From: Planctomycetota bacterium
GTDB lineage: Bacteria; Planctomycetota; UBA11346
Reading direction: 5' to 3'
Length of the DNA: 64,000 bases
NCBI GenBank assembly: GCA_038213805.1
Contig: JBBQSO010000008.1
Coordinates: forward strand, 1-64,000
Shown here: positions 1 through 64,000 of the stretch, piece by piece
How the letters are laid out: each line of letters begins with the position of its first letter
How positions within the stretch are numbered: the first letter of the stretch is position 1
The notes under the pieces: model-generated
Seen by the model: the letters and a program-made list of their open reading frames with translations, nothing else
The model's database searches: none
Told to the model about the DNA's origin: nothing
Position numbers and translations under genes: made by a program

Positions 1-378
1 GGTAGTCGGTGGCATATCCAGGTGGTCGGCCAGTGTGCGGACGCTCCATCGCGATAGGTGGGACGGAGGTTCCGTGCAGACCGTTGAGACCACACGCTGG
101 ATATCAGCAATTGTCCATGCGGGCGGACGGCCGGAGCGCGCGCCGTCTTCCAAGGCGGCGATGCGGCCAGCGTCCCATCGAGTAAGCCATTTGTTCACAT
201 TTCCGAAGTGGCAGCCCAGGCGACGACCGATTTCGCGCTGGTTGACGCCTTCCGAGGCGAGCAGGACGATGCGCGCTCGCTGGGCGAGACCCGCAGGAGA
301 TTGAGGTCGACCGACAATCTCGCAGAGAGCCGAATGCTCAGTGGGGGAGAGACGGACTTTTCGAGCGTTGGCGCGCAT
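1..378 (-). CDS. IS630-family transposase, N-terminal part (runs off the left edge; absent from the ORF track)
   Basis: Manual translation from ATG at 378: MRANARKVRLSPTEH...LAQRARIVLLASEGVNQREIGRRLGCHFGNVNKWLTRWDAGRIAALEDGARSGRPP...HLSRWSVRTLADHLD. RARIVLL, RSGRP and WSVRTLA are typical IS630 HTH motifs. Open to position 1. Confidence 0.85.
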   Translation of the reverse strand, partial: MRANARKVRLSPTEHSALCEIVGRPQSPAGLAQRARIVLLASEGVNQREIGRRLGCHFGNVNKWLTRWDAGRIAALEDGARSGRPPAWTIADIQRVVSTVCTEPPSHLSRWSVRTLADHLDMPPTT

Positions 379-449
379 TCTCTATGCGTAGAGCATCGCA
401 AACGGATTAACAGAGAAAACATGCCGCGAATTTCACGAACGATGTACTA
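1..449 (-). mobile_element. IS630-family insertion sequence, left end (partial)
   Basis: Transposase start at 378, lower GC than the flanks, and a terminus ...tttcacgaacgatgtacTAg at 431-450 ending in CTAG, the TA-centred target typical of IS630. Confidence 0.75.
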
Positions 450-450
450 G

Positions 451-467
451 TCTAGGGTCTAGGGTCT
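451..467. repeat. Heptamer tandem repeat (TCTAGGG)x2.4 next to the IS end
   Basis: tctagggtctagggtct read directly. Confidence 0.6.
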
Positions 468-468
468 T

Positions 469-1476
469 TCATTCCCGCCGAGTCAGCACCCCATCCGCGA
501 TCGCTCCCGCGAGGATCACCACGCCCATCACGGCAAAGGTCAGCGAGGTGTCCCAGCCGAGCAGGTTGACGAGGTTGGGGATGAGCTGGATGAGCACCAC
601 GCCCAGGACGATGCCGACCATCGAACCCTGGCCGCCGCGCAGGCTGCAGCCGGCGACCACCGCGGCGGCGATGCCGTAGAGTTCGTAGAAGTTGCCGTGG
701 TTGCTGGGGGTGATGCCGCCGCTGTCAAAGGCGAAGAGGATCGAGGACAGCGCCGCGGTCAGCCCGCACAGCACGTAGGCGCCGGTGATGACCAGGCCGG
801 TGCGGATGCCGGAGTGGCGCGCGGCTTCTTCATTGTGGCCGACGGCGTAGAGGTGGCGGCCGTAGACCGTGCCGTGCAGCAGCACGCCACCGGCGCCGGC
901 CACCACCAGCATCAACCAGAACGGCATCGGCACGCCGCACCACGCGCCGGTCAGGAATGCCTGCACGCCGTGAAAGCCCTCGCCCGTGCCAAAGCCCTTG
1001 CTGTTGTTGCCGGCGATGAACTGCGCGGTGCCGCGGTAGATGAGCAGGCCGCACAGGGTGACGATGAACGGCCACAGACGCAGACCGGTGATGAGCAGGC
1101 CGTGGCCGAGGCCGAGCAGCCCACCACAAGCGAGGATCAGGGGCAGCGCCAGCCACCACGCCACATGCCAATCGACAAGCAGGAAGCACTGCAGGATGCC
1201 GAGCAGCGCGAACAGCGAGCCCACCGACAGGTCGATGCCGCCGGTGATGATCACCAGGCCCAGCCCGACCGCGAAGATGCCGCTCATGCCGACGCGCCGC
1301 GCCAGGTTCTGCAGGTTCTGCCCGGTGAGGAACTGCGGGCTGGCCAGCGCCAGCGCGGTGCCGACCACCAGCAGCAGCCCGAGCACGGCGAGTTCGCGGC
1401 GCCACGGCGCCAGGCGCGCGGCGAGGGTCGGGGCGTGCGACGCCCGCAACGGAGGTGTGGGCTGGGGCTGGTTCAT
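469..1476 (-). CDS. Sugar ABC transporter permease (RbsC/CUT2 family)
   Basis: GGIDLSVG, YGRHLYAVGHNEEAARHSGI and YELYGIAAAVVAGCSLRGGQGS motifs; hydrophobic throughout. Confidence 0.95.
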   Translation of the reverse strand: MNQPQPTPPLRASHAPTLAARLAPWRRELAVLGLLLVVGTALALASPQFLTGQNLQNLARRVGMSGIFAVGLGLVIITGGIDLSVGSLFALLGILQCFLLVDWHVAWWLALPLILACGGLLGLGHGLLITGLRLWPFIVTLCGLLIYRGTAQFIAGNNSKGFGTGEGFHGVQAFLTGAWCGVPMPFWLMLVVAGAGGVLLHGTVYGRHLYAVGHNEEAARHSGIRTGLVITGAYVLCGLTAALSSILFAFDSGGITPSNHGNFYELYGIAAAVVAGCSLRGGQGSMVGIVLGVVLIQLIPNLVNLLGWDTSLTFAVMGVVILAGAIADGVLTRRE

Positions 1477-3002
1477 GGGACCTTCTCGGGCTCGCGGGCG
1501 ATGGCCAGGTGCATGACCGCCTCTTCAGTGATGGCGGCACCGACGAGGATGCCGGCGAGCGCGCCCTCGTGCATCACCGCCACGCGGTCGCTCTGGCCGA
1601 TGACCTCCTCCATGTCGGAGCTGATCATCAGCACCGCGGCGCCGGCCGCGGTGAGACGGCGCATCAGCGCGTAGATCTCGTGCTTGGCGCCGACGTCGAC
1701 GCCGCGCGTCGGCTCGTCGAGGATGATGACCTGGGGTGCGGTGGCCAGCCACTTGGCGAGTACCACTTTCTGCTGGTTGCCGCCGCTCAACCCCGCCGCG
1801 CGGGTTTCGCCCGAGGCGGTGCGGATGCCGAGCGCGGCGATGGCCGCGGCGCAGGCCACGCGCTCGCTGGATCGGCTGACCAGGCCGCGGCGCCGGTGGC
1901 GCTTCAGGGTCGCGAGAGTGACGTTCTCGCGCACCGCCATCGCCGTCACCAGGCCGGCGAGCTTGCGGTCCTCGGGCACCAGCGCGAGCCCGGCGCGGAT
2001 GGCATCGGACGGGCAGCGCACGCGCAGCGGCCGGCCGTCGAGGGTCAGGTCGCCGGCGAGCGCGCGGTCGATGCCGAAAACCGCGCGCGCCAGTTCGCTG
2101 CGTCCCGCGCCGACCAGGCCGGCAAGGCCGAGGACTTCGCCGCGGCGCACGTCGAGGTCGACCGTGTGCGCCGGCCAGGCCGCGGTGCGCAGGCCCCGGA
2201 TCACCAGGCCGCCGGCCCCAGCGGGTCCCACTGCGCGCGCCGGCGCAGGCGGCAGGTCGCGGCCGACCATCAGGCGCACCAGGTTGGCGTGGGTCAGCTC
2301 GCCGCCGGCCAGGGTGCCGGCGTTGCGGCCATCGCGCAGCACCACCGCGCGCCGGCAGCAGGCGGTCAGCTCGTGCAGGCGGTGCGAGATGTAGACCACC
2401 GCGTGCCCGTGCGCGGCGAGATCGGCGATGATCGCGAGCAGGCGCGCGGCCTCGGTAAGCGTCAGCGACGAGGTCGGCTCGTCCATGATGATCAGGCGCG
2501 CGTCCAGCGATAACGCCTTGGCGATCTCGACCAGCTGGCGCTGCGCCAGCGACAGGCGCGCGAGCGGCGTCGCCGGATCGAGGTCGAGGCCGACGCGCGC
2601 CAGGATCGGCGCGGTGGCGCGGCGCATGGCCGCGCGGTCGAGCAGCACGCCCGCGCGGCGCGGTTCGCGCCCGAGCAGCACGTTGCCGGCGATGTCGAGG
2701 TTGCCGAAGCCGTTCAGCTCCTGGTGCACGAAGGCGATGCCCAGGGCGGTGGCGGCGGCGACCGACGCGATGTGCGCCGGCCGCCCTGCGAAGCGGATCG
2801 TCCCGCCATCCGGGTGGTGCACGCCGCCCAGGATCTTCATCAGGGTGGATTTTCCCGCGCCGTTCTCGCCCATCAGCCCGACCACCTCGCCGGGAGCGAC
2901 GCTGAAGTCGACCCCGTGCAGGGCGGTGACGCCGGCGAAGCGCTTGACGATGCCGGTCATCTCCAGCAGCGGCGGTGCCGCCGCATCCGCGCCGGCCGCC
3001 AT
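1473..3002 (-). CDS. Sugar ABC transporter ATP-binding protein (RbsA/CUT2, two ABC domains)
   Basis: GENGAGKST Walker A, IIMDEPT, LSGGNQQKVVLAKW and LDEPTRGVDVGAK. Start placed at the ATG overlapping the upstream TGA (TGATG). Confidence 0.95.
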   Translation of the reverse strand: MAAGADAAAPPLLEMTGIVKRFAGVTALHGVDFSVAPGEVVGLMGENGAGKSTLMKILGGVHHPDGGTIRFAGRPAHIASVAAATALGIAFVHQELNGFGNLDIAGNVLLGREPRRAGVLLDRAAMRRATAPILARVGLDLDPATPLARLSLAQRQLVEIAKALSLDARLIIMDEPTSSLTLTEAARLLAIIADLAAHGHAVVYISHRLHELTACCRRAVVLRDGRNAGTLAGGELTHANLVRLMVGRDLPPAPARAVGPAGAGGLVIRGLRTAAWPAHTVDLDVRRGEVLGLAGLVGAGRSELARAVFGIDRALAGDLTLDGRPLRVRCPSDAIRAGLALVPEDRKLAGLVTAMAVRENVTLATLKRHRRRGLVSRSSERVACAAAIAALGIRTASGETRAAGLSGGNQQKVVLAKWLATAPQVIILDEPTRGVDVGAKHEIYALMRRLTAAGAAVLMISSDMEEVIGQSDRVAVMHEGALAGILVGAAITEEAVMHLAIAREPEKVP

Positions 3003-4000
3003 CACTTGCCGCGCAGCTTCTTCAGCTTGGCCGCGAAGGCCGCGACGTCGGCGGCGCGGATGGACTGGGTGGGGACGTAGATGTGCTTGTCGGCCGGGAT
3101 GAACGACGCATCGCCGCCGAGCTGGCGCGCGAGCAGCTTCAGCGACTGGTAGCCGAACTCGTAGGGCTGCTGCACGATGGTGCCCTGCACCGTGCCGGCG
3201 GTGATGCCGGCGAGGGTCTCGTCCTCCTCGTCGAAGGACACCACCTTGACCTTGCCGAGCTTGTCGGCGTCCTTCAGCGCGCTGAGGATGGCCGGGACGT
3301 TGTAGGCCCACAGCCCGACCATCCCGGCGACCTCGGGGTGGCTGACCAGGGTGTCGGCGGCGTTGGCCTTGGCGCGCGCGCGGTCACCGTCGTCGGCACG
3401 CAGGTCGAGGATGGTGACGTTGCTGCCGGTCAGCGCCTCCTTCAGGCCCTGGAAGCGCTCGATGGCGTTCTGCTGGTCCTTCTTGCCGACGAAGACCATG
3501 ATCGCGCCGCCGCCCGGCAGGGCCTCCTTGACCAACTCACCCGCGGCGCGGCCGGCGGCGACGTTGTCGGTGCCAAGGTAGTAGGCGCGCTTCGAGGCGG
3601 GCGCATCGCTGTCCTGGCAGATCAGCAGCGCCTTCTCCGCCGCCTGGTCGAGCATCGCGGTCTGGTTGCCGGCATCGACCGGACTGATGGCGATGCCGAC
3701 CGCGCCCTTCACCAGCAGGTCCTCGACGATCTCCTTCTGCTTGGCGGCGGTGCCGTCGCCGATGCGGAACTCGAGGGTGTAGCCCGGCAGCTCCTTCTGG
3801 GCCGCCTCGGCGCCGGCGCGCGCGAGGTTCCAGAAGTCGGCCGAGAGATTGGTGACGAAGCCCAGGGTACGCACCGGTGCGGCCGCGTTGGCGGCGCCCG
3901 GGGCAGCGGCGTGCGGGTCATCGCCGCAGCCGGCGAGCAGCAGCAGGGCGAGGGCGGCCAGGCCCAGGCCGGGGGCCGGGCGGGATGCGATGGGACTCAT
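3002..4000 (-). CDS. Sugar ABC transporter substrate-binding lipoprotein (RbsB-like)
   Basis: Lipobox LLAGC; GIAISPVD, YLGTDNVAAG and IVQQPYEFGY periplasmic-binding-protein type I motifs. Confidence 0.93.
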   Translation of the reverse strand: MSPIASRPAPGLGLAALALLLLAGCGDDPHAAAPGAANAAAPVRTLGFVTNLSADFWNLARAGAEAAQKELPGYTLEFRIGDGTAAKQKEIVEDLLVKGAVGIAISPVDAGNQTAMLDQAAEKALLICQDSDAPASKRAYYLGTDNVAAGRAAGELVKEALPGGGAIMVFVGKKDQQNAIERFQGLKEALTGSNVTILDLRADDGDRARAKANAADTLVSHPEVAGMVGLWAYNVPAILSALKDADKLGKVKVVSFDEEDETLAGITAGTVQGTIVQQPYEFGYQSLKLLARQLGGDASFIPADKHIYVPTQSIRAADVAAFAAKLKKLRGK

Positions 4001-4085
4001 GGGATTCTCCGGAAGGATGGCGGCGGCGATGCGCAGGACGATAGCGGCGGGTGGCGGCGGGGACAACCGCTCCTGGCCCGCCACG

Positions 4086-4973
4086 TCAAGACGGGTGTCG
4101 CTCAGCGACCAGCTGCGCACCGCCCTGGAAGATCTCCTCCAGGGCTAAACGCATTACACCGGGGTCCGGCTCGATCCCGGTCCAATACCGGATCCCTATG
4201 ACGCCTTGCCCGACCAGCATGGCCAAGCCGTCGACCACGCGGCAGCCACGCGCCTGGGCCGCGCGCAGCAGTCCCGTCACGGGCGGGTTGGGGATGACGT
4301 CGGCGACCACCATGCGCGGCCGCAGGGTGGTGACGTCGAGCGGCAGGCGCGCGTCGCCGAGCGGATGCAGGCCGATGGAAGTGGCGTTGACCACCAGGTC
4401 GACGTCGCCCGGGACGGCGTAGTCGCCGATCCACGCCACGCCCTCAGCGGCGACGCGCAGACGGGCGCGTAGCAATTCGACCAACTCGCGGCCGCGCTGT
4501 TCGCCGCGGTTGACGATGATGAACGAGGTCGCGCCGGCCAGGGCCAGCTCGACGGCAATCGCGCGCGCGGCTCCGCCGGCACCAAAAATGACCACGCGCT
4601 TGCCGGTGGGATCCGCCACGCCCCGCAGCGCCTGCAGGAAGCCCTTGCCGTCGGTGTTCTCGCCGATCAGGCGGTCGCCGCGCCGCACCACGCAGTTGAC
4701 CGCGCCCATCAGCGCCGCCGACTCGCCCAGGCCATCGAGGTGGGGGATGACCGCCAGCTTGTGCGGCTGCGTGCAATTGAAGCCGCGGAAGCCCATGGCG
4801 CGCGCACCGCGCACCGCGGCCGCGAGATCCGCCGGCGCGATCTCGAGGGTGAGGTAGCGCCAGGGCAGGCCGTGGTGACGGTAGGCCGCCTCGACCATCG
4901 GCTGCGACGGGTTCTCGGCGATCGGCTGGCCGAACACGCCGGTCAGCTCCTGCTTGAAGTTCGGGCTGCTCAT
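4086..4973 (-). CDS. aroE: Shikimate dehydrogenase-family oxidoreductase (non-canonical AroE paralog)
   Basis: GFNCTQPHK, GAVNCV, GENTDGKG, GAGGAARA, VNATSIG and DGLAMLVGQG. TGATG-coupled to the upstream gene. Confidence 0.85.
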   Translation of the reverse strand: MSSPNFKQELTGVFGQPIAENPSQPMVEAAYRHHGLPWRYLTLEIAPADLAAAVRGARAMGFRGFNCTQPHKLAVIPHLDGLGESAALMGAVNCVVRRGDRLIGENTDGKGFLQALRGVADPTGKRVVIFGAGGAARAIAVELALAGATSFIIVNRGEQRGRELVELLRARLRVAAEGVAWIGDYAVPGDVDLVVNATSIGLHPLGDARLPLDVTTLRPRMVVADVIPNPPVTGLLRAAQARGCRVVDGLAMLVGQGVIGIRYWTGIEPDPGVMRLALEEIFQGGAQLVAERHPS

Positions 4974-5926
4974 CAGCGCAGCGCCTCGCCGCCCAGGACT
5001 TTCCCGTCCGTCGCGAAAACGTGGAAATTGTGGATGTGGCCGCCGTCCTTCGGCGCGTAGGTCCACACTACTTTCTTATCGGGGGTGACCTCGAAGAGCT
5101 TGACCTCACCGGCGCCGCCGGCGGCGTAGCTGTTGATGATGGTGTTGCCGTTCGCCAGGCGCTGCACGCCGCAGGCGTCCTTGATGATGCCGCCCACGTC
5201 CTGGTTGGTGATCTCCCACACGCGCTTGCCCGAGGGTGCGAACTCGGCGACGGTGTTGGCGTGGGTCAGGCCCGCGAGGGTGTTGCCATCCGGCAGGCGG
5301 ATGGCGGTGAACGGCCAGGTCTCGGCGTGGTGCGCGCTGTCGCCGGGGGCGGTGGTGTCGATGGCGTCGAGCACTGTGCCGTCCTTGCCGTAGTGCTTGA
5401 TGGCGAAGGCCAGCAGGTGCGGCACCAGATAGGTGCCGTCGGGCTGCTTGCGCGCCATGCGCGTCTGCATGTGCGAGTTGTCGGTCTGCGGCTGCAGCGC
5501 GATCTCGACCAGCACCTTGCCGCTGGCGTCGAGCTCAAGCAGGCGCGGCTTGCGACCCTCCTCGGTCACGACGTAGGTGCCGGCGGGGGTCTTCTGCACG
5601 CTGGCCAGCTCGTCCTGGGTGCCTTTGTATTCCCAGACGATCTTACGCTCACGCGTCACCTCGATGGCGCCGCCGCCGGGATACGGGCCGCTCTTGCCGA
5701 TGGCGAGCAGCACGTTGCCGTCGGGCAGCACCCAGCCCTCGCGGCTGGGCAGCGGGTAGTCCCAGGTCATGGTGCCCGCCGCGCCGCCGCTGGCGCCCTC
5801 GATGATCATGGTGTGGTCGCCGGTGGCGAGGAAGGAGTGGCTGGGCGCGGCGGCGTCCGCCGCGCGGGCGCACGGCGCAGCCAAGCAGGCGGAGGCGGCG
5901 AGCAGGAAGGCGAGAGGCTGGCGCAT
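4973..5926 (-). CDS. Secreted beta-propeller protein (PQQ/arylsulfotransferase-like repeats)
   Basis: Signal peptide; repeated LPDGNxL...ExxxxxKxVW blades. Confidence 0.75.
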   Translation of the reverse strand: MRQPLAFLLAASACLAAPCARAADAAAPSHSFLATGDHTMIIEGASGGAAGTMTWDYPLPSREGWVLPDGNVLLAIGKSGPYPGGGAIEVTRERKIVWEYKGTQDELASVQKTPAGTYVVTEEGRKPRLLELDASGKVLVEIALQPQTDNSHMQTRMARKQPDGTYLVPHLLAFAIKHYGKDGTVLDAIDTTAPGDSAHHAETWPFTAIRLPDGNTLAGLTHANTVAEFAPSGKRVWEITNQDVGGIIKDACGVQRLANGNTIINSYAAGGAGEVKLFEVTPDKKVVWTYAPKDGGHIHNFHVFATDGKVLGGEALR

Positions 5927-6145
5927 GGGATATCCTGGGGCCGGAGGTGGAGGGGCCGTAACTGCCAGGGCTTAACCCGGCCGGGGATCCCCCGTTTAGG
6001 CATTTCCCGGCGGGGGCTTCAACTTTCCCGCAGGCGGTGTATCGTTTTGCGCAATGACTGCGCCGGGTCCAGAAATCTCCCCACCGCTCACCGCGCACCT
6101 TCTATCAGCCGCACGCGGAGCCCGCGCGCCGGCGCGGGTCCGCGC

Positions 6146-7312
6146 ATGAAGGCCCTGCGCCGCGTCGCCCTGCTGATGGACATCCGCACCGCCTATGACC
6201 ACGGCGTGGCGCGTGGCATCATGCGCTATGCACGCGACCGCAGCACGTGGCGACTGTTTGGCCACGGCTGGACCTTCAACCAGGTGCGCGATGCGCGCAC
6301 CTGGGACGGTCATGGCATCATCACGCGCATCCACCACCCGACCGAGGCGCACGCGCTGCTCGCGCTGGGGGTGCCGGTGGTCGACGTCTGCCGCACCACC
6401 CCGCACCCACAGGTGCACTCGGCGGCCAACGATGACGTCGAGGCCGGGCGCCTGGCGGGGCGCCATCACCTCGGCAACGGCCACCGTCATTTCGCCTACT
6501 GCGGCGCCGACATCGGCCTGTGGTCGCAGCGCCGCCGCAGCGGTTTCGCCGCCGGCATCGGCATCGCGGAGGAGCACCTACCGACTTTCCTGCACCCCGA
6601 CGCCTGGTGGCGGCGCCCGGGCCGCGCATCGCGCGCGCTCACCGACTGGCTGCGGCGGCTGCCCCTGCCGGTGGCGATCTTCGCCGGCAACGACTACATC
6701 GGCGTGAAGTTGGCGAACGCCTGCGCCCAGCTTGGCCTGACCGTGCCCGACCAGGTCGCGCTGGTCGGCGTCGACAACGAGGAGGTGCTCTGCGAGTTCG
6801 CCAACCCGCCGTTGTCGAGCGTGCCCTGCGACACTGAGCGCATGGGCTATGCCGCTGCGCGCCTGCTCGACCGCCTGATGGAGGGCGGCGAGTCCACGCC
6901 GGCGCAGCACATCGCCATCCCGCCGCTGCCGCTGGTGGTGCGCGCCTCCAGCAACCGTTTCACCACCAGCGACGCCGCGGTGCTGGCCGCGCTGCGCCGC
7001 ATCCACCACGGCGGCGGGCTTGATCTGGGCGTGCCCGAGGCGGTGGCCGCCACCGGCCTCTCGCGGCGCGCGCTCGAGCTACGCTTCCGCAGCGAGATGG
7101 GCCGCTCCATCCACGACGAGATCATCCGCGCACGCCTGCTCTGCGCCTGCCAACTGCTCACCACCACCGCCGATCCGATCCGCACGGTCGCCACCGCCAG
7201 CGGCTTCGCCAGCGCGCCGCGCTTCCACCAGGTCTTCCGCACCCACCTCGGCATGCCGCCGACGGACTACCGCCGCCGCCACCGGCCGGAGCGGGAGCGG
7301 ACGACCGGATAG
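6146..7312 (+). CDS. XylR-type transcriptional regulator (LacI-like sensor plus C-terminal AraC HTH)
   Basis: VPDQVALVGVDNEE, PPLSSV, SRRALELRFR and SGFASAPRFHQVFRTHLGMPPTDYR. Divergent from the ABC operon. Confidence 0.92.
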   Translation: MKALRRVALLMDIRTAYDHGVARGIMRYARDRSTWRLFGHGWTFNQVRDARTWDGHGIITRIHHPTEAHALLALGVPVVDVCRTTPHPQVHSAANDDVEAGRLAGRHHLGNGHRHFAYCGADIGLWSQRRRSGFAAGIGIAEEHLPTFLHPDAWWRRPGRASRALTDWLRRLPLPVAIFAGNDYIGVKLANACAQLGLTVPDQVALVGVDNEEVLCEFANPPLSSVPCDTERMGYAAARLLDRLMEGGESTPAQHIAIPPLPLVVRASSNRFTTSDAAVLAALRRIHHGGGLDLGVPEAVAATGLSRRALELRFRSEMGRSIHDEIIRARLLCACQLLTTTADPIRTVATASGFASAPRFHQVFRTHLGMPPTDYRRRHRPERERTTG

Positions 7313-7333
7313 GGCGGCAGCGGGCCAGGACAA

Positions 7334-7505
7334 CCGGATAGAACAGGAGGCGCGGAGACGCGGAGAACGGAGGAGGACGAAGTGCGAAGGCTCCGAATCA
7401 TCCAGTCAGCAGGCGCCGGAACCTGCATGAGGCGCGGGTCGTGGATCGACCCAACCGTCTGGTCGCCGCCTCTCCCCTCCGCGTCTCCGCGGCTGTTTTA
7501 TCCGG
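7334..7505. repeat. Inverted-repeat element with (GCGGAGAC)2 arms
   Basis: ccggatagaacag...gcggagacgcggag (7334-7365) versus ctccgcgtctccgc..ctgttttatccgg (7477-7505), between convergent genes. Confidence 0.75.
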
Positions 7506-7521
7506 CTCTCCGCATCATCTC

Positions 7522-8274
7522 TCACTTGCCAAAGAAGGCGTCCGGGATGTCTTTGGGCGTGATCTCGGTCACCGCCCAGCGGTGGGTGACCTCGCCGGTG
7601 GTGTATTCGACCAGCGCCGGCAGGCCGGGCAGGGCGGCGAGGGCGATGGGGATGGTGTCTTTGTCGTCGCCGCCTGCGGACAGGCCCAGGGCGTAGGGGT
7701 TGGGGAGGTCGGGGATGACCAGCACCTGGCAGGTCTTGCCCTCGGCGCGCACCGTGACGCGGCGCGCGCGGCGCTCCAGCCACGGCACCTCCGGCGCTGA
7801 CTTGTCGAGTTCGTGGGTCTCGGGCAGGGGCGATAGCTGGAGGTCGTCGCGTTTTCCGGCGGCCTCGACCACCGCCGTGCCGCGCTCACGGTCGATCCGC
7901 ATGGTGACGCCTGAGCGGCCCTGCACCGACATGCGGCCGCCCTTGATGGTGTAGACCGTCGAACCCAGGACCAGCGAGCCGCCCGCACCGCCGCCGGCCA
8001 GGGCGACGCGTTCGAGCTCGGCCTCGAATGTACCGACGTCCTCAAGCAGGAAGCGCGCGACCAGCGGCGGGGCGGTGCGCACCTCGGCGTGCGCCTTCTG
8101 CAGCCGCTCCTCAAGCAGCTTGGCGTAATCGTTGAGTTCGACCTTGTCGGCCCCCCCGATGATCGCCGGCCCCGCCATGCTCTCGACCAGCACCAGGGTC
8201 CCCGACCAGGGCTGCTCCGCGCCGTCAACCAGTCCGGTCAGGACGCACCAGCAGAAGAGGGCACAACGCAACAT
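7522..8274 (-). CDS. Secreted hypothetical protein (DUF4412/GLPGLI-like C-terminus)
   Basis: Signal peptide; C-terminal [13 protein letters not shown]...[14 protein letters not shown]; host-like codon usage. Confidence 0.6.
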
Positions 8275-8545
8275 GCCCTCCTCCTACCACCCCACCCGCC
8301 GCCAGCAATCCCACTCGTCCCGAGCCCTCGTGCATGGACACTCCCCGAGACCCCGGTGTCGAGTCTCCAGTCTCGCGCCCAGTGCCCCCCTTCCCCCATT
8401 CCGCCCCCCATTCCGACAACCCACCCTTCCCCCACCCCAGCCCCCGCATGCCTGCCCGGCTCCCCCCTTGCCCCCTGGGCCAGAGTCCAACAATGCGCCC
8501 TCCCCTGGGACACCCCCTGTCCCGGCCAGCGACCCGGAGCGCGTG

Positions 8546-9454
8546 ATGGACCACCTGGACCAGCTCGAACAGCAGAGCGTCTACATCTTCCGCGAAGCCT
8601 TCCGCCACTTCGAGCGGATGTGCATGCTGTGGTCGATCGGCAAGGACTCGACCGTGCTGCTGTGGCTGGCCCGCAAGGCCTTCTTCGGGCACATCCCCTT
8701 CCCGCTCGTGCACATCGACACCAGCTACAAGCTGCCGGAGATGATCCAGTACCGCGACCGCCTCGCGCTGGAGTACAAGCTGACCATGATCGTCGGTCAG
8801 GACGAGGCCACCCTCGCCGCCGGCGCGACCTATCCGGCCACCGCCCACCTCGCCGCTGACGATCCGCGCAAAGTGACGCGCAAGCAGTGCTGCGGCGCGC
8901 TCAAGTCGGGCGCGCTGAAAGCCACGCTCCAGGGCACCGGCGTGCGCCGCAAGCTCAACCTCGCGACCGGCGCCTACGACATCGACGCCGACCGCGAACC
9001 GTGGCACGGCGTGATCGTCGGCGCGCGCAGTGACGAGGAGGGCAGCCGCTCGAAGGAGCGCTACTTCAGCCCGCGTGACAAGAACAACGCCTGGGACGTC
9101 GGCGACCAGCCGCCTGAGTTGTGGAACCAGTTCAAGACCGATTTCGCGCCGGGCACGCACGTGCGCATCCACCCGCTGCTCGACTGGACCGAACTCAATA
9201 TCTGGGAATACATCAAGCGCGAGAGCATCCCGACGGTTTCGCTGTACTACGATCAGGGCGACGGCAAGCGCTACCGCTCGCTCGGCTGCGGTCCCTGCCA
9301 GACGCCGATCGAGTCGACCGCCAAGAATGTCGACGACATCATCGCGGAGCTGCGCAGCGGCAAGCTCCGCAACATCGCGGAGCGCTCCGGACGCGCCCAG
9401 GACCAGGAAGGCCGCGGGGGTCTGGAAGACCTGCGCCGCGACGGATACATGTAG
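8546..9454 (+). CDS. cysD: Sulfate adenylyltransferase subunit 2
   Basis: [26 protein letters not shown]-motif, [21 protein letters not shown] and [17 protein letters not shown]. Confidence 0.93.
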
Positions 9455-9512
9455 GAGGGTCCGGAAGTCCGGAAGTCCGGAAGTCTCACGAACCCACATT
9501 GGCACCGCTCCC

Positions 9513-11381
<1,869 letters not shown>

Positions 11382-11652
11382 CCGCCCCGCGGGCGGTCGA
11401 CGCGAGACTCGTTCTACGAGCAGGTGGCCTGGGAAGCGTCTCCGCCATCAGCAGTGCACCGCTGCACCGGGGACCGTGGGACATAAGCGCGCAAGGACCT
11501 GTGGATCGGGCCGTCCTACCCTGATCAGGACCGGCCCGACAGCATGTCCGTGTGCCGCAAGCCTTCCTCTTCGACGGCCCGCGCATCAACCACGACCCGC
11601 GCCCGGCCCACATCCCCAGTGACAGCCCCGTCCCGCCGCTAGGATCCGCCGC

Positions 11653-12654
11653 ATGCGCTCCACCCTCCTCCTCGCCCTTGCCCTCGCGTGCCCGGTCCTG
11701 CCGCTCGCGGCGGCGGAACCGCTCAACACTTCACCCGCCACGACTTCACCTCGCGCGCTGTTCGTGCGCGCCAGCGTCTCCGAAAAGCAGGTCGCGCTGA
11801 ACAAGCCGGTGCGCATCGAATTCACCACCATGCCGGCGCAGGTCGAGGGCATCGATGTCGCGGCCTCGGTGGCCAATAGCCTGGCCCTTGGCGTGCGCGA
11901 CACCTGGCGGGTGCTCGGCAAGCCGACCGTGGTCCTGCACGACAAGACCCGGACCATCACCGTCTCGGCCATGCTCATCGCGCGCACCGCCGGCGACCTG
12001 CAGCCGCCCGACGTGCCCATCACCTGGCTGCAAGGCAACCAGATCGCCCACTTCGACACCGTGGTGGTCAGCCCGGTGCTTGCGGTCGGCGGCACCACCC
12101 ACGACCTGCCCAAGGTGGTCAGCGAGGTCGCCGGCATCCCCTGGGGCGCCAAGTTCGAGGACTACAAGGCGCGCTTCCCCAAGGACCAGGTCGAGGTGAC
12201 GCCCGAGCGCACCCTCGTCCACCCCGCCAAGACCCTGACCCTGGAGTTCGACGGCGGTCGCCTCGCCCAGGCGAGCATGCAGGTCGACATGACCATCGAC
12301 CAGGTGCGCAGCTCGACCTTCTTCGAGAAGTGGGGCACTCCTCACCTCGAGGACGGCACCACCATGACCTGGATCCTCGGCTTCACCCGTATCACCGCCG
12401 CCCCGACCACACCGGTCGCGGCCGACGCCGCCCCGGTCAGCGGCGTGACCCTGACCTTTGCGCGCGAAGACGTGCTCGCGAGCGTGCACGCCGACGTCGT
12501 CAACGCCAAAGTCTTCGGCGTCCTCGACGGCCCCGCCCGGGAGACCCCGGAGCAGGCCCAGGCGCGCAAGGACCGCGAGATCGAGCAGGAGCTCGACCGG
12601 CCCGCGGTGAAGCTGCCGGATGCGTCGACGCCGGCGGTGTCCGCGCCGAAGTGA
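11653..12654 (+). CDS. Secreted hypothetical protein, BatD-like N-terminal domain
   Basis: Signal peptide; VRASVSEKQVALNKPVRIEF resembles the start of BatD Ig-like domains; strong host codon bias. Confidence 0.6.
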   Translation: MRSTLLLALALACPVLPLAAAEPLNTSPATTSPRALFVRASVSEKQVALNKPVRIEFTTMPAQVEGIDVAASVANSLALGVRDTWRVLGKPTVVLHDKTRTITVSAMLIARTAGDLQPPDVPITWLQGNQIAHFDTVVVSPVLAVGGTTHDLPKVVSEVAGIPWGAKFEDYKARFPKDQVEVTPERTLVHPAKTLTLEFDGGRLAQASMQVDMTIDQVRSSTFFEKWGTPHLEDGTTMTWILGFTRITAAPTTPVAADAAPVSGVTLTFAREDVLASVHADVVNAKVFGVLDGPARETPEQAQARKDREIEQELDRPAVKLPDASTPAVSAPK

Positions 12655-13004
12655 ATCGGTACGGTTGAGCGGTCGAGGGAAACGCTCGCGCGGATCACCG
12701 GTGAATGGGAACGGTTCCGGACCGAGTAGGACGAGCCCGGCGATTAATGGCATGGCACCGTGGCTTGTCTAAACGACCAAGTCTTTCATCGCAGGCTTTT
12801 TGCGGCGCAAGCCTCCCGCACCGCGAGTCGGGAGCACGGCATCACGGACATCTGCGCGCACTACGCTGCTGCCATGAGCCTGACCGGAGACGAGCATCTC
12901 CCTGAGCGCGCGATCGACATCCGCGCAGCCGGGCGGATTCTGGTTTCCGAATTGGAGAAATCAGACGCCGAATAGTCCACTGCGGACCCATATGCAGTGC
13001 CGAC

Positions 13005-13329
13005 GAGCCCGCGGAGGCGGGCGGAAGAAAATAGCCCACGGCGCGAGCCCTGGGAGCACCGCGAAATATCGGATTTCCAAGCCCGCGGACGCGGGCGGCA
13101 GCAGTTCTTCCGCAATCGTCCCGCAACAATAGCGGCGTGTGCCCAGCATCGCTGACGGGATCAGGAAACGGAATCTCTTACGGTCCGCGATTCCTGCCGG
13201 ACGGGGGTCGAACCGTCGCCATGGGCATGTGCCGGCAGGAATCGCGGACCGTAAGAGATGGGATTGTTTTCGCTTCAATTCCCAGGGCTCACGCCCTGGG
13301 CTAATTTCTTCCGCCCGCTCCGCGGGCTC
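13005..13329. repeat. REP/MITE-like element with ~50-bp imperfect terminal inverted repeats
   Basis: gagcccgcggaggcgggcggaagaaaatagcccacggcgcgagccctggga (13005-13055) versus tcccagggctcacgccctgggctaatttcttccgcccgctccgcgggctc (13280-13329); partial third arm at 13079-13101. Confidence 0.85.
13173..13259. repeat. Perfect 28-bp inverted repeat with a 31-nt loop, nested inside the REP-like element
   Basis: atctcttacggtccgcgattcctgccgg (13173-13200) and ccggcaggaatcgcggaccgtaagagat (13232-13259). Confidence 0.92.
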
Positions 13330-13386
13330 ATTGCATGCGGATTTGGCGTCATTTTCGTGACTTAAAACTCGCGCCTGTCGGCGCGC

Positions 13387-13449
13387 AACTCGGGACTCGG
13401 GACGCGCGACGCGCGACGCGCGACGCGCAGCCCACAGCGCGCAGCGCAG
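13387..13449. repeat. Heptamer tandem array with a drifting unit (GACTCGG to GACGCGC x4 to AGCGCGC)
   Basis: aactcgg gactcgg gacgcgc gacgcgc gacgcgc gacgcgc agcccac agcgcgc agcgcag. Confidence 0.8.
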
Positions 13450-13567
13450 GTCTCAGGTACAGTGACGGGTGACGAGTGAATCGCGGCACACTCCACCCAG
13501 CCCGACGTACATGACCCAGTTCACTGATCACAGGTCGCGCGACTTGCAACTCACTGCCTACTCCGTC

Positions 13568-15568
13568 TCAAATCCCCCCTCCACCCTCCTCGTCCTGCGT
13601 CCCCCGCGCCTCCGCCAGGTAGCCATCCAACCGGAACGTCTCCGTCGCGCACGCCGGCAGCGCGCGCAGGAAATAGCGCCCATAAGCGGCGGTCAGCACG
13701 CGATGGTCGCAGATCACCACGGTGCCGCTGTCGTTGCGCGTGCGGATCAGGCGGCCGAAGCCCTGCTTGAGGCGGATGATGGCTTCGGGAACGGTACGCT
13801 CCATGAACGGGTTCCCACCGTTGCGTTTGATGTCCAGGTGGCGGGCCTCGACCACCGGGTGGTTGGGGACCTCGAAGGGCAGCTTGGTGATGATCACGTG
13901 GCGTAGCGCGTCGCCGGGCACGTCGACGCCCTCCCAGAATGAACTGGTGCCGAACAGCACAGCGTTGCCGACGCGCTTGAACAGGTCGAGCATCTGCGCG
14001 CGCCCCATGCCGTCGCCGTGGCGCAGCACGAAGCGGTTGGCACGGTCGAGCGTCGGCCGCACCAGATCGTGCACCGCCTTCAGCTGCCGGTAGCTGGTGA
14101 ACAGCACGAAGGTGCCGCCCTGGGCCTCCGCGAGGTATTCCGACAACCACGCCGACAGCGCGTGCTCGTAACGCGGACTATTGGGGTCGAGCGGCGCGGC
14201 GTTCAACAGCAGCTTGGCCTGGCGCTGGTAGTCGAAGGGCGAATCCAGGCGCTTGGCGATGCCGCCCTCCAGCCCCAGGCGCCGGCGCAGGAACAGGAAG
14301 CGCTCGGAATCGTCCGCGGCGAGCGTCGCCGACGTCAGGATCACCGTACGCGTCGCGGCGAACAGCTTCTCCTTGAGCAGGTCGGCCACCGACAACGGCG
14401 CCATCGACAGCGACGGCGTGCCGCGCGCGGTCGGCACGTGCGCGTAGTAGACGTGCTGCGGCGTGCGCTGCTCGATGATCATGCGCAGCGCGCCGCTCAA
14501 ACTGGCGGCGCGCTCGATCTGCGCGCCCAGCTCCTGCGCCGCATTGTCGTCGGTGGCGCGCTCGCGGGCCACCTCAAGCGCCTTGCCGAGGGAGTCCAGC
14601 GCGGGACTGAGCGGGTTGTCGATCACGCCCGCCCCGACCAGCGGGATGGTGTCGGAATTGGCGGACGGCAGCAGCGCCACCGCCTTCCAGAAGTGTTCGG
14701 ACATCTCGCGCGCGTGGTCGCATTGCTCGCGCGCGAAAGCGTACGACTCGTGCGCGAGCAGGCCCTTGCCCTTGCGGCTCCACAGGCCATCGAGCCAGTA
14801 GCGGACCTGCGCCTCGCTGACCGAGGTCCCCAGGTGGTCGGTGGCGACGTCCTCGAGGGTGTGCGCCTCGTCGAACACCACCACGTCATGCGCCGGCAGG
14901 ATCGCGGCGTGCTCGTCGCGCAGGCTGAGGTCGCTGAAGTAGAGGTGGTGGTTGACAATCAACAGGTGCGCGCCCTCCATCGCGCGGCGCGCGTTGTAGA
15001 AGAAGCAGCTCTCGTAGGTCGGGCATTTGCGCCCGAGGCAATTGCTGCGGTCCGACTGGGCGAGGCGCCAGACCAGCGGCGACGGGTCGAAACCGAGATC
15101 GGCGAGGTCGCCGACCGCGCTGTCCTTGGCCCACTCGGCGAGCTCGCGCAGCGCCGCAGCGTCATCGCGGCTCTCGAAGATCGCCTGCTGCCCGTCGAGC
15201 GCGTACGCCAGACGACGCCGCGACAGGTAGTTCTGGCGGCCCTTGACCAGCACCGCCTTCAATTCCGGGAAGATCTGCTGGAGGAGCGGGATGTCCTTGC
15301 CGACAAGCTGCTCCTGCAGGGCGATGGTGCCGGTCGAGATCACGACCTTGGTGTTGGTGGCGATGGCATGCAGGGCGAGCGGCACCAGGTAAGCGAAGCT
15401 CTTGCCGACGCCGGTCGGCGCCTCGACGATGGCGTGACCGCCCTCGCGCAGCGCGGTGGCCACGGTCTCAGCCATCTCAAGCTGCTGCGGCCGGCTCTCA
15501 TAGGCCTGCAACTTTCCCGCGATCAGCCCCCCGGGCCCGAGCACATCGGTAGGCGTGAGCACCGGCAT
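13568..15568 (-). CDS. dinG: DinG/YoaA-family ATP-dependent helicase
   Basis: Q-motif YESRPQQ, EAPTGVGKS, DEAH, SATL, SPFDY, FWEGVDVPG and QGFGRLIR. Confidence 0.95.
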   Translation of the reverse strand: MPVLTPTDVLGPGGLIAGKLQAYESRPQQLEMAETVATALREGGHAIVEAPTGVGKSFAYLVPLALHAIATNTKVVISTGTIALQEQLVGKDIPLLQQIFPELKAVLVKGRQNYLSRRRLAYALDGQQAIFESRDDAAALRELAEWAKDSAVGDLADLGFDPSPLVWRLAQSDRSNCLGRKCPTYESCFFYNARRAMEGAHLLIVNHHLYFSDLSLRDEHAAILPAHDVVVFDEAHTLEDVATDHLGTSVSEAQVRYWLDGLWSRKGKGLLAHESYAFAREQCDHAREMSEHFWKAVALLPSANSDTIPLVGAGVIDNPLSPALDSLGKALEVARERATDDNAAQELGAQIERAASLSGALRMIIEQRTPQHVYYAHVPTARGTPSLSMAPLSVADLLKEKLFAATRTVILTSATLAADDSERFLFLRRRLGLEGGIAKRLDSPFDYQRQAKLLLNAAPLDPNSPRYEHALSAWLSEYLAEAQGGTFVLFTSYRQLKAVHDLVRPTLDRANRFVLRHGDGMGRAQMLDLFKRVGNAVLFGTSSFWEGVDVPGDALRHVIITKLPFEVPNHPVVEARHLDIKRNGGNPFMERTVPEAIIRLKQGFGRLIRTRNDSGTVVICDHRVLTAAYGRYFLRALPACATETFRLDGYLAEARGTQDEEGGGGI

Positions 15569-15619
15569 GGCCCTACCGTAGCGCCGCCGCGCGCGCGCCA
15601 AGGACGGATAGCGCGCTTC

Positions 15620-16399
15620 TTAGGCCGGCGGCGTGGCGCCGGTCCCCGCCGGGAGGGCGTCCGCCGCCGCTATCACCTGCGACGTGCCCGGCACCGGCGC
15701 GCTGTGCGCCAGCACCTCGCTCCAACCCAGTACCAGGCGCGCTGCACCGACCGCGAGCCCGGGCAGCCACAGGATCCAGGCGATGACCATCGCCCCCAGA
15801 CCGAAATTGAGCAGCGCCGCCACCAGCGTGCCCTGCCACAGCTCGCCGCGATGCGCGCGCAGCGCGACCAGACGGTCGCTGCCGGATAGCCCGCGCACCG
15901 CCATCGCCAGGTCGAGCGAATCGATGGCGGCGATGTGCGCCAGGCCGATGACGCTCACCACGATGCCGATCGGGCCGACCGCCAGGCTGAGCGCGAAGCC
16001 GGAAAGCGGCCACAACAGGCGCGGCAAAAGGGTGCCGGCGAGCACCCGCAGGCTGCCGCCGATGCCGGCATGCAGGCCAAGTTCCATCGTCGGCGCGGCC
16101 CCATCGGCGCGCTGGGCGAGCCGCACCAGCGCTTCGAATGCAAAACTCATCAGCAGCGGCAGGAGCAGCGCCCAGGCCAGCAGCAGGGTGGCAAAACCCA
16201 CCCCGACGGCCTTGGCAACCGCCAGCGCGTACCATAAACCTTTCACCGTCGCCACCGGCCAGGCCCACCAGCCCGCCAGGATGGCCAAGCTTAGCAGCAC
16301 CAGCCAGCCGACCGCCATCGCGGCCAACGGCCGCAGCCACCAGCGCGGCGTGCGCAGGAAACGCAGCAGACCTTCGATCGGCCAGAGGGTGGCACCCAT
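15620..16399 (-). CDS. EI24/CysZ-like membrane protein
   Basis: GLLRFLRTPRWW..P start, several TM helices and a C-terminal LPGLAVGAARL, matching the EI24 pattern. Confidence 0.6.
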   Translation of the reverse strand: MGATLWPIEGLLRFLRTPRWWLRPLAAMAVGWLVLLSLAILAGWWAWPVATVKGLWYALAVAKAVGVGFATLLLAWALLLPLLMSFAFEALVRLAQRADGAAPTMELGLHAGIGGSLRVLAGTLLPRLLWPLSGFALSLAVGPIGIVVSVIGLAHIAAIDSLDLAMAVRGLSGSDRLVALRAHRGELWQGTLVAALLNFGLGAMVIAWILWLPGLAVGAARLVLGWSEVLAHSAPVPGTSQVIAAADALPAGTGATPPA

Positions 16400-16462
16400 G
16401 GCGCGCAGTCTGTTGGCAATGTCAGGGGCGCAATGGCGGCCCATGCAGCTCTCGGCGCCGGA

Positions 16463-16490
16463 AAGCGGGAAGCGCGAAGCGCGAAGCGGA
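16463..16490. repeat. Heptamer tandem repeat (AAGCGCG)x4, degenerate
   Basis: aagcggg aagcgcg aagcgcg aagcgga. Confidence 0.7.
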
Positions 16491-16606
16491 TCGACGCCCG
16501 GTTCTCTGGCATTCCTAACCCGAACGTTCCACAGCCTGACCCCGCCTTGTCCAGAGTGACCGGCAGAAACCTAGCGTGGAGAAACGGACCCCGTAGAACT
16601 GCCGCC

Positions 16607-17152
16607 ATGGCCCAACCGCTCCCCGCTGCCAAAGCTGCGTCACAGGCCGATGCCTTCGCCGCTCTCCCCGCCGACGCCAGCGTCAAGGTCATCCCCTGCG
16701 ACCCCGCGCTCGACGTCGCCTCGGCGCAGGCGGTATGCAGCGCGATCGACAAGCTCTTCGCCCAGTTCGCGCGCGAAGGGCGGGTCGGCACGTGGGCCGC
16801 CGGCAGCGACGCCGATGGTGCCCTGCTGGTGGTCGCCTACACCAGCGCCGATGCGCTCTCCGGATGCAGCAACGACAAGCTCGCCAAGGTGCTGCTCAAC
16901 CACGAGGAGCACCACCAGCGCCGCATGCTGTCCGCGCCGCCGATGGTGGTCGAGGTCGACGGCCAGCCGCGCTGCGTCGACCGCGACGCCCTGCGGCAGC
17001 TTGTGGAGGCCGGCCAAGTCGACGTCGCCAGCCTGACCTGGGACGTGCGCGCCGAGACCCTCGGCGCCTGGCGCGACCGCCGGCACGTGCCGGCGCGCGA
17101 CATCTGGCTCGGGCAAATCATCGCGCGGCTGGTGTCCGCGACGCGCAATTAG
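16607..17152 (+). CDS. Conserved hypothetical protein with an SGCS motif
   Basis: Host-like codon usage; ADALSGCSNDKL motif; C-terminal VPARDIWLG. Confidence 0.7.
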   Translation: MAQPLPAAKAASQADAFAALPADASVKVIPCDPALDVASAQAVCSAIDKLFAQFAREGRVGTWAAGSDADGALLVVAYTSADALSGCSNDKLAKVLLNHEEHHQRRMLSAPPMVVEVDGQPRCVDRDALRQLVEAGQVDVASLTWDVRAETLGAWRDRRHVPARDIWLGQIIARLVSATRN

Positions 17153-17235
17153 TTGGCGCGCCCCGGCGGACGCGGATCTCGCCACTCGCGGCCCGAGTGC
17201 TTGCCACGCACGGTCGGCTGAAGACCGTGCCGGGC

Positions 17236-17790
17236 ATGGTCAAACGCCCCTCGCGCCTCACCCGCCCGCGCTACACCCTGCCCGATGACCAGTCGTTCAC
17301 GATCAAGCCGATCGGCGTCGTGCATTCGCCCTTCCAATGGCGCGACGAGGCGCCGCGCCAAGCCAACGTCGGCGAGGCCCACGATGCGGTGATCGTGCTG
17401 CGCCCCGGCCTGCAGAACGCGCTCAAGGACCTGAGCGGCTTCGACTACTGCTGGGTGCTGTTCTGGTTCCACTGGTCGCACGGCTGGAAGCAGCAGATCG
17501 TGCCACCGCGCGATACCGTGAAACGCGGCCTGTTCGCCACGCGCTCGCCGGACCGCCCGACGCCGATCGGCCTTTCCGCGGTGCGTCTGGTCTCCACCGA
17601 CGGCCCGCGCATCACCATCCGCGGTGTGGACATCCTCAACGGCACACCGGTGCTGGACATCAAGCCGTACATCCCGGCCTACGACGCCTTCCCCAAGGCC
17701 AAGTCGGGCTGGGTGGACGGCCTGACCGCACCCGGGCCGGACCACCGCTACACGGTGACCGGGTCGAAGCGCTCGTCGCCGAGCGGCTGA
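17236..17790 (+). CDS. tsaA: tRNA (N6-threonylcarbamoyladenosine37-N6)-methyltransferase TrmO
   Basis: KPIGVVHSPF, GLFATRSPDRPTPIGLS and DILNGTPVLDIKPY. Confidence 0.93.
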   Translation: MVKRPSRLTRPRYTLPDDQSFTIKPIGVVHSPFQWRDEAPRQANVGEAHDAVIVLRPGLQNALKDLSGFDYCWVLFWFHWSHGWKQQIVPPRDTVKRGLFATRSPDRPTPIGLSAVRLVSTDGPRITIRGVDILNGTPVLDIKPYIPAYDAFPKAKSGWVDGLTAPGPDHRYTVTGSKRSSPSG

Positions 17791-17810
17791 GCGCGGACGC
17801 CGCGCTGCGC

Positions 17811-19457
17811 TCAGGCCAGATAACGCTTGAGCATCGCCGTAGTCGACGGGTTGAACCCCTTGACCTCGGCCTTGCCCCCGCGGCTGGCGGAGAGCTGCCC
17901 GCGCACCTGCTTGGCCAGCACCTTGCCCAGCTCGACGCCCCACTGGTCGAAGCTGTTGAGGCCCCAGATGAAGCCCTGCACCGCGGTGCGGTGCTCGTAG
18001 AGCGCCAGGATCTGCCCAGTGGTGTACGGCGTGAGCATGGGGAACAGCAGGGCGTTCGATGGGCGGTTGCCGGTGAAGACCTTGTGCGGCACCAGCGCGT
18101 CGGCGACGCCCTCGGCCTTGAGCTCGGCGGCGGTCTTGCCGACCGCGAGCGCGTCGGGCTGGGCGAAGAAGTTGGCTATCAGCTCGTCGTGGTTACTGAC
18201 CGCCTCGCCCTTGAGCGCCACCGGCTGCTGGCTGCGCATGAAGCCGATGAAGTCGGCGGGCACCACGCGGCCCTGGTGGACGAGCTGGTAGAATGAGTGC
18301 TGGCCGTTGGTGCCGGGTTCGCCGAAGTTGATTTCGCCGGATTCGAAGGCGAGTTCGGCGCCGTCAAGGCCGACGCGCTTGCCGTTCGACTCCATGTCGA
18401 CCTGCTGGATGTGTGGCGCGAGTTTGAGCAGTGCCTGCGCATACGGCAGCAGTGCGCGCGTGGCCCGGCCCAGGAAGGTCGAATTCCACACCCCGAGCAG
18501 TCCGAGGATCACCGGCAGGTTCTTCTCGGCGGGCGCGCTGAGCAGGTGTCTGTCGATGCTGCGCGCGCCGGCCAGGAACTGCTCGACGATGGCATAGCCG
18601 TACTGCAAGGCGAGCGGCACCACGCCGACCGCGCTGCACACGCTATAGCGCCCGCCGACCCAATCCCAGAAGCCGAAGGCGTTGGCCGGGTCGATGCCGA
18701 AGGCCGCGACGTCCTTGAGGTTGGTCGAGACCGCGACCATGTGCTTGGCGACCGCCGCCTTGCCGAGCTTCTTGACCAGCCAGGCGCGCACCGTCTTGGC
18801 GTTGAGCATGGTCTCTGCGGTGGTGAAGGTCTTCGAGATCACTACGACCAGGGTGGTCGCGGGGTCGAGGCCATCGAGGGCGCGCGTGACGTCGACCGGA
18901 TCAACGTTGGCCAGGAAGCGCAGGCGCCGGCCCTTGGCCGCCTTGGCGCTGGCCGGATCGGTGCGCAGCGCCTCGGACACGAATTCGGGACCGAGATAGC
19001 TGCCGCCGATGCCGATCGCCACCACGTCGGTGAGCTTCTTGCCGGTGGCGCCTTTCCACTTGCCGCTGCGCACCTTCTCGCTGAAGCCCTTGATCCTGGC
19101 GAGCACGCCGTGGACCTGCGCGATCACGTCCTCGCCATCGACGACCAGCTTCTCGTCGGCGGCAGAGCGCAACGCCATGTGCAGCACCGAGCGGTTCTCG
19201 GTCGGGTTGATGCGCTCGCCCGCCGCCATCGCCTTGAGCCGTCCGGCGAGATTCGCCTCCTTGGCCAGGGCGAAGAGCAGCTTCATGGTCTCGCCGGTGG
19301 CGTTCTGGCGGCTGTAGTCCAGGACCACGCCATCATGTTCGACGATCATCGCCGCGCTGCGCTTGGCGTCCTTGAGCAGGTCGCGCAGGTGGGTGGCCTT
19401 GATGGCCGGCACGTGGCCGGCGAGGGCTTTCCAGGCGGACGACGAGGCGATCGACAT
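17811..19457 (-). CDS. pgi: Glucose-6-phosphate isomerase (plant-cytosolic-like subtype)
   Basis: [43 protein letters not shown] and [10 protein letters not shown]. Confidence 0.97.
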
Positions 19458-19533
19458 GGATGTTCCCCAGGGGGTTGCGGAAGCAGGCGCCCCACGGATA
19501 CGGCCGCCGGGACGCCCATCAACTGGGAAATGG

Positions 19534-19652
19534 GTCCGGAAGTCCGGAAGTCCGGAAGTCCGGAAGTCGGAGACACGTGAGCGCGGCACGATGCTCGTCG
19601 TAGTCCTGCGCCCTCGCAGCACGACACCTCCGGACTTCCGGACTTCCGGACT
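19534..19652. repeat. GTCCGGAA inverted-tandem element, copy B
   Basis: (GTCCGGAA)4 at 19534-19565, a 62-nt core, and (TTCCGGAC)3 at 19628-19651 touching the ruvX stop codon. Confidence 0.92.
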
Positions 19653-20073
19653 ATTCTTCTCCGTTCAACCAGCGGCGCAGCAGGATGGCGGCCGACTTCG
19701 CGTCCACCTGGCCCTTGGTCGCAGGCCACTTCCCCTCCTCCTTGAGGGCCTCCTCGGCCTCGCTCGAGGAGTAGCGCTCGTCAACTTCATGAACCGGCAG
19801 CGTGCAGACCTTTGCCAGCTCCTTCAGGAAGTCGCGGACCCAGCGCACATTGCCGCCGGCATCGCCGTTCGCGTGCAGCGGCAGGCCGATGACCACCCCC
19901 GTGACGCGCTCGCGACGTGCCAGCTCGGCGATGATCACGGCGGCCTTGGCGTCGCTCTCGCGCGGGACGAAGCCGAGCGGCCGGGTGCTGATGCCGAGCT
20001 CGTCGCAGGTGGCGACGCCGATGCGCACGCGCCCGTAGTCGACGCCGAGGAGACGTTGGGGGGCGCGGGGCAT
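19651..20073 (-). CDS. ruvX: Holliday-junction-resolvase-like / pre-16S rRNA nuclease RuvX (YqgF)
   Basis: [26 protein letters not shown] and [10 protein letters not shown]. Confidence 0.95.
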
Positions 20074-20126
20074 GGGTTGATGATCGGGAATCTGCCGATG
20101 TGGGGAAGGGCCGCGTGTGATTGGAT

Positions 20127-20253
20127 GAGTGCGGAGTGCGGAGTGACCGTGCCATTGAAGACGCAGTGTTCCCCTGAGTGGCCCTCCATGCAAAATGCCG
20201 ACCTTTGCACAACGGCGACATGTCATCCAACGGTCACTCCGCACTCCGCACTC
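20127..20253. repeat. GGAGTGC inverted-tandem element, copy 1 (perfect 24-bp IR, 79-nt core)
   Basis: gagtgcggagtgcggagtgaccgt (20127-20150) and acggtcactccgcactccgcactc (20230-20253). Confidence 0.92.
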
Positions 20254-20327
20254 CGCGCCGAACTATCGCACCCCGCACCCCTACAGAACCCGCCCATGGC
20301 GCCCCCCCAGCCTCCAGCTATGTTTCC

Positions 20328-20689
20328 AGCTCGCCGCCAGACGGCCGCGTCCGGCGCAAGCCGGCCGAGGAAAGTCCGGGCTCCACAGGGCACAGTGACT
20401 GGTAAATCCAGCCGTCTCCAGTTGCAGGGGGATAGGGACAGTACAACAGAAAGCGAACCGCCTGCGCCGGGCAACCGGCGTCGGTAAGGGTGAAAAGGCG
20501 GGGTAAGAGCCCACCGCTCCCTCCGCAAGGCGGGAGGCATTGCAAACCCCACTGGGAGCAAGCCCAGACCGTGGCGAGGTGCTGCCCGCACCATTTGAGC
20601 CGCGAGTAGGGCGCATGAGGGCCGGCCGCAAGGCCGGCATCGAGAGAAATGGCCGTCCTCGACAGGACCCGGCTTATCGGCGGCCTCTG
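20328..20689 (+). ncRNA. rnpB: RNase P RNA (type A)
   Basis: GAGGAAAGTCCGGGCTCC, ACAGAAA, AGGGTGAAAAGGCGGGGTAAGAGCCCACC, GCAAACCCC..GGGAGCAAG, AGAGAAATG and ACAGGACCCGGCTTA universal motifs. Ends are approximate. Confidence 0.97.
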
Positions 20690-20694
20690 CACAC

Positions 20695-20734
20695 ATCACC
20701 GACCCCGGCCGCAAGGTCGGGGTCGGTGATTTTC
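20695..20734 (+). terminator. Intrinsic terminator of rnpB
   Basis: atcaccgaccccggcc-gcaa-ggtcggggtcggtgat followed by tttc. Confidence 0.85.
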
Positions 20735-20746
20735 AGCCTCCCGCCG

Positions 20747-20838
20747 AGCGAGCAGCGAGCAGCGAGCAGCGAAGAAACTGCATGGTGATTCCCGCGTTGA
20801 CCGGTCTTTTCTCGCAACTCGCAACTCGCAACTGGCAG
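20747..20838. repeat. Heptamer arrays (AGCGAGC)3 and (CTCGCAA)3, partly complementary
   Basis: Arrays at 20747-20774 and 20811-20838; the GCGAG and CTCGC cores pair. Confidence 0.7.
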
Positions 20839-20879
20839 CTACCCCGGACGCCACCTGTTCGCTCACCCATGGACTTCCG

Positions 20880-21058
20880 CCGCTGCGCACCATGATCCCG
20901 CCCATGACGTCGATTCCGCTCCCGTGTGCCTGGCTCGTACGAGCCGCCGTCCAGAAGCATGGACGCGCGCAGCGGGTGGGTTGTCCAGGTGCAGGCACCT
21001 GACCGACCCGGATCGGTACCGATCCCCTGACCCGCTGCAGACCGCAGCGGGTTTTTTC
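20880..21058 (+). promoter_or_regulatory. Putative transcription attenuator upstream of the EamA transporter
   Basis: Terminator acccgctgc-agacc-gcagcgggt-ttttt (21030-21057). gcgcagcgggt (20967-20977) can sequester the terminator 5' arm, and ccgctgcgc (20880-20888) can sequester that segment. Confidence 0.6.
21030..21057 (+). terminator. Rho-independent terminator in the EamA leader
   Basis: 9-bp GC-rich stem, 5-nt loop, U-tract. Confidence 0.8.
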
Positions 21059-21076
21059 GTATCCAAGGAGCCTCCC

Positions 21077-21199
21077 ATGTCCGCCACCCGCCATCCCCGC
21101 ATCCGCTCCGTCTGTGTTGGGGCCCAGACCCGGACTCCGGTGGTGCTGCCGCGCTGGCTGCGTGCGGATGCGGGCTCCGGTCCAGGCGGACGGTCATGA
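21077..21199 (+). CDS. Possible 40-aa upstream ORF coupled to EamA
   Basis: AAGGAG Shine-Dalgarno at 21065-21070, ATG at 21077, and a stop overlapping the EamA ATG (ATGA). Confidence 0.35.
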   Translation: MSATRHPRIRSVCVGAQTRTPVVLPRWLRADAGSGPGGRS

Positions 21200-22149
21200 A
21201 CGCGCCCGATACCGCTCACCCTGCGCCCGCCATCGCGCGGCCGCCCACCGTGCACCTGGTCATCGCCTTCGCGCTGCTCTACGTGGTGTGGGGCAGCACC
21301 TATCTCGGCATGGCCATGGCCGTGGAGACCATGCCGCCGCTGCTCATGGCGGCGATCCGCTTCGCGTCTGCGGGTGGCTTGCTCTACGCCTTCCTGCGCC
21401 TGCGCGGCGGGGCACGACCGGGACTGCGCCAGTGGAGCTCGGCGCTGCTCGTCGGCACCCTGCTATTCCTCGGCGGCAATGGCGTGGTGTGCATGGCCGA
21501 GCAGGCGGGCGTGCCCTCGGGTGTGGCCGCGCTGATCATCGCCACCACACCGCTCTGGCTGACCGTGCTGCCGTGGCTGGCCCGGCGCAGCCCGCGCCCG
21601 CACGCCGCCGTATTCGCCGGCATCGCCATCGGCCTGCTCGGCGTGGGCGTGCTCATCGGCGGCTCCGGGCTGGCCAGCACCTCGACGCGCGTGGTCCTCG
21701 GCATGCTCGCCATCCTCGCCTCGTCGCTGTTCTGGGCGCTCGGCTCGCTGTGGGCCAAGGCCCTGCCACTGCCGACTTCGCCGTGGATGTCCTCGGCGCT
21801 GCAGATGCTGTGTGGCAGCATCGGGCTGGCCCTTGCTGGGCTGCTCAGCGGCGAACGCCTCGATCCGGCCACGATTTCTGCCCGCTCCGGCTGGGCGTTG
21901 ATCTATCTGATCCTGATCGGCGCCATCGTCGGCTTCGGCTCCTTCGTCTACCTGATGCGCTGGAGCACCCCGGCGCGGGTCTCGACCTACGCCTACGTCA
22001 ATCCGATGGTGGCGGTCCTGCTCGGCTGGCTGTTCGCCCATGAGGCGGTCACCGACCGCATCATCGTGGCTGGCGGCCTGATCATCGCCTCCGTGGTGCT
22101 GATCCTGACCGCGGGCAAGGCCCGGACCGGATCACGTCAGGATTCGTAA
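21196..22149 (+). CDS. EamA/DMT-family transporter (YedA-like)
   Basis: LYVVWGSTYL, PPLLMAAIRF, PSGVAALIIATTPLW and VSTYAYVNPMVAVLLG. Confidence 0.93.
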   Translation: MNAPDTAHPAPAIARPPTVHLVIAFALLYVVWGSTYLGMAMAVETMPPLLMAAIRFASAGGLLYAFLRLRGGARPGLRQWSSALLVGTLLFLGGNGVVCMAEQAGVPSGVAALIIATTPLWLTVLPWLARRSPRPHAAVFAGIAIGLLGVGVLIGGSGLASTSTRVVLGMLAILASSLFWALGSLWAKALPLPTSPWMSSALQMLCGSIGLALAGLLSGERLDPATISARSGWALIYLILIGAIVGFGSFVYLMRWSTPARVSTYAYVNPMVAVLLGWLFAHEAVTDRIIVAGGLIIASVVLILTAGKARTGSRQDS

Positions 22150-22257
22150 GCCTTTGCTGGACGGGAGCCTGCAATGCTGAGCAGATTCCCGACCGGCAGC
22201 GCGTGGAGTTGGGGTACATTGGCATATCGTGCGCGTCGACCCGGGCGCGGAGGACCC

Positions 22258-22878
22258 ATGCAGATCCCCTCATCGACAACCGGCAATCTGGCAGCCCTGA
22301 TCGCCAAGTACCAGGCGGCGGCGAAGTCGCTGAGCGCCCCCACCGCGACGGGCGCAGGCGGCCACAACCCGGCGGCCTCGCGCACGGACAGCGCCAGTTT
22401 CAGCCCGGCATCGCTGCGCGCACTCCAGCAGAACACCGCGCAACAGATGGCGATGCTGCAGTTCACCGCACCACAGACCGACTCGTCCTCCTCCTCCCCC
22501 ACGAATGGTCTCGAATCCCTACTCGCCGGGTTCTCGTCTGCGGGCGTCTCCGGCCAGCTCGCGGCGCTGCTCGCCAAGCACGCGGACAGCGCGGCCATAG
22601 GCAACGACGGTAAGGCCCCAGTCGCCACCGCCGCCGATCTGGTCAAACAGGCGAAGCAGAACCTTGCGCAGTCGACCGCCATGATGTTCAGCGACAGCAA
22701 CGGCCAGGACGGCAACGCGAACCATGCCAACGACGGCCTGTCCGCACTGCTGACCTCCTACGGCCAGTCCATCACCGACGCCGGCAACAAGGCGATCAAG
22801 ATCGCCCAGGACCGCATCACTGCCGCCGCCGCCCACAAGCCCACCACACCAGGGCCGGGCGGCACCCACGCGCCATGA
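22258..22878 (+). CDS. Hypothetical low-complexity Ala/Ser/Gln-rich protein
   Basis: GGAGG SD before the ATG; host-like codon usage; no recognised domain. Confidence 0.65.
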   Translation: MQIPSSTTGNLAALIAKYQAAAKSLSAPTATGAGGHNPAASRTDSASFSPASLRALQQNTAQQMAMLQFTAPQTDSSSSSPTNGLESLLAGFSSAGVSGQLAALLAKHADSAAIGNDGKAPVATAADLVKQAKQNLAQSTAMMFSDSNGQDGNANHANDGLSALLTSYGQSITDAGNKAIKIAQDRITAAAAHKPTTPGPGGTHAP

Positions 22879-22911
22879 GCCGCTGCGCCACGCTGGCGTG
22901 CGCCCGCATAC

Positions 22912-24042
22912 CTATAACCCCTGCGCCGCCTTCCCGTCGGCCAGCCGGCACAGCAGCTCCGCCCCCTTCTCAAGAACCTCATCCTTGACCGTGTAGCAGA
23001 TGCGGAAGTGCGACCTGCGCTCGCTGAACACGCTGCCGGGGATGATCAGCAGGTTGTTCTTGATGGCGAGTTCGACGAACTGGTCGCCGCTCAGCCCATT
23101 CGGCGCCTTTGCCCACAGATAGAATGCGCCGTCGGGTGGCGCGAGCTCGAAGACCGGCGCCAGGATGCCGACCATCAGGTCGCGCTTGCGGCGGTAGGCG
23201 TCGATATTCGGCTGATTGTCGACCTGCGGGCAGGCGAGTGCGGCGTACTGCGTGACCGACGGCGCGCACACGAAGCTGTACTGCTGGACCTTGGTCATGG
23301 CCTGGATCACCGCGGCCGGGCCGGCCGCGTAGCCGAGGCGCCAGCCGGTCATGCCGAACGACTTGCTGTGGCCGACCAGCACCACGGTGTCCGGGTAGAC
23401 CTCGGCCATCGAGGTCATCGGGACATAGGCGAATGCGCGGTAGATCTCATCGCTGATCACGGTGATGCCGTGCTTCGCGCAGACCCTGGCGATGGCCTCC
23501 AGTTCACTCTTCGGGAAAATGCGGCCGGTCGGGTTGCCGGGGCTGTTGAGCAGCAGGAGGCGGGTCTTCGGGGTGATCAGCTTCTCCAGCCGATCCGCGT
23601 CGATGCCGAAGCCGGTATCGTAGGTGTCGAGGTACACCGGCTTGCCGCCGAACAGGCTGACCAGGTGCTTGTACATGACGAAGTACGGATCGGGGATGAT
23701 CACCTCGTCGCCGTCGTCGACCAGCGCAAGCAGGGCAAGGAACAGCCCGCCGCTGACGCCGGAGGTGATCAGCACCTGGTCGGCGCCGTAGCTGCGCCCG
23801 GTGCAGGCCAGTTCATCAGCGGTGACCAGCGCGCGCAGCTCGGGGATGCCCTGGGTTTGAGTGTAGGTGTTGCGGCCGGCGGTGATCGCGGCGATCGCGG
23901 CTTCCTTCACCTGCGGGGCGACATCGAAGTCGGGCTGGCCGATCGAGAGGTTGATCGGGTCCTTCATGGTGCGCGCGAGGTCGAAAATCTTGCGGATGCC
24001 GCTCGAATCGATGCGGGAGACGCGAGTGGCGAGGCGGGTCAT
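22912..24042 (-). CDS. PLP-dependent aminotransferase, class I/II
   Basis: INLSIGQPDF, NSPGNPTG, ISDEIY and SKSFGMTGWRLGY (PLP lysine). Confidence 0.95.
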   Translation of the reverse strand: MTRLATRVSRIDSSGIRKIFDLARTMKDPINLSIGQPDFDVAPQVKEAAIAAITAGRNTYTQTQGIPELRALVTADELACTGRSYGADQVLITSGVSGGLFLALLALVDDGDEVIIPDPYFVMYKHLVSLFGGKPVYLDTYDTGFGIDADRLEKLITPKTRLLLLNSPGNPTGRIFPKSELEAIARVCAKHGITVISDEIYRAFAYVPMTSMAEVYPDTVVLVGHSKSFGMTGWRLGYAAGPAAVIQAMTKVQQYSFVCAPSVTQYAALACPQVDNQPNIDAYRRKRDLMVGILAPVFELAPPDGAFYLWAKAPNGLSGDQFVELAIKNNLLIIPGSVFSERRSHFRICYTVKDEVLEKGAELLCRLADGKAAQGL

Positions 24043-24116
24043 GGCGTGTCCGTCCGGGTGTGGTGGAACGGTACGAGGCTGGTAGGGCGCGCAACGGGTT
24101 GCCGGGGCCAGGATGG

Positions 24117-24271
24117 GTGCGGAGTGCGGAGTGCGGAGTGCGGAGTGCGGAGTGCGGAGTGCGGAGTGCAGAGTGACCATTCGAAGGCACGATGCCCGTC
24201 GTCACACGTGCGCATTTTTCAAAAGGTTGTGTGGGACCCACCCGGTACCGTGATATTCACGGTCACTCCGC
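24117..24271. repeat. GGAGTGC inverted-tandem element, copy 2 ((GGAGTGC)7+, 78-nt core, short right arm)
   Basis: 24121-24169 perfect units ending gagtgaccat (24180); acggtcactccgc at 24259-24271. Confidence 0.9.
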
Positions 24272-24311
24272 GCCTCCCCTCCGGCGCAACCCGCACGAGG
24301 CCGGAACCGAT

Positions 24312-24740
24312 TCAGGCGCGGTTCTTCACCAGCAGCAACCTATTCGGCTCGCCCGTCTTGTACTGATAGTCGACGCGGTCCATGATGCGACGCATCAGGA
24401 AAACGCCTAGGCCGCCGGAGCGCCCGTTGGCGGCGTGCTGGGCGATGTCGACGTCGGTCATCGACTTCGGGTCGAACGAGGCGCCCTGGTCGACGATCTC
24501 GATGAGGAACATGTCCGGGGTGACCTGGACGGTGAGGTCGATGGTCGCCTTGCCGCGCGGCTGGTCGGCGTAGCCGTGCTCGATGATGTTGGTCACCGCC
24601 TCGTCGACCGCGATCTGCAGGCGATTGAGGTAGTGCGCAGGGAACTCGCCGCACTGCACCCCGCTGCGCACCAGTTCGCGCACCTGGGCCAGATAGGCCA
24701 GGTCGTTGTTGATGGTCAGGCGTTGGCGGAAGTCGCTCAC
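24312..24740 (-). CDS. rsbW: Anti-sigma factor / serine kinase (RsbW/SpoIIAB, HATPase_c)
   Basis: AVDEAVTNIIEHGY N-box, DQGASFD and GGLGVFLMRRIMD. GTG start overlaps the upstream stop. Confidence 0.9.
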   Translation of the reverse strand: MSDFRQRLTINNDLAYLAQVRELVRSGVQCGEFPAHYLNRLQIAVDEAVTNIIEHGYADQPRGKATIDLTVQVTPDMFLIEIVDQGASFDPKSMTDVDIAQHAANGRSGGLGVFLMRRIMDRVDYQYKTGEPNRLLLVKNRA

Positions 24741-26653
24741 GAGGTGCGCTTCACCGAGATGATGGTCAAGTCATCGGACTGCTCGGCGTCACCGCGGTGC
24801 TCGGCGATCTCCTCGACCACGCGCGCCAGCATGGTGCGCGCGTCACCAGCGCCGTAGCGGGCGATCGCCTCGTAGAAGCGCTCCTCGCCGAACTCCTGGT
24901 TCTCGGCGTTCATCGCCTCGGGGAAGCCGTCGGTGAAGATCACCATGGTGTCGCCCGGCTGGAGGACGGTGCGGGTCTCCTGGATGGTCTTGTCGAAGAC
25001 CGGGCCCTCGTTGAAACCCAGGGCGATGCCCTTGCCGGTGCCGAGCTCGTAGGTGCCCGTGGCGGCGCGGTAGATGACCATCGGATTGTGGCCGGCCGAG
25101 GCATAGGTCAGGCCGCCGGTACGCTCATCGAGGATGGCATAGAAGGCGGTCACGAACATGCCACGCTTGATCTGTCGGGCGATCAGGCGGTTGGTATCCT
25201 TGAGCGTGTCGGCCGCACGGTGCTGGTACTTGTTGGCGACCAAGCGCACGATGGTGCGCGTCACCGCCATCACCATCGAACCGGGGATGCCCTTCCCCGA
25301 GACGTCGGCGACGATGAAGCCCCACAGCCCGTTGCCGAGCGGGATGAAGTCGAAGTAGTCGCCTGAGACCGCCTTGGCGCCCTGGTAGAAGGCGGCGCAG
25401 TCGTAGCCGGTGATGGCAGGGGCCTCGGCGGGCAGCAACTGGCGCTGGACCTCATGCGCGATCGACAGCTCATACTCGGCTTTTTCCTGCTCGACCAGCG
25501 CGACCTGCGCGACTTTGAGGTTCTGGGTCATGCGATTGAACTCGACGGCGAGCTGGCCGATCTCGTCCTTGGAACGCGGCTTGGTCTCGTGGTCGAGGCG
25601 GCCGCGCGACACCACCTTCATGTCGTGGATGAGCAGATCGAGCGGCTTGGTGATGTTGCCGGCCAACCAGTTGGCCACAGCGATGACCACGCCGATGGCG
25701 ATGATCACGGCGATGCCGATGGTGGTGAAGAGGTTGTTGCGCACCTTCTTGACCGAGTCCGCAGCGATGTCGACGCGCACGTGGGCGTTCTCACCGGTGG
25801 CGGTCTTGCCGAAGCTGCTGTCGAGGAATATCTTGAAGCGGTAGATCGGGACCTCGCCGTTCGCGGTCGCCTTGACGCCCGGGTAGACCTGGATGAAGTC
25901 CTTGTTCAGCTGCATGTTCGCGCCCAGCTTGGGCACGTAGATCGAGGTGAACTGCGTGCCGACCACGGTCGAGGAGTCTTCGACGCCGATGCCGACCCCG
26001 GCGATCTCGGGCACCCCCGGGCAATCGAAGCGGATGGCCAGGATGTCGCTGGCGTTGACCCCCTGCATGCCCCAGTCGCGGGCGTCAGTCAGGTAGCCGA
26101 CGATCTCGTCCTTGATCTCCTGCTGGGTGGGCATCGCCACCTCATTGTCGCTCAGGCGTTTGTCGGTCAGCGATTTCAATTTCTTCAGCTTGACGTTGAC
26201 CGCGTTGGCGATCTGCGCGGACATGCGCGCGATCTCAATGCCGTCGTGTTGCTTCTGACCGAAGAGGAAGCTGTTGACGGTGCCGGCCATGGCCAGACCG
26301 AGGCCGATCAGCACCACCGCGGTGATGCCGGTCAGCACGAGCATGAACTTGGCGCGCAGGCCGAGGCCGCGCGCATTGGCGACGCCGGCGGGCCCCGCGG
26401 CCACGGTGCCGCGCTTGGGCTGCTTCATCGGGCCGGATATCTCGCGTTTCGGCCCACCACCCTGCTGGCCGCTGGCGCGCGGGTTTGCCGAAGTGGTGGG
26501 CGCGTAGCTGCCGGACGAAGCCGGCGTACGCACCGAATCGGTGTTCTGCTGCACGCCGTGGGAGGACGACACGCCCACGGAACGGGCGGCCGGGCGCCGG
26601 GCGGAAGCCTGGGCGGCGGTAGTGCGCTTGCTGTCGAAACGGCGATTGGCCAT
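24737..26653 (-). CDS. Membrane-bound PP2C phosphatase (SpoIIE/RsbU family) with HAMP domain
   Basis: Two TM helices, HAMP (ITKPL...DEIGQLAVEFNRM), VSGDYFDF, ADVSGKG, SAGHNP, FTDG and QSDDLTII. Confidence 0.93.
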   Translation of the reverse strand: MANRRFDSKRTTAAQASARRPAARSVGVSSSHGVQQNTDSVRTPASSGSYAPTTSANPRASGQQGGGPKREISGPMKQPKRGTVAAGPAGVANARGLGLRAKFMLVLTGITAVVLIGLGLAMAGTVNSFLFGQKQHDGIEIARMSAQIANAVNVKLKKLKSLTDKRLSDNEVAMPTQQEIKDEIVGYLTDARDWGMQGVNASDILAIRFDCPGVPEIAGVGIGVEDSSTVVGTQFTSIYVPKLGANMQLNKDFIQVYPGVKATANGEVPIYRFKIFLDSSFGKTATGENAHVRVDIAADSVKKVRNNLFTTIGIAVIIAIGVVIAVANWLAGNITKPLDLLIHDMKVVSRGRLDHETKPRSKDEIGQLAVEFNRMTQNLKVAQVALVEQEKAEYELSIAHEVQRQLLPAEAPAITGYDCAAFYQGAKAVSGDYFDFIPLGNGLWGFIVADVSGKGIPGSMVMAVTRTIVRLVANKYQHRAADTLKDTNRLIARQIKRGMFVTAFYAILDERTGGLTYASAGHNPMVIYRAATGTYELGTGKGIALGFNEGPVFDKTIQETRTVLQPGDTMVIFTDGFPEAMNAENQEFGEERFYEAIARYGAGDARTMLARVVEEIAEHRGDAEQSDDLTIISVKRTS

Positions 26654-26716
26654 GCGGTGGTTCCAACCCGGGGCGATCCGGAGCGGTGGCTCTCTTTCAA
26701 GGACGGACCATGCCGC

Positions 26717-27256
26717 TCAGTGCAGCATGGCGGCAGCGAGAATGCCTGCGACCAACCCGGCAGCGAGATCGTCGGCGAGGATGCCCCACGCTCCCGGAAG
26801 TCGCTCCAAGCGATTTATCGGCCAAGGCTTGCTGATGTCAAATACCCGGAAACCCACCACTACCGCAAGCACCGACTGGAGCGGAGCGGCGGTGAGCGTG
26901 GCACTCGGCAGCACGGCCAGGCCGAGCCACACCCCGGCGACCTCGTCGATCACCACCTGGGAGGGGTCCTGGCAGCCGAAACGACGCACCGCGCCAGGGC
27001 AGCTGGCCAGCCCGACTGCGGTGGCGAGAACGGCGAGCAGGGCGCAGGCGGCCTGGGCCTGGCCACCGGCCAAAAGCAGGATCGGGAGCGCCGACAAGCC
27101 TGCGGCGACGCTGCCCCAGGTGCCGGGTGCGGGACGCAGGAAGCCGACACCCAGGGCGGTCGCACCCAGCACGGACAGCGTTGCGCCCAGACCGGTTGGC
27201 GCTGCCCGCAGCGCGCGGCGCGGCGGCTCGCCGCCAGTCACCTCAGGCGTCGACAT
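26717..27256 (-). CDS. pgpA: Phosphatidylglycerophosphatase A
   Basis: PAPGTWGS, DPSQVVIDEVAG, FRVFDISKPWPI and GILADDLAAG. Confidence 0.93.
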   Translation of the reverse strand: MSTPEVTGGEPPRRALRAAPTGLGATLSVLGATALGVGFLRPAPGTWGSVAAGLSALPILLLAGGQAQAACALLAVLATAVGLASCPGAVRRFGCQDPSQVVIDEVAGVWLGLAVLPSATLTAAPLQSVLAVVVGFRVFDISKPWPINRLERLPGAWGILADDLAAGLVAGILAAAMLH

Positions 27257-27527
27257 CCAGTTCGCCGAAGCGTCCCTCAACGAGCTTGGCTAGGGCTTCC
27301 GTCGCCTGTTTAGCATCTGGGCCGTCAGCACTTATGATCAATTGACTGCCGCATTCGGCGGCCAGCATAAGCAGCTCAAGGACGCTCTTGGCGTTGACCA
27401 CCATGTCGTCTTTGGCAATCGTGATCTCGGCCACGTAGCGGCTCGCCGTGGTCGCGATCTGCGTCGACGGACGGGCGTGCATGCCCATCTTGTTGCTGAG
27501 CACCACCGTCGCCTCGGCCGTCGCCAT
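27243..27527 (-). CDS. ptsH: Phosphocarrier protein HPr
   Basis: NKMGMHARPS (His15), VNAKSVLELLML (Ser46) and SADGPDA. Confidence 0.93.
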   Translation of the reverse strand: MATAEATVVLSNKMGMHARPSTQIATTASRYVAEITIAKDDMVVNAKSVLELLMLAAECGSQLIISADGPDAKQATEALAKLVEGRFGELDVDA

Positions 27528-27714
27528 GTGCATCTCTCCGCGGTTGGAAGCCGCCTGCCAGGGGTCGCTGCCGGATGCTTTTCCAGCGCCGGAAGCCCCA
27601 CCGGTGTATCGTCTTGTAGCACGCTCCGCCAGCAAGGCAAAGGTCTGGCGCATGCGCCATGCGCAGGGTCCGGGCCACCGTTCCAGCCTGGTCAGTGGGG
27701 CCCGCAGCCGGAGG

Positions 27715-28473
27715 TCATTCCCCGCGGAACAGGCGATCGGCGAAGCGCTTGTCGAGGGCTTCGACTTCGCGGACCCGGCCGGCGGTGTCCTCGATGTCAT
27801 AGGCGACGCGGCGGAAGTAGACCGCCTGGCCGCTGTAGAGCGTGTAGCAGGCGCGCGGGTTGCGGTCGCGCGGTTGGCCGACCGAGCCGACATTGACCAG
27901 GTATTTGCCGTCGGAGACGTCGAAACCGTCCTCAAGATCGCCCGCCGGCAGGAAGCAGCGGTCGGCGGTGAACACCCCGGGCCGATGGGTGTGCCCGACG
28001 AAGCACAGGCGCTGGAAGCCGGCGAAGATCGAGTCCATCTTGTCCGGGTCTGCGCCCTCCCACAGGTCGCTCTCCAGGACGTACTCCATGACCGGGTCGC
28101 GCGGGCTGCCGTGGACCAGCAGCAGGTCACCGAGCTCGTGGCGGATGGGCAGGTTTTGGAGCAGCTCGAGGATGGCCTTTCTCTGCGCGACCGGCTGGAC
28201 CTTCTGCAGGGTGTCGCGCGTCCAATCGATGGCGCGCTTGGCGGCGGCGTGGAAGCCGTAGGCGCCATAGAGCAGCGCGTGTTCGTGGTTGCCCATCAGG
28301 ATGAGCTTGCAGCGCGAGGCCACCAGGTCGATGCACTCGCGCGGTTGCGGCCCATAACCGACGACGTCGCCCAGGCAGAAGATGCGCTCCACCGTGCCCA
28401 GCGAATCAATGTCCGCGAGCACCGCGTTGAGCGCGGCGAGGTTGGCGTGGATGTCGGAGATGAACGCAATCAC
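27715..28473 (-). CDS. Calcineurin-like metallophosphoesterase
   Basis: SDIHAN, GDVVGYGP, GNHE, HGSP, GHTH and NVGSVGQPRD. Confidence 0.93.
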   Translation of the reverse strand: MIAFISDIHANLAALNAVLADIDSLGTVERIFCLGDVVGYGPQPRECIDLVASRCKLILMGNHEHALLYGAYGFHAAAKRAIDWTRDTLQKVQPVAQRKAILELLQNLPIRHELGDLLLVHGSPRDPVMEYVLESDLWEGADPDKMDSIFAGFQRLCFVGHTHRPGVFTADRCFLPAGDLEDGFDVSDGKYLVNVGSVGQPRDRNPRACYTLYSGQAVYFRRVAYDIEDTAGRVREVEALDKRFADRLFRGE

Positions 28474-28690
28474 GGGCGTGGCGCCGGGGGTGGATCAGCC
28501 ATGTTCCGCAGGGGCCCCCGACTGTCCAGCATTCAGGGCGGGAGTCTGCCTGCGCCGCACTGAAGAGCCCAGACCCTCGAGCCGAGATGGTGGTCCATCA
28601 ACCAACTGCCAGTTCCGGGCAGCGGATTGACGGTGGTCAGCGGTCTCAGGTCTCGGTTCTCGGGCCCCTCCCGCGGGCCTGGGAGAAGGC

Positions 28691-31324
28691 CTAGCGCTTG
28701 CCTTTGCGCTTGCGTTCGCCGCCACCGCCACCGCCGCCCTGCTTGCGCGTGGTGCGCCGGGACCCCTGCGCATCCTTGCTGTCGCCTTGGGCACTACGAC
28801 CGCGGTTGCCACCACGGTCGCCACCCTGATTCCCACCCTGACTCCCGCCCTGGTTGCCTCCACGACTGCCACCGCGGTCGGCGCCGCGGTCACTGCCGCG
28901 CTCGCCTCCGCGACCGCCGCCCTGATTGCCGCCGCGGTCGGGACCCCGGGCAGCGCCGCGGTCACCGCGCTGCGGCTCCCCGCGCGCGCCGCGCGACTGT
29001 GGCGCGCGGTCCGCTCCAGCGATGCGGGCGGTGCGCCCGGTCGGCAGCTGCGCCTCGCTGAGGCCAAGCACCACGTCGGCCTTCGCGATATCGACCGAGA
29101 CCACCTGCACGTCGAGTTCGGTGCCGAGGGTGATGACCCGACCGCTGTGGCGACCGACCAGGCAGGAGCGCTCGGCGTCGAAGACGTAGAAGTCGTCCTT
29201 CAGCTCGCGCATCGGGATGAAGCCTTCCATGCCGGTCTCAAGCAACTGCACGGACAGGCCGCCGGGAGTGGCGCCGGTGATCACGCCTGGGAACTCCTCG
29301 CCCATGCGCGCGGCCAGGTAGCGCGCCGACTTGCGCGCGTGCAGGTCGCGCTCGGCGGCCTCGGCGCGCTGCTCGAGGTTCGACGACTGGCGCGCCAACG
29401 CATCGAGGTAGCTGCGGCGCAGTTCGACGTCCTTGTAGCCGGGCAGGCCGAGCCCGTGCTTGACCAGGCGGTGCACGAGCAAATCGGGGTAGCGGCGGAT
29501 CGGACTGGTGAAGTGCGCGTAGGTCTCGAAGGCGAGCGCGTAGTGGCCGATGTTGTCGACCGCGTAGACCGCCTTCTTGAACGAGCGCAAACAGAGGAAG
29601 TTGAGCACCAGGCGCGCCGACGGCGGTTCCGCGGCGAGGCGTCCAAGGGTCTTCTGCAGGCCGAAGCGGTTGGCGGTGTTCGCGTCGGTGATGCCGTAGA
29701 CTTCGAGCATGTGCGCGAAGACCTTCATCTTTTCCGGGTCCGGCATCTCGTGGATGCGGTAGACGCAGGGCAGGCCCTTGGCGTCCAGCCACGCCGCGAC
29801 CGCGCGGTTGGCGAGCAGCATGCACTCCTCGATGAGCTGGTGCGAGATGTCGGTGCTCTCGCGGTCGACCTCGATCGGGATGCCGTCGACGTCGAGCTTG
29901 AAGCGGTGCTCGACCGAGAACAGGTTGAGCGCGCCGGCCTTCTCGCGCCCGCGGCGCAGGCCCTGGGCGATGTCGCTGACCTGGACCAGCACGCCGCGCA
30001 CATCGGCGGGCCAGCGGTCGGTCTCGTCCTGCTTCTCGAGCACGGCCAGGGCCTGCTCGTAGGTGAAGCGGTGGCGGCTGTTGATGATGGTCTCGGACAG
30101 GCGCGTGTGGATCAGGTTGAAGCGGCTGTCGAGGGTCAGGAAAGCGCTCAGGCAGTAGCGGTCGCGGTTCGGAACCAGGCTGCAGAGGCCGTTGGAGAGC
30201 TCTTCCGGCAGCATCGGAATGACGCGGTTGATCAGGTAGATGCTGGTGGTGCGCTTGGCCGCCTCGGCGTCGAGCGGGGTGTGTTCCTTGACGTAATGGC
30301 AGACGTCGGCGATGTGCACGCCCAGCACCCAGTGGCCCTCGGCGTCCTTCTCGAGGCTGATGGCGTCGTCGAAATCCTTGGCGGTCTCGGGATCGATGGT
30401 GAAGACCAGCTTCTGCCGCAGGTCCTCGCGCTTGCCCGCGGGGAACTTGTCGCCGTAGGCGCGCGCCTGCTCGACGGTCTCCTTGGGGAACTCTCCGGGC
30501 AGGTCGTGGACCAGGCAGACGTAGCGGAAATCGGCAATCTCGGGGGTCTCGTCGGCGAGGATGCGGCCGATATGTACGCCGGCGGCGCCGGTGGGATCGA
30601 TCACCACCGTGCCGACGACGCGATCGCCGGCTTGATACTGCTGGTAGAACTGCGCGTAGGCGCTGAGCACTGGCAACTGGCCCTCGCGGCGGTTGTCGGG
30701 GATCAGCACCGCGCCGCCCGGCCGGAAGTTGACGGTGCCCAGGACCTCGCGACCAGCGCGACGCAGGATGCGCGTGATCAGCGCGAAGTCGTCCTCGCCG
30801 ACCATCGCCTGGGCGACGTCGCCGGCGCGCGCGCCGATGGTGTAGCGCGGGTTGACCGGCAGGACCTTGCCGTCGGGGAAACGCGCCTGCATCAGGGTTT
30901 TGTCGGCGCTGCCCTCGAGCGGGGTCAACAGCACCGAGAACTCGCCTTTGGTCCCGGAGACCTGGTAGCGGCCGGGCCGCACCTCAAGGACCTGGCCCTG
31001 TTCGACCAGACGGCGCAGCATCAGGCCGATGTCGCGGCTGTCGGCCTCGCGCTTCAACGCTGCGGCGAGCTGGGTGGCGGTGGCGCCGCCGGGCATGGCG
31101 GCGAGGGCGGTGAGCAGCGCCTGGGCGGGTCCCTGCACGACACTGGTGGCGGCCGGGACCGCAGCCGCGATGGCGGCTGCTGGCACGTCTGCAGCCGCGC
31201 CTGGGACCACACTCTTGCCGCGCTGGCGGGGGGTTGCCGCCTGCATCGGGAAGCGGCTCTTCAGGTACTCCTTGGCGGTCGATTTGCCGAAAGGAGTGCT
31301 GGACTTTGCGGGACGTCGGGCCAT
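28691..31324 (-). CDS. rnr: Ribonuclease R with a long Gly/Arg-rich C-terminal tail
   Basis: TIDPETAKDFDDA, VHIADV, LIEECMLLAN, HFTSPIRRYPDL and an S1 domain. Confidence 0.95.
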   Translation of the reverse strand: MARRPAKSSTPFGKSTAKEYLKSRFPMQAATPRQRGKSVVPGAAADVPAAAIAAAVPAATSVVQGPAQALLTALAAMPGGATATQLAAALKREADSRDIGLMLRRLVEQGQVLEVRPGRYQVSGTKGEFSVLLTPLEGSADKTLMQARFPDGKVLPVNPRYTIGARAGDVAQAMVGEDDFALITRILRRAGREVLGTVNFRPGGAVLIPDNRREGQLPVLSAYAQFYQQYQAGDRVVGTVVIDPTGAAGVHIGRILADETPEIADFRYVCLVHDLPGEFPKETVEQARAYGDKFPAGKREDLRQKLVFTIDPETAKDFDDAISLEKDAEGHWVLGVHIADVCHYVKEHTPLDAEAAKRTTSIYLINRVIPMLPEELSNGLCSLVPNRDRYCLSAFLTLDSRFNLIHTRLSETIINSRHRFTYEQALAVLEKQDETDRWPADVRGVLVQVSDIAQGLRRGREKAGALNLFSVEHRFKLDVDGIPIEVDRESTDISHQLIEECMLLANRAVAAWLDAKGLPCVYRIHEMPDPEKMKVFAHMLEVYGITDANTANRFGLQKTLGRLAAEPPSARLVLNFLCLRSFKKAVYAVDNIGHYALAFETYAHFTSPIRRYPDLLVHRLVKHGLGLPGYKDVELRRSYLDALARQSSNLEQRAEAAERDLHARKSARYLAARMGEEFPGVITGATPGGLSVQLLETGMEGFIPMRELKDDFYVFDAERSCLVGRHSGRVITLGTELDVQVVSVDIAKADVVLGLSEAQLPTGRTARIAGADRAPQSRGARGEPQRGDRGAARGPDRGGNQGGGRGGERGSDRGADRGGSRGGNQGGSQGGNQGGDRGGNRGRSAQGDSKDAQGSRRTTRKQGGGGGGGERKRKGKR

Positions 31325-31500
31325 CTTTCTTCTCTCTCTGGCGGCGCCGTTTACAGCGCAGCAGCCGGGCCGAAGCACACGGCGTCCGACGCCACCTGTC
31401 CAGTGCTTTCACCCCGGGTGCGCGCGACCCGGCCCGACGACCGCACGGACGCGGATCCCGCGCTTCTGCACCCGACGACCCTGAGAGGCCCCGCACGCGC

Positions 31501-32394
31501 ATGATGAAAGGGCAGCTACCGGCCACCGACCAGCTCCTGGCGGCGCTTACCGTCGCGCGCCTGGGCAGCTTCACCCGCGCCGCGCAGGAGCTTGAGCTGA
31601 GCCAGCCGGCGCTCAGCCGCCAGGTCATGGGCCTCGAACGCGCGCTCGGCGTCAAGCTCTTCGAGCGCGTCGGTCGCGCCGTGCGCCTGACCTCCAGCGG
31701 CGAGGAGCTGGTCGGTCGCGCCGGCCCCCTGCTTGAGGAACTCAGCCGCGTCACCAGCAATCTGTCCGCGGCCAACGGCTCCAGTGCCGGGCGCGTGCGC
31801 CTGGGCGCCAGCGAGTCGGTGGCGGTCAACTCGCTGCCGGGCATCCTGCGCCCCTACCTGCAGACCAACCGCCGCGTCAACCTGCGCCTGATCTGCCGCA
31901 CCAGTGAGCGCCTGCCCGAGATGATCGCCAGCGGCGAGCTCGACATGGCGGTGTGCGCGGTCGAATTCGACCCGCCCGGCTTGGCCTGCAAGCGCCTGTG
32001 GGACGAGGAGCTGGTCCTGGTCCTGCCGATCAACCATCCGTCGCGCAGTCGCACCATCGCGAGCTACAGCCAGGAGGAGTTCATCCTGCTGCCGCCGAGC
32101 ACGGTCACCCGCCGCCTGCTGGACCGCGCCCTCGCCGACAAGGGCATCGAGCTGAAGGTTGCGCTGGAGCACGACAGCCCCGAGGTCATCAAGGCGATGG
32201 TCCTCGCCGGCCTCGGCCTCGCCATCCTGCCCGAGCCCTGCGTGCGCAAGGAAACCCGCCGCGGCGAGCTTGCCGCCTGGCCGCTGACCGACCTGCGCGT
32301 GGTGCGCCAGATCGTCGCCCTGACCGATCCGCGCCGGCAGGCGTGGCCGGTAGAGACCGCGCTCCTGGAAGCGCTCGGGCGGTACGGCCGCTGA
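31501..32394 (+). CDS. LysR-family transcriptional regulator
   Basis: GSFTRAAQELELSQPALSRQVMGLERALGVKLFER HTH; substrate-binding domain with MVLAGLGLAILP. Confidence 0.95.
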   Translation: MMKGQLPATDQLLAALTVARLGSFTRAAQELELSQPALSRQVMGLERALGVKLFERVGRAVRLTSSGEELVGRAGPLLEELSRVTSNLSAANGSSAGRVRLGASESVAVNSLPGILRPYLQTNRRVNLRLICRTSERLPEMIASGELDMAVCAVEFDPPGLACKRLWDEELVLVLPINHPSRSRTIASYSQEEFILLPPSTVTRRLLDRALADKGIELKVALEHDSPEVIKAMVLAGLGLAILPEPCVRKETRRGELAAWPLTDLRVVRQIVALTDPRRQAWPVETALLEALGRYGR

Positions 32395-32627
32395 GGGACG
32401 TGGAGCGCGAGATCCCAGACCCGTGAGCCCGCTGATCGCTCCCGCGGTGTCGCATCCTGGTCGACTTCAGCTCTTCGAGACTTCCGCCTCAAATGCTCGC
32501 ACCTCGCGACGCTCCCCGATGGTCTCGACACCCGGGCATTCGCGCACAGCGCGCCATCCGCTCGCCGCATATGCCCTCGCCGGCCTTTGCCGCTGTGCGG
32601 CGCTGCAGGCGGCTTAGCCTGCGGGGG

Positions 32628-34157
32628 ATGAGCGGATCCGGAACAGTCTACCTGGTCGGTGCCGGCCCCGGTGATCCGGGGCTGCTCACGGTCCGCGGGG
32701 CAGAGCTGGTGGCCCGCTGTGACTGCGTGGTCTACGACTACCTGGTGAATCCGGCGATCCTCGCGGCGGTGCCGGCGGACGCGGCACGGCACTTCGTCGG
32801 CAAGCGCGGCGGCGCGGCCTCGTGCACGCAGGACGAGATCAATCAGCGCCTGATCGCACTGGCGCATCAGCATCGCCGCGTGCTGCGCCTGAAGGGTGGC
32901 GATCCCTTCCTGTTCGGACGCGGCGGCGAAGAGGCGGCGGCCCTGGCCGAGGCCGGCATCCCGTTCGCCGTGGTGCCCGGGGTGACGGCCGGCATCGGCG
33001 TCCCGGCCTATGCCGGCATCCCGGTGACGCACCGTGCGGCCTCATCGGTGGTGGCCTTCGCCACCGGGCATCAGCAGGCCGGCTACGATCCTGACCTCGA
33101 CTGGCGTTCGCTCGCGCACATCGAAACGATCGTCCTGTACATGGGCATGCACAAGCTCGCCGAGAACTGCGCGCAACTGATCGCCCACGGCCGCGCCGCC
33201 ACCACTCCGGCCTGCGCCATCCAGTGGGGCACCTACGCGCGCCAGCGCGTGGTCACCGGCACCCTCGCCACGTTGCCAGCCCTGGCCAAGGAAGCCGGGC
33301 TGGGCGCGCCGGCGATCACCGTGGTCGGCGACGTGGTCGGGTACCGCGACCGGATCCGCTGGTTCGACAACCGGCCGCTCTCAGGTCGACGCATCGCGGT
33401 GACGCGCGCGCGCGAGCAGGCCAGCGCGCTGGCCGCGCAGCTCGGCGAGCACGGTGCCGAGGTCGTGGAGCTGCCGCTGGCGCGTTACGAGCCACCCGCC
33501 GATTGGCTGGTGGTAGACGCTGCGCTGGCGCGCCTGGAACACTTCGACTGGGTGGCCTTCACCTCGGCGAACGCCGTGCGCTTCCTGTGGGGCCGCCTGC
33601 GCGCGCAGGGCCGCGACGCGCGTGCCTTCGCCGGCGTACGCATCGCCGCGGTCGGCCCGGCGACCGCGGCCGCGCTGGCGGAATGCGGACTGCAGGCCGA
33701 CCTGGTGCCGGTCGACGCCAGCGCCGCGGGGCTCGGCCGCTCCCTGCAGGAGGCCGGTTACCCCTGCGTCGGCAACATCCCGCCCACGCCCGCCCTGCCG
33801 CGCGTGCTGCTGCCGCAGGCCGACAATGCGCGCCCGGAGCTGGCCGCGTGGCTGACGAATGCCGGCTGCCCGGTGACCGCGGTGACGGTCTACCGCGCGG
33901 TCGCCCTGCCCGTGGCGGATCCGGGCCCGCTGGATGCGGTGACCTTCGCTTCGTCCGCGACCGTCGAGCGCTTCCTCGCCGGCCTGGGAGAGGCCGCGAT
34001 TGCCGCGCTGCTCGCTGCCGGCTGCCGCTTCTACGCCATCGGCCCGCAGACCGCAGCGACCCTGCGTGAACGCGGACTGCCGGTCGCCGGCATGGCGGAG
34101 GAAGCCTCGGTCGACGGGCTGGTGCAGACCGTGGTGCGCGACTTCGCCAGCGGCTGA
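32628..34157 (+). CDS. cobA: Uroporphyrinogen-III C-methyltransferase / uroporphyrinogen-III synthase fusion (CobA-HemD)
   Basis: VYLVGAGPGDPGLLT, RLKGGDPFLFGRGGEE and VPGVTA, followed by IAVTRAREQA, FTSANAV and AVGPATA. Confidence 0.95.
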   Translation: MSGSGTVYLVGAGPGDPGLLTVRGAELVARCDCVVYDYLVNPAILAAVPADAARHFVGKRGGAASCTQDEINQRLIALAHQHRRVLRLKGGDPFLFGRGGEEAAALAEAGIPFAVVPGVTAGIGVPAYAGIPVTHRAASSVVAFATGHQQAGYDPDLDWRSLAHIETIVLYMGMHKLAENCAQLIAHGRAATTPACAIQWGTYARQRVVTGTLATLPALAKEAGLGAPAITVVGDVVGYRDRIRWFDNRPLSGRRIAVTRAREQASALAAQLGEHGAEVVELPLARYEPPADWLVVDAALARLEHFDWVAFTSANAVRFLWGRLRAQGRDARAFAGVRIAAVGPATAAALAECGLQADLVPVDASAAGLGRSLQEAGYPCVGNIPPTPALPRVLLPQADNARPELAAWLTNAGCPVTAVTVYRAVALPVADPGPLDAVTFASSATVERFLAGLGEAAIAALLAAGCRFYAIGPQTAATLRERGLPVAGMAEEASVDGLVQTVVRDFASG

Positions 34158-34424
34158 TGCCAACGCGTCGCCAGTCGCGGAAGGCCCCCTCCGTGGCGCG
34201 CGGTCCACTGGCCCGCATCGGAAGCAGGTCAGCGAGCAGACCCACGTCCTGTGACGGAGAGACGTCTCACGTGCAATTGCGGGCCAGCTGGCCCGCGGTC
34301 CCAGGGGGATGACACCATCACCGGGGGCGCATCGGGAGATCCACGCAGGCTTGCCGCTCGCGCAGCACCGCTGATGCTCGCAGCCGTTCCCCCTTCTCCA
34401 CTTCTCTCCTGCCGCCCTCCACCC

Positions 34425-35447
34425 ATGTCCCACCCCCTCGCCGCCCCCCTCGCCTTCACGCCCGCCTACCAGAATGTCGTCTGGGGTGGCCGGCGCATGG
34501 AGCAGTGGCGCGCCGATCTGCCGGCAGGTCCGATCGGGGAAAGCTGGGACCTCGCCGATCACGAACGCGGCATGAGTGTGGTTGCCGGCGGCCCGCTCAC
34601 GGGGCGCACGCTGCGCGACCTGACCAACGCGTTTCCCAGGGAACTGGTCGGCGCCGGCTTCGCCGGCGGCGCCTTCCCGCTGCTGGTCAAACTCATCGAC
34701 GCCAACGACCGGCTCTCGGTGCAGGTCCATCCTGATGACCGCCTGGCGCGCGAGATGCGCCTCGGCGAACGCGGCAAGACCGAGTGCTGGCTGATGCTCG
34801 ACGCGGGTGGCGAACTCTACGTCGGCACCCGTCCGGGGTGCGACCGCGCACGCTTCGAGGCGGCGCTGGCCGCCGGCCACGTTGCGGATGAACTCAACCG
34901 CCACCGCGCGCACGACGGCGACTTCTACTTCCTGCCGGCGCGCACCGTGCATGCCCTGGGCGCGGGCTGCCTGCTGTACGAGGTGCAGCAGACCTGCGAT
35001 GTGACCTTCCGCGTCGACGACTGGGGGCGCGTCGGCCTGGATGGGAAACCGCGCCCGCTGCACATCCCGCAGTCGCTCGAAACCATCGACTTCGCTGCCA
35101 CCGGCACCTGGCCCGCGACGACGCGCGAGACCGTGCACCGCGACGGCGGCAGCGTGCGCCGCTTGGGCGCGTGCCCCTACTTCGCGGTCGAGGAGCGGCG
35201 CGCCGGCATCACCAGAGGTGGCGACGGCGAAACCTGCTCGATCGTAGTCTGCCTCGCCGGCCACGGCACTCTCGCCACCGCCGGCGGCAGCGTTGCACTC
35301 GCACCGATGCGCACCTGCCTGGTCCCAGCCATCGCCGGCACCTGGACCGCCACCGCCGCGCACCTGGAGTCGCTCAGACTGCTGGTGGCGACGCCGGGTT
35401 CGGGAGGTCCGGAAGTCCGGAAGTCCGGAAGTCCGGAAGTCTCGTAG
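34425..35447 (+). CDS. manA: Class I mannose-6-phosphate isomerase (C-terminus derived from a repeat)
   Basis: VWGGRR, IGESW, FPLLVKLIDANDRLSVQVHPDD, GKTECW, TVHALG and EVQQ. Confidence 0.92.
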   Translation: MSHPLAAPLAFTPAYQNVVWGGRRMEQWRADLPAGPIGESWDLADHERGMSVVAGGPLTGRTLRDLTNAFPRELVGAGFAGGAFPLLVKLIDANDRLSVQVHPDDRLAREMRLGERGKTECWLMLDAGGELYVGTRPGCDRARFEAALAAGHVADELNRHRAHDGDFYFLPARTVHALGAGCLLYEVQQTCDVTFRVDDWGRVGLDGKPRPLHIPQSLETIDFAATGTWPATTRETVHRDGGSVRRLGACPYFAVEERRAGITRGGDGETCSIVVCLAGHGTLATAGGSVALAPMRTCLVPAIAGTWTATAAHLESLRLLVATPGSGGPEVRKSGSPEVS

Positions 35448-35567
35448 GACGGGTCACTCCCGGCTCCCTGGGGCCGCAGCGTCAGCAGGGTTTTATCGGC
35501 CTGCACCCCTTCCAACCACCGCACCACGAGACTTCCGGACTTCCGGACTTCCGGACCTCCGGACTTC
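35407..35567. repeat. GTCCGGAA inverted-tandem element, copy C
   Basis: (GTCCGGAA)4 at 35407-35438, a 94-nt core, and (TTCCGGAC)4 at 35533-35564. Confidence 0.93.
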
Positions 35568-35571
35568 TCCG

Positions 35572-36681
<1,110 letters not shown>

Positions 36682-36875
36682 TTTCCAGCCTCTGCCCGCA
36701 CCCCGGCATTGCCATAAGGTTCCCGGCGCCGCGGCGCAGGGGCGGGTCGACTGTCGGACACAGGCGGAGTGAGCCGTGAAATGGATGGCGGGGCGGGACG
36801 GCGGGCGCAGCATGGGCAGCAGCGGCGGCGCATGCTGTCGCCCCAGCGCCTGCGGCGCCTTCCTCCGGAATCCCC

Positions 36876-37787
36876 ATGAGCACCGATCCCGCGCCCGCCC
36901 CCGCCACCTCAGTGATCCCAGGCGTGACCCTCACCACCGGTGACGGCGGCCTGCCCGCGCTGGCCATCGACACGCCGCTGGCGAGCGCGCTGATCTATCT
37001 GAACGGCGCGCACCTCGCGCGCTGGCGCCCACGCGGTCACGACGAGGTGCTGTGGCTGAGCGCCACCAGCCAGTACCTGCCGGGCCGCCCGATCCGCGGC
37101 GGCGTGCCATTGTGCTGGCCGTGGTTCGGCGGCCACGCACAGCGTCCCGAATTGCCCGCACACGGCTTCGCGCGCACCAGCTCCTGGACCCTGGCCGCGA
37201 CCGAGGCCCTGCCCGACGGCCGCGTGCGCATCGGCCTCAGCCTGTCTGACGACGCTGCCAGCAGCCGGATGTGGCCTCATCCTTTCCTCATCATCAACAC
37301 CGTCACCATCGGCGAGACCCTGGAGATGGAGCTGGTGGTGCGCAACCCCGGCACGGCGCCCTTCACCTGCGAAGAAGCGCTGCACACCTATTTCGCAGTC
37401 GGCGATGTGCGCCGCTGCGCCATCCACGGCCTCGCCGGCACCACCTACATCGACAAGGTGCGCGCCCAGCAGCGCTTCGTCGAGGGCCAGGCCCCCCTCG
37501 CCTTCTGCGGCGAGACCGATCGGGTCTATGTGGACACCGACGCCACCTGCCGACTTGAGGACCCCGTCCTAAAGCGCACCATCACGGTCGCCAAAGAGGG
37601 TTCCAAGGCCACCGTGGTATGGAATCCCTGGATCGACAAAGCCAAGGCCATGAAGGACTTCGATGACGAGGGCTGGCCCGGCATGGCGTGCATCGAAAGC
37701 GCCAACGCAGCGGAGGTGGCGATCACCGTGCCGCCCGGCGGCGAGCACCGCCTGGGAGTCCGGATCAGCGTTCAGCGCCAGCCCTGA
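36876..37787 (+). CDS. D-hexose-6-phosphate mutarotase (YeaD-like)
   Basis: IRGGVPLCWPWFG, HGFAR, ALHTYF, ETDRVY, VVWNPW and CIE. Confidence 0.93.
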   Translation: MSTDPAPAPATSVIPGVTLTTGDGGLPALAIDTPLASALIYLNGAHLARWRPRGHDEVLWLSATSQYLPGRPIRGGVPLCWPWFGGHAQRPELPAHGFARTSSWTLAATEALPDGRVRIGLSLSDDAASSRMWPHPFLIINTVTIGETLEMELVVRNPGTAPFTCEEALHTYFAVGDVRRCAIHGLAGTTYIDKVRAQQRFVEGQAPLAFCGETDRVYVDTDATCRLEDPVLKRTITVAKEGSKATVVWNPWIDKAKAMKDFDDEGWPGMACIESANAAEVAITVPPGGEHRLGVRISVQRQP

Positions 37788-37887
37788 CGGCGCCGAGGAG
37801 CAGGGCGTGCAGCGCTGGAACAAACCCACCCGTGCGTTACCTTGCCGGCAGTCCATGCGGCCCCTGCCGTAGCGAAAGGACCCCTCC

Positions 37888-38487
37888 ATGACCGCTCTCC
37901 ATCCCCTGCTGCTGGTCCTCGCACTTGTTGCCGCACTGCCGGCGGGTGCGAGCGCGCAGAACTCCGATGGCATGACCTCGACGCAAACCACGCAAGCCTG
38001 GATGCCAGGCCAGTGGGTGCAGTCGGGCAACCAGTACACCTGGCAGGCTGGGCATTGGCAGACCTCCACCACTACCACCGCAGTTGCGGGCCAGCCGGTG
38101 TGGTTGGCGGGACGCTGGGAACAGAATCCCTCGGGCGGCTGGACCTGGATCGAGGGCCACTATGAGTCGCCACCGCCGCTCCTCGCCCAAGGGCCGACAC
38201 AGCCGCCGCCCCAGCCGGTGGTGCAACAGCAGCCGGTCGTGATCCAGCAGCAGCCGGTGTATGTGCAGCAGCCGGTCTACGTCCAGCAGCCGCAGCCGAT
38301 CTATGTGTCGCAGCCGCAGACGGTGTACGTCGAACAGCCGGTCTACTACTCGCGGCCCTACTGCAATCCTGCGCCCGCCTTCGGGCTCGGCATCGGCCTT
38401 GGTCTGGGACTCGGCTTCGGGTTCGGCCACTGGGGTGGCTATGGCGGCGGTTATCACGGCTATCATGGCGGCCGGTATTGCCGCTGA
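37888..38487 (+). CDS. Secreted YXWGXW-repeat protein with PVYVQQ repeats
   Basis: Signal peptide; WMPGQW, WQAGHW, WLAGRW and WIEGHY; QQPVYV repeats; Gly-rich tail. Confidence 0.8.
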   Translation: MTALHPLLLVLALVAALPAGASAQNSDGMTSTQTTQAWMPGQWVQSGNQYTWQAGHWQTSTTTTAVAGQPVWLAGRWEQNPSGGWTWIEGHYESPPPLLAQGPTQPPPQPVVQQQPVVIQQQPVYVQQPVYVQQPQPIYVSQPQTVYVEQPVYYSRPYCNPAPAFGLGIGLGLGLGFGFGHWGGYGGGYHGYHGGRYCR

Positions 38488-38618
38488 GCCGTACGGCACA
38501 GCATTAAGGATCGCGCGACGCCCGCGGCAGGATCTGCCGCGGGCGTCTGCTTTTCGGCCCGACACACCGCTGGCAAAGGACAGCTTGGGCGCGCGCGGTA
38601 GGCGCATATGACCGGGGC

Positions 38619-39536
38619 ATGGAAGCGATCCTCTCCGCGCGCGGCTTGAGCAAGCGCTACGGCCCGTTCCAGGCTTTGCACGAGGTCAGCCTCGAACTGC
38701 AGCGCGGCGAGGTGGTCGGCTTCCTCGGTCCGAACGGCGCGGGCAAGTCCACGACCATGAAGATCCTCACCGGCTTCGTGGCGCCCAGCGGCGGCAGCGC
38801 GACCATCGCCGGGCACGATCTGGTCGGCGATCCCCTCGCCTGCCGGCGCGCCATCGGCTACCTGCCCGAGGAGCTGCCGCTCTATCTCGACATGACCGTC
38901 ACCGGCTACCTCGATCATGTCGCGCGCCTGAAGGGCGTCGCGCCCGGCGCACGGCGCAAGGAAGTGGTCGAGGCGATCGAAGCCGCGTGGCTGGGCGAGA
39001 ACGCCAAGCGCCACATCCGCAAGCTGTCGAAGGGCAACCGCCAGCGCGTCGGGCTGGCGCAGGCGCTGCTCGGCCGGCCGCCGCTGCTCATCCTCGATGA
39101 ACCGACTTCGGGTCTGGACCCCGCGCAGGTGGCGAACTTCCGCGAACTCATCAAGAACCTGGCGCAGCGTCACACCATCCTGCTTTCGACGCACATCCTG
39201 GGCGAGGTCGAGGCGACCTGCGCGCGCGTGGTGGTGGTGCACCGCGGGCGCACCGTCGCCTGCGAAGGCATCGACGCGCTGCGCAAACGTGCGCGCCAGG
39301 TCTCCCGCCTGCGCGTGCGCGTGCGCGACGGCGCGACCGCACCGCTGTGCGCCGCGCTCGCGGGTGGCGGCTGGGCGACGGTCGTCGAGTCCCAGGGCGA
39401 CGGCGTGCTGCTCGACGCGCCCGAGGAGCGCAGAGGCGAACTGGTCGCGCTCATCGAGGCGCACGGCGGCCTGCGCGAGCTGAGCGAGGAACGGCGCAGC
39501 CTGGAAGAGGTCTTCCGCGACCTCATCGCGGGCTGA
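38619..39536 (+). CDS. ABC-2 type transporter ATP-binding protein (GldA-like)
   Basis: GPNGAGKST, LSKGNRQRVGLAQA, LDEPTSGLDP, LSTH and SLEEVF. Confidence 0.93.
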   Translation: MEAILSARGLSKRYGPFQALHEVSLELQRGEVVGFLGPNGAGKSTTMKILTGFVAPSGGSATIAGHDLVGDPLACRRAIGYLPEELPLYLDMTVTGYLDHVARLKGVAPGARRKEVVEAIEAAWLGENAKRHIRKLSKGNRQRVGLAQALLGRPPLLILDEPTSGLDPAQVANFRELIKNLAQRHTILLSTHILGEVEATCARVVVVHRGRTVACEGIDALRKRARQVSRLRVRVRDGATAPLCAALAGGGWATVVESQGDGVLLDAPEERRGELVALIEAHGGLRELSEERRSLEEVFRDLIAG

Positions 39537-39543
39537 GGCGGCC

Positions 39544-40254
39544 ATGTTCGCAGCGCTCGCCACCGCCACCCTCGACCTGCTGTTGCCGGCGGTCTGCCCC
39601 GGCTGCCAGGTCGCGCAAGGGCCGGGGCTGTGCGCGGCCTGCGCAGGCGCACTGCCGATCCTTGAGCACCCCTGCCCGTGGTGCGCGGCGCCGCGACGCG
39701 ACGCCCACGCGACCTGCCGCGACTGCGCGGGGGCGGGCCTCGCCCACCTCGACCGGGTGCTGGTCGGCCATCCCTACGCCGGCCTGGTCGCGCAGCTGAT
39801 CGGCGACGCCAAGGCGGGCAGCCGGCCGGCGGCGCTGCGCGCCCTGGGCGCGTGCATGCCGAAAGTGCCGGCCGAGCTCTTGACCGCACCGCAGGCGGTG
39901 GTGGTGCCGGTCCCGCCGTCGCCCGGCCGGCGACCCGGCGCCCATCTCGGCAGCGCCCTGGCGAACGCCTGCGCGCGCCGCGCGGGCCTGCCCTGCCGGG
40001 CGCTGCTGCGCACCACGCGGCTCGCCGCCGAGCAGCACCTGCTGGGCGTGACCGCGCGCGCCGCCAACGTCGCCGGGTTGTTCGCCTGCCGCGGCCCGGC
40101 GCCCGCACGCGTGGTGCTGGTCGACGACCTGGTCACCAGCGGTGCCACCGCGACGGCGGCCGCCAAGTGCCTGCGCGCCGCGGGGGCACACCACGTCACG
40201 CTGGTGTGCCTGGCCCGTACGCCGGGTCATGGGGATCCGGTCGCGGCACCATAG
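39544..40254 (+). CDS. comF: ComF-family protein (double Zn-ribbon plus PRTase)
   Basis: CPGC, CAAC, CPWC and CRDC; VVPVP; VVLVDDLVTSGAT. Confidence 0.88.
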   Translation: MFAALATATLDLLLPAVCPGCQVAQGPGLCAACAGALPILEHPCPWCAAPRRDAHATCRDCAGAGLAHLDRVLVGHPYAGLVAQLIGDAKAGSRPAALRALGACMPKVPAELLTAPQAVVVPVPPSPGRRPGAHLGSALANACARRAGLPCRALLRTTRLAAEQHLLGVTARAANVAGLFACRGPAPARVVLVDDLVTSGATATAAAKCLRAAGAHHVTLVCLARTPGHGDPVAAP

Positions 40255-40306
40255 GCCCCGCGCAACAGCGGTTGCCGGACCCGCGTAGCGTGTACATTCC
40301 TCGCCC

Positions 40307-41692
40307 ATGACGCCGTCCGCCGCAACCGAAGCCGAGCCTCTCATCCCGGTGTTGCCTGCGCGCACCGTGTACATCGAGACCTTCGGCTGCCAGATGAACT
40401 TGGCCGATACCGAGGTCGTGCTCGCGCGCCTGGGTGAGGCGGGCTACCGCCGCGTCGACGAGGTCGAGCAGGCCAGCCTGGTGCTGTACAACACCTGCGC
40501 GGTGCGCGACCACGCCGAGGCCAAGGTGCGCGGCCGGCTCGGCGCGCTCAAGGGCCTCAAGCGCCGACGTCCCGAGCTCAAGATCGGCATCATGGGCTGC
40601 ATGGCGCAGCGCGAGAAGGAGCAGCTGCTCGCCGCCTACCCGCACGTCGACCTGGTGGTCGGCACCGACCAGTTCGTGCGCATGCCGCAGCTGCTTGACC
40701 AGCTCGAGGACCACGGCCGCCTCGCCGCCACCGGCTTCGGCGACTTCGAGGATCGGATGTGGAGCGCGACGCGTTCCTCGGGGGTCAACGCCTGGGTGCC
40801 GATCATGCGCGGCTGCAACTACAACTGCACCTACTGCGTGGTGCCATTCACGCGCGGCCGCGAGAAGTCGCGCGCGCCAGCGCAGATCGAGGACGAGGTC
40901 CGGCGCCTGGTCGACGAGGGCTTCGCCCAGGTGACGCTGCTCGGCCAGACCGTCGATTCCTATGGCAAGACCCTGGGCGACGGCACCACCCTGGCCGCGC
41001 TGTTGCGCCGCGTGCACGCCATCGACGGGCTGAAGCGCCTGCGCTTCGTCACCAGTCATCCCAAGGACATCACTGACGAGCTGCTCGACACCATGGCCGC
41101 GCTGCCCAAGGTCGCGAAGCACCTGCACGTGCCGGCGCAGTGCGGCAGCGACCGCATCCTGCGCCTGATGGGCCGGCGCTATTCGCGCGACGACTACCTG
41201 GACATGGTGCGGCGCGCCCGCGCGCGCATGCCGGAAATCGAGCTCCTCACCGACCTCATCGTCGGCTTCCCGCGCGAGACGGACGAGGATTTCGCGCAGA
41301 CCGTGGCGCTGATGGAGGAGGTGCGCTTCGCCGGCGCCTACGTGTTCATGTACTCGCAGCGCCCGGACACGCCCGCCGCCAACCTCTCCGACGATGTGCC
41401 CATCGAGATCAAGAAGGCGCGCTGCAACCACCTTCTCGACCTGCAGCTCATCCACCAGGGCCAGGCCTACGCGCCACTCACCGGCCGCGTCCTGCAGGTG
41501 CTGGTCGAAGGCCCGAGCAAGAGCGACGAGGCCATGCTGCACGGCCGCTCGCTCGGCAACCTCAACATCGTCTTCCCGCGCGTGGACGCCGCTGGTGCCG
41601 GACGCGATGACCTGATCGGTCAGCTCGTGGACGTGCGTATCCAGCGCTCGACGAGTTTGACGTTGTTCGGGGATTTGACGGCTGATAGCTGA
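40307..41692 (+). CDS. miaB: tRNA-2-methylthio-N6-dimethylallyladenosine synthase
   Basis: ETFGCQMN, NTCAVR, GCMAQ, radical-SAM CNYNCTYC, TSHPKD and a TRAM domain. Confidence 0.95.
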   Translation: MTPSAATEAEPLIPVLPARTVYIETFGCQMNLADTEVVLARLGEAGYRRVDEVEQASLVLYNTCAVRDHAEAKVRGRLGALKGLKRRRPELKIGIMGCMAQREKEQLLAAYPHVDLVVGTDQFVRMPQLLDQLEDHGRLAATGFGDFEDRMWSATRSSGVNAWVPIMRGCNYNCTYCVVPFTRGREKSRAPAQIEDEVRRLVDEGFAQVTLLGQTVDSYGKTLGDGTTLAALLRRVHAIDGLKRLRFVTSHPKDITDELLDTMAALPKVAKHLHVPAQCGSDRILRLMGRRYSRDDYLDMVRRARARMPEIELLTDLIVGFPRETDEDFAQTVALMEEVRFAGAYVFMYSQRPDTPAANLSDDVPIEIKKARCNHLLDLQLIHQGQAYAPLTGRVLQVLVEGPSKSDEAMLHGRSLGNLNIVFPRVDAAGAGRDDLIGQLVDVRIQRSTSLTLFGDLTADS

Positions 41693-41864
41693 TGGCTGAT
41701 GGCTGATGGCTGATGGCTGATGGCTGATGGCTGATTGAACCCAGCGTTGATCCCAAGTTTCAGTGTTATGCTGAGGATGTCCCCTGGAGTTCAGCCGCTC
41801 TGATGTCCTGAAGCGCCGTGTCTGAACCATCAGCTAGCAGCCATCAGCCATCAGCCATCAGCCA
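41680..41864. repeat. GGCTGAT inverted-tandem element ((GCTGATG)8, ~90-nt core, (CATCAGC)4-5)
   Basis: Arrays at 41681-41736 and 41827-41864; the left array supplies the miaB stop. Confidence 0.92.
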
Positions 41865-42798
41865 CCGCCGACAAGCGGTTGCAGTCCCGCCCTTCACCCC
41901 CACCCACTCCCCCACCCCCAAGCCCCCCGCCGTCGTCGCCCACAATGGCCGCGGCAACCCCCCAGCCCAAGCCACCGTCAGCGTGCTCGATCTCGGCTTC
42001 CTGCGTGGCGTCGGCGCCTTTGAGACCCTGCGCACCTACGCCGATGGCCTGCCGCACCTGCTCGGCGAACACCTGCGCCGCATCTGGGAGAGCGCCGCCG
42101 CCTTCGGCCTGGCGCCATTCTTCAGCGAGGCCGAGGTGCGCCGCCTGATCGGCGAGATCCACCGCCGCAGCGGCCACGGCGAGCTGCGCGTCAACCTCAT
42201 CGTCACCCCGGGTGAAAACACCTCCGGGGTGTTCGGCGCGGAGCGGCCGACCTGGGTGATGATCGCGCGCGAGGTGCACGCGCCGCCGGCGGAGCTGTAC
42301 GAGCAGGGCGTCACGGCGGTGACCTTCGACGCCACCCGCCACCTGCCGACGCTGAAGACCACCAACTACCTGGTCGGCAAGACCGGCCTGCTGCTGGCGG
42401 ACCAGCGCGGCGCGCACGAGGCATTCTACGTCGATCCCGCCGGCTACGTCACCGAGGGCGTGACCAGCAACGTGCTGGTGGTGCGCGGCGGTCGGGTGAT
42501 GACGCCGGTGCAGGACTGCCTGCCGGGCATCACCAAGGCCGGCCTACGCCCGGTCGCCGAGGCCGCCGGCCTGGCCTGGTACGAGTGCAACCTGACGCGC
42601 GATGACGTCTACACCGCCGACGAGGTGTGGATCACCTCCGCCGTGCGCGAACTGCTGCCAGTGGTGAAGGTCGACGACCGCGCCATCGGCCACGGCGGCG
42701 TCGGGCCGTGGGCGAAGCGCCTGCGCCCGCTCTACCACCAGCGCTGCATCGCCGAGGCGCGGCGCGACGCGGTGGCCGCGACGGCCGCCGCCGGCTGA
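41818..42798 (+). CDS. PLP-dependent aminotransferase class IV (IlvE/Dat/PabC-like); start uncertain
   Basis: DLGFLRGVGAFETLRTY, HLRRI, LKTTNYL (PLP Lys), EGVTSN, LPGIT and ADEVWITS. Confidence 0.88.
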   Translation: MSEPSASSHQPSAISHRRQAVAVPPFTPTHSPTPKPPAVVAHNGRGNPPAQATVSVLDLGFLRGVGAFETLRTYADGLPHLLGEHLRRIWESAAAFGLAPFFSEAEVRRLIGEIHRRSGHGELRVNLIVTPGENTSGVFGAERPTWVMIAREVHAPPAELYEQGVTAVTFDATRHLPTLKTTNYLVGKTGLLLADQRGAHEAFYVDPAGYVTEGVTSNVLVVRGGRVMTPVQDCLPGITKAGLRPVAEAAGLAWYECNLTRDDVYTADEVWITSAVRELLPVVKVDDRAIGHGGVGPWAKRLRPLYHQRCIAEARRDAVAATAAAG

Positions 42799-42843
42799 TG
42801 GCTGATGGCTGATGGCTGGCAGCCGACGGCTGACGGCAGATGA
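42793..42843. repeat. (GGCTGAT)3 followed by drifting heptamers, between the aminotransferase and truD
   Basis: ggctgat ggctgat ggctgat ggctggc agccgac ggctgac ggcagat; contains the upstream TGA and a possible truD ATG. Confidence 0.85.
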
Positions 42844-44051
42844 CACTCCGGACCGAGCGCCTCCCCCCCATGACGATACAGCCCATGACCAACGCTTCGC
42901 CCCAGCTGCTGCCCGGTCCGGCCCACTTCCAGGTCGTCGAAGAGCCCGCCTACGCGCCGTCCGGCAGCGGCGAGCACCTCTACGTGCTGATCGAGAAGGA
43001 GGGCCTGACCACCGACGCGGTAGCCGAGGCTTTGGCGAAGACCCAGGGCAAGCGCGGCATGGACGTCGGCTACGCCGGGCGCAAGGACCGCCACGCCGTC
43101 ACCAGCCAGTGGTTCAGCGTGCACTTCGGCGACGAGAGCCGCCTGCCTGCACTCGCCGAGCACAGCGCGCGCGGCCGCATCACCGTGCGCGAGGTGGCGC
43201 GCCACGCCAACAAGCTGCGCCTCGGCCACCTCGCCGGCAACCGCTTCCGCCTGGGATTGGGCGGCGTCGCCGACCCGCAGGCCCTGCAGGGCGGCCTCAC
43301 GGCGCTCGCCCACCAGGGCATCCCCAACCGCTTTGGCGCGCAACGCTTCGGCGTCCATGGCGCGACCTTGGCGATCGCCCGCGCCTGGGGCGGCGGCGAC
43401 ACCGCGGCGGCGGTCGCGTGCATCGTCGCGCCCGACGGCAGCTGGACGCCGGGCCAGCCCCTGCCCGAAGGCTTCCGCCCCGGCCCCGATGGTCGCGTGC
43501 TGGGCGCGCTGCGGCGCCGGCCCGACGATCTCGCCGGCGCCCTGCGCGCGGCCGGCGACCAGTTGCAGAAGCTGGTCGCCTCGGCGGCGCAGAGCGCGGT
43601 GTTCAATGCGGTGCTCGACGCGCGTACGGCGGCGGGGCTGCTCCACCGGTTGCGCCCGGGTGATCTCGGCTGCACCACGCGCGGCGCGCCCTTCTTGGCC
43701 GATGAGGCGACGCTCGACGACACCAACCGCCGGGCCGCGCCCGGGGTGCTTGACGCCTTCACCACCGGACCCATGCCCGGCGGCAACCGCCTGCGTCCCT
43801 TGCCGCCCATCGACGCGGAGGAGCGCGCCTGGGCGGCGGAGACCGGCGTGGTGTGGTCGTGGTTCGAGCGCGGTGGAGCTTTGGAAAGCCCGGGCGAGCG
43901 CCGGCCATCGGTGGTGCCCTTCCGGGCGGCACCGGTGGTCAGCGCCGCGGGCGACGTGACTTGGGTGGAGTTCGCCCTGCCTTCGGGCAGCTATGCGACC
44001 ACCGTGCTGGAGCAGGTCGGCGTCGCGATACCGGCGGACCGGCGGGGCTGA
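42840..44051 (+). CDS. truD: tRNA pseudouridine(13) synthase
   Basis: FQVVE, GEHLY, GYAGRKDRHAVTSQW (catalytic Asp), KLRLGHLAGNRF, PNRFGAQRFG and FALPSGSYAT. The start may be 42870 or 42885. Confidence 0.93.
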   Translation: MTLRTERLPPMTIQPMTNASPQLLPGPAHFQVVEEPAYAPSGSGEHLYVLIEKEGLTTDAVAEALAKTQGKRGMDVGYAGRKDRHAVTSQWFSVHFGDESRLPALAEHSARGRITVREVARHANKLRLGHLAGNRFRLGLGGVADPQALQGGLTALAHQGIPNRFGAQRFGVHGATLAIARAWGGGDTAAAVACIVAPDGSWTPGQPLPEGFRPGPDGRVLGALRRRPDDLAGALRAAGDQLQKLVASAAQSAVFNAVLDARTAAGLLHRLRPGDLGCTTRGAPFLADEATLDDTNRRAAPGVLDAFTTGPMPGGNRLRPLPPIDAEERAWAAETGVVWSWFERGGALESPGERRPSVVPFRAAPVVSAAGDVTWVEFALPSGSYATTVLEQVGVAIPADRRG

Positions 44052-44287
44052 CAAGCCGGGAGCGCGCTGGACGGCACGCGACCACCGGTGGAATGCCGAT
44101 GGCGCATGGCATGCACGCAGCTGTGTGCCGGCCGTGGCCGTCGCGTCAGCTTTCCACCGCCTGCGCCAAGACCTTCCGTGAAACCATCTCATCCCACCGC
44201 GCCATCAGCAGTTCCGTCCAGCGGTGCAGCTCAAGGTTGGCGAGAGGCTGGTAAACAGCGCACGCTGCCGGCGGTACACTCTTGTCC

Positions 44288-46849
44288 ATGAGCCAGTCGC
44301 CGATCATACCGACCGTCCGTGGCCGCCTCCTGGCGCTGGCGGCCGCCGTCGGACTCGCGGGATGCGTGAGCACGGCCGCTGCCGCCGACACCGCCGGCAT
44401 CGACTTCTTCGAGCACGCGGTGCGTCCGCTGCTCGCCGACAAGTGCTACTCCTGCCACAGTGCTGGGGCCAAGAAGATCAAGGGCAGCCTGCGCCTCGAT
44501 ACCTATGCCGGCATGATCGGCGGCGGCGAGTCTGGCAAGCCGGCAGTGGTCCCGGGCAAGCCCGAGAGCAGCCAGATCATCACCGCGGTGCACCGCAGCA
44601 CCGAGGACCTGGCGATGCCGCCCAAGGAGGCGGACAAGCTCAGCAACCAGGAGCAGGCCGACCTCGAGAAATGGGTGGCGATGGGCGCGCCCCATCCCGA
44701 GGCCAATGGTGCGGTGGCGGCGCCGGTGGTCGATCGCGCCGCGTTGATGGCCAAGGGCAGAGAGTTCTGGTCATTCAAGCCGCTCGCGGAGGTCGCCGTG
44801 CCCGCGGCCGGCGCGGGCTGGGCCGACAGCGACATCGACCGCTTCATCGCCGCCGGCCATAAGGACAAGGGCCTGACTCCGACGCCCGACGCCGACCGTC
44901 GCACGCTCATCCGCCGCGCAACCTACGACCTCACCGGCCTGCCGCCGACTCCCGAAGAAAGCGACGCCTTCGTCGCCGACCAGGCGCCAGACGCCTACGC
45001 CCGTCTGGTCGACCGCCTGCTCGCTTCGCCGCGCTATGGCGAGCAGTGGGGCCGGCACTGGCTGGACGTGGCCCGTTACGCGGACACCGCCGGCGACAGT
45101 GCCGACTACCCGGTGCCGCAGGCGTGGCGCTACCGCGACTGGGTGATTTCCGCCTTCAACCGCGACCTGCCCTACGATCACTTCATCCGCGCCCAGATCG
45201 CCGGCGACCTGTTGCCGGCGGGCGACGACGAGGAGCGCCGCGGCAATCTCGTCGCCACCGGCTTCATCGCGCTGGCCAAGCGCTTCAGCGTGGCGCCCGA
45301 GCGCGAGAAGCAGCTCACCATCGAGGACACCATCGACACCCTCGGCCACGCGGTGCTGGGTCTGAGTCTGAACTGCGCGCGCTGCCACGACCACAAGTTC
45401 GATCCCATCCCGACCACCGACTACTACGCGCTGTACGGGATCTTTGACAGCACGCGCTACCCGTTCGCCGGATCGGAGGAGAACCACCGCCCCTTCGACC
45501 TGGTGCGCCTGGTCTCGGAAGAGGAGGAGGCCAAGGCGACGGGCGGCAAGGCGGCGGAGATCCGCGCCGAGCAGGAGCACCTGCAGGCGCTGTGGAAGGA
45601 GCGCGACGGCGGCAAGCGCGCGCGGCGCAAGGCCGCCGAGAAGGCCAGGCTCGCCGACCACGGCGACGGCAAGGAGCTCAAGCCCGAGGAGCAGGCGGCG
45701 CTGGCCGAGCAGGCGAAGAAGGATGCCGAGGCCCACGCCGCCGAAGACGGCAAGCGCCGCGATGACGGCGCGATCAAGCATGAGATCGAGGAGACCCAGA
45801 AGCGCCACCAGGGCCTGGTCGACAACCTGCCCGACTACCTGCAGGCCTACGCCTTTGCGGTCGGCGAGATGGAACAGCCCCACGACGTCCAAGTGCAGAA
45901 GCGCGGCGACCTGTCGAAGCTGGGCGATCAGGTGCGGCGCGGCTTCCCGACCGTGCTGGGCGGCCAGAAGGTGGCCGCGGGCACGACCGGCAGCGGCCGG
46001 CTGGAGCTGGCCGGTTGGCTGAGCGAGCCAAGCAACCCGCTGACCGCGCGCGTGATGGTGAACCGCCTCTGGCATTGGCATTTCGGCCGCGGCCTGGTCG
46101 CCACCACCAACGATTTCGGAACGCGCGGCGCGGCTCCGGTCAATCCGGCGCTGCTCGACTGGCTGGCGAAGCGCTTCATCGCCGAGGGCTGGTCGGTCAA
46201 GCGCCTGCAGCGCGAGATCATGCTCTCGCGCACCTACCGCCAGGGTTGGTCGGGGGATGAACACAACCGCACCATCGACCCCGACAATACGCTGTGCTGG
46301 CGCTTCGACCGCCGTCGCCTCTCAGCCGAGGAGATCCGCGACAGCATGCTCGCGGTCAGCGGCCGCCTCGACCTGTCGAGCGCCGGCCCGCACCCGTTCC
46401 CGCCGCTCAAGGACTGGGGCTACAGCCAGCACGTGCAGTTCTTCGCCGTCTACCCGAGCAGCCACCGCGCCGTATACGTGATGCAGCAGCGCCTGCGCAA
46501 GCACCCCTTCTTCGAGCTCTTCGACGGCGCCGACACCAGCTTCTCGACAGGCGTTCGCGCCAGTGCGTCGACGCCGCTGCAGTCGCTGTTCCTGATGAAC
46601 GACCGCTTTGTCTTCGACCAGGCGCAGGCCATCGCGGAACGCGCACCCGGCGACGCAGCCGAACAGGTCGCAAACGTCTACCGCAATGTGCTCGGGCGCG
46701 CCGCCAGCGCCGACGAGGTGCAGGTCGCGAGCACCTACCTGGCGCGCTTCCAGGCCGAGGCCGGCGCCGCCGGAATGGACGCCAAGGCCGGCGTCGCCAG
46801 CCTCGCGCGCGCCCTGCTCGCGAGCAATGAATTCATGTTCCTGGAGTGA
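44288..46849 (+). CDS. Planctomycete cytochrome c / DUF1549 / DUF1553 (PSD1) domain protein
   Basis: CYSCH, LIRRATYDLTGLPPT, YGEQWGRHWLDVARYADT, CARCHDHKFDPI and NPLTARVMVNRLWHWHFGRGLV. Confidence 0.95.
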   Translation: MSQSPIIPTVRGRLLALAAAVGLAGCVSTAAAADTAGIDFFEHAVRPLLADKCYSCHSAGAKKIKGSLRLDTYAGMIGGGESGKPAVVPGKPESSQIITAVHRSTEDLAMPPKEADKLSNQEQADLEKWVAMGAPHPEANGAVAAPVVDRAALMAKGREFWSFKPLAEVAVPAAGAGWADSDIDRFIAAGHKDKGLTPTPDADRRTLIRRATYDLTGLPPTPEESDAFVADQAPDAYARLVDRLLASPRYGEQWGRHWLDVARYADTAGDSADYPVPQAWRYRDWVISAFNRDLPYDHFIRAQIAGDLLPAGDDEERRGNLVATGFIALAKRFSVAPEREKQLTIEDTIDTLGHAVLGLSLNCARCHDHKFDPIPTTDYYALYGIFDSTRYPFAGSEENHRPFDLVRLVSEEEEAKATGGKAAEIRAEQEHLQALWKERDGGKRARRKAAEKARLADHGDGKELKPEEQAALAEQAKKDAEAHAAEDGKRRDDGAIKHEIEETQKRHQGLVDNLPDYLQAYAFAVGEMEQPHDVQVQKRGDLSKLGDQVRRGFPTVLGGQKVAAGTTGSGRLELAGWLSEPSNPLTARVMVNRLWHWHFGRGLVATTNDFGTRGAAPVNPALLDWLAKRFIAEGWSVKRLQREIMLSRTYRQGWSGDEHNRTIDPDNTLCWRFDRRRLSAEEIRDSMLAVSGRLDLSSAGPHPFPPLKDWGYSQHVQFFAVYPSSHRAVYVMQQRLRKHPFFELFDGADTSFSTGVRASASTPLQSLFLMNDRFVFDQAQAIAERAPGDAAEQVANVYRNVLGRAASADEVQVASTYLARFQAEAGAAGMDAKAGVASLARALLASNEFMFLE

Positions 46850-48237
46850 TGACGATGGACCGCCTGCCACTCCTCACCCGCCGCCAGGCGGTGTCCTCCT
46901 TGCTCGCCGGGTCGCTGCTGCTGCCGGGGCTGGGCGGTGGCGGCGCGGGACTGTGGGCCGGCGAGACGCCTGCGCCGACCGATCCACTCGCGCCGCGCGC
47001 GCCGCACTTTCCGGCCAAGGCCAAGCGCGTGATCATGATCTACCTCAGCGGCGGCATGTCGCACGTCGACAGCTTCGACTACAAGCCGAAGCTCTACAGC
47101 GCGGCCGGCACCAAGGTGAACAACAAGTTCATCAAGCGCCCCGACTGGGAGTTCAAGCCGCGCGGGAAGTGCGGCGCGCAGATCAGCGAGCTGTGGCCGC
47201 ACCTCGCGGAGAAGGCCGATGAGCTGTGCATCATCAACTCGCTGAGGGCCGATCACGGCAACCATTTCGAGGCCGCTCTCGGCATCCACACCGGTTCGGT
47301 GACGCTGGCGCGCCCAAGCCTGGGCGCGTGGGTCAGCTACGCGCTGGGCACCAACGACAAGAACCTGCCCTCGTTCGTGGTGCTGGCGCCTGAGCTGCCC
47401 TACGCCGGCGGCCAGGTGTGGAGCGCGAACTTCCTGCCGCCCTGCCACCAGGGCGTGCGCATCACGCCCGGCGACGAGCCCATTCCCGACATCATCCGCC
47501 GCCTGCCCACCGCCGGTTTGCAGGGCCTGGAGCTGGGCCTGGTGCAGAGCCTCAACCAGCGCCACCTGCAGGGCCGGCCCGACCAGGCCCTGAGCGGTCG
47601 CATGGACGCCTTCACCACCGCCGGCGGCATGCAGAACGAGGCGCCCGAGGTCTTCGACCTGACTACGGAGAGCGACGCCACGCATGAGCTGTACGGCCTC
47701 AAGCGCGGCGAGAAGAAGGGCTTTGCGTGGCAGGCGCTGGTCGCGCGCCGCCTCGCCGAGCGCGGCGTACGCTTCATCGAACTGATCGACGTTGGCGCGA
47801 ACTCCGGGCACAACTGGGACGCGCACGGCGACATGGCCACGCACACCCCGCTGGCGAAGAACGTCGACCAGCCGACCGCGGCGCTGCTCACCGACCTGCG
47901 CCAGCGCGGCATGCTCGACGACACCCTGGTGATCTTCACTACCGAATTCGGCCGCACCCCGACCGTCGACGGCGAGAAGAACAAGGGCCGCGAGCACCAC
48001 CCCAACTGCTTTACCTCGTGGCTGGCGGGCGGCGGCGTGAAGGCGGGCATGACTTATGGTGCGAGCGACGAGCTCGGCATCGAGGTCGCCGAGAAGCTGG
48101 TCCACGTCAACGACTTCCACGCCACCATCCTGCACCTGCTCGGCCTCGACCACGAGAAGCTGACCTACCGGTACGGCGGCCGCGACTTCCGGCTCACCGA
48201 TGTGGCGGGGAATGTCGTCAAGGACATCGTTGCTTAG
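46849..48237 (+). CDS. DUF1501 domain protein (Tat-exported)
   Basis: TRRQAV Tat-like signal, AKAKRVIMIYLSGGMSHVDSFDYKP, ARRLAERGVRF, WDAH, EFGRTP, GREHH and RDFRLTDVAG. Confidence 0.95.
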   Translation: MTMDRLPLLTRRQAVSSLLAGSLLLPGLGGGGAGLWAGETPAPTDPLAPRAPHFPAKAKRVIMIYLSGGMSHVDSFDYKPKLYSAAGTKVNNKFIKRPDWEFKPRGKCGAQISELWPHLAEKADELCIINSLRADHGNHFEAALGIHTGSVTLARPSLGAWVSYALGTNDKNLPSFVVLAPELPYAGGQVWSANFLPPCHQGVRITPGDEPIPDIIRRLPTAGLQGLELGLVQSLNQRHLQGRPDQALSGRMDAFTTAGGMQNEAPEVFDLTTESDATHELYGLKRGEKKGFAWQALVARRLAERGVRFIELIDVGANSGHNWDAHGDMATHTPLAKNVDQPTAALLTDLRQRGMLDDTLVIFTTEFGRTPTVDGEKNKGREHHPNCFTSWLAGGGVKAGMTYGASDELGIEVAEKLVHVNDFHATILHLLGLDHEKLTYRYGGRDFRLTDVAGNVVKDIVA

Positions 48238-48242
48238 CAGTA

Positions 48243-48352
48243 CGGAAGTCCGGGGTCCGGACGTCCGGAAGTCTCGTTTGACGGGATGCCTCGTGGATTC
48301 CAACGATGGTGGTCGATCGCGGCTGTCCGACTTCCGGACTTCCGGACCCTCC
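48243..48352. repeat. GTCCGGAA inverted-tandem element, copy D
   Basis: Degenerate units at 48243-48270, a 61-nt core, and (TTCCGGAC)2 at 48332-48347. Confidence 0.88.
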
Positions 48353-48353
48353 C

Positions 48354-48827
48354 CTAAGCCCCTTCGCGCGCCACCGGTCGCAGGCCGCCCGGCAGGCCGC
48401 CGAACAGCCAGCCGATGCCCATCGCCGCGAGCGCGGTGAGGCCGGTGGTCGTGCACTGGGTCTGCCAGACACTGTCGCCGGCGCCGTGCAGCCAACGGTC
48501 GGTGCCCTGCACCAGCAGGCTGGCGATCGCCGCCCACACGCCCCAGCCGGCGACGCGGGTGCGGAAGACCAGATTGCGGATGGGCAGGTAGGCGAGCGCG
48601 AGCAGCACGTAGGCGATGCTGGCGAAGATGTCCGGGGTGGGATCGACGAGGTCGGTGATGCCGCCGACCAGCCAGGCGCGCCAGATCACCCCGCGCGCAG
48701 TGCCGTCGACCATCGCCCAGGCGGCAAGCGCGAGCGGCAGGTCGGGGGCAGCGCGCCAGCCGGACAGCACGCTGAACTGCGCCAGGGCCGCGAGCAGCGC
48801 GATGATGCCGAGGATGACGTAGCTCAC
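48354..48827 (-). CDS. MreD-like small membrane protein
   Basis: About 157 aa with 5 TM segments; LAQ...PDLPL...AWLVGGITDL pattern of MreD; GTG start. Confidence 0.6.
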   Translation of the reverse strand: MSYVILGIIALLAALAQFSVLSGWRAAPDLPLALAAWAMVDGTARGVIWRAWLVGGITDLVDPTPDIFASIAYVLLALAYLPIRNLVFRTRVAGWGVWAAIASLLVQGTDRWLHGAGDSVWQTQCTTTGLTALAAMGIGWLFGGLPGGLRPVAREGA

Positions 48828-49165
48828 GTGCGGCAGCGTAGCAGGATGCCCGGGATTGGCGACCCCACTCCGCCAGGCTGCCCACGGGCGCGCGGCGCGC
48901 GGCGGATGCGGCATGCGCAGGGCATTCGCATCCGTCCAGCAGGATCGCCGACGCGCTCGACCGGATTCCGCCTGAGGTGCCGCCACGGTTCGTGGCAGAG
49001 ACTGCTGCGCAGCTCCACATCCTTTGCCCCGGACTGGGAACCGGCCATTCGAATGTGCATATACCCACTGCGCAGGACGAAAGCGGAAGTGCTGCGCAAC
49101 CGTTCCAAAGCGCTGCATGGTTGGGACTTCCCGCTCCCGCACGGCCGCTTAGCGTGCCGGTCATC

Positions 49166-50068
49166 ATGTTGCTCGCCGGAATCGATGAAGCAGGGTACGG
49201 ACCGACGCTCGGGCCGCTGGCGGTGGTCGCCACGCGCGTCCACGCCGATAGCGTCGCAGCGCTCGTCGCCGGCTTCGCGGCGTCCGGCACGGGACTCGCC
49301 GACAGCAAGCGCGTGCACCGATCTGGCGACCTCGCACCCCTTGAACGCGTCGCGCTGGGCGGCCTCACGTGGCTTAGCGGTGCCCCGCCGCGCAGCGCGG
49401 CCGAGGTCTTCGCCCTGCTCGGCGAGGAGCCCGCCCAGCGCGCCGACATCGCCTGGATGGCCGGCGCAGACGAGCTCCTGCTACCGGTGGCCGCCGCGGA
49501 ATGCCCGGCGTGGCGCGTCGCCGGCATCGTCCCCGCGGGCGTCGCGGGCAGGCTGGTCCAGCCCGCGACCTACAACCGCACGCTGCGCGCTGGCCGCAAC
49601 AAGGCGGAGCTTGAACTCGACCTGGTCGGCGCCCTGCTCGCCTGGGTCGGTGCGCACGCGGGCGAGATCGCCGTCGACCGCCTGGGTGGCCGCCGGTATT
49701 ACCGCGACGCGCTGCAAGCGTGTTTCCCGGCGGCCATGATCCTGATCGAGGAGGAGAGCACGGTGCTCAGCCGCTACCGCGTCTGCCACGGGGACTGCGA
49801 CCAGAACGTCGCCTTTGCGGTCGACGGCGAGAGCCTCAATCCACTCACCGCGCTGGCGAGCTGCATCGCCAAGTACGCGCGCGAGCTGCACCTGCTCCTG
49901 CTCAACCGCCACTGGTGCGCGCGCTGGCCGCAGCTCCGCCCCACCGCCGGATATCCCGAGGACGCCCGCCGCTGGCTGGCCGCGATCGGCCCGCTCAGCC
50001 CCGAGGTCGCGCACGCCCTGGTGCGCACCGAAACCCCGCGCGACCAGCGAAAGGTCGCAAGTATTTGA
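49166..50068 (+). CDS. RNase HII-like nuclease (long atypical form)
   Basis: AGIDEAGYGPTLGPL, ADSK, VDRLGGR, ALASCIAKYARE and GYP. Confidence 0.8.
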   Translation: MLLAGIDEAGYGPTLGPLAVVATRVHADSVAALVAGFAASGTGLADSKRVHRSGDLAPLERVALGGLTWLSGAPPRSAAEVFALLGEEPAQRADIAWMAGADELLLPVAAAECPAWRVAGIVPAGVAGRLVQPATYNRTLRAGRNKAELELDLVGALLAWVGAHAGEIAVDRLGGRRYYRDALQACFPAAMILIEEESTVLSRYRVCHGDCDQNVAFAVDGESLNPLTALASCIAKYARELHLLLLNRHWCARWPQLRPTAGYPEDARRWLAAIGPLSPEVAHALVRTETPRDQRKVASI

Positions 50069-50168
50069 CAAGTAGTAGGTGCAAATATGCCTCGCGTCGG
50101 GGCGATTCAGCCCTAAGGCAGTGACTCGAAATCATCCCGATTCCCACCCTAGCCCCGGAACCGTCGTC

Positions 50169-50567
50169 ATGGAGACCATCGGCCCGCTGCAGCTCAGAGT
50201 CATGCACTACCTGTGGAAGAACGGACCTGCCACGGTGCATGCGGTACTCGAGCACCTCAACCACCAGCCGGGGTGCACCGCCCTGGCTTACACCACCATC
50301 CTGACGGTGATGCGCAATCTGGCGCGCCGCCACTTCCTCAGCCAACAGCCTGCAGGGCGCAGCCACATCTTCGCCCCGCTGGTCGACGAGTACACGTACA
50401 AGCTTGGCATGCTCCAGCAGCTGCGCCGCGACCTCTTTGGCGGCGACGTGGACTGGATGCTGACCTACCTCGGCAAGGACGAGGAGATCGACCAGGACAA
50501 GCGCACGCGCATCGCCGCTCTGGGCGGTGAACAGCCGGTCACGCGCGTCGCGGAAGTCCCGTCGTGA
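50169..50567 (+). CDS. BlaI/MecI/CopY-family repressor
   Basis: LQLRVMHYLW.NGPATV, LAYTTILTVMRNL and LFGG. Confidence 0.92.
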   Translation: METIGPLQLRVMHYLWKNGPATVHAVLEHLNHQPGCTALAYTTILTVMRNLARRHFLSQQPAGRSHIFAPLVDEYTYKLGMLQQLRRDLFGGDVDWMLTYLGKDEEIDQDKRTRIAALGGEQPVTRVAEVPS

Positions 50568-50863
50568 AGCCGCTGCCGCCGGAAGCCGTCGATGCCGCCC
50601 TGGGCACGCTGCCGGGGTGGGCCCGCGCCGGAGACGCCCTGGAACGCACCCTGCGCTTCCCCGGGTTCACTGGTGCGATCGCATTTATGCACGACTGCGC
50701 GCCGGAGATCGACGCCCTCGATCACCACCCGGAATGGACCAACGTCTACAACACCGTGCGGGTGCGACTGACCACGCACGACGCTGGCGACCAGATCACC
50801 GATCAGGATTTGACGCTAGCGCGGCTGATCTCAGCCAAGGCGCTGCTGCACGGCGGGGCCTGA
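50564..50863 (+). CDS. phhB: Pterin-4a-carbinolamine dehydratase
   Basis: DHHPEWTNVYNTV and LTTHDAG..T..D..LA; GTGA overlap with the blaI-like gene. Confidence 0.93.
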   Translation: MKPLPPEAVDAALGTLPGWARAGDALERTLRFPGFTGAIAFMHDCAPEIDALDHHPEWTNVYNTVRVRLTTHDAGDQITDQDLTLARLISAKALLHGGA

Positions 50864-50880
50864 TTCGGAGGGTGGGCATT

Positions 50881-51021
50881 ATCATCGCCAAGACGCCAAG
50901 GGGACGACAGGAGAGAGCATCGGTCTGAAGTCCCGCATGCTCATGTACATCCTGCTCACCTATCAGACCGCGTCTTATACATCGACGGCCCTTGGCGGGC
51001 TGGGCGTCTAGGCGGCTTGAT
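50881..51021. repeat. Inverted element with (CGCCAAGA)2 arms
   Basis: atcatcgccaagacgccaagg (50881-50901) versus ccttggcg..ctgggcg tctaggcg..ttgat (50990-51021); inner IR cggtctga/tcagaccg. Confidence 0.65.
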
Positions 51022-51072
51022 CTGCGAGTCGGTGCAGGTCCTACCAACGACGGCCTGGCGGCCTGATCCGCC

Positions 51073-53781
51073 TCAGCGTCCCACGGGCGCCAGGTTCAAC
51101 GTCTGGATGAGGTGCGCGCGCAGGGTTTCCGCCGCCTCGTCGCTCAGCTTGCTGCCGTCTCGGTAGACGTAGAAGACGTCGACCGCGACGTCACCCATGG
51201 TGTTGATGCAGGCATAACTGATCTCGCAGCCGTGCGTTGAAATGGCGCGGCACAGCTTGCTGAGCAGGCCGACTTCATCCTTGGTGTGGATGTCGACGAT
51301 GGTGTAGTCCTCGCTGGTGCGCTGCTCGACCTTCACCGCGGGGTCGTCAAAGCCGCTATCGGCGGGCTTGGTCAGGGTCAGGCTGTTGCGACGCTTCTCG
51401 AGCAGGGTCTCGGCCGACAGTCGCCCCTGCGATACCGCGAACAGGTCGGCACGGAAGCGCGTCCACGGCGCCTCCTCATTCAGGCGCGACGGGTAGATCG
51501 AGGACAGCCGGTAGCTGTAGATGACCATGCCCGAGACGCTGACCCAGGTGCGCGCATCGATGATGTCGAACCCGTGGCCGCTGAGCGTGGCAGTGACGTC
51601 GGCGAAGAGCGCGTGTCGGTCGGGCACGGCCGCGACCAGGAACACCGACTTGTCCTTGAGCTCGTAGTGCAGGCCGACGCCGGAGGCACGCGCCTCCTGC
51701 AGCACGGTGTAGTGGCGGACGATCTCGCCGGCCGCGACCTGGTGCAGGTAGCTGTGCGGCAGATCCTGGAGGAAGGCCTCGGCGCGCTCGGTGGGGACGC
51801 CGCTGACGACCAGCGCCGCTGCGAGGCGCTCGTGGCGGCTGCCGATGGTCGCGCCGGCGTCACGGAAATGCGCGCTCAGGGTCTGGTAGAGGTCGCTGAG
51901 CAGCGCCTCCTGCCAGCCGGTGAGGATGCCCTCGCCGACCGCGCGCGCGTCGCCGTAGGTCAGGCAGTAGAGCGCTTCAAGGTTGTCCTGGGTGCCGATC
52001 TTCTCGGCGAAGGCGCGCAGGAAAGACGGCTCGTGAAAGTCGCGCATGCGGCTGGCGTCGGAGAGCGCGACGTGGCGCTCGACCAGGAAGTAGAACAGCT
52101 CGGTCTCGCGCTCGTCCAGGCCGAAGCGCTCGGCGACGCCGCCGGCCATGATCGCGCCGCGCGCAACGTGGCCGCGCCCCATGTACTTGCCCATGTCGTG
52201 CAGCAGCAGACTGAGGCCGAGGATGTCCTTGCGCTTCTGGCGCGCGAAGATCGCGGCCATGCCCGGCAGGCCGGCGATGGTGCCGTTCGCCACCGCATCG
52301 AGATTGCCCATCGCGAACAGCGTGTGCTGGTCGACGGTGAACTGGTGGTAGCTGTCGAACTGCATGTGGCAGGTGAGATTGCCGAACTCGGGCAGGTAGG
52401 CGCCGAGCAGGCCGGCGTTGTGCATGTCCTCGAGGATCAGCTGGGTGCGGCCGAAGTCGCCGATGAGTTCAAGGAAGACCCGGGCCAGCGCGCGGTCGCC
52501 GCGCACCGCGTCGGTGAAGACGCCCAGGTGGGTCTTGATCGCGCGCTGCAGTTCCAGGCTCAGGCGCATGCCGCGCGTCTGGGCCAGGCGGCACATGCGC
52601 ACCAGGCGCGCGCCGGCATCGGGCAGCGACCAGAAGTCGGCGTGGCTGAGGTAGACCTGGCCCTGCACCGCCGTGAAGTCCTTGTCGAGCACCTTGCGCG
52701 TCTTGATCAGCAGCGTCCAGCGCCCGAGGTGCCCGGTGGCCTTCAGACGGCTCACCGCCAGCTCGAGGATCTGGTGGACGTGCAGGACCCGGGCGTAGTG
52801 CTCCTTCATGAAGTGCTCGACCGCGCGCAGCTGGCTGAGATCGGAGTAGCCGAGCTGCTTGGCCACGCGCACCTGGTCGGCGAGCTGGAAGATGTCCTGC
52901 TTGCGGCCGTGGTGGAAGTGCAGCAGCGAGCGCAGGCAGAGCAGGTGGTCGTTGGTCGACTCGACCGCGGCGAGGTCATGCTGGGTGATGACCTCGAGGT
53001 CGGCGACGCGCGCCAGTTCGCGGCTGCCGAAGGCGATGAAGGCGATGTTGCTGAGCAGCTGGACGTCGCGCAGGCAGCCAGGGTTGGTCTTGAGGTTGGG
53101 CTCCATCTGGAACAGGCTGACGCCGGCCTGGGAGCGGCGCTTGGCGAGCTCCTCGAGCTTGAACTTCAGGAACGGCACGCTGCGCTTGCGGCGCAGGCGC
53201 GCCAGAATGTCGGCGAGCGCCGCGATCGGACGCGGGCCGGCAAGCAGCGGGCGCTGTTCGATGACCGCGGTGGCGGTGACGAAGTCGTCCTCAAGCAGGC
53301 GGTCGAGCTCGCCGGCGCCGCGCGAACTCGCGCCGACGGTGAACTTGACGTCCCACATCAGGGCCTGGAACTCGGCATTGCCCTTGGTCAGCCATTCGGG
53401 CGCACGGCTGTCGGCCGCGAGCACCAGCAGGTCGATGTCGGACTGCGGATTGAGTTCGCCGCGGCCATAGCCACCGAGCGCGAAGATGCCGACGCCGTCT
53501 TCCCAACCGGCGGGTGCGCCGACCTTGGCGAAGGCGCGGCGCGCGAGCGCGCGGATGATCACGTCGGTGAAGCCGGTGATGGCGAGCGCCACCGCACCAC
53601 CGCCGGCGGTCGAGGTGAGGCCCTCGAGCTGCTGCCGGGCGATGGTGGCGAGCTCGCGCGCGCGCAGCTCCTTGATCGCCGCCACCGCTTCGGCGCGCGG
53701 CCGGGATTCGAGCCGCCCGACCTCGAGGACGAACTGGGCCGACTCGGGGATGGACAGCGTGCGCGAGGTGATTTCCGGCAT
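51073..53781 (-). CDS. glnD: [Protein-PII] uridylyltransferase / uridylyl-removing enzyme
   Basis: ALGGYGRGELNPQSDIDLL, EPNLKTNPGCLRD, YHQFTVDQH, LLHDMGK (HD) and two C-terminal ACT domains. Confidence 0.96.
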   Translation of the reverse strand: MPEITSRTLSIPESAQFVLEVGRLESRPRAEAVAAIKELRARELATIARQQLEGLTSTAGGGAVALAITGFTDVIIRALARRAFAKVGAPAGWEDGVGIFALGGYGRGELNPQSDIDLLVLAADSRAPEWLTKGNAEFQALMWDVKFTVGASSRGAGELDRLLEDDFVTATAVIEQRPLLAGPRPIAALADILARLRRKRSVPFLKFKLEELAKRRSQAGVSLFQMEPNLKTNPGCLRDVQLLSNIAFIAFGSRELARVADLEVITQHDLAAVESTNDHLLCLRSLLHFHHGRKQDIFQLADQVRVAKQLGYSDLSQLRAVEHFMKEHYARVLHVHQILELAVSRLKATGHLGRWTLLIKTRKVLDKDFTAVQGQVYLSHADFWSLPDAGARLVRMCRLAQTRGMRLSLELQRAIKTHLGVFTDAVRGDRALARVFLELIGDFGRTQLILEDMHNAGLLGAYLPEFGNLTCHMQFDSYHQFTVDQHTLFAMGNLDAVANGTIAGLPGMAAIFARQKRKDILGLSLLLHDMGKYMGRGHVARGAIMAGGVAERFGLDERETELFYFLVERHVALSDASRMRDFHEPSFLRAFAEKIGTQDNLEALYCLTYGDARAVGEGILTGWQEALLSDLYQTLSAHFRDAGATIGSRHERLAAALVVSGVPTERAEAFLQDLPHSYLHQVAAGEIVRHYTVLQEARASGVGLHYELKDKSVFLVAAVPDRHALFADVTATLSGHGFDIIDARTWVSVSGMVIYSYRLSSIYPSRLNEEAPWTRFRADLFAVSQGRLSAETLLEKRRNSLTLTKPADSGFDDPAVKVEQRTSEDYTIVDIHTKDEVGLLSKLCRAISTHGCEISYACINTMGDVAVDVFYVYRDGSKLSDEAAETLRAHLIQTLNLAPVGR

Positions 53782-53937
53782 CTCCGAAGCGTACGCTGGG
53801 CTGGGGGTCGACAAGGGGCGGCGAGCCGGGTGTCCGACGGCGCGCCCGCACGGCGAGGCCGTCCTGCGCCGCTTGCGCTCGCCGCCCCTCGCCTCCCCTC
53901 CCCTTGCGGGTGCGGCGCTCGCCACGATCCTCCCGCC

Positions 53938-55227
53938 ATGCCCGCCGCGCCGCTCTCGATCCCAACCCTGGCCCGTGGCCAGCGCACCACCTGGACGGTT
54001 CCCGGTTCGAAGAGCATCACCAACCGCGCACTGGTGCTGGCGGCGCTGGCCGATGGCACCTCGGTGCTGGAAGGAGTGCTGGAGAGCGACGACACCCGGC
54101 ACATGCGCACCTGCCTCGCTGCGCTGGGCGTGGCCATCCGCGACGGCGCGACCCACCAGCTGATCGTCGACGGCGGGCGGGGACGGCTGCACGCGCCCGC
54201 GGACGCGCTATTCGTCGGCAACAGCGGCACCACGGTGCGATTCCTCGCCGGGCTGGCCGCGCTCATCCCCGGCGCGCTGACTTTCGTCGGCGACGCGCAC
54301 ATGGCCAAGCGCCCGATCCAGGACCTGGTCGACGGCCTGCGCCAGCTCGGGGTGCGCGTGGACTGCCCGACCGGCTGCCCACCGCTGACCATCCACGGCG
54401 GCGTGGTCGCGGGCGGTGCGGTGCGCATGCGCGGCGACCGCTCCAGCCAGTACTTCTCGGCGTTGCTGCTGTCGGCGGGCTTCGCCCAGCGCGACCTCGC
54501 GGTGGCCATCGAGGGCACCCTGGTCAGCCGCCCCTACGTCGAGATGACGCGGCGCATGGTCGCCGACTTCGGCGGGCGCATCGACGACAGCGCCGATGGC
54601 TTCATCGTGCGCGCAGTGGCCGCCTACCGCGCACGCACGTACCGCATCGAGCCGGACGCCTCCTCGGCCAGCTACCCCTTCGCGTGGGCGGCGGCGGGCG
54701 GGCACACCGTCACCGTGCCCAACCTCACCGCGGCCTCGCTGCAGGGCGATTACGGTTTCCTAAGGGTCCTGGAGCAGGCCGGCGCGCGCGTCGCCAGCAA
54801 CGACCAGGGCACCACGGTCAGCGGCCCGGCACAGCTGCGCGGTGTCGACGTCGATATGCACCACATCAGCGACACGGTGATGACCCTGGCCGCGATCGCG
54901 CCGCTCTGCTCCGGGCCGACCACCATCCGCAACATCGCCAACATCCGCATCAAGGAGACCGACCGCCTGGCCGCGACGGTCGCCGAGTTACGCCGCCTTG
55001 GCCAGGAGGTCGAGCACGGCGAGGACTGGCTGCGCGTCCATCCCCGCCCGCTGCGCCCGGCCGTGGTCGAGTGCTACGCGGACCACCGCATGGCGATGAG
55101 CTTCGCCGTGCTCGGCACCCTCGCCCCTGGTGTGGCGATCGCCGATCCGGCGTGCACCGCGAAGACGTATCCTGGGTTCTGGGATGACCTGGGTGGACTG
55201 TATCCTGATAGGGAGAAGCCATGGTGA
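53938..55227 (+). CDS. aroA: 3-phosphoshikimate 1-carboxyvinyltransferase
   Basis: PGSKSITNR, GNSGTTVRF, SSQYFS, DASSASY, RIKETDR, DHRMAMSF and KTYPGF. Confidence 0.96.
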   Translation: MPAAPLSIPTLARGQRTTWTVPGSKSITNRALVLAALADGTSVLEGVLESDDTRHMRTCLAALGVAIRDGATHQLIVDGGRGRLHAPADALFVGNSGTTVRFLAGLAALIPGALTFVGDAHMAKRPIQDLVDGLRQLGVRVDCPTGCPPLTIHGGVVAGGAVRMRGDRSSQYFSALLLSAGFAQRDLAVAIEGTLVSRPYVEMTRRMVADFGGRIDDSADGFIVRAVAAYRARTYRIEPDASSASYPFAWAAAGGHTVTVPNLTAASLQGDYGFLRVLEQAGARVASNDQGTTVSGPAQLRGVDVDMHHISDTVMTLAAIAPLCSGPTTIRNIANIRIKETDRLAATVAELRRLGQEVEHGEDWLRVHPRPLRPAVVECYADHRMAMSFAVLGTLAPGVAIADPACTAKTYPGFWDDLGGLYPDREKPW

Positions 55228-55230
55228 GCG

Positions 55231-55358
55231 GTCCGGAAGTCTGGAAGTCCGGAAGTCCGGAAGTCGGACAGCCTTGCGGAACCAGTGATCGCTGGGGGGC
55301 ACGGACGATCCCGTCCCACGAGACTTCCAGACTTGCGGACTTCCGGACCTCCGGACCC
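55231..55358. repeat. GTCCGGAA inverted-tandem element, copy E
   Basis: Four units at 55231-55262, a 62-nt core, and four units at 55325-55356. Confidence 0.92.
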
Positions 55359-55375
55359 ATCGGCGCGGAGCGCCC

Positions 55376-55969
55376 ATGCTGAGAATCATCGCCGGCACCT
55401 GGAAGGGCCGCCGCCTGCTCGCCCCGCCGGGCCTCGAGACCCGGCCGTTGCCCGACCGCATCAAGCAGTCGCTGTTCGATCTGCTCGGGCAGCGCTGCGA
55501 CGGCTTGGCGGTCGCCGACGTATGCGCCGGCTCCGGTTCGTTCGGGTGCGAGGCGCTCAGCCGTGGCGCGCGCGTCGTGCACCTCATCGAGTCGGGCCGC
55601 CACGCCATCGGCATCATCCAGGCGAACCAGCGCACCCTCGGCAGCCCGGCGGCGCTGGTCCTGCACACCCGGCCGTTCCAGACCGCGCTGGCCGCGCTGC
55701 GGGAGCTCGACCTGGTGTTCTGCGATCCGCCCTTCCCATGGTTCCAGAGCGAGCCCGCGACGCTGAGTGAATTGCTGCGCCTGGGAGCAGCTGCGCTCGC
55801 CCCGGGCGGGCGGCTGGTGGTGCGCGGCGAGCGCGGCTTCGACCTGCCACCCCTGCCGGCGACCCTGCGCGAGAGCGACCGGCGCTTCTATGGACGCAGT
55901 TGGGTGGTGGTGCTGGTCGGAGTGCGGAAGGTGCCGGCTCCGCCGCAGGTGGGAGCGGCACCTGGCTGA
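55376..55969 (+). CDS. rsmD: 16S rRNA m2G966 methyltransferase
   Basis: LRIIAGTWKGR, TRP..DRIKQSLF, CAGSGSFGCEALSRGA and DPPF. Confidence 0.93.
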   Translation: MLRIIAGTWKGRRLLAPPGLETRPLPDRIKQSLFDLLGQRCDGLAVADVCAGSGSFGCEALSRGARVVHLIESGRHAIGIIQANQRTLGSPAALVLHTRPFQTALAALRELDLVFCDPPFPWFQSEPATLSELLRLGAAALAPGGRLVVRGERGFDLPPLPATLRESDRRFYGRSWVVVLVGVRKVPAPPQVGAAPG

Positions 55970-55998
55970 GAGGGTCCGCGTCATCCGGCGGTGAGGCG

Positions 55999-56361
55999 CT
56001 AGCCCTTCTCATCCGCATGGAACTGGTGCAGGAAGCGGTGCGCGATCGGTGTGGCGGCGACCCCGATCAGGGCGATGAAGAAGACGCCACTGAACAGCGC
56101 GTACGCGGAGGCGAAAAGTTTGCCGGCGACGCTGTGCAGCTCCGCAGCGGGGCCCATGCCGGAGAGGATCATCGCGGCGTTGACCAGGGCATCGATCCAG
56201 TCCATGCCCTCGCTGAGCCGGTAGCCGATCACGCCGATGCCAAGGGCCAGGGCGAGCAGCGCTGCCATCAGCAGTCCGGCGCGGGCCATGCGCCGGGCAA
56301 AGGCGGCGCGCGTGAGGACGTGCTCGCTGCGGTGCTCGAAGATGCGTGGCCGGGCTTTCAT
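55999..56361 (-). CDS. Small 2-TM membrane protein with a K+-channel-like pore-helix region
   Basis: TM1, GYRLSEGMDWIDALVNAAMILSGMG, AGKLFASAYAL, TM2. Confidence 0.7.
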   Translation of the reverse strand: MKARPRIFEHRSEHVLTRAAFARRMARAGLLMAALLALALGIGVIGYRLSEGMDWIDALVNAAMILSGMGPAAELHSVAGKLFASAYALFSGVFFIALIGVAATPIAHRFLHQFHADEKG

Positions 56362-56365
56362 GGCG

Positions 56366-57898
56366 TCATTCCACGGTGGGCGATTCTGTGGGAGCCGCTC
56401 CCGGCGCGACCGGGCGCCGGGAGCGGCGCAGCCAGCCGGTGCCAGCGATGGCGAGGTAGACACCCATGCCCAGGGCCACGGCGGCGGCGAGGCGCAACGC
56501 GGCATGGCCGGAGCCGTGGCCAGGCGGCTGCGGCCACAGCCGCAGCAGCGCCACGACCGCGGCGCCCATGGCCAGCGCACCAAGCAGCGGCCGCAGCAGG
56601 CCGCTCCAGCCGATCACACCGCCGGTGCCGCGCAGGTGGAGCAGGCGCAGGTAGAGTGCGCATCCTACGAAACTTGAGATCGCGGTGGCCAGGGCCAGCC
56701 CGGCCTCGCGTAGCGGGGTGCGCACCAGCACCAGGTTGAGCGCCAGGTTGAGCGCGACCATGGCCAGGCTGATGCGCATCGGCGTGCGCTGGTCGCGGCG
56801 TGCGTGGAAGGCGCGCATCAGCAGCTTGGCCAAGGCGATCGGCACCAGCGCCAGGGCGAGCATCTGCGTCACCAGCACGGTGCGCGCCACCGCCGCATCG
56901 TCGAAGCGGCCGCTCTGGTAGATGGTGCGCACGACCGGCTCGGCCGTGGCGAGCAGGCCGACCGCCGCCGGCAGCAGCCAGAAGGCGAGCAGGCGCGAGG
57001 CTTCGCGCAGACCGGCGCCGGTCGCCGCCCAGCCCTCGGCGGCGCGGCTGGCGAGCTCCGGGTAGGCGGCGGTGGTCACGCCGTGGCCGATCAGCGCCAT
57101 CGGGAACTGCAGCAGGCGGTTGCCGAAGTAGAGGATCGCCACCGCGCCGTCGCCGGGGATGAAGATCATCGCGATGACGCTGTCGAGGTAGGCGTTCACC
57201 TGGTAGATGCCGCTGGCGACCACCGTCGGTGCCAGCGCGCTGCGCAGTTCGCGCAGCTCGGGAGTGCTGGCGGTGGCCAAGGGCGGCACGCCGCCGGGGG
57301 TGCGCGCCAGCGCCCACAGCAGCAGCGCCACCTGCAGGACGCCGGCCGCGAGCACCGCGTAGGGCAGCAGCCAGGCTTCGGCCTCGGGCGACATCCACAC
57401 CGTCGCGATCATGCACAGGTTCATCACCACCGGAGCCGCCGCCGGCGTCCAGAAGTGGCGGCGCCCATTCAACACCCCCGACATGATCGCCGCGACGCAG
57501 ATGAAGATCAGGAACGGGATCTGCGGGATGGCCATCGCCGCGACGATCACCACCTTGCCGGTGCCGCAACGCACCAGCACGCCCGCCGCCACCATGCCGA
57601 GCGCCGCGAATACGCTCAATCCCAGGGCGAGGCGGGTGATGACCAGACCGGCGAAGCGCTCTGCCGCTTGCGGATCACGGTCGCGTCCCTGCACGTAGCG
57701 CGGCACGAAGGCCGCCGCCAGCGCACCTTCACCGAAGAGATTGCGCAGCAGGTTGGGCAGCGCGAAGGCCATTAGGAAGCAGTCGAGCATCAGCGACCCG
57801 CCCATCGCCCCCGCCCACAGCCGGTCGCGCACCAGACCGAGGATGCGGCTGGCCAGGGTCCAGCTGCTGACGGCGAAGGCGCGCTTGGCGAGGCTCAC
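56366..57898 (-). CDS. murJ: Lipid II flippase MurJ (MviN)
   Basis: SRILGLVRD, PNLLRNLFGEGAL..AFVP, NRLLQFP, GRFD and GLALATAI. Confidence 0.96.
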   Translation of the reverse strand: MSLAKRAFAVSSWTLASRILGLVRDRLWAGAMGGSLMLDCFLMAFALPNLLRNLFGEGALAAAFVPRYVQGRDRDPQAAERFAGLVITRLALGLSVFAALGMVAAGVLVRCGTGKVVIVAAMAIPQIPFLIFICVAAIMSGVLNGRRHFWTPAAAPVVMNLCMIATVWMSPEAEAWLLPYAVLAAGVLQVALLLWALARTPGGVPPLATASTPELRELRSALAPTVVASGIYQVNAYLDSVIAMIFIPGDGAVAILYFGNRLLQFPMALIGHGVTTAAYPELASRAAEGWAATGAGLREASRLLAFWLLPAAVGLLATAEPVVRTIYQSGRFDDAAVARTVLVTQMLALALVPIALAKLLMRAFHARRDQRTPMRISLAMVALNLALNLVLVRTPLREAGLALATAISSFVGCALYLRLLHLRGTGGVIGWSGLLRPLLGALAMGAAVVALLRLWPQPPGHGSGHAALRLAAAVALGMGVYLAIAGTGWLRRSRRPVAPGAAPTESPTVE

Positions 57899-57954
57899 GG
57901 CATCAAGGTCTGGAGCGGTTGCGCGGGGACAAGGGGATCATCGCTGGGTGCGAA

Positions 57955-58106
57955 GTCCGGAAGTCCGGAAGTCCGGAAGTCTCAGCGAACGCGATGTCAT
58001 GGGCGAACCGCTGCGATGACGCTGGAATGCTATCCCACGCGGCGGAATGGGGCCGACCCGGTACTCATGGACTTCCGGACTTCCGGACTTCCGGACTTCC
58101 GGACCC
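57955..58106. repeat. GTCCGGAA inverted-tandem element, copy F
   Basis: (GTCCGGAA)3 at 57955-57978, a 94-nt core, and (TTCCGGAC)4 at 58073-58104 inside the 3' end of the transglutaminase gene. Confidence 0.93.
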
Positions 58107-59531
58107 GCCGGCGGCCCCGCCGCCGAGCGTCTCGATCTGCTTGCCGGCGAGCCCGACCAGATTGGCGACCATCAGCGCCCCGGTATTCCGCCACTCTCCG
58201 CCTGAGTTGGTCGCGAGTTTGAGGTAGCAGCTGCGCGGGATGCCGGGATACGCGCTGTCGAGATGCACCCAGCGCCCACCAATGTAGGCGCTGTTCCAGG
58301 CGTGGCCGACCCAACCGCCGAAGTCCGCCGCGAAGACCAGGCCATCCTCGACGCGCGCCGGGATGCCGGCGATGCGCAGGGCGGCGCAGAGCAGGTTGGC
58401 GTGCTCGGTGCAGTCGCCGGTGCGCGTGCGGAAGGCTTCGAGCGCCGAGGCGTCGCCCTTGCTCAGGTCCTTGGTGGTGATGTGGCCGCGCACCGCCAGG
58501 CGCAGCTGCTCGGCGAGATCGGCCTGATCGGCCTCGTGCCCCTTGGCGACGCCCTGCACCCAGGCGCGCAGCGCCGCATCATCGGTTTCGAGCTGCGGCG
58601 TGGCGCGCAGCAACGGCGCGGGATCGGCGAGGGGCGCTGGCGCAGCGCGGGCAGTGACGGTCACCACGCCATCCGCCAGGTGCTGGAACTCGTCCTCGGC
58701 GACGGTGCCACCAGGCGGCATGCGGTAGCGGTTGACCGGGCCGGCGGCGGGCGCGGGGCCGCGAGCATCGACCAGACCGGTCGGGGACAACTCGGCGCCC
58801 TCGAGCGGAACCGGACCGGGACTGGGGAGCAGCTCCAGCACCATCGGTCCGATGCTCAGGCCGACGCCAGCGAGTTGGCCCGTCGGCGTGACGGTGGTCG
58901 ACATCGGGATCGGCATCTGGTCCATCAGCATGGTGAAGACCAGGTTCCCGGCCGGGGTGGTGCGTACGAAGGTCGCGGTGATATCGACGATCTGCACCTG
59001 GTTGCCGAGCAGGTTGATACCCGAAAAGCGTTCCTGCTGGCCGGCCTTCCATGGGTGCGCGACGAGCAGCTCCTGTCCGGCCTGCTGGCCGAGCAGGCGC
59101 GTGCCGGGCGGAATGGGCAGGCGCTGCTCGGTGGTGCGATCGAGGTGATGGACAGTGGCGACCACCTCGTCGCCCACCACCTTGCCGACCGCACTGGTGG
59201 TCTCGCCACCCTCGACGTGGTCGAAGTGGAACGCGACGATGCGGCCGTCGGCACCATCGACATAGGCCTGGGACTCGCGCGTCTCGAAGCGCATGGCGGA
59301 GGCGCCGAGGGTGCGTGAGATCAGGAAGACCATCTCCGAGGTGTCGCTGCGCGTCCCATCGGCGTGCTTCGTCACCGCCGCATGGATGGTCATCGCCGGC
59401 TGCGCGTTGAGCCTGCCGACGAACCACAGGTCCGACTCCAGCACGTCGCTCTCAGCCGCTGCCAGAGCGCCGCAGAGCAGCAGGACGGCGTGGAGGCGGC
59501 AGACAGCAGGCAGCATGCGGAAAATGGGCAT
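58065..59531 (-). CDS. Secreted transglutaminase-like protein
   Basis: Signal peptide; catalytic triad GDCTEHA / GHAW / WVHLD. Confidence 0.88.
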   Translation of the reverse strand: MPIFRMLPAVCRLHAVLLLCGALAAAESDVLESDLWFVGRLNAQPAMTIHAAVTKHADGTRSDTSEMVFLISRTLGASAMRFETRESQAYVDGADGRIVAFHFDHVEGGETTSAVGKVVGDEVVATVHHLDRTTEQRLPIPPGTRLLGQQAGQELLVAHPWKAGQQERFSGINLLGNQVQIVDITATFVRTTPAGNLVFTMLMDQMPIPMSTTVTPTGQLAGVGLSIGPMVLELLPSPGPVPLEGAELSPTGLVDARGPAPAAGPVNRYRMPPGGTVAEDEFQHLADGVVTVTARAAPAPLADPAPLLRATPQLETDDAALRAWVQGVAKGHEADQADLAEQLRLAVRGHITTKDLSKGDASALEAFRTRTGDCTEHANLLCAALRIAGIPARVEDGLVFAADFGGWVGHAWNSAYIGGRWVHLDSAYPGIPRSCYLKLATNSGGEWRNTGALMVANLVGLAGKQIETLGGGAAGGSGSPEVRKSGSP

Positions 59532-59628
59532 GGGTGGCTCCGCATGCCATGATGGCGTCTGCCGATTCACCAGGAAGGCCGGAGATGGGGAGGCGTGACA
59601 GCGGCGCCCGTGGGGATTTCGCGACTCC

Positions 59629-60123
59629 TCAGGCGAGCGGCCACTCCAACCGCCCCTCCCACTCCGGATCCCGACCCGCCTGGATCGAGTCCATGGCGCG
59701 GTTGGTCAGCGCATCGACGCGCTCGTTCCCAGGATTCCCCGCGTGCCCCTTCACCCATTGCCAGCGCACCGTGTGCTGCTGGGTGAGCACGTCGAGCTCC
59801 TTGAGCAGGTCGACGTTCTTGAGCGGGCCGTCCTTCTTTTTCCAGCCCTTGGCCTTCCAGCCGGGCATCCACTCGCTCACCGACTTGATCAGATATTGGC
59901 TGTCGCTGTGGATCAGCACCGCCAGCCCCGGCTTGCGCAGCGAGCGCAGGCCCATGATCGCGGCCAGCATCTCCATACGGTTGTTGGTGGTCTCGCGCTC
60001 GCCGCCGCAGCGCTCGAGCGCCTGATGGCTGAGCGGATTGATGGCCAGGAAGCCCCAACCGCCCGGCCCGGGGTTACCACGGCAACCGCCGTCGGTGTAG
60101 AGGACGACGTCGGGCTGGGTCAT
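59629..60123 (-). CDS. rnhA: Ribonuclease HI
   Basis: YTDGGCRGNPGPGG, TTNNRME, SDSQY, KNVDL and WVKGHAG..GNERVD. Confidence 0.96.
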   Translation of the reverse strand: MTQPDVVLYTDGGCRGNPGPGGWGFLAINPLSHQALERCGGERETTNNRMEMLAAIMGLRSLRKPGLAVLIHSDSQYLIKSVSEWMPGWKAKGWKKKDGPLKNVDLLKELDVLTQQHTVRWQWVKGHAGNPGNERVDALTNRAMDSIQAGRDPEWEGRLEWPLA

Positions 60124-60839
60124 GGGGCCACCTCGTCCGCATCCGCCCAGGCGAGTCCTGGGGGCAGCGGCGCAGCGCACCATTCGACGTGCAGGACGCG
60201 CCGCTGTCCAGGGGCGAGCGCCGGCGCGGAGGCGTGCAGCAGCAGCGGATGGACGGCGAGAACCTCGCCACGCGCTGCCGTCAGGAAGCTGCGCGGAACG
60301 CGTGCGCACCAGCGCTGGATGCCGTCGGCCTCGAGCGGACCGTCGCGGTGCGAGCCCGGCAGCACCTCCAGCGGTGCGTTATCCGCGCCGCAGTCGTCCA
60401 AGTGCAGGCGCAGGGCCAAGCGCTGGACGCTGTGCAGGTCCGGCAGGCGCACATGCGGGCGGCCGTCTTTGATCGACCACAGTACCCAGCCGGGCAGGTC
60501 GAGGCGCGCGCGCAGCGGCGCCGTCAGGTCCTGGTGCCAGGGCACGCGCCAATTGGCCTCCGGCTGCTTATCGAACAGCACCGCGCTGATCGCCGCCGCT
60601 CCGGGCGCAAGCAACGCCGCGACGACAGCCTGGACCGGCGCACAGCGCACCCATGCGGCGACCGCCGGCAGGGCCAGCAGGTCGCGCGCCGCGTAGGCCG
60701 CGCGTCCCGGGCGCTGGTGACGCGAAGTCGCCAAAGTCAGGGCCGACACCAGGTCGTTGAGCTGCGCAGGAGTGACCAAGCCGGTCAACAGGGCATGACC
60801 AGCGCTCTGGTATGCGTCCCTTACAGCCGCCTCAACCAT
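60120..60839 (-). CDS. Phytanoyl-CoA dioxygenase-family Fe(II)/2OG enzyme
   Basis: FDK...ANWRVPWHQD, RLHLDD, LPGSH, LLHAS and RRVLH. Confidence 0.88.
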   Translation of the reverse strand: MVEAAVRDAYQSAGHALLTGLVTPAQLNDLVSALTLATSRHQRPGRAAYAARDLLALPAVAAWVRCAPVQAVVAALLAPGAAAISAVLFDKQPEANWRVPWHQDLTAPLRARLDLPGWVLWSIKDGRPHVRLPDLHSVQRLALRLHLDDCGADNAPLEVLPGSHRDGPLEADGIQRWCARVPRSFLTAARGEVLAVHPLLLHASAPALAPGQRRVLHVEWCAAPLPPGLAWADADEVAP

Positions 60840-62001
60840 CGGCGGGAACAGTCTCTTCCGGGGCCTTGTCGGCGTACCCAGCACGGAAGCGCGCCGCAAA
60901 CTCCGCGCTGCGGCCGGCGCGGATCGCGGCGCGCAGCCGCGCCATCAGCTGGCGGTAGTAGGCGAGGTTGTGCACGCTGAGCAGCTGCCCGCCAAGGATC
61001 TCGCCGCTTTTCAGCAGGTGATGGAGGTAGCCGCGCGACACCCGGCTGGCCTGGCTCGCCGTGCCCGCGTCGAGCGGTGCGGTGTCGCCCGCGAACTCGC
61101 CGCGCTTGACGCGCAGAGGACCATGGTCGGTATAAGCGATGCCGTGACGGCCCATGCGCGTGGGCAGCACGCAGTCGAACTGGTCGATGCCGCGCACCAC
61201 CGCCTCGACCAGGTCGAGCGGCGTGCCCACGCCCATCAGGTAGCGCGGCTTGGCCGCCGGCAGCAGCCCGGCCATCCAGTCGAGCACACGCAGGCGGTCG
61301 GCAAACGTCTCGCCCACCGCCAGGCCGCCGAGCGCATAACCGGGCAGGTCGTGCGTCAGGGCGTCGGCGAGCGAGGCCTCGCGCAGGTCGCGGTGCAGGC
61401 CACCCTGGATGATGGCGTAGAGCGCCTGGCTGGTGGCGCCGCCGGGCAGTGCGGCAGTGGCCGGCGCGCGCCACGCCGCGACCGAGCGCGCCAGCCACAG
61501 CGCGGTGCGGCGGTTGCAGGCCTCGACCGCGTCGCGCGCGGCGTCGGCCGGCGGGCACTCGTCGAAGGCCATGATGATGTCGGCGCCAAGCAGGCGCTGG
61601 ATGCGCACGCTTTCCTCGGGGGTGAGCAGGAAGGGCGCGCCGTCAAGATGGCTGCGGAAGGCCACCCCCTCGTCGCTGATCTTGCGCTGCGCGGCCAGGC
61701 TGAACACCTGGTAGCCGCCGGAATCGGTGAGCATCGGCCCGCGCCACCCGGTGAAGGCGTGCAAGCCGCCGAGGTCGTGCACGCGCTGCGCGCCCGGGCG
61801 CAGTGCGAGGTGGTAGGTGTTGCACAGCATCACACCCTGGCCGAGTTCCTCGGCCTGCTGCACGGTCACGCCCTTGAGGCCGCCGAGAGTGGCGACCGCC
61901 ATGAAGCAGGGCGTGGGCACGCGGCCGTGCGGGGTCTCAAGCACGCCAGCGCGCGCGGGGCCGTCAGTCGCGACCACTGAAAAGCCGAGCGGCCCGTTCA
62001 C
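60832..62001 (-). CDS. tgt: tRNA-guanine transglycosylase (bacterial type); start approximate
   Basis: TPCFM, NTYHL, TDSGGYQVFSL, AFDEC, IQGG, GGLAVGE, PRYLMGVG and DQFDCVLPTR. Confidence 0.95.
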   Translation of the reverse strand: MNGPLGFSVVATDGPARAGVLETPHGRVPTPCFMAVATLGGLKGVTVQQAEELGQGVMLCNTYHLALRPGAQRVHDLGGLHAFTGWRGPMLTDSGGYQVFSLAAQRKISDEGVAFRSHLDGAPFLLTPEESVRIQRLLGADIIMAFDECPPADAARDAVEACNRRTALWLARSVAAWRAPATAALPGGATSQALYAIIQGGLHRDLREASLADALTHDLPGYALGGLAVGETFADRLRVLDWMAGLLPAAKPRYLMGVGTPLDLVEAVVRGIDQFDCVLPTRMGRHGIAYTDHGPLRVKRGEFAGDTAPLDAGTASQASRVSRGYLHHLLKSGEILGGQLLSVHNLAYYRQLMARLRAAIRAGRSAEFAARFRAGYADKAPEETVPADG

Positions 62002-62024
62002 GAACGTGATCTCCGCACAGCGCC

Positions 62025-62059
62025 GCACTCCGCACTCCGCACTCCGCACTCCGCACACG
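62025..62059. repeat. Solo (GCACTCC)4-5 heptamer array
   Basis: Same unit as the arrays at 20127 and 24121; lies between the SpoIID stop and the tgt start. Confidence 0.88.
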
Positions 62060-62083
62060 CGCGTCTGATCATCTCCGTTGTCA

Positions 62084-63568
62084 TCACCACTTCGGCACCA
62101 GGCGCACACGCGGATAGAAGAAGCGTAAGATCTCGGTCGCGAGTCGGCCCTGCTGGGCCATCTCCCATGCGCTGATCTGGCTCATGCCCACGCCGTGGCC
62201 GTAGCCGAGGCACTCGATGCGGTAGTCCTTGCGCAGCGGATCATCCTTGGCGTCGATCTTCTCAGGACTGCGCGCCGACCACAGCGTCGAGCGGATGCGG
62301 CCGTTGCCGATCATGCGCCGGAACCACGCCGCCGGCAGCTCGATCGGCTCACCCAGGGTATGGTCGATGATCACCGTCTCGACGCGGTTCGACTGCGGGT
62401 TGCGCCGGCCGACGCGCAGGTTCTTGGTGTGGCCGATGGGGCGCGCGTCGCCGAGCTGCTTGAAGAGCTTGATCAGGCCGCTGCGGATGTCGGCCGGGCG
62501 GATGACGTCGCTGGTGACCCAGTGGGTGGCAAGGTAGCCGAGCTGGTCAGCGCCCGCTTGGCAATAGGGATCGGCCTGCGCGGGCATGATCTCCGGCGGC
62601 AGCGCGTGCCCGTAGGCATCGTGCGCGTCAGGGAACACCGACGCGACGCTGGCGGTGTAGCCGCCCGAACTCGCCGAGAAGTACGGTGCGAAGGGGAACG
62701 AACCGTCGCTCTGGTCGGTGCAGGTGATGGTGCCGCGGGTCTCGACCACCGCCCGCGTGACCAGGTCGGTGCCGTTGCCGTGGCCGCGGTAGTCCTGGTC
62801 GTCGACGCCGTCGACGATATCGAAGGGCTGGCGGGCGTAGCGCGCCGCCCAGGCACGCGCGTAGGCGTAGCTGCGGCTCACCACGGCCTGGGCCTTGAGC
62901 GCTTCAATCGGGAAGCTCGGCGACATCTCGACCGCCACTACGCCGTCCACGTAGGCCTCCATGGGCAGGCAGTCGATCACCATCAGCTGCTTCTCGCTCT
63001 TCCACAGGATCTCGGCGCTGCCGCGATAACGGCGGTCGGTCAGGCCGAAGACCGGCTGGCTGTCCGCGGCCTCGAAGCCGGTCGGGTCGAGGTGGCCCGG
63101 CGCGGCCTTGGCGTTCTCGGCCGTGGGGCTGAGCGTGGTGCGCTGTGGCTGCACGCGCACGCGATTGACGTTCCAGCGCACCTCTTTGCCGCCGCTGCCC
63201 CACTCCTTGCTGGACAGGGTCATGCCGTCGGGGCCGTCGACCAGGATGAAGAGCTTGGCGCCGCTGCGCAGGGTCAAATGCCGCTCGGCGTTGTCGGGGT
63301 CGTCGGGGGTGACGACGTCGACGTCCTGGAAGATGGTCAGTTCGACCTGCTCCTGGGTGCGGCTGGGCTCGGCGAGCGGATCCTTGCCGGAGCGGTTGCT
63401 GAGCAGCACGCGCACCCCGGGGTCCTGGCCGGCACCTTTGGCGTAGGGGCCGAAAACGCCATCGTCGTGCTCCTTGACCAGCCCCTGGATCAAGCTGACC
63501 ACGAAATAGGCGAGCAGGCCGAGCAGCATCACCCCGCGCACCCATTTGAAGACCACGTCGGCGTTCAT
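62084..63568 (-). CDS. SpoIID/LytB-domain protein (peptidoglycan lytic transglycosylase-like), N-terminal membrane anchor
   Basis: RRYRG, EAYVDGVVAVEM, EALKAQAVVSRSYA, FSASSGG, GYGHGVGMSQ and ILRFFYP. Confidence 0.92.
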   Translation of the reverse strand: MNADVVFKWVRGVMLLGLLAYFVVSLIQGLVKEHDDGVFGPYAKGAGQDPGVRVLLSNRSGKDPLAEPSRTQEQVELTIFQDVDVVTPDDPDNAERHLTLRSGAKLFILVDGPDGMTLSSKEWGSGGKEVRWNVNRVRVQPQRTTLSPTAENAKAAPGHLDPTGFEAADSQPVFGLTDRRYRGSAEILWKSEKQLMVIDCLPMEAYVDGVVAVEMSPSFPIEALKAQAVVSRSYAYARAWAARYARQPFDIVDGVDDQDYRGHGNGTDLVTRAVVETRGTITCTDQSDGSFPFAPYFSASSGGYTASVASVFPDAHDAYGHALPPEIMPAQADPYCQAGADQLGYLATHWVTSDVIRPADIRSGLIKLFKQLGDARPIGHTKNLRVGRRNPQSNRVETVIIDHTLGEPIELPAAWFRRMIGNGRIRSTLWSARSPEKIDAKDDPLRKDYRIECLGYGHGVGMSQISAWEMAQQGRLATEILRFFYPRVRLVPKW

Positions 63569-63862
63569 GCGCGCAGCACCGTACGTGGCCCCCGCCATGT
63601 GGCTACTGGCAACCCCCCGGCTCCGCAGGGTGCTGGACGGCACCCGACGAGACCGCTGGCAGTGCGCTGGCAAAGGCCGGGATGCGTCCTGCTCACGGTG
63701 CAGATTGCGGGAATTCCCTACATCCCGCGCCCAGGACCACGCTCCATTCGGGATCGGAAACTGCATATTCCCGCACGGATCCGCATAGCGAAGCAGGGAA
63801 TGCTCCTGCGCGTGCGTAGCGCTGCGGCTAGACTCGTGGGACCTTCACCGCTGGACCGCGCC

Positions 63863-64000
63863 ATGCCCTCCGCCTTTGCCCGTCGCGCCGCCGTGCGCCC
63901 CCTGCTCGCCGCGACCCTGCTCGCGCTCGCCCGTCTGGCCGGCGCCGAGGACATGCCAGATCCCCTGCCGCTGAGCAAAGTCCCGCCGGCGCCGGTGGTA
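63863..64000 (+). CDS. Secreted protein, N-terminus only (runs off the right edge)
   Basis: MPSAFARRAAVRPLLAATLLALARLAGAEDMPD... signal-peptide-like; open to the window end. Confidence 0.5.
   Translation, partial: MPSAFARRAAVRPLLAATLLALARLAGAEDMPDPLPLSKVPPAPVV

Follow-up and report, generated by a model that had tools for sequence, protein, structure and literature searches.

Repeat elements of the window

The intergenic spaces of this uncultured bacterium of the Planctomycetota contain hundreds of small hairpin-forming elements, some of which are seen in the window, the 64,000-nucleotide stretch analysed here. All copies in the window lie between protein genes or RNase P genes, and none is found in helix 25 or 45 of 23S rRNA. 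The GTCCGGAA family is represented by six pairs of inverted arrays. One of them (9459..9581) lies between two co-directional genes, 5 nt behind a TAG stop, and is shared with the relatives G010, G003 and G007, the arms in G007 being made of the 7-mer variant GTCCGGA. At 19534..19652 the right arm reaches directly up to a minus-strand gene's stop codon; this site is empty in G003, which has about 20 other nucleotides there, and in G010 it carries an element with a different loop and a different junction. The pair at 35403..35567 is placed between convergent genes, and its counterpart in G010 agrees with it in arms and inner ends, the loops being 0.67 identical. The loop of the element at 48239..48347 is inverted relative to G010 (identity 0.65 inverted and 0.48 direct, with a shuffle 95th percentile of 0.50), and G003 has a GCAGAGN-armed element at this site. 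The element at 55231..55356 is absent from both G010 and G003; since G010 also lacks the next 11 nt, gain and loss are indistinguishable at this site. The sixth pair, 57952..58104, has a loop 0.72 identical to that of G010, and the corresponding spacer of G003 holds a GAGACGC-type element.

Among the other pairs, the GCGGAGAC pair with GCGGAGNC arms occupies 7338-7376 and 7466-7505; the GxxExxY/PDDEXK_3 cassette on contig C28 has exactly its left arm, ATAGAACAGGAGGCGCGGAG. The GGCTGAT element (8.6 and 5.4 units; 41676..41864) stands directly behind a TGA stop; this spacer holds a GGGTGCG/GGAGTGC composite in G010 and other arrays in G003. A degenerate CGCCAAGA/CTTGGCG pair lies at approximately 50885..51020. 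The GGAGTGC family, for which the sequence-only reading had given two copies plus a solo, in fact has one pair in the window, at 20127..20256 upstream of the RNase P RNA gene, and two solo arrays, GTGCGGA x8.4 at 24117..24175 and CCGCACT x4.9 at 62023..62056. The loop of its pair has a homologue in G010 (0.71 identity), and G003 carries an element of a different unit here. Downstream of the RNase P RNA are the AGCGAGC and CTCGCAA arrays (20747..20837). Every element named in that reading was found in its place, but the membership of these last arrays is doubtful, as their arms are only partly complementary and their fold does not stand out from shuffled sequence (z -0.99, matched by 29 of 200 shuffles). 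Five other window pairs folded as DNA gave z values from -3.65 to -7.76, with none of 200 shuffles as good. The remaining solo arrays are GTCTAGG x2.6 at 450..467, a heptamer complex (CGCGCGA x6.7, CGCGCAG, AGTGACG) at 13382..13479, AAGCGCG x3.7 at 16463..16488 and a GGCTGAT array at 42792..42837, which provides the upstream gene with its stop codon and is present in G010, the site in G003 being 13 nt with a single GGCTGAG. No inverted partner was found within 260 nt of the solos at 450, 16463, 24117, 42793 and 62023.

Architecture and placement in the genome

Exact tandem arrays of at least three copies numbered 79 for period 6, 411 for period 7, 89 for period 8 and 13 for period 9 in the 5.5 Mb genome, a sharp enrichment at periods 7 and 8. 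A TRF set of 977 arrays of period 7 or 8 was collected from the whole genome, and same-unit arrays separated by a gap of 40-140 nt were inverted in 193 cases and direct in 2; the proposed genome-wide scan therefore found inverted pairs in excess of chance. The polarity of the arms was always inward, in 89/89 pairs for GTCCGGAA, 61/61 for GGCTGAT and 17/17 and 13/13 for the next two families, and among 250 pairs genome-wide every family with more than two members had a single arrangement. One design is common to many units and is far from random, and periods 7 and 8 are special, in support of the sequence-only reading; the dedicated generating or mobilising mechanism to which that reading took the design to point is hypothetical. 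The paired elements, about 229 in number, measure 30-40 nt (4-5 units) per arm and about 83 nt in the loop, while 519 of the 977 arrays are unpaired. The four large families include CTAGGGT and GGAGTGC. The GCGGAGNC arm occurs in 81 copies in the genome, which form 28 inward and 0 outward pairs; the reversed pattern, searched as control, gave 0.

The elements stand preferentially just behind stop codons, with a median distance of 7 nt to the adjacent stop (n = 217). Of 229 paired elements, 117 lie between co-directional and 30 between divergent genes; 17 were scored within a predicted gene, the majority of these being gene-caller artefacts, and one element resides in frame inside uvrA. In the 117 co-directional contexts the fold energies of sense and antisense strands did not differ (60 vs 56, p = 0.36), and G-T pairs were not enriched on the sense strand. 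We also observed that arrays break short-read assemblies, contigs terminating at them, and that they corrupt ORF calls.

The arms and the loops behave differently with respect to copying. The non-periodic GAACAGGAG part of an arm is present in 81 copies, a complex arm of G003 is identical at two loci whose loops differ, and two motifs are enriched at the inner ends: the 172 ends include 38 with TCGTG and 21 with GACAGCC, where a hand estimate expects about 6 and fewer than 1 by chance. These identical non-periodic parts, complex arms and inner-end motifs argue that the arms are copies and not products of independent slippage. On the other hand, 209 of 225 loops have no other match in the genome, the best pairwise loop scores are barely above those of shuffles, and no donor sequence was found for any loop. 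Similarity between a gene-less element and a gene-bearing cassette ends after at most 50 nt of arm. Since the loops match neither the cassettes nor one another, the elements are not simple deletion derivatives of cassettes; the sequence-only reading had offered non-autonomous derivatives of small-gene cassettes as one possibility.

Gene-bearing cassettes and related genomes

Longer versions enclosing an ORF were found on other contigs of the genome. A PF05635 gene is enclosed by (GGCTGAT)5.9 and (ATCAGCC)4.4 on C19, by (GTCCGGAA)4.4 and (TTCCGGAC)4.5 on C29, and by (GCTTCTC)10.6 and a GAGAAGC-containing arm on C115, and the only GxxExxY/PDDEXK_3 gene of the genome (PF13366/TIGR04256, PD-(D/E)XK), on C28, has arms identical to positions 7338-7357 of the window. 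Of the 5 PF05635 genes, 3 thus stand inside inverted arrays, as does the only GxxExxY gene, and the units are those of the gene-less families; the suggestion that four-helix-bundle and GxxExxY genes are often flanked by such arrays holds in this genome. The two other PF05635 genes, on C6 and C9, have no clean arms. All PF05635, TIGR04256 and PF13366 matches are on contigs outside the window, which accords with the earlier statement that it contains no candidate mobiliser gene. No other gene family was seen enclosed where inverted arrays of one unit stand 260-1100 nt apart, and no gene-bearing copy of the CTAGGGT and GGAGTGC families was found in this assembly, which is 90% complete and whose contigs break at arrays. 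PF05635 is the family of rRNA intervening-sequence or Avd-like proteins, a four-helix bundle, and we know of no transposition activity for either PF05635 or PF13366. A solved relative of this bundle is 2GSC, with five chains in one entry. PF13366 is entered as 'function unknown' (PMC3424549).

Furthermore, we compared proteins and units across genomes at the 11 loci, among 34 inspected, whose arms were clean. Proteins with identities of 0.95 and 0.85 had the same unit, an identity of about 0.6 went with a unit distance of 2 (GTCCGAT vs GTCCGGG), and identities below 0.45 went with a mean unit distance of 3.2. The 89%-identical orthologue of the GTCCGGAA-armed protein in G010 has GTCCGGAA arms and the same neighbouring genes, and a 41%-identical relative in G007 has GTCCGGG arms. 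No close orthologue was found in G005 or G006, which have 89 and 41 GTCCGGAAx3 matches, and G006, which is 62% complete, gave no PF05635 match. Among 21 genomes, GTCCGGAAx3 occurs in 7, which all belong to one genus, and GGCTGATx3 in 4. In sampled DNA, six genomes without a PF05635 match showed 2 arrays and no pair over 297 kb, and nine with matches showed 50 arrays over 605 kb, with 14 pairs, counts which are not independent as the relatives are kin. G012 has 19 PF05635 matches and 1 array in 76 kb sampled, G020 has 52 matches and 0 arrays in 100 kb, and the rank correlation of PF05635 gene count with array density was not significant (rho 0.25, p 0.36).

The elements turn over between close relatives, and their loops diverge fast. 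Orthologous loops are 0.60-0.81 identical, against 0.80-0.96 in nine spacers free of arrays and an identity of 0.868 at third codon positions. One loop among 13 orthologous ones has opposite orientations in G000 and G010. Copy numbers vary between orthologous arms, and close relatives differ in the families present and the sites occupied. Comparison of orthologous loci, as had been suggested, brought out presence/absence differences, such as the empty site of G003 at 19534; the empty sites lack both loop and arms. The absence of target-site duplication noted earlier was confirmed at 55231 and 19534, no other junction having an empty site for comparison.

Origin and significance of the elements

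On balance, we regard the elements as probably being gene-less members of families of small-gene hairpin ('foldback') cassettes. A family consists of two inward terminal arms of about 30-50 nt with a 7- or 8-nt unit, sometimes with a short non-periodic outer or inner part, and each genome would hold one copy with a small gene in its loop and tens more with a short loop alone. The loop gene codes for a PF05635 four-helix bundle in the case of GGCTGAT, GTCCGGAA and GCTTCTC arms, and for a PF13366/TIGR04256 PD-(D/E)XK 'GxxExxY' protein in the case of GCGGAGNC arms. We infer that the encoded small proteins act on the arms in trans. Recognition and retention may be limited to the arms, each small protein reading the periodic arm of its family in hairpin or duplex form, and the protein together with host replication or repair functions would spread or maintain arms in trans, much as RAYTs do for REPINs. 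The loop would be an unconstrained filler which drifts, flips and gets replaced, and elements would persist where they are least harmful, just after a stop codon, or within a tolerant loop of a protein if the reading frame is kept. Stems of 25-40 bp, if transcribed, would be putative substrates of RNase III, by analogy with rRNA intervening sequences. That each of the PF05635 and PF13366 proteins reads the arm around its gene and multiplies or preserves gene-less copies in trans, in a transposase-free RAYT-REPIN-like partnership, is a tentative proposal, which we hold to be less likely than not.

The small genes could instead be passengers on arms moved or maintained by another host or mobile function, which we think unlikely. 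As the loops are arbitrary single-copy sequence, a gene may be one more loop; for two large families the assembly gave no copy with a gene, G006 has arrays but no PF05635 match, and G012 and G020 are rich in PF05635 matches and almost array-free in the samples. However, the enclosed genes belong to two families only, unit similarity follows protein similarity, genomes without PF05635 matches had only the 2 arrays in 297 kb, and two RAYT-type genes, of five matches, are not enclosed by arrays. This last point also bears on mobilisation as REP/REPIN elements by RAYT, a Y1 HUH transposase: the intergenic hairpin doublets and five PF01797 matches in the genome would suit it, but the two best PF01797 genes of the five have no flanking 7/8-nt arrays, copies have no common middle part and the arms are tandem units with no REP palindrome, which makes it highly improbable.

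Growth in place, in which a unit-like seed is expanded by slippage or a unit-adding enzyme and copied across by a hairpin strand switch with nothing moving, is in our view quite unlikely. At the stop codon where the window has the solo GGCTGAT array of 42792, G003 shows just one GGCTGAG, and this is the one anecdote for the unit-adding enzyme of the sequence-only reading, and differing copy numbers of orthologous arms and the 519 of 977 unpaired arrays also agree with such growth; it is contradicted by complex arms and non-periodic parts identical at many loci, recurrent inner-end motifs, empty sites without both loop and arms, and strict polarity. Equally improbable, if not more so, are host regulatory hairpins (terminators, RNase III sites or insulators) under selection for RNA structure. 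The stable stems, the median of 7 nt to the stop codon and the 117 of 229 elements between co-directional genes would be expected of them, but not the equal sense and antisense fold energies without G-T enrichment, the 30 elements between divergent genes, the in-frame copy in uvrA or the differences in families and occupied sites between close relatives. Co-option of single copies as regulatory hairpins is compatible with the data.

Tandem heptamer repeats have been known in bacteria since about 1990, and a link of inverted heptamer arms to enclosed small genes was not found in the literature searched. Convergent heptamer pairs are already known from Xanthomonas: Rehm et al. 2015 (PMC4692102) report intergenic GGGAATC heptamers in X. 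campestris and X. citri, often as convergent array pairs (70 and 75 cases), with solo or pair type mostly kept between species and varying lengths, and discuss quadruplex or stem-loop formation for the one G-rich unit. The word 'intervening' is missing from that text, which accordingly makes no link to a gene family (PMC4692102). The 7-nt unit, mainly intergenic position, many copies and frequent close convergent pairs recur here, whereas our elements have many unrelated units, a measured strict polarity and arms common to gene-bearing cassettes. Abundant intergenic tandem heptamers are also described for heterocystous cyanobacteria (STRR) and Beggiatoaceae (TAACTGA, 169 direct sets and one indirect; PMC4679880), mainly as direct arrays, unlike the inverted pairs found here. 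In Coxiella burnetii the 23S rRNA intervening sequence occurs with or without an S23p/PF05635 ORF (PMC4990558). It resembles our elements in a long closing stem around a loop with a PF05635 gene or nothing, but the present elements lie between or inside protein genes and not in rRNA helices.

MITEs likewise have terminal inverted repeats, but we saw no target-site duplication at the two readable junctions and the interior does not come from a transposase-encoding element. Invertons are segments between inverted repeats that occur in both orientations, with a site-specific recombinase nearby; of the loops compared here, one of 13 is flipped. REPIN-RAYT systems, reportedly described by Bertels and Rainey in 2011, resemble our elements in that a gene present once is framed by the repeat belonging to it, with tens to hundreds of lineage-specific, gene-less intergenic hairpin doublets besides; in our case a four-helix bundle and a small PD-(D/E)XK protein take the place of a Y1 transposase, the arms are of tandem units, and doublet similarity does not extend into the spacer. 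The foldback (FB) transposons of Drosophila have terminal inverted repeats of short tandem sub-repeats, with variable arms and a heterogeneous middle, and a minority of copies carry genes. FB elements are eukaryotic and much longer, and their proteins are unrelated, so the resemblance is one of design only.

To our knowledge, heptamer repeats, PF05635 and GxxExxY/PDDEXK_3 have all been without explanation so far. In this genome at least three repeat families exist side by side, each with a single gene-bearing cassette that has its arms, and the arms common to repeats and two kinds of small genes are a testable clue to the purpose of both. Inward polarity, arms of 30-40 nt, free loops, placement behind stops and occasional in-frame residence are measurable rules, and a vague association of repeats with genes becomes open to binding, cleavage and gain/loss experiments. 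The partnership in trans, if true, would account for why 7/8-nt tandem repeats are in excess in many bacteria, as with STRR and the GGGAATC of Xanthomonas, and for how rRNA intervening sequences arose.

Inverted arrays in the window and in its genome

All arrays named in the sequence-only reading were recovered by TRF in the window, and their design is visible in the sequences. Six pairs are built from GTCCGGAA, as seen both by TRF and in the sequence; GGAGTGC forms one pair and two solo arrays, and GGCTGAT one pair and one solo. The GCGGAGNC element at 7338 is likewise a pair, its right arm (7466-7505) being seen only by inverted-repeat search, and the CGCCAAGA pair is degenerate. The AGCGAGC/CTCGCAA pair (20747-20837) had been listed as an equal member, but its membership is doubtful, since shuffled sequences pair just as well as its arms do (fold z -0.99); five other window pairs folded strongly as single strands (z -3.65 to -7.76). 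The gene for bacterial RNase P RNA (20333-20688; Rfam RF00010, 219.7 bits) is flanked on both sides by array elements, at 20127-20256 upstream and 20747-20837 downstream. The heptamer array complex at 13382 is preceded, 54 nt upstream, by a match to the Acido-Lenti-1 sRNA (13281-13328; RF01687, 49.2 bits, gathering score 37). At 42792-42798 the upstream gene takes its stop codon from the first GGCTGAT unit; GGCTGAT arrays include TGA, and all forward reading frames are therefore closed within three units.

In the whole assembly (5.5 Mb, 180 contigs; here G000), of which the window is contig C8, exact arrays of at least three copies numbered 79 at period 6, and 411 and 89 at periods 7 and 8 against 13 at period 9. 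Four units predominate among the 772 exact period-7/8 arrays, in canonical form AGCCATC (that is, GGCTGAT; 209 arrays), AAGTCCGG (GTCCGGAA; 129), ACCCTAG (53) and ACTCCGC (GGAGTGC; 48). Among 977 TRF arrays, same-unit neighbours at 40-140 nt were inverted in 193 cases and direct in 2, so that the genome-wide scan proposed earlier returned a clear excess of inverted partners. Polarity was fixed: the left array was always (GTCCGGAA)n and the right one its complement, and each of the four largest families had a single polarity (89/89, 61/61, 17/17 and 13/13). After removal of overlaps 229 paired elements were retained, with arm length peaking at 30-40 nt (4-5 units), a median loop of 83 nt (interquartile range 71-103) and a median whole length of 155 nt; 519 of the 977 TRF arrays lie outside such pairs.

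Using our own rough GC3-based gene caller (3785 genes), we placed 117 of the 229 elements between co-directional, 50 between convergent and 30 between divergent genes, so that all three contexts described for the window recur genome-wide; 15 lay at contig ends and 17 were scored inside genes. The adjacent stop codon was at a median distance of 7 nt (n=217) and the adjacent start at 58 nt. The 17 in-gene elements are mostly artefacts of the gene caller; two look real, and only that in uvrA was confirmed. This GTCCGGAA element of 126 nt (G000:C5:13069-13194; locus L173) lies in frame between the UvrA interaction and DNA-binding domains and, if translated, would make a 42-residue insert. A GGAGTGC element of 168 nt (C16:63044-63211) appears to be in frame in a putative 1500-codon ORF.

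Loops and their turnover between relatives

The loops share very little. No other genome match was found for 209 of 225 loops, and by blastn-short most were singletons within their family. Best local-alignment scores were near those of shuffled controls (means of 23.3 real and 22.3 shuffled for GTCCGGAA loops, 25.4 and 21.5 for GGCTGAT loops), and residual homology was weak, with 5 of 81 GTCCGGAA and 12 of 50 GGCTGAT loops above the shuffled 99th percentile, the excess being marginal in all but one pair. We rejected the idea that loops are a special sequence, as in composition (64% G+C) and in fold z-score they match ordinary intergenic DNA. Beyond the arms, recurrent sequence was confined to the adjoining 5-8 nt (of 172 ends, 38 had TCGTG and 21 had GACAGCC), and no conservation was noticed deeper in the loops at these ends. 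A mirroring of variant units between both arms of an element was also rejected, since complementarity to the own arm was not better than to foreign arms, either for GTCCGGAA (0.856 vs 0.844 with arms of other elements, p = 0.08) or for three other families (p = 0.40-0.65). As for loop donors, two loops of the relative G010 were absent from G000, a search of 10 further genomes of the genus for the loop at 55231 gave only a 23-nt arm-end match, and G000 loops compared with 98 loci of other MAGs gave 4 matches, all at orthologous places.

Third codon positions of 30 genes agree at 86.8% between G000 and G010. Of 14 orthologous loci whose flanks were at least 88% identical, 13 were filled in both genomes and one, 55231, was empty in G010. 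Ten orthologous loops were homologous in the same orientation with identities of 0.60-0.81, and the G010 counterpart of the 35403 loop was 0.67 identical by global alignment; two loops (19534 and C44:26644) were unrelated and of unequal length. The loop at 48239-48347 was flipped relative to its G010 counterpart (L062), between collinear arms and flanks, as expected from recombination between inverted arms. Nine array-free spacers in the same comparison were 0.80-0.96 identical, and therefore no other class measured changes faster than the loops. Such fast change alone could erase the likeness between old paralogous copies while leaving the arms near consensus; from arms near consensus beside changing loops we infer constraint on the arms.

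The presence/absence polymorphism that the sequence-only reading had asked for was found at two sites. Element 55231 is missing in both G010 and a second relative, G003, and shows no target-site duplication, in keeping with the lack of one noted in the window; G010 additionally lacks the next 11 nt, so that a gain by G000 requires as many events as a loss by G010. Site 19534 is empty in G003 and carries another loop and another junction in G010. At shared spacers the unit differed from that of G003 in 5 of 6 cases and was the same as that of G010 in 6 of 7. Spacers filled in G000 were not significantly more often filled in G003 as well (6 of 10, vs 5 of 19 among those unfilled in G000, p = 0.11). 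The public runs listed for this DNA included none of RNA, and Logan contigs from 4 public DNA runs broke at the arrays and were uninformative on empty sites.

Small genes between the arms

G000 has five PF05635 (four-helix-bundle) genes. One, inside an opp operon (C19), lies between (GGCTGAT)5.9 and (ATCAGCC)4.4; another, between guaB and guaA (C29), has arms (GTCCGGAA)4.4 and (TTCCGGAC)4.5; a third (C115) has (GCTTCTC)10.6 on one side and a GAGAAGC-containing arm on the other, and those on C6 and C9 are without clean arms. The only TIGR04256 (GxxExxY) gene, a PF13366 PDDEXK_3 member on C28, is enclosed by inverted arms starting with the 20-mer ATAGAACAGGAGGCGCGGAG, which is the left arm of window element 7338. 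Thus the statement that such genes are often flanked by these arrays was borne out in this genome for three of five PF05635 genes and the single GxxExxY gene. An 18-mer from the GxxExxY arm has 81 copies in the genome (at most 2 mismatches) vs 0 for a reversed-pattern control; among them 28 pairs face inward and 0 face outward, and their likeness to the cassette stops after at most 50 nt, the loops being unique. No other gene families were seen enclosed by longer same-unit pairs in G000; on C58 the two arrays on either side of a HAD hydrolase gene were read as two neighbouring elements rather than as a cassette, and neither of the two best RAYT-type genes is enclosed by arrays. The GTCCGGAA-armed PF05635 ORF (L005:1477-1917, 146 codons) extends into its right arm, and the repeat therefore encodes the last ~14 residues. 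About 150 nt upstream of the C6, C9 and C115 genes (L002, L003, L004) are alike by eye and share a stretch that contains GTCCTTGAC; this could be a leader or promoter in common.

The relatives with the same arrays are recorded as Planctomycetota MAGs. GTCCGGAAx3 arrays occur in 7 of 21 genomes, every one from a single genus, and GGCTGATx3 arrays in 4 of 21; unit families are lineage-specific. PF05635 matches range from 0 to 19 per genome in the family, and many of those in relatives lie between inverted heptamer arrays, each with its own unit. Protein identity follows unit similarity (11 loci with clean arms of 34 examined). In the corresponding position G010 keeps a protein of 89% identity flanked by GTCCGGAA arms, and a protein of genome G007 with 41% identity has GTCCGGG arms. 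The distant genome G020 (9.3 Mb, 35% G+C in samples) has 52 PF05635 matches (G020:C1); many, in near-identical copies, have one in-frame TGA or a TGA plus a TAG, and they resemble a scattered family whose members are broken or recoded. No 7/8-nt arrays were found in 100 kb sampled from it. Single exact (GTCCGGAA)3.4 arrays occur beside housekeeping genes in Bacteroidota, Actinomycetota and one Pseudomonadota MAG (L076-L144), and no PF05635 gene was found within 400 nt of GTCCGGAA arrays in other phyla (48 of 99 ORFs scanned, 17 loci).

Explanations for the elements

Whether genes and arrays belong together was examined by sampling up to 100 kb per genome, taken as no more than five pieces of 20 kb or less. 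The six genomes lacking PF05635 matches gave 2 arrays and 0 pairs in 297 kb; in the nine with matches, 605 kb contained 50 arrays and 14 pairs. Against the link, however, G012 and G020 are rich in PF05635 matches and nearly array-free in samples, G006 (62% completeness) has arrays and no PF05635 match, G005 has 89 GTCCGGAA matches and no close orthologue, and the rank correlation between gene count and array density was not significant in the sampled genomes. That the small genes are passengers remains an alternative, as does growth of the arrays in place. The elements might also be host regulatory hairpins, a reading which likewise remains, but selection at the RNA level was rejected as neither fold energy nor G-T pairs differ between sense and antisense, and stem stability showed no bias towards the transcribed strand.

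Convergent pairs of a heptamer are common to these elements and to Xanthomonas, where PMC4692102 describes one unit, GGGAATC, in contrast to the many units of G000. PMC3424549 enters PF13366 as 'function unknown', and the literature searched yielded no paper that links PF05635 or GxxExxY genes with arrays of this kind. The observations agree with families of foldback cassettes whose arms alone matter; a small gene sits in one copy, and many copies have none. We favour, at odds well below even, the reading that the cassette-encoded protein recognises its own arm and acts in trans.
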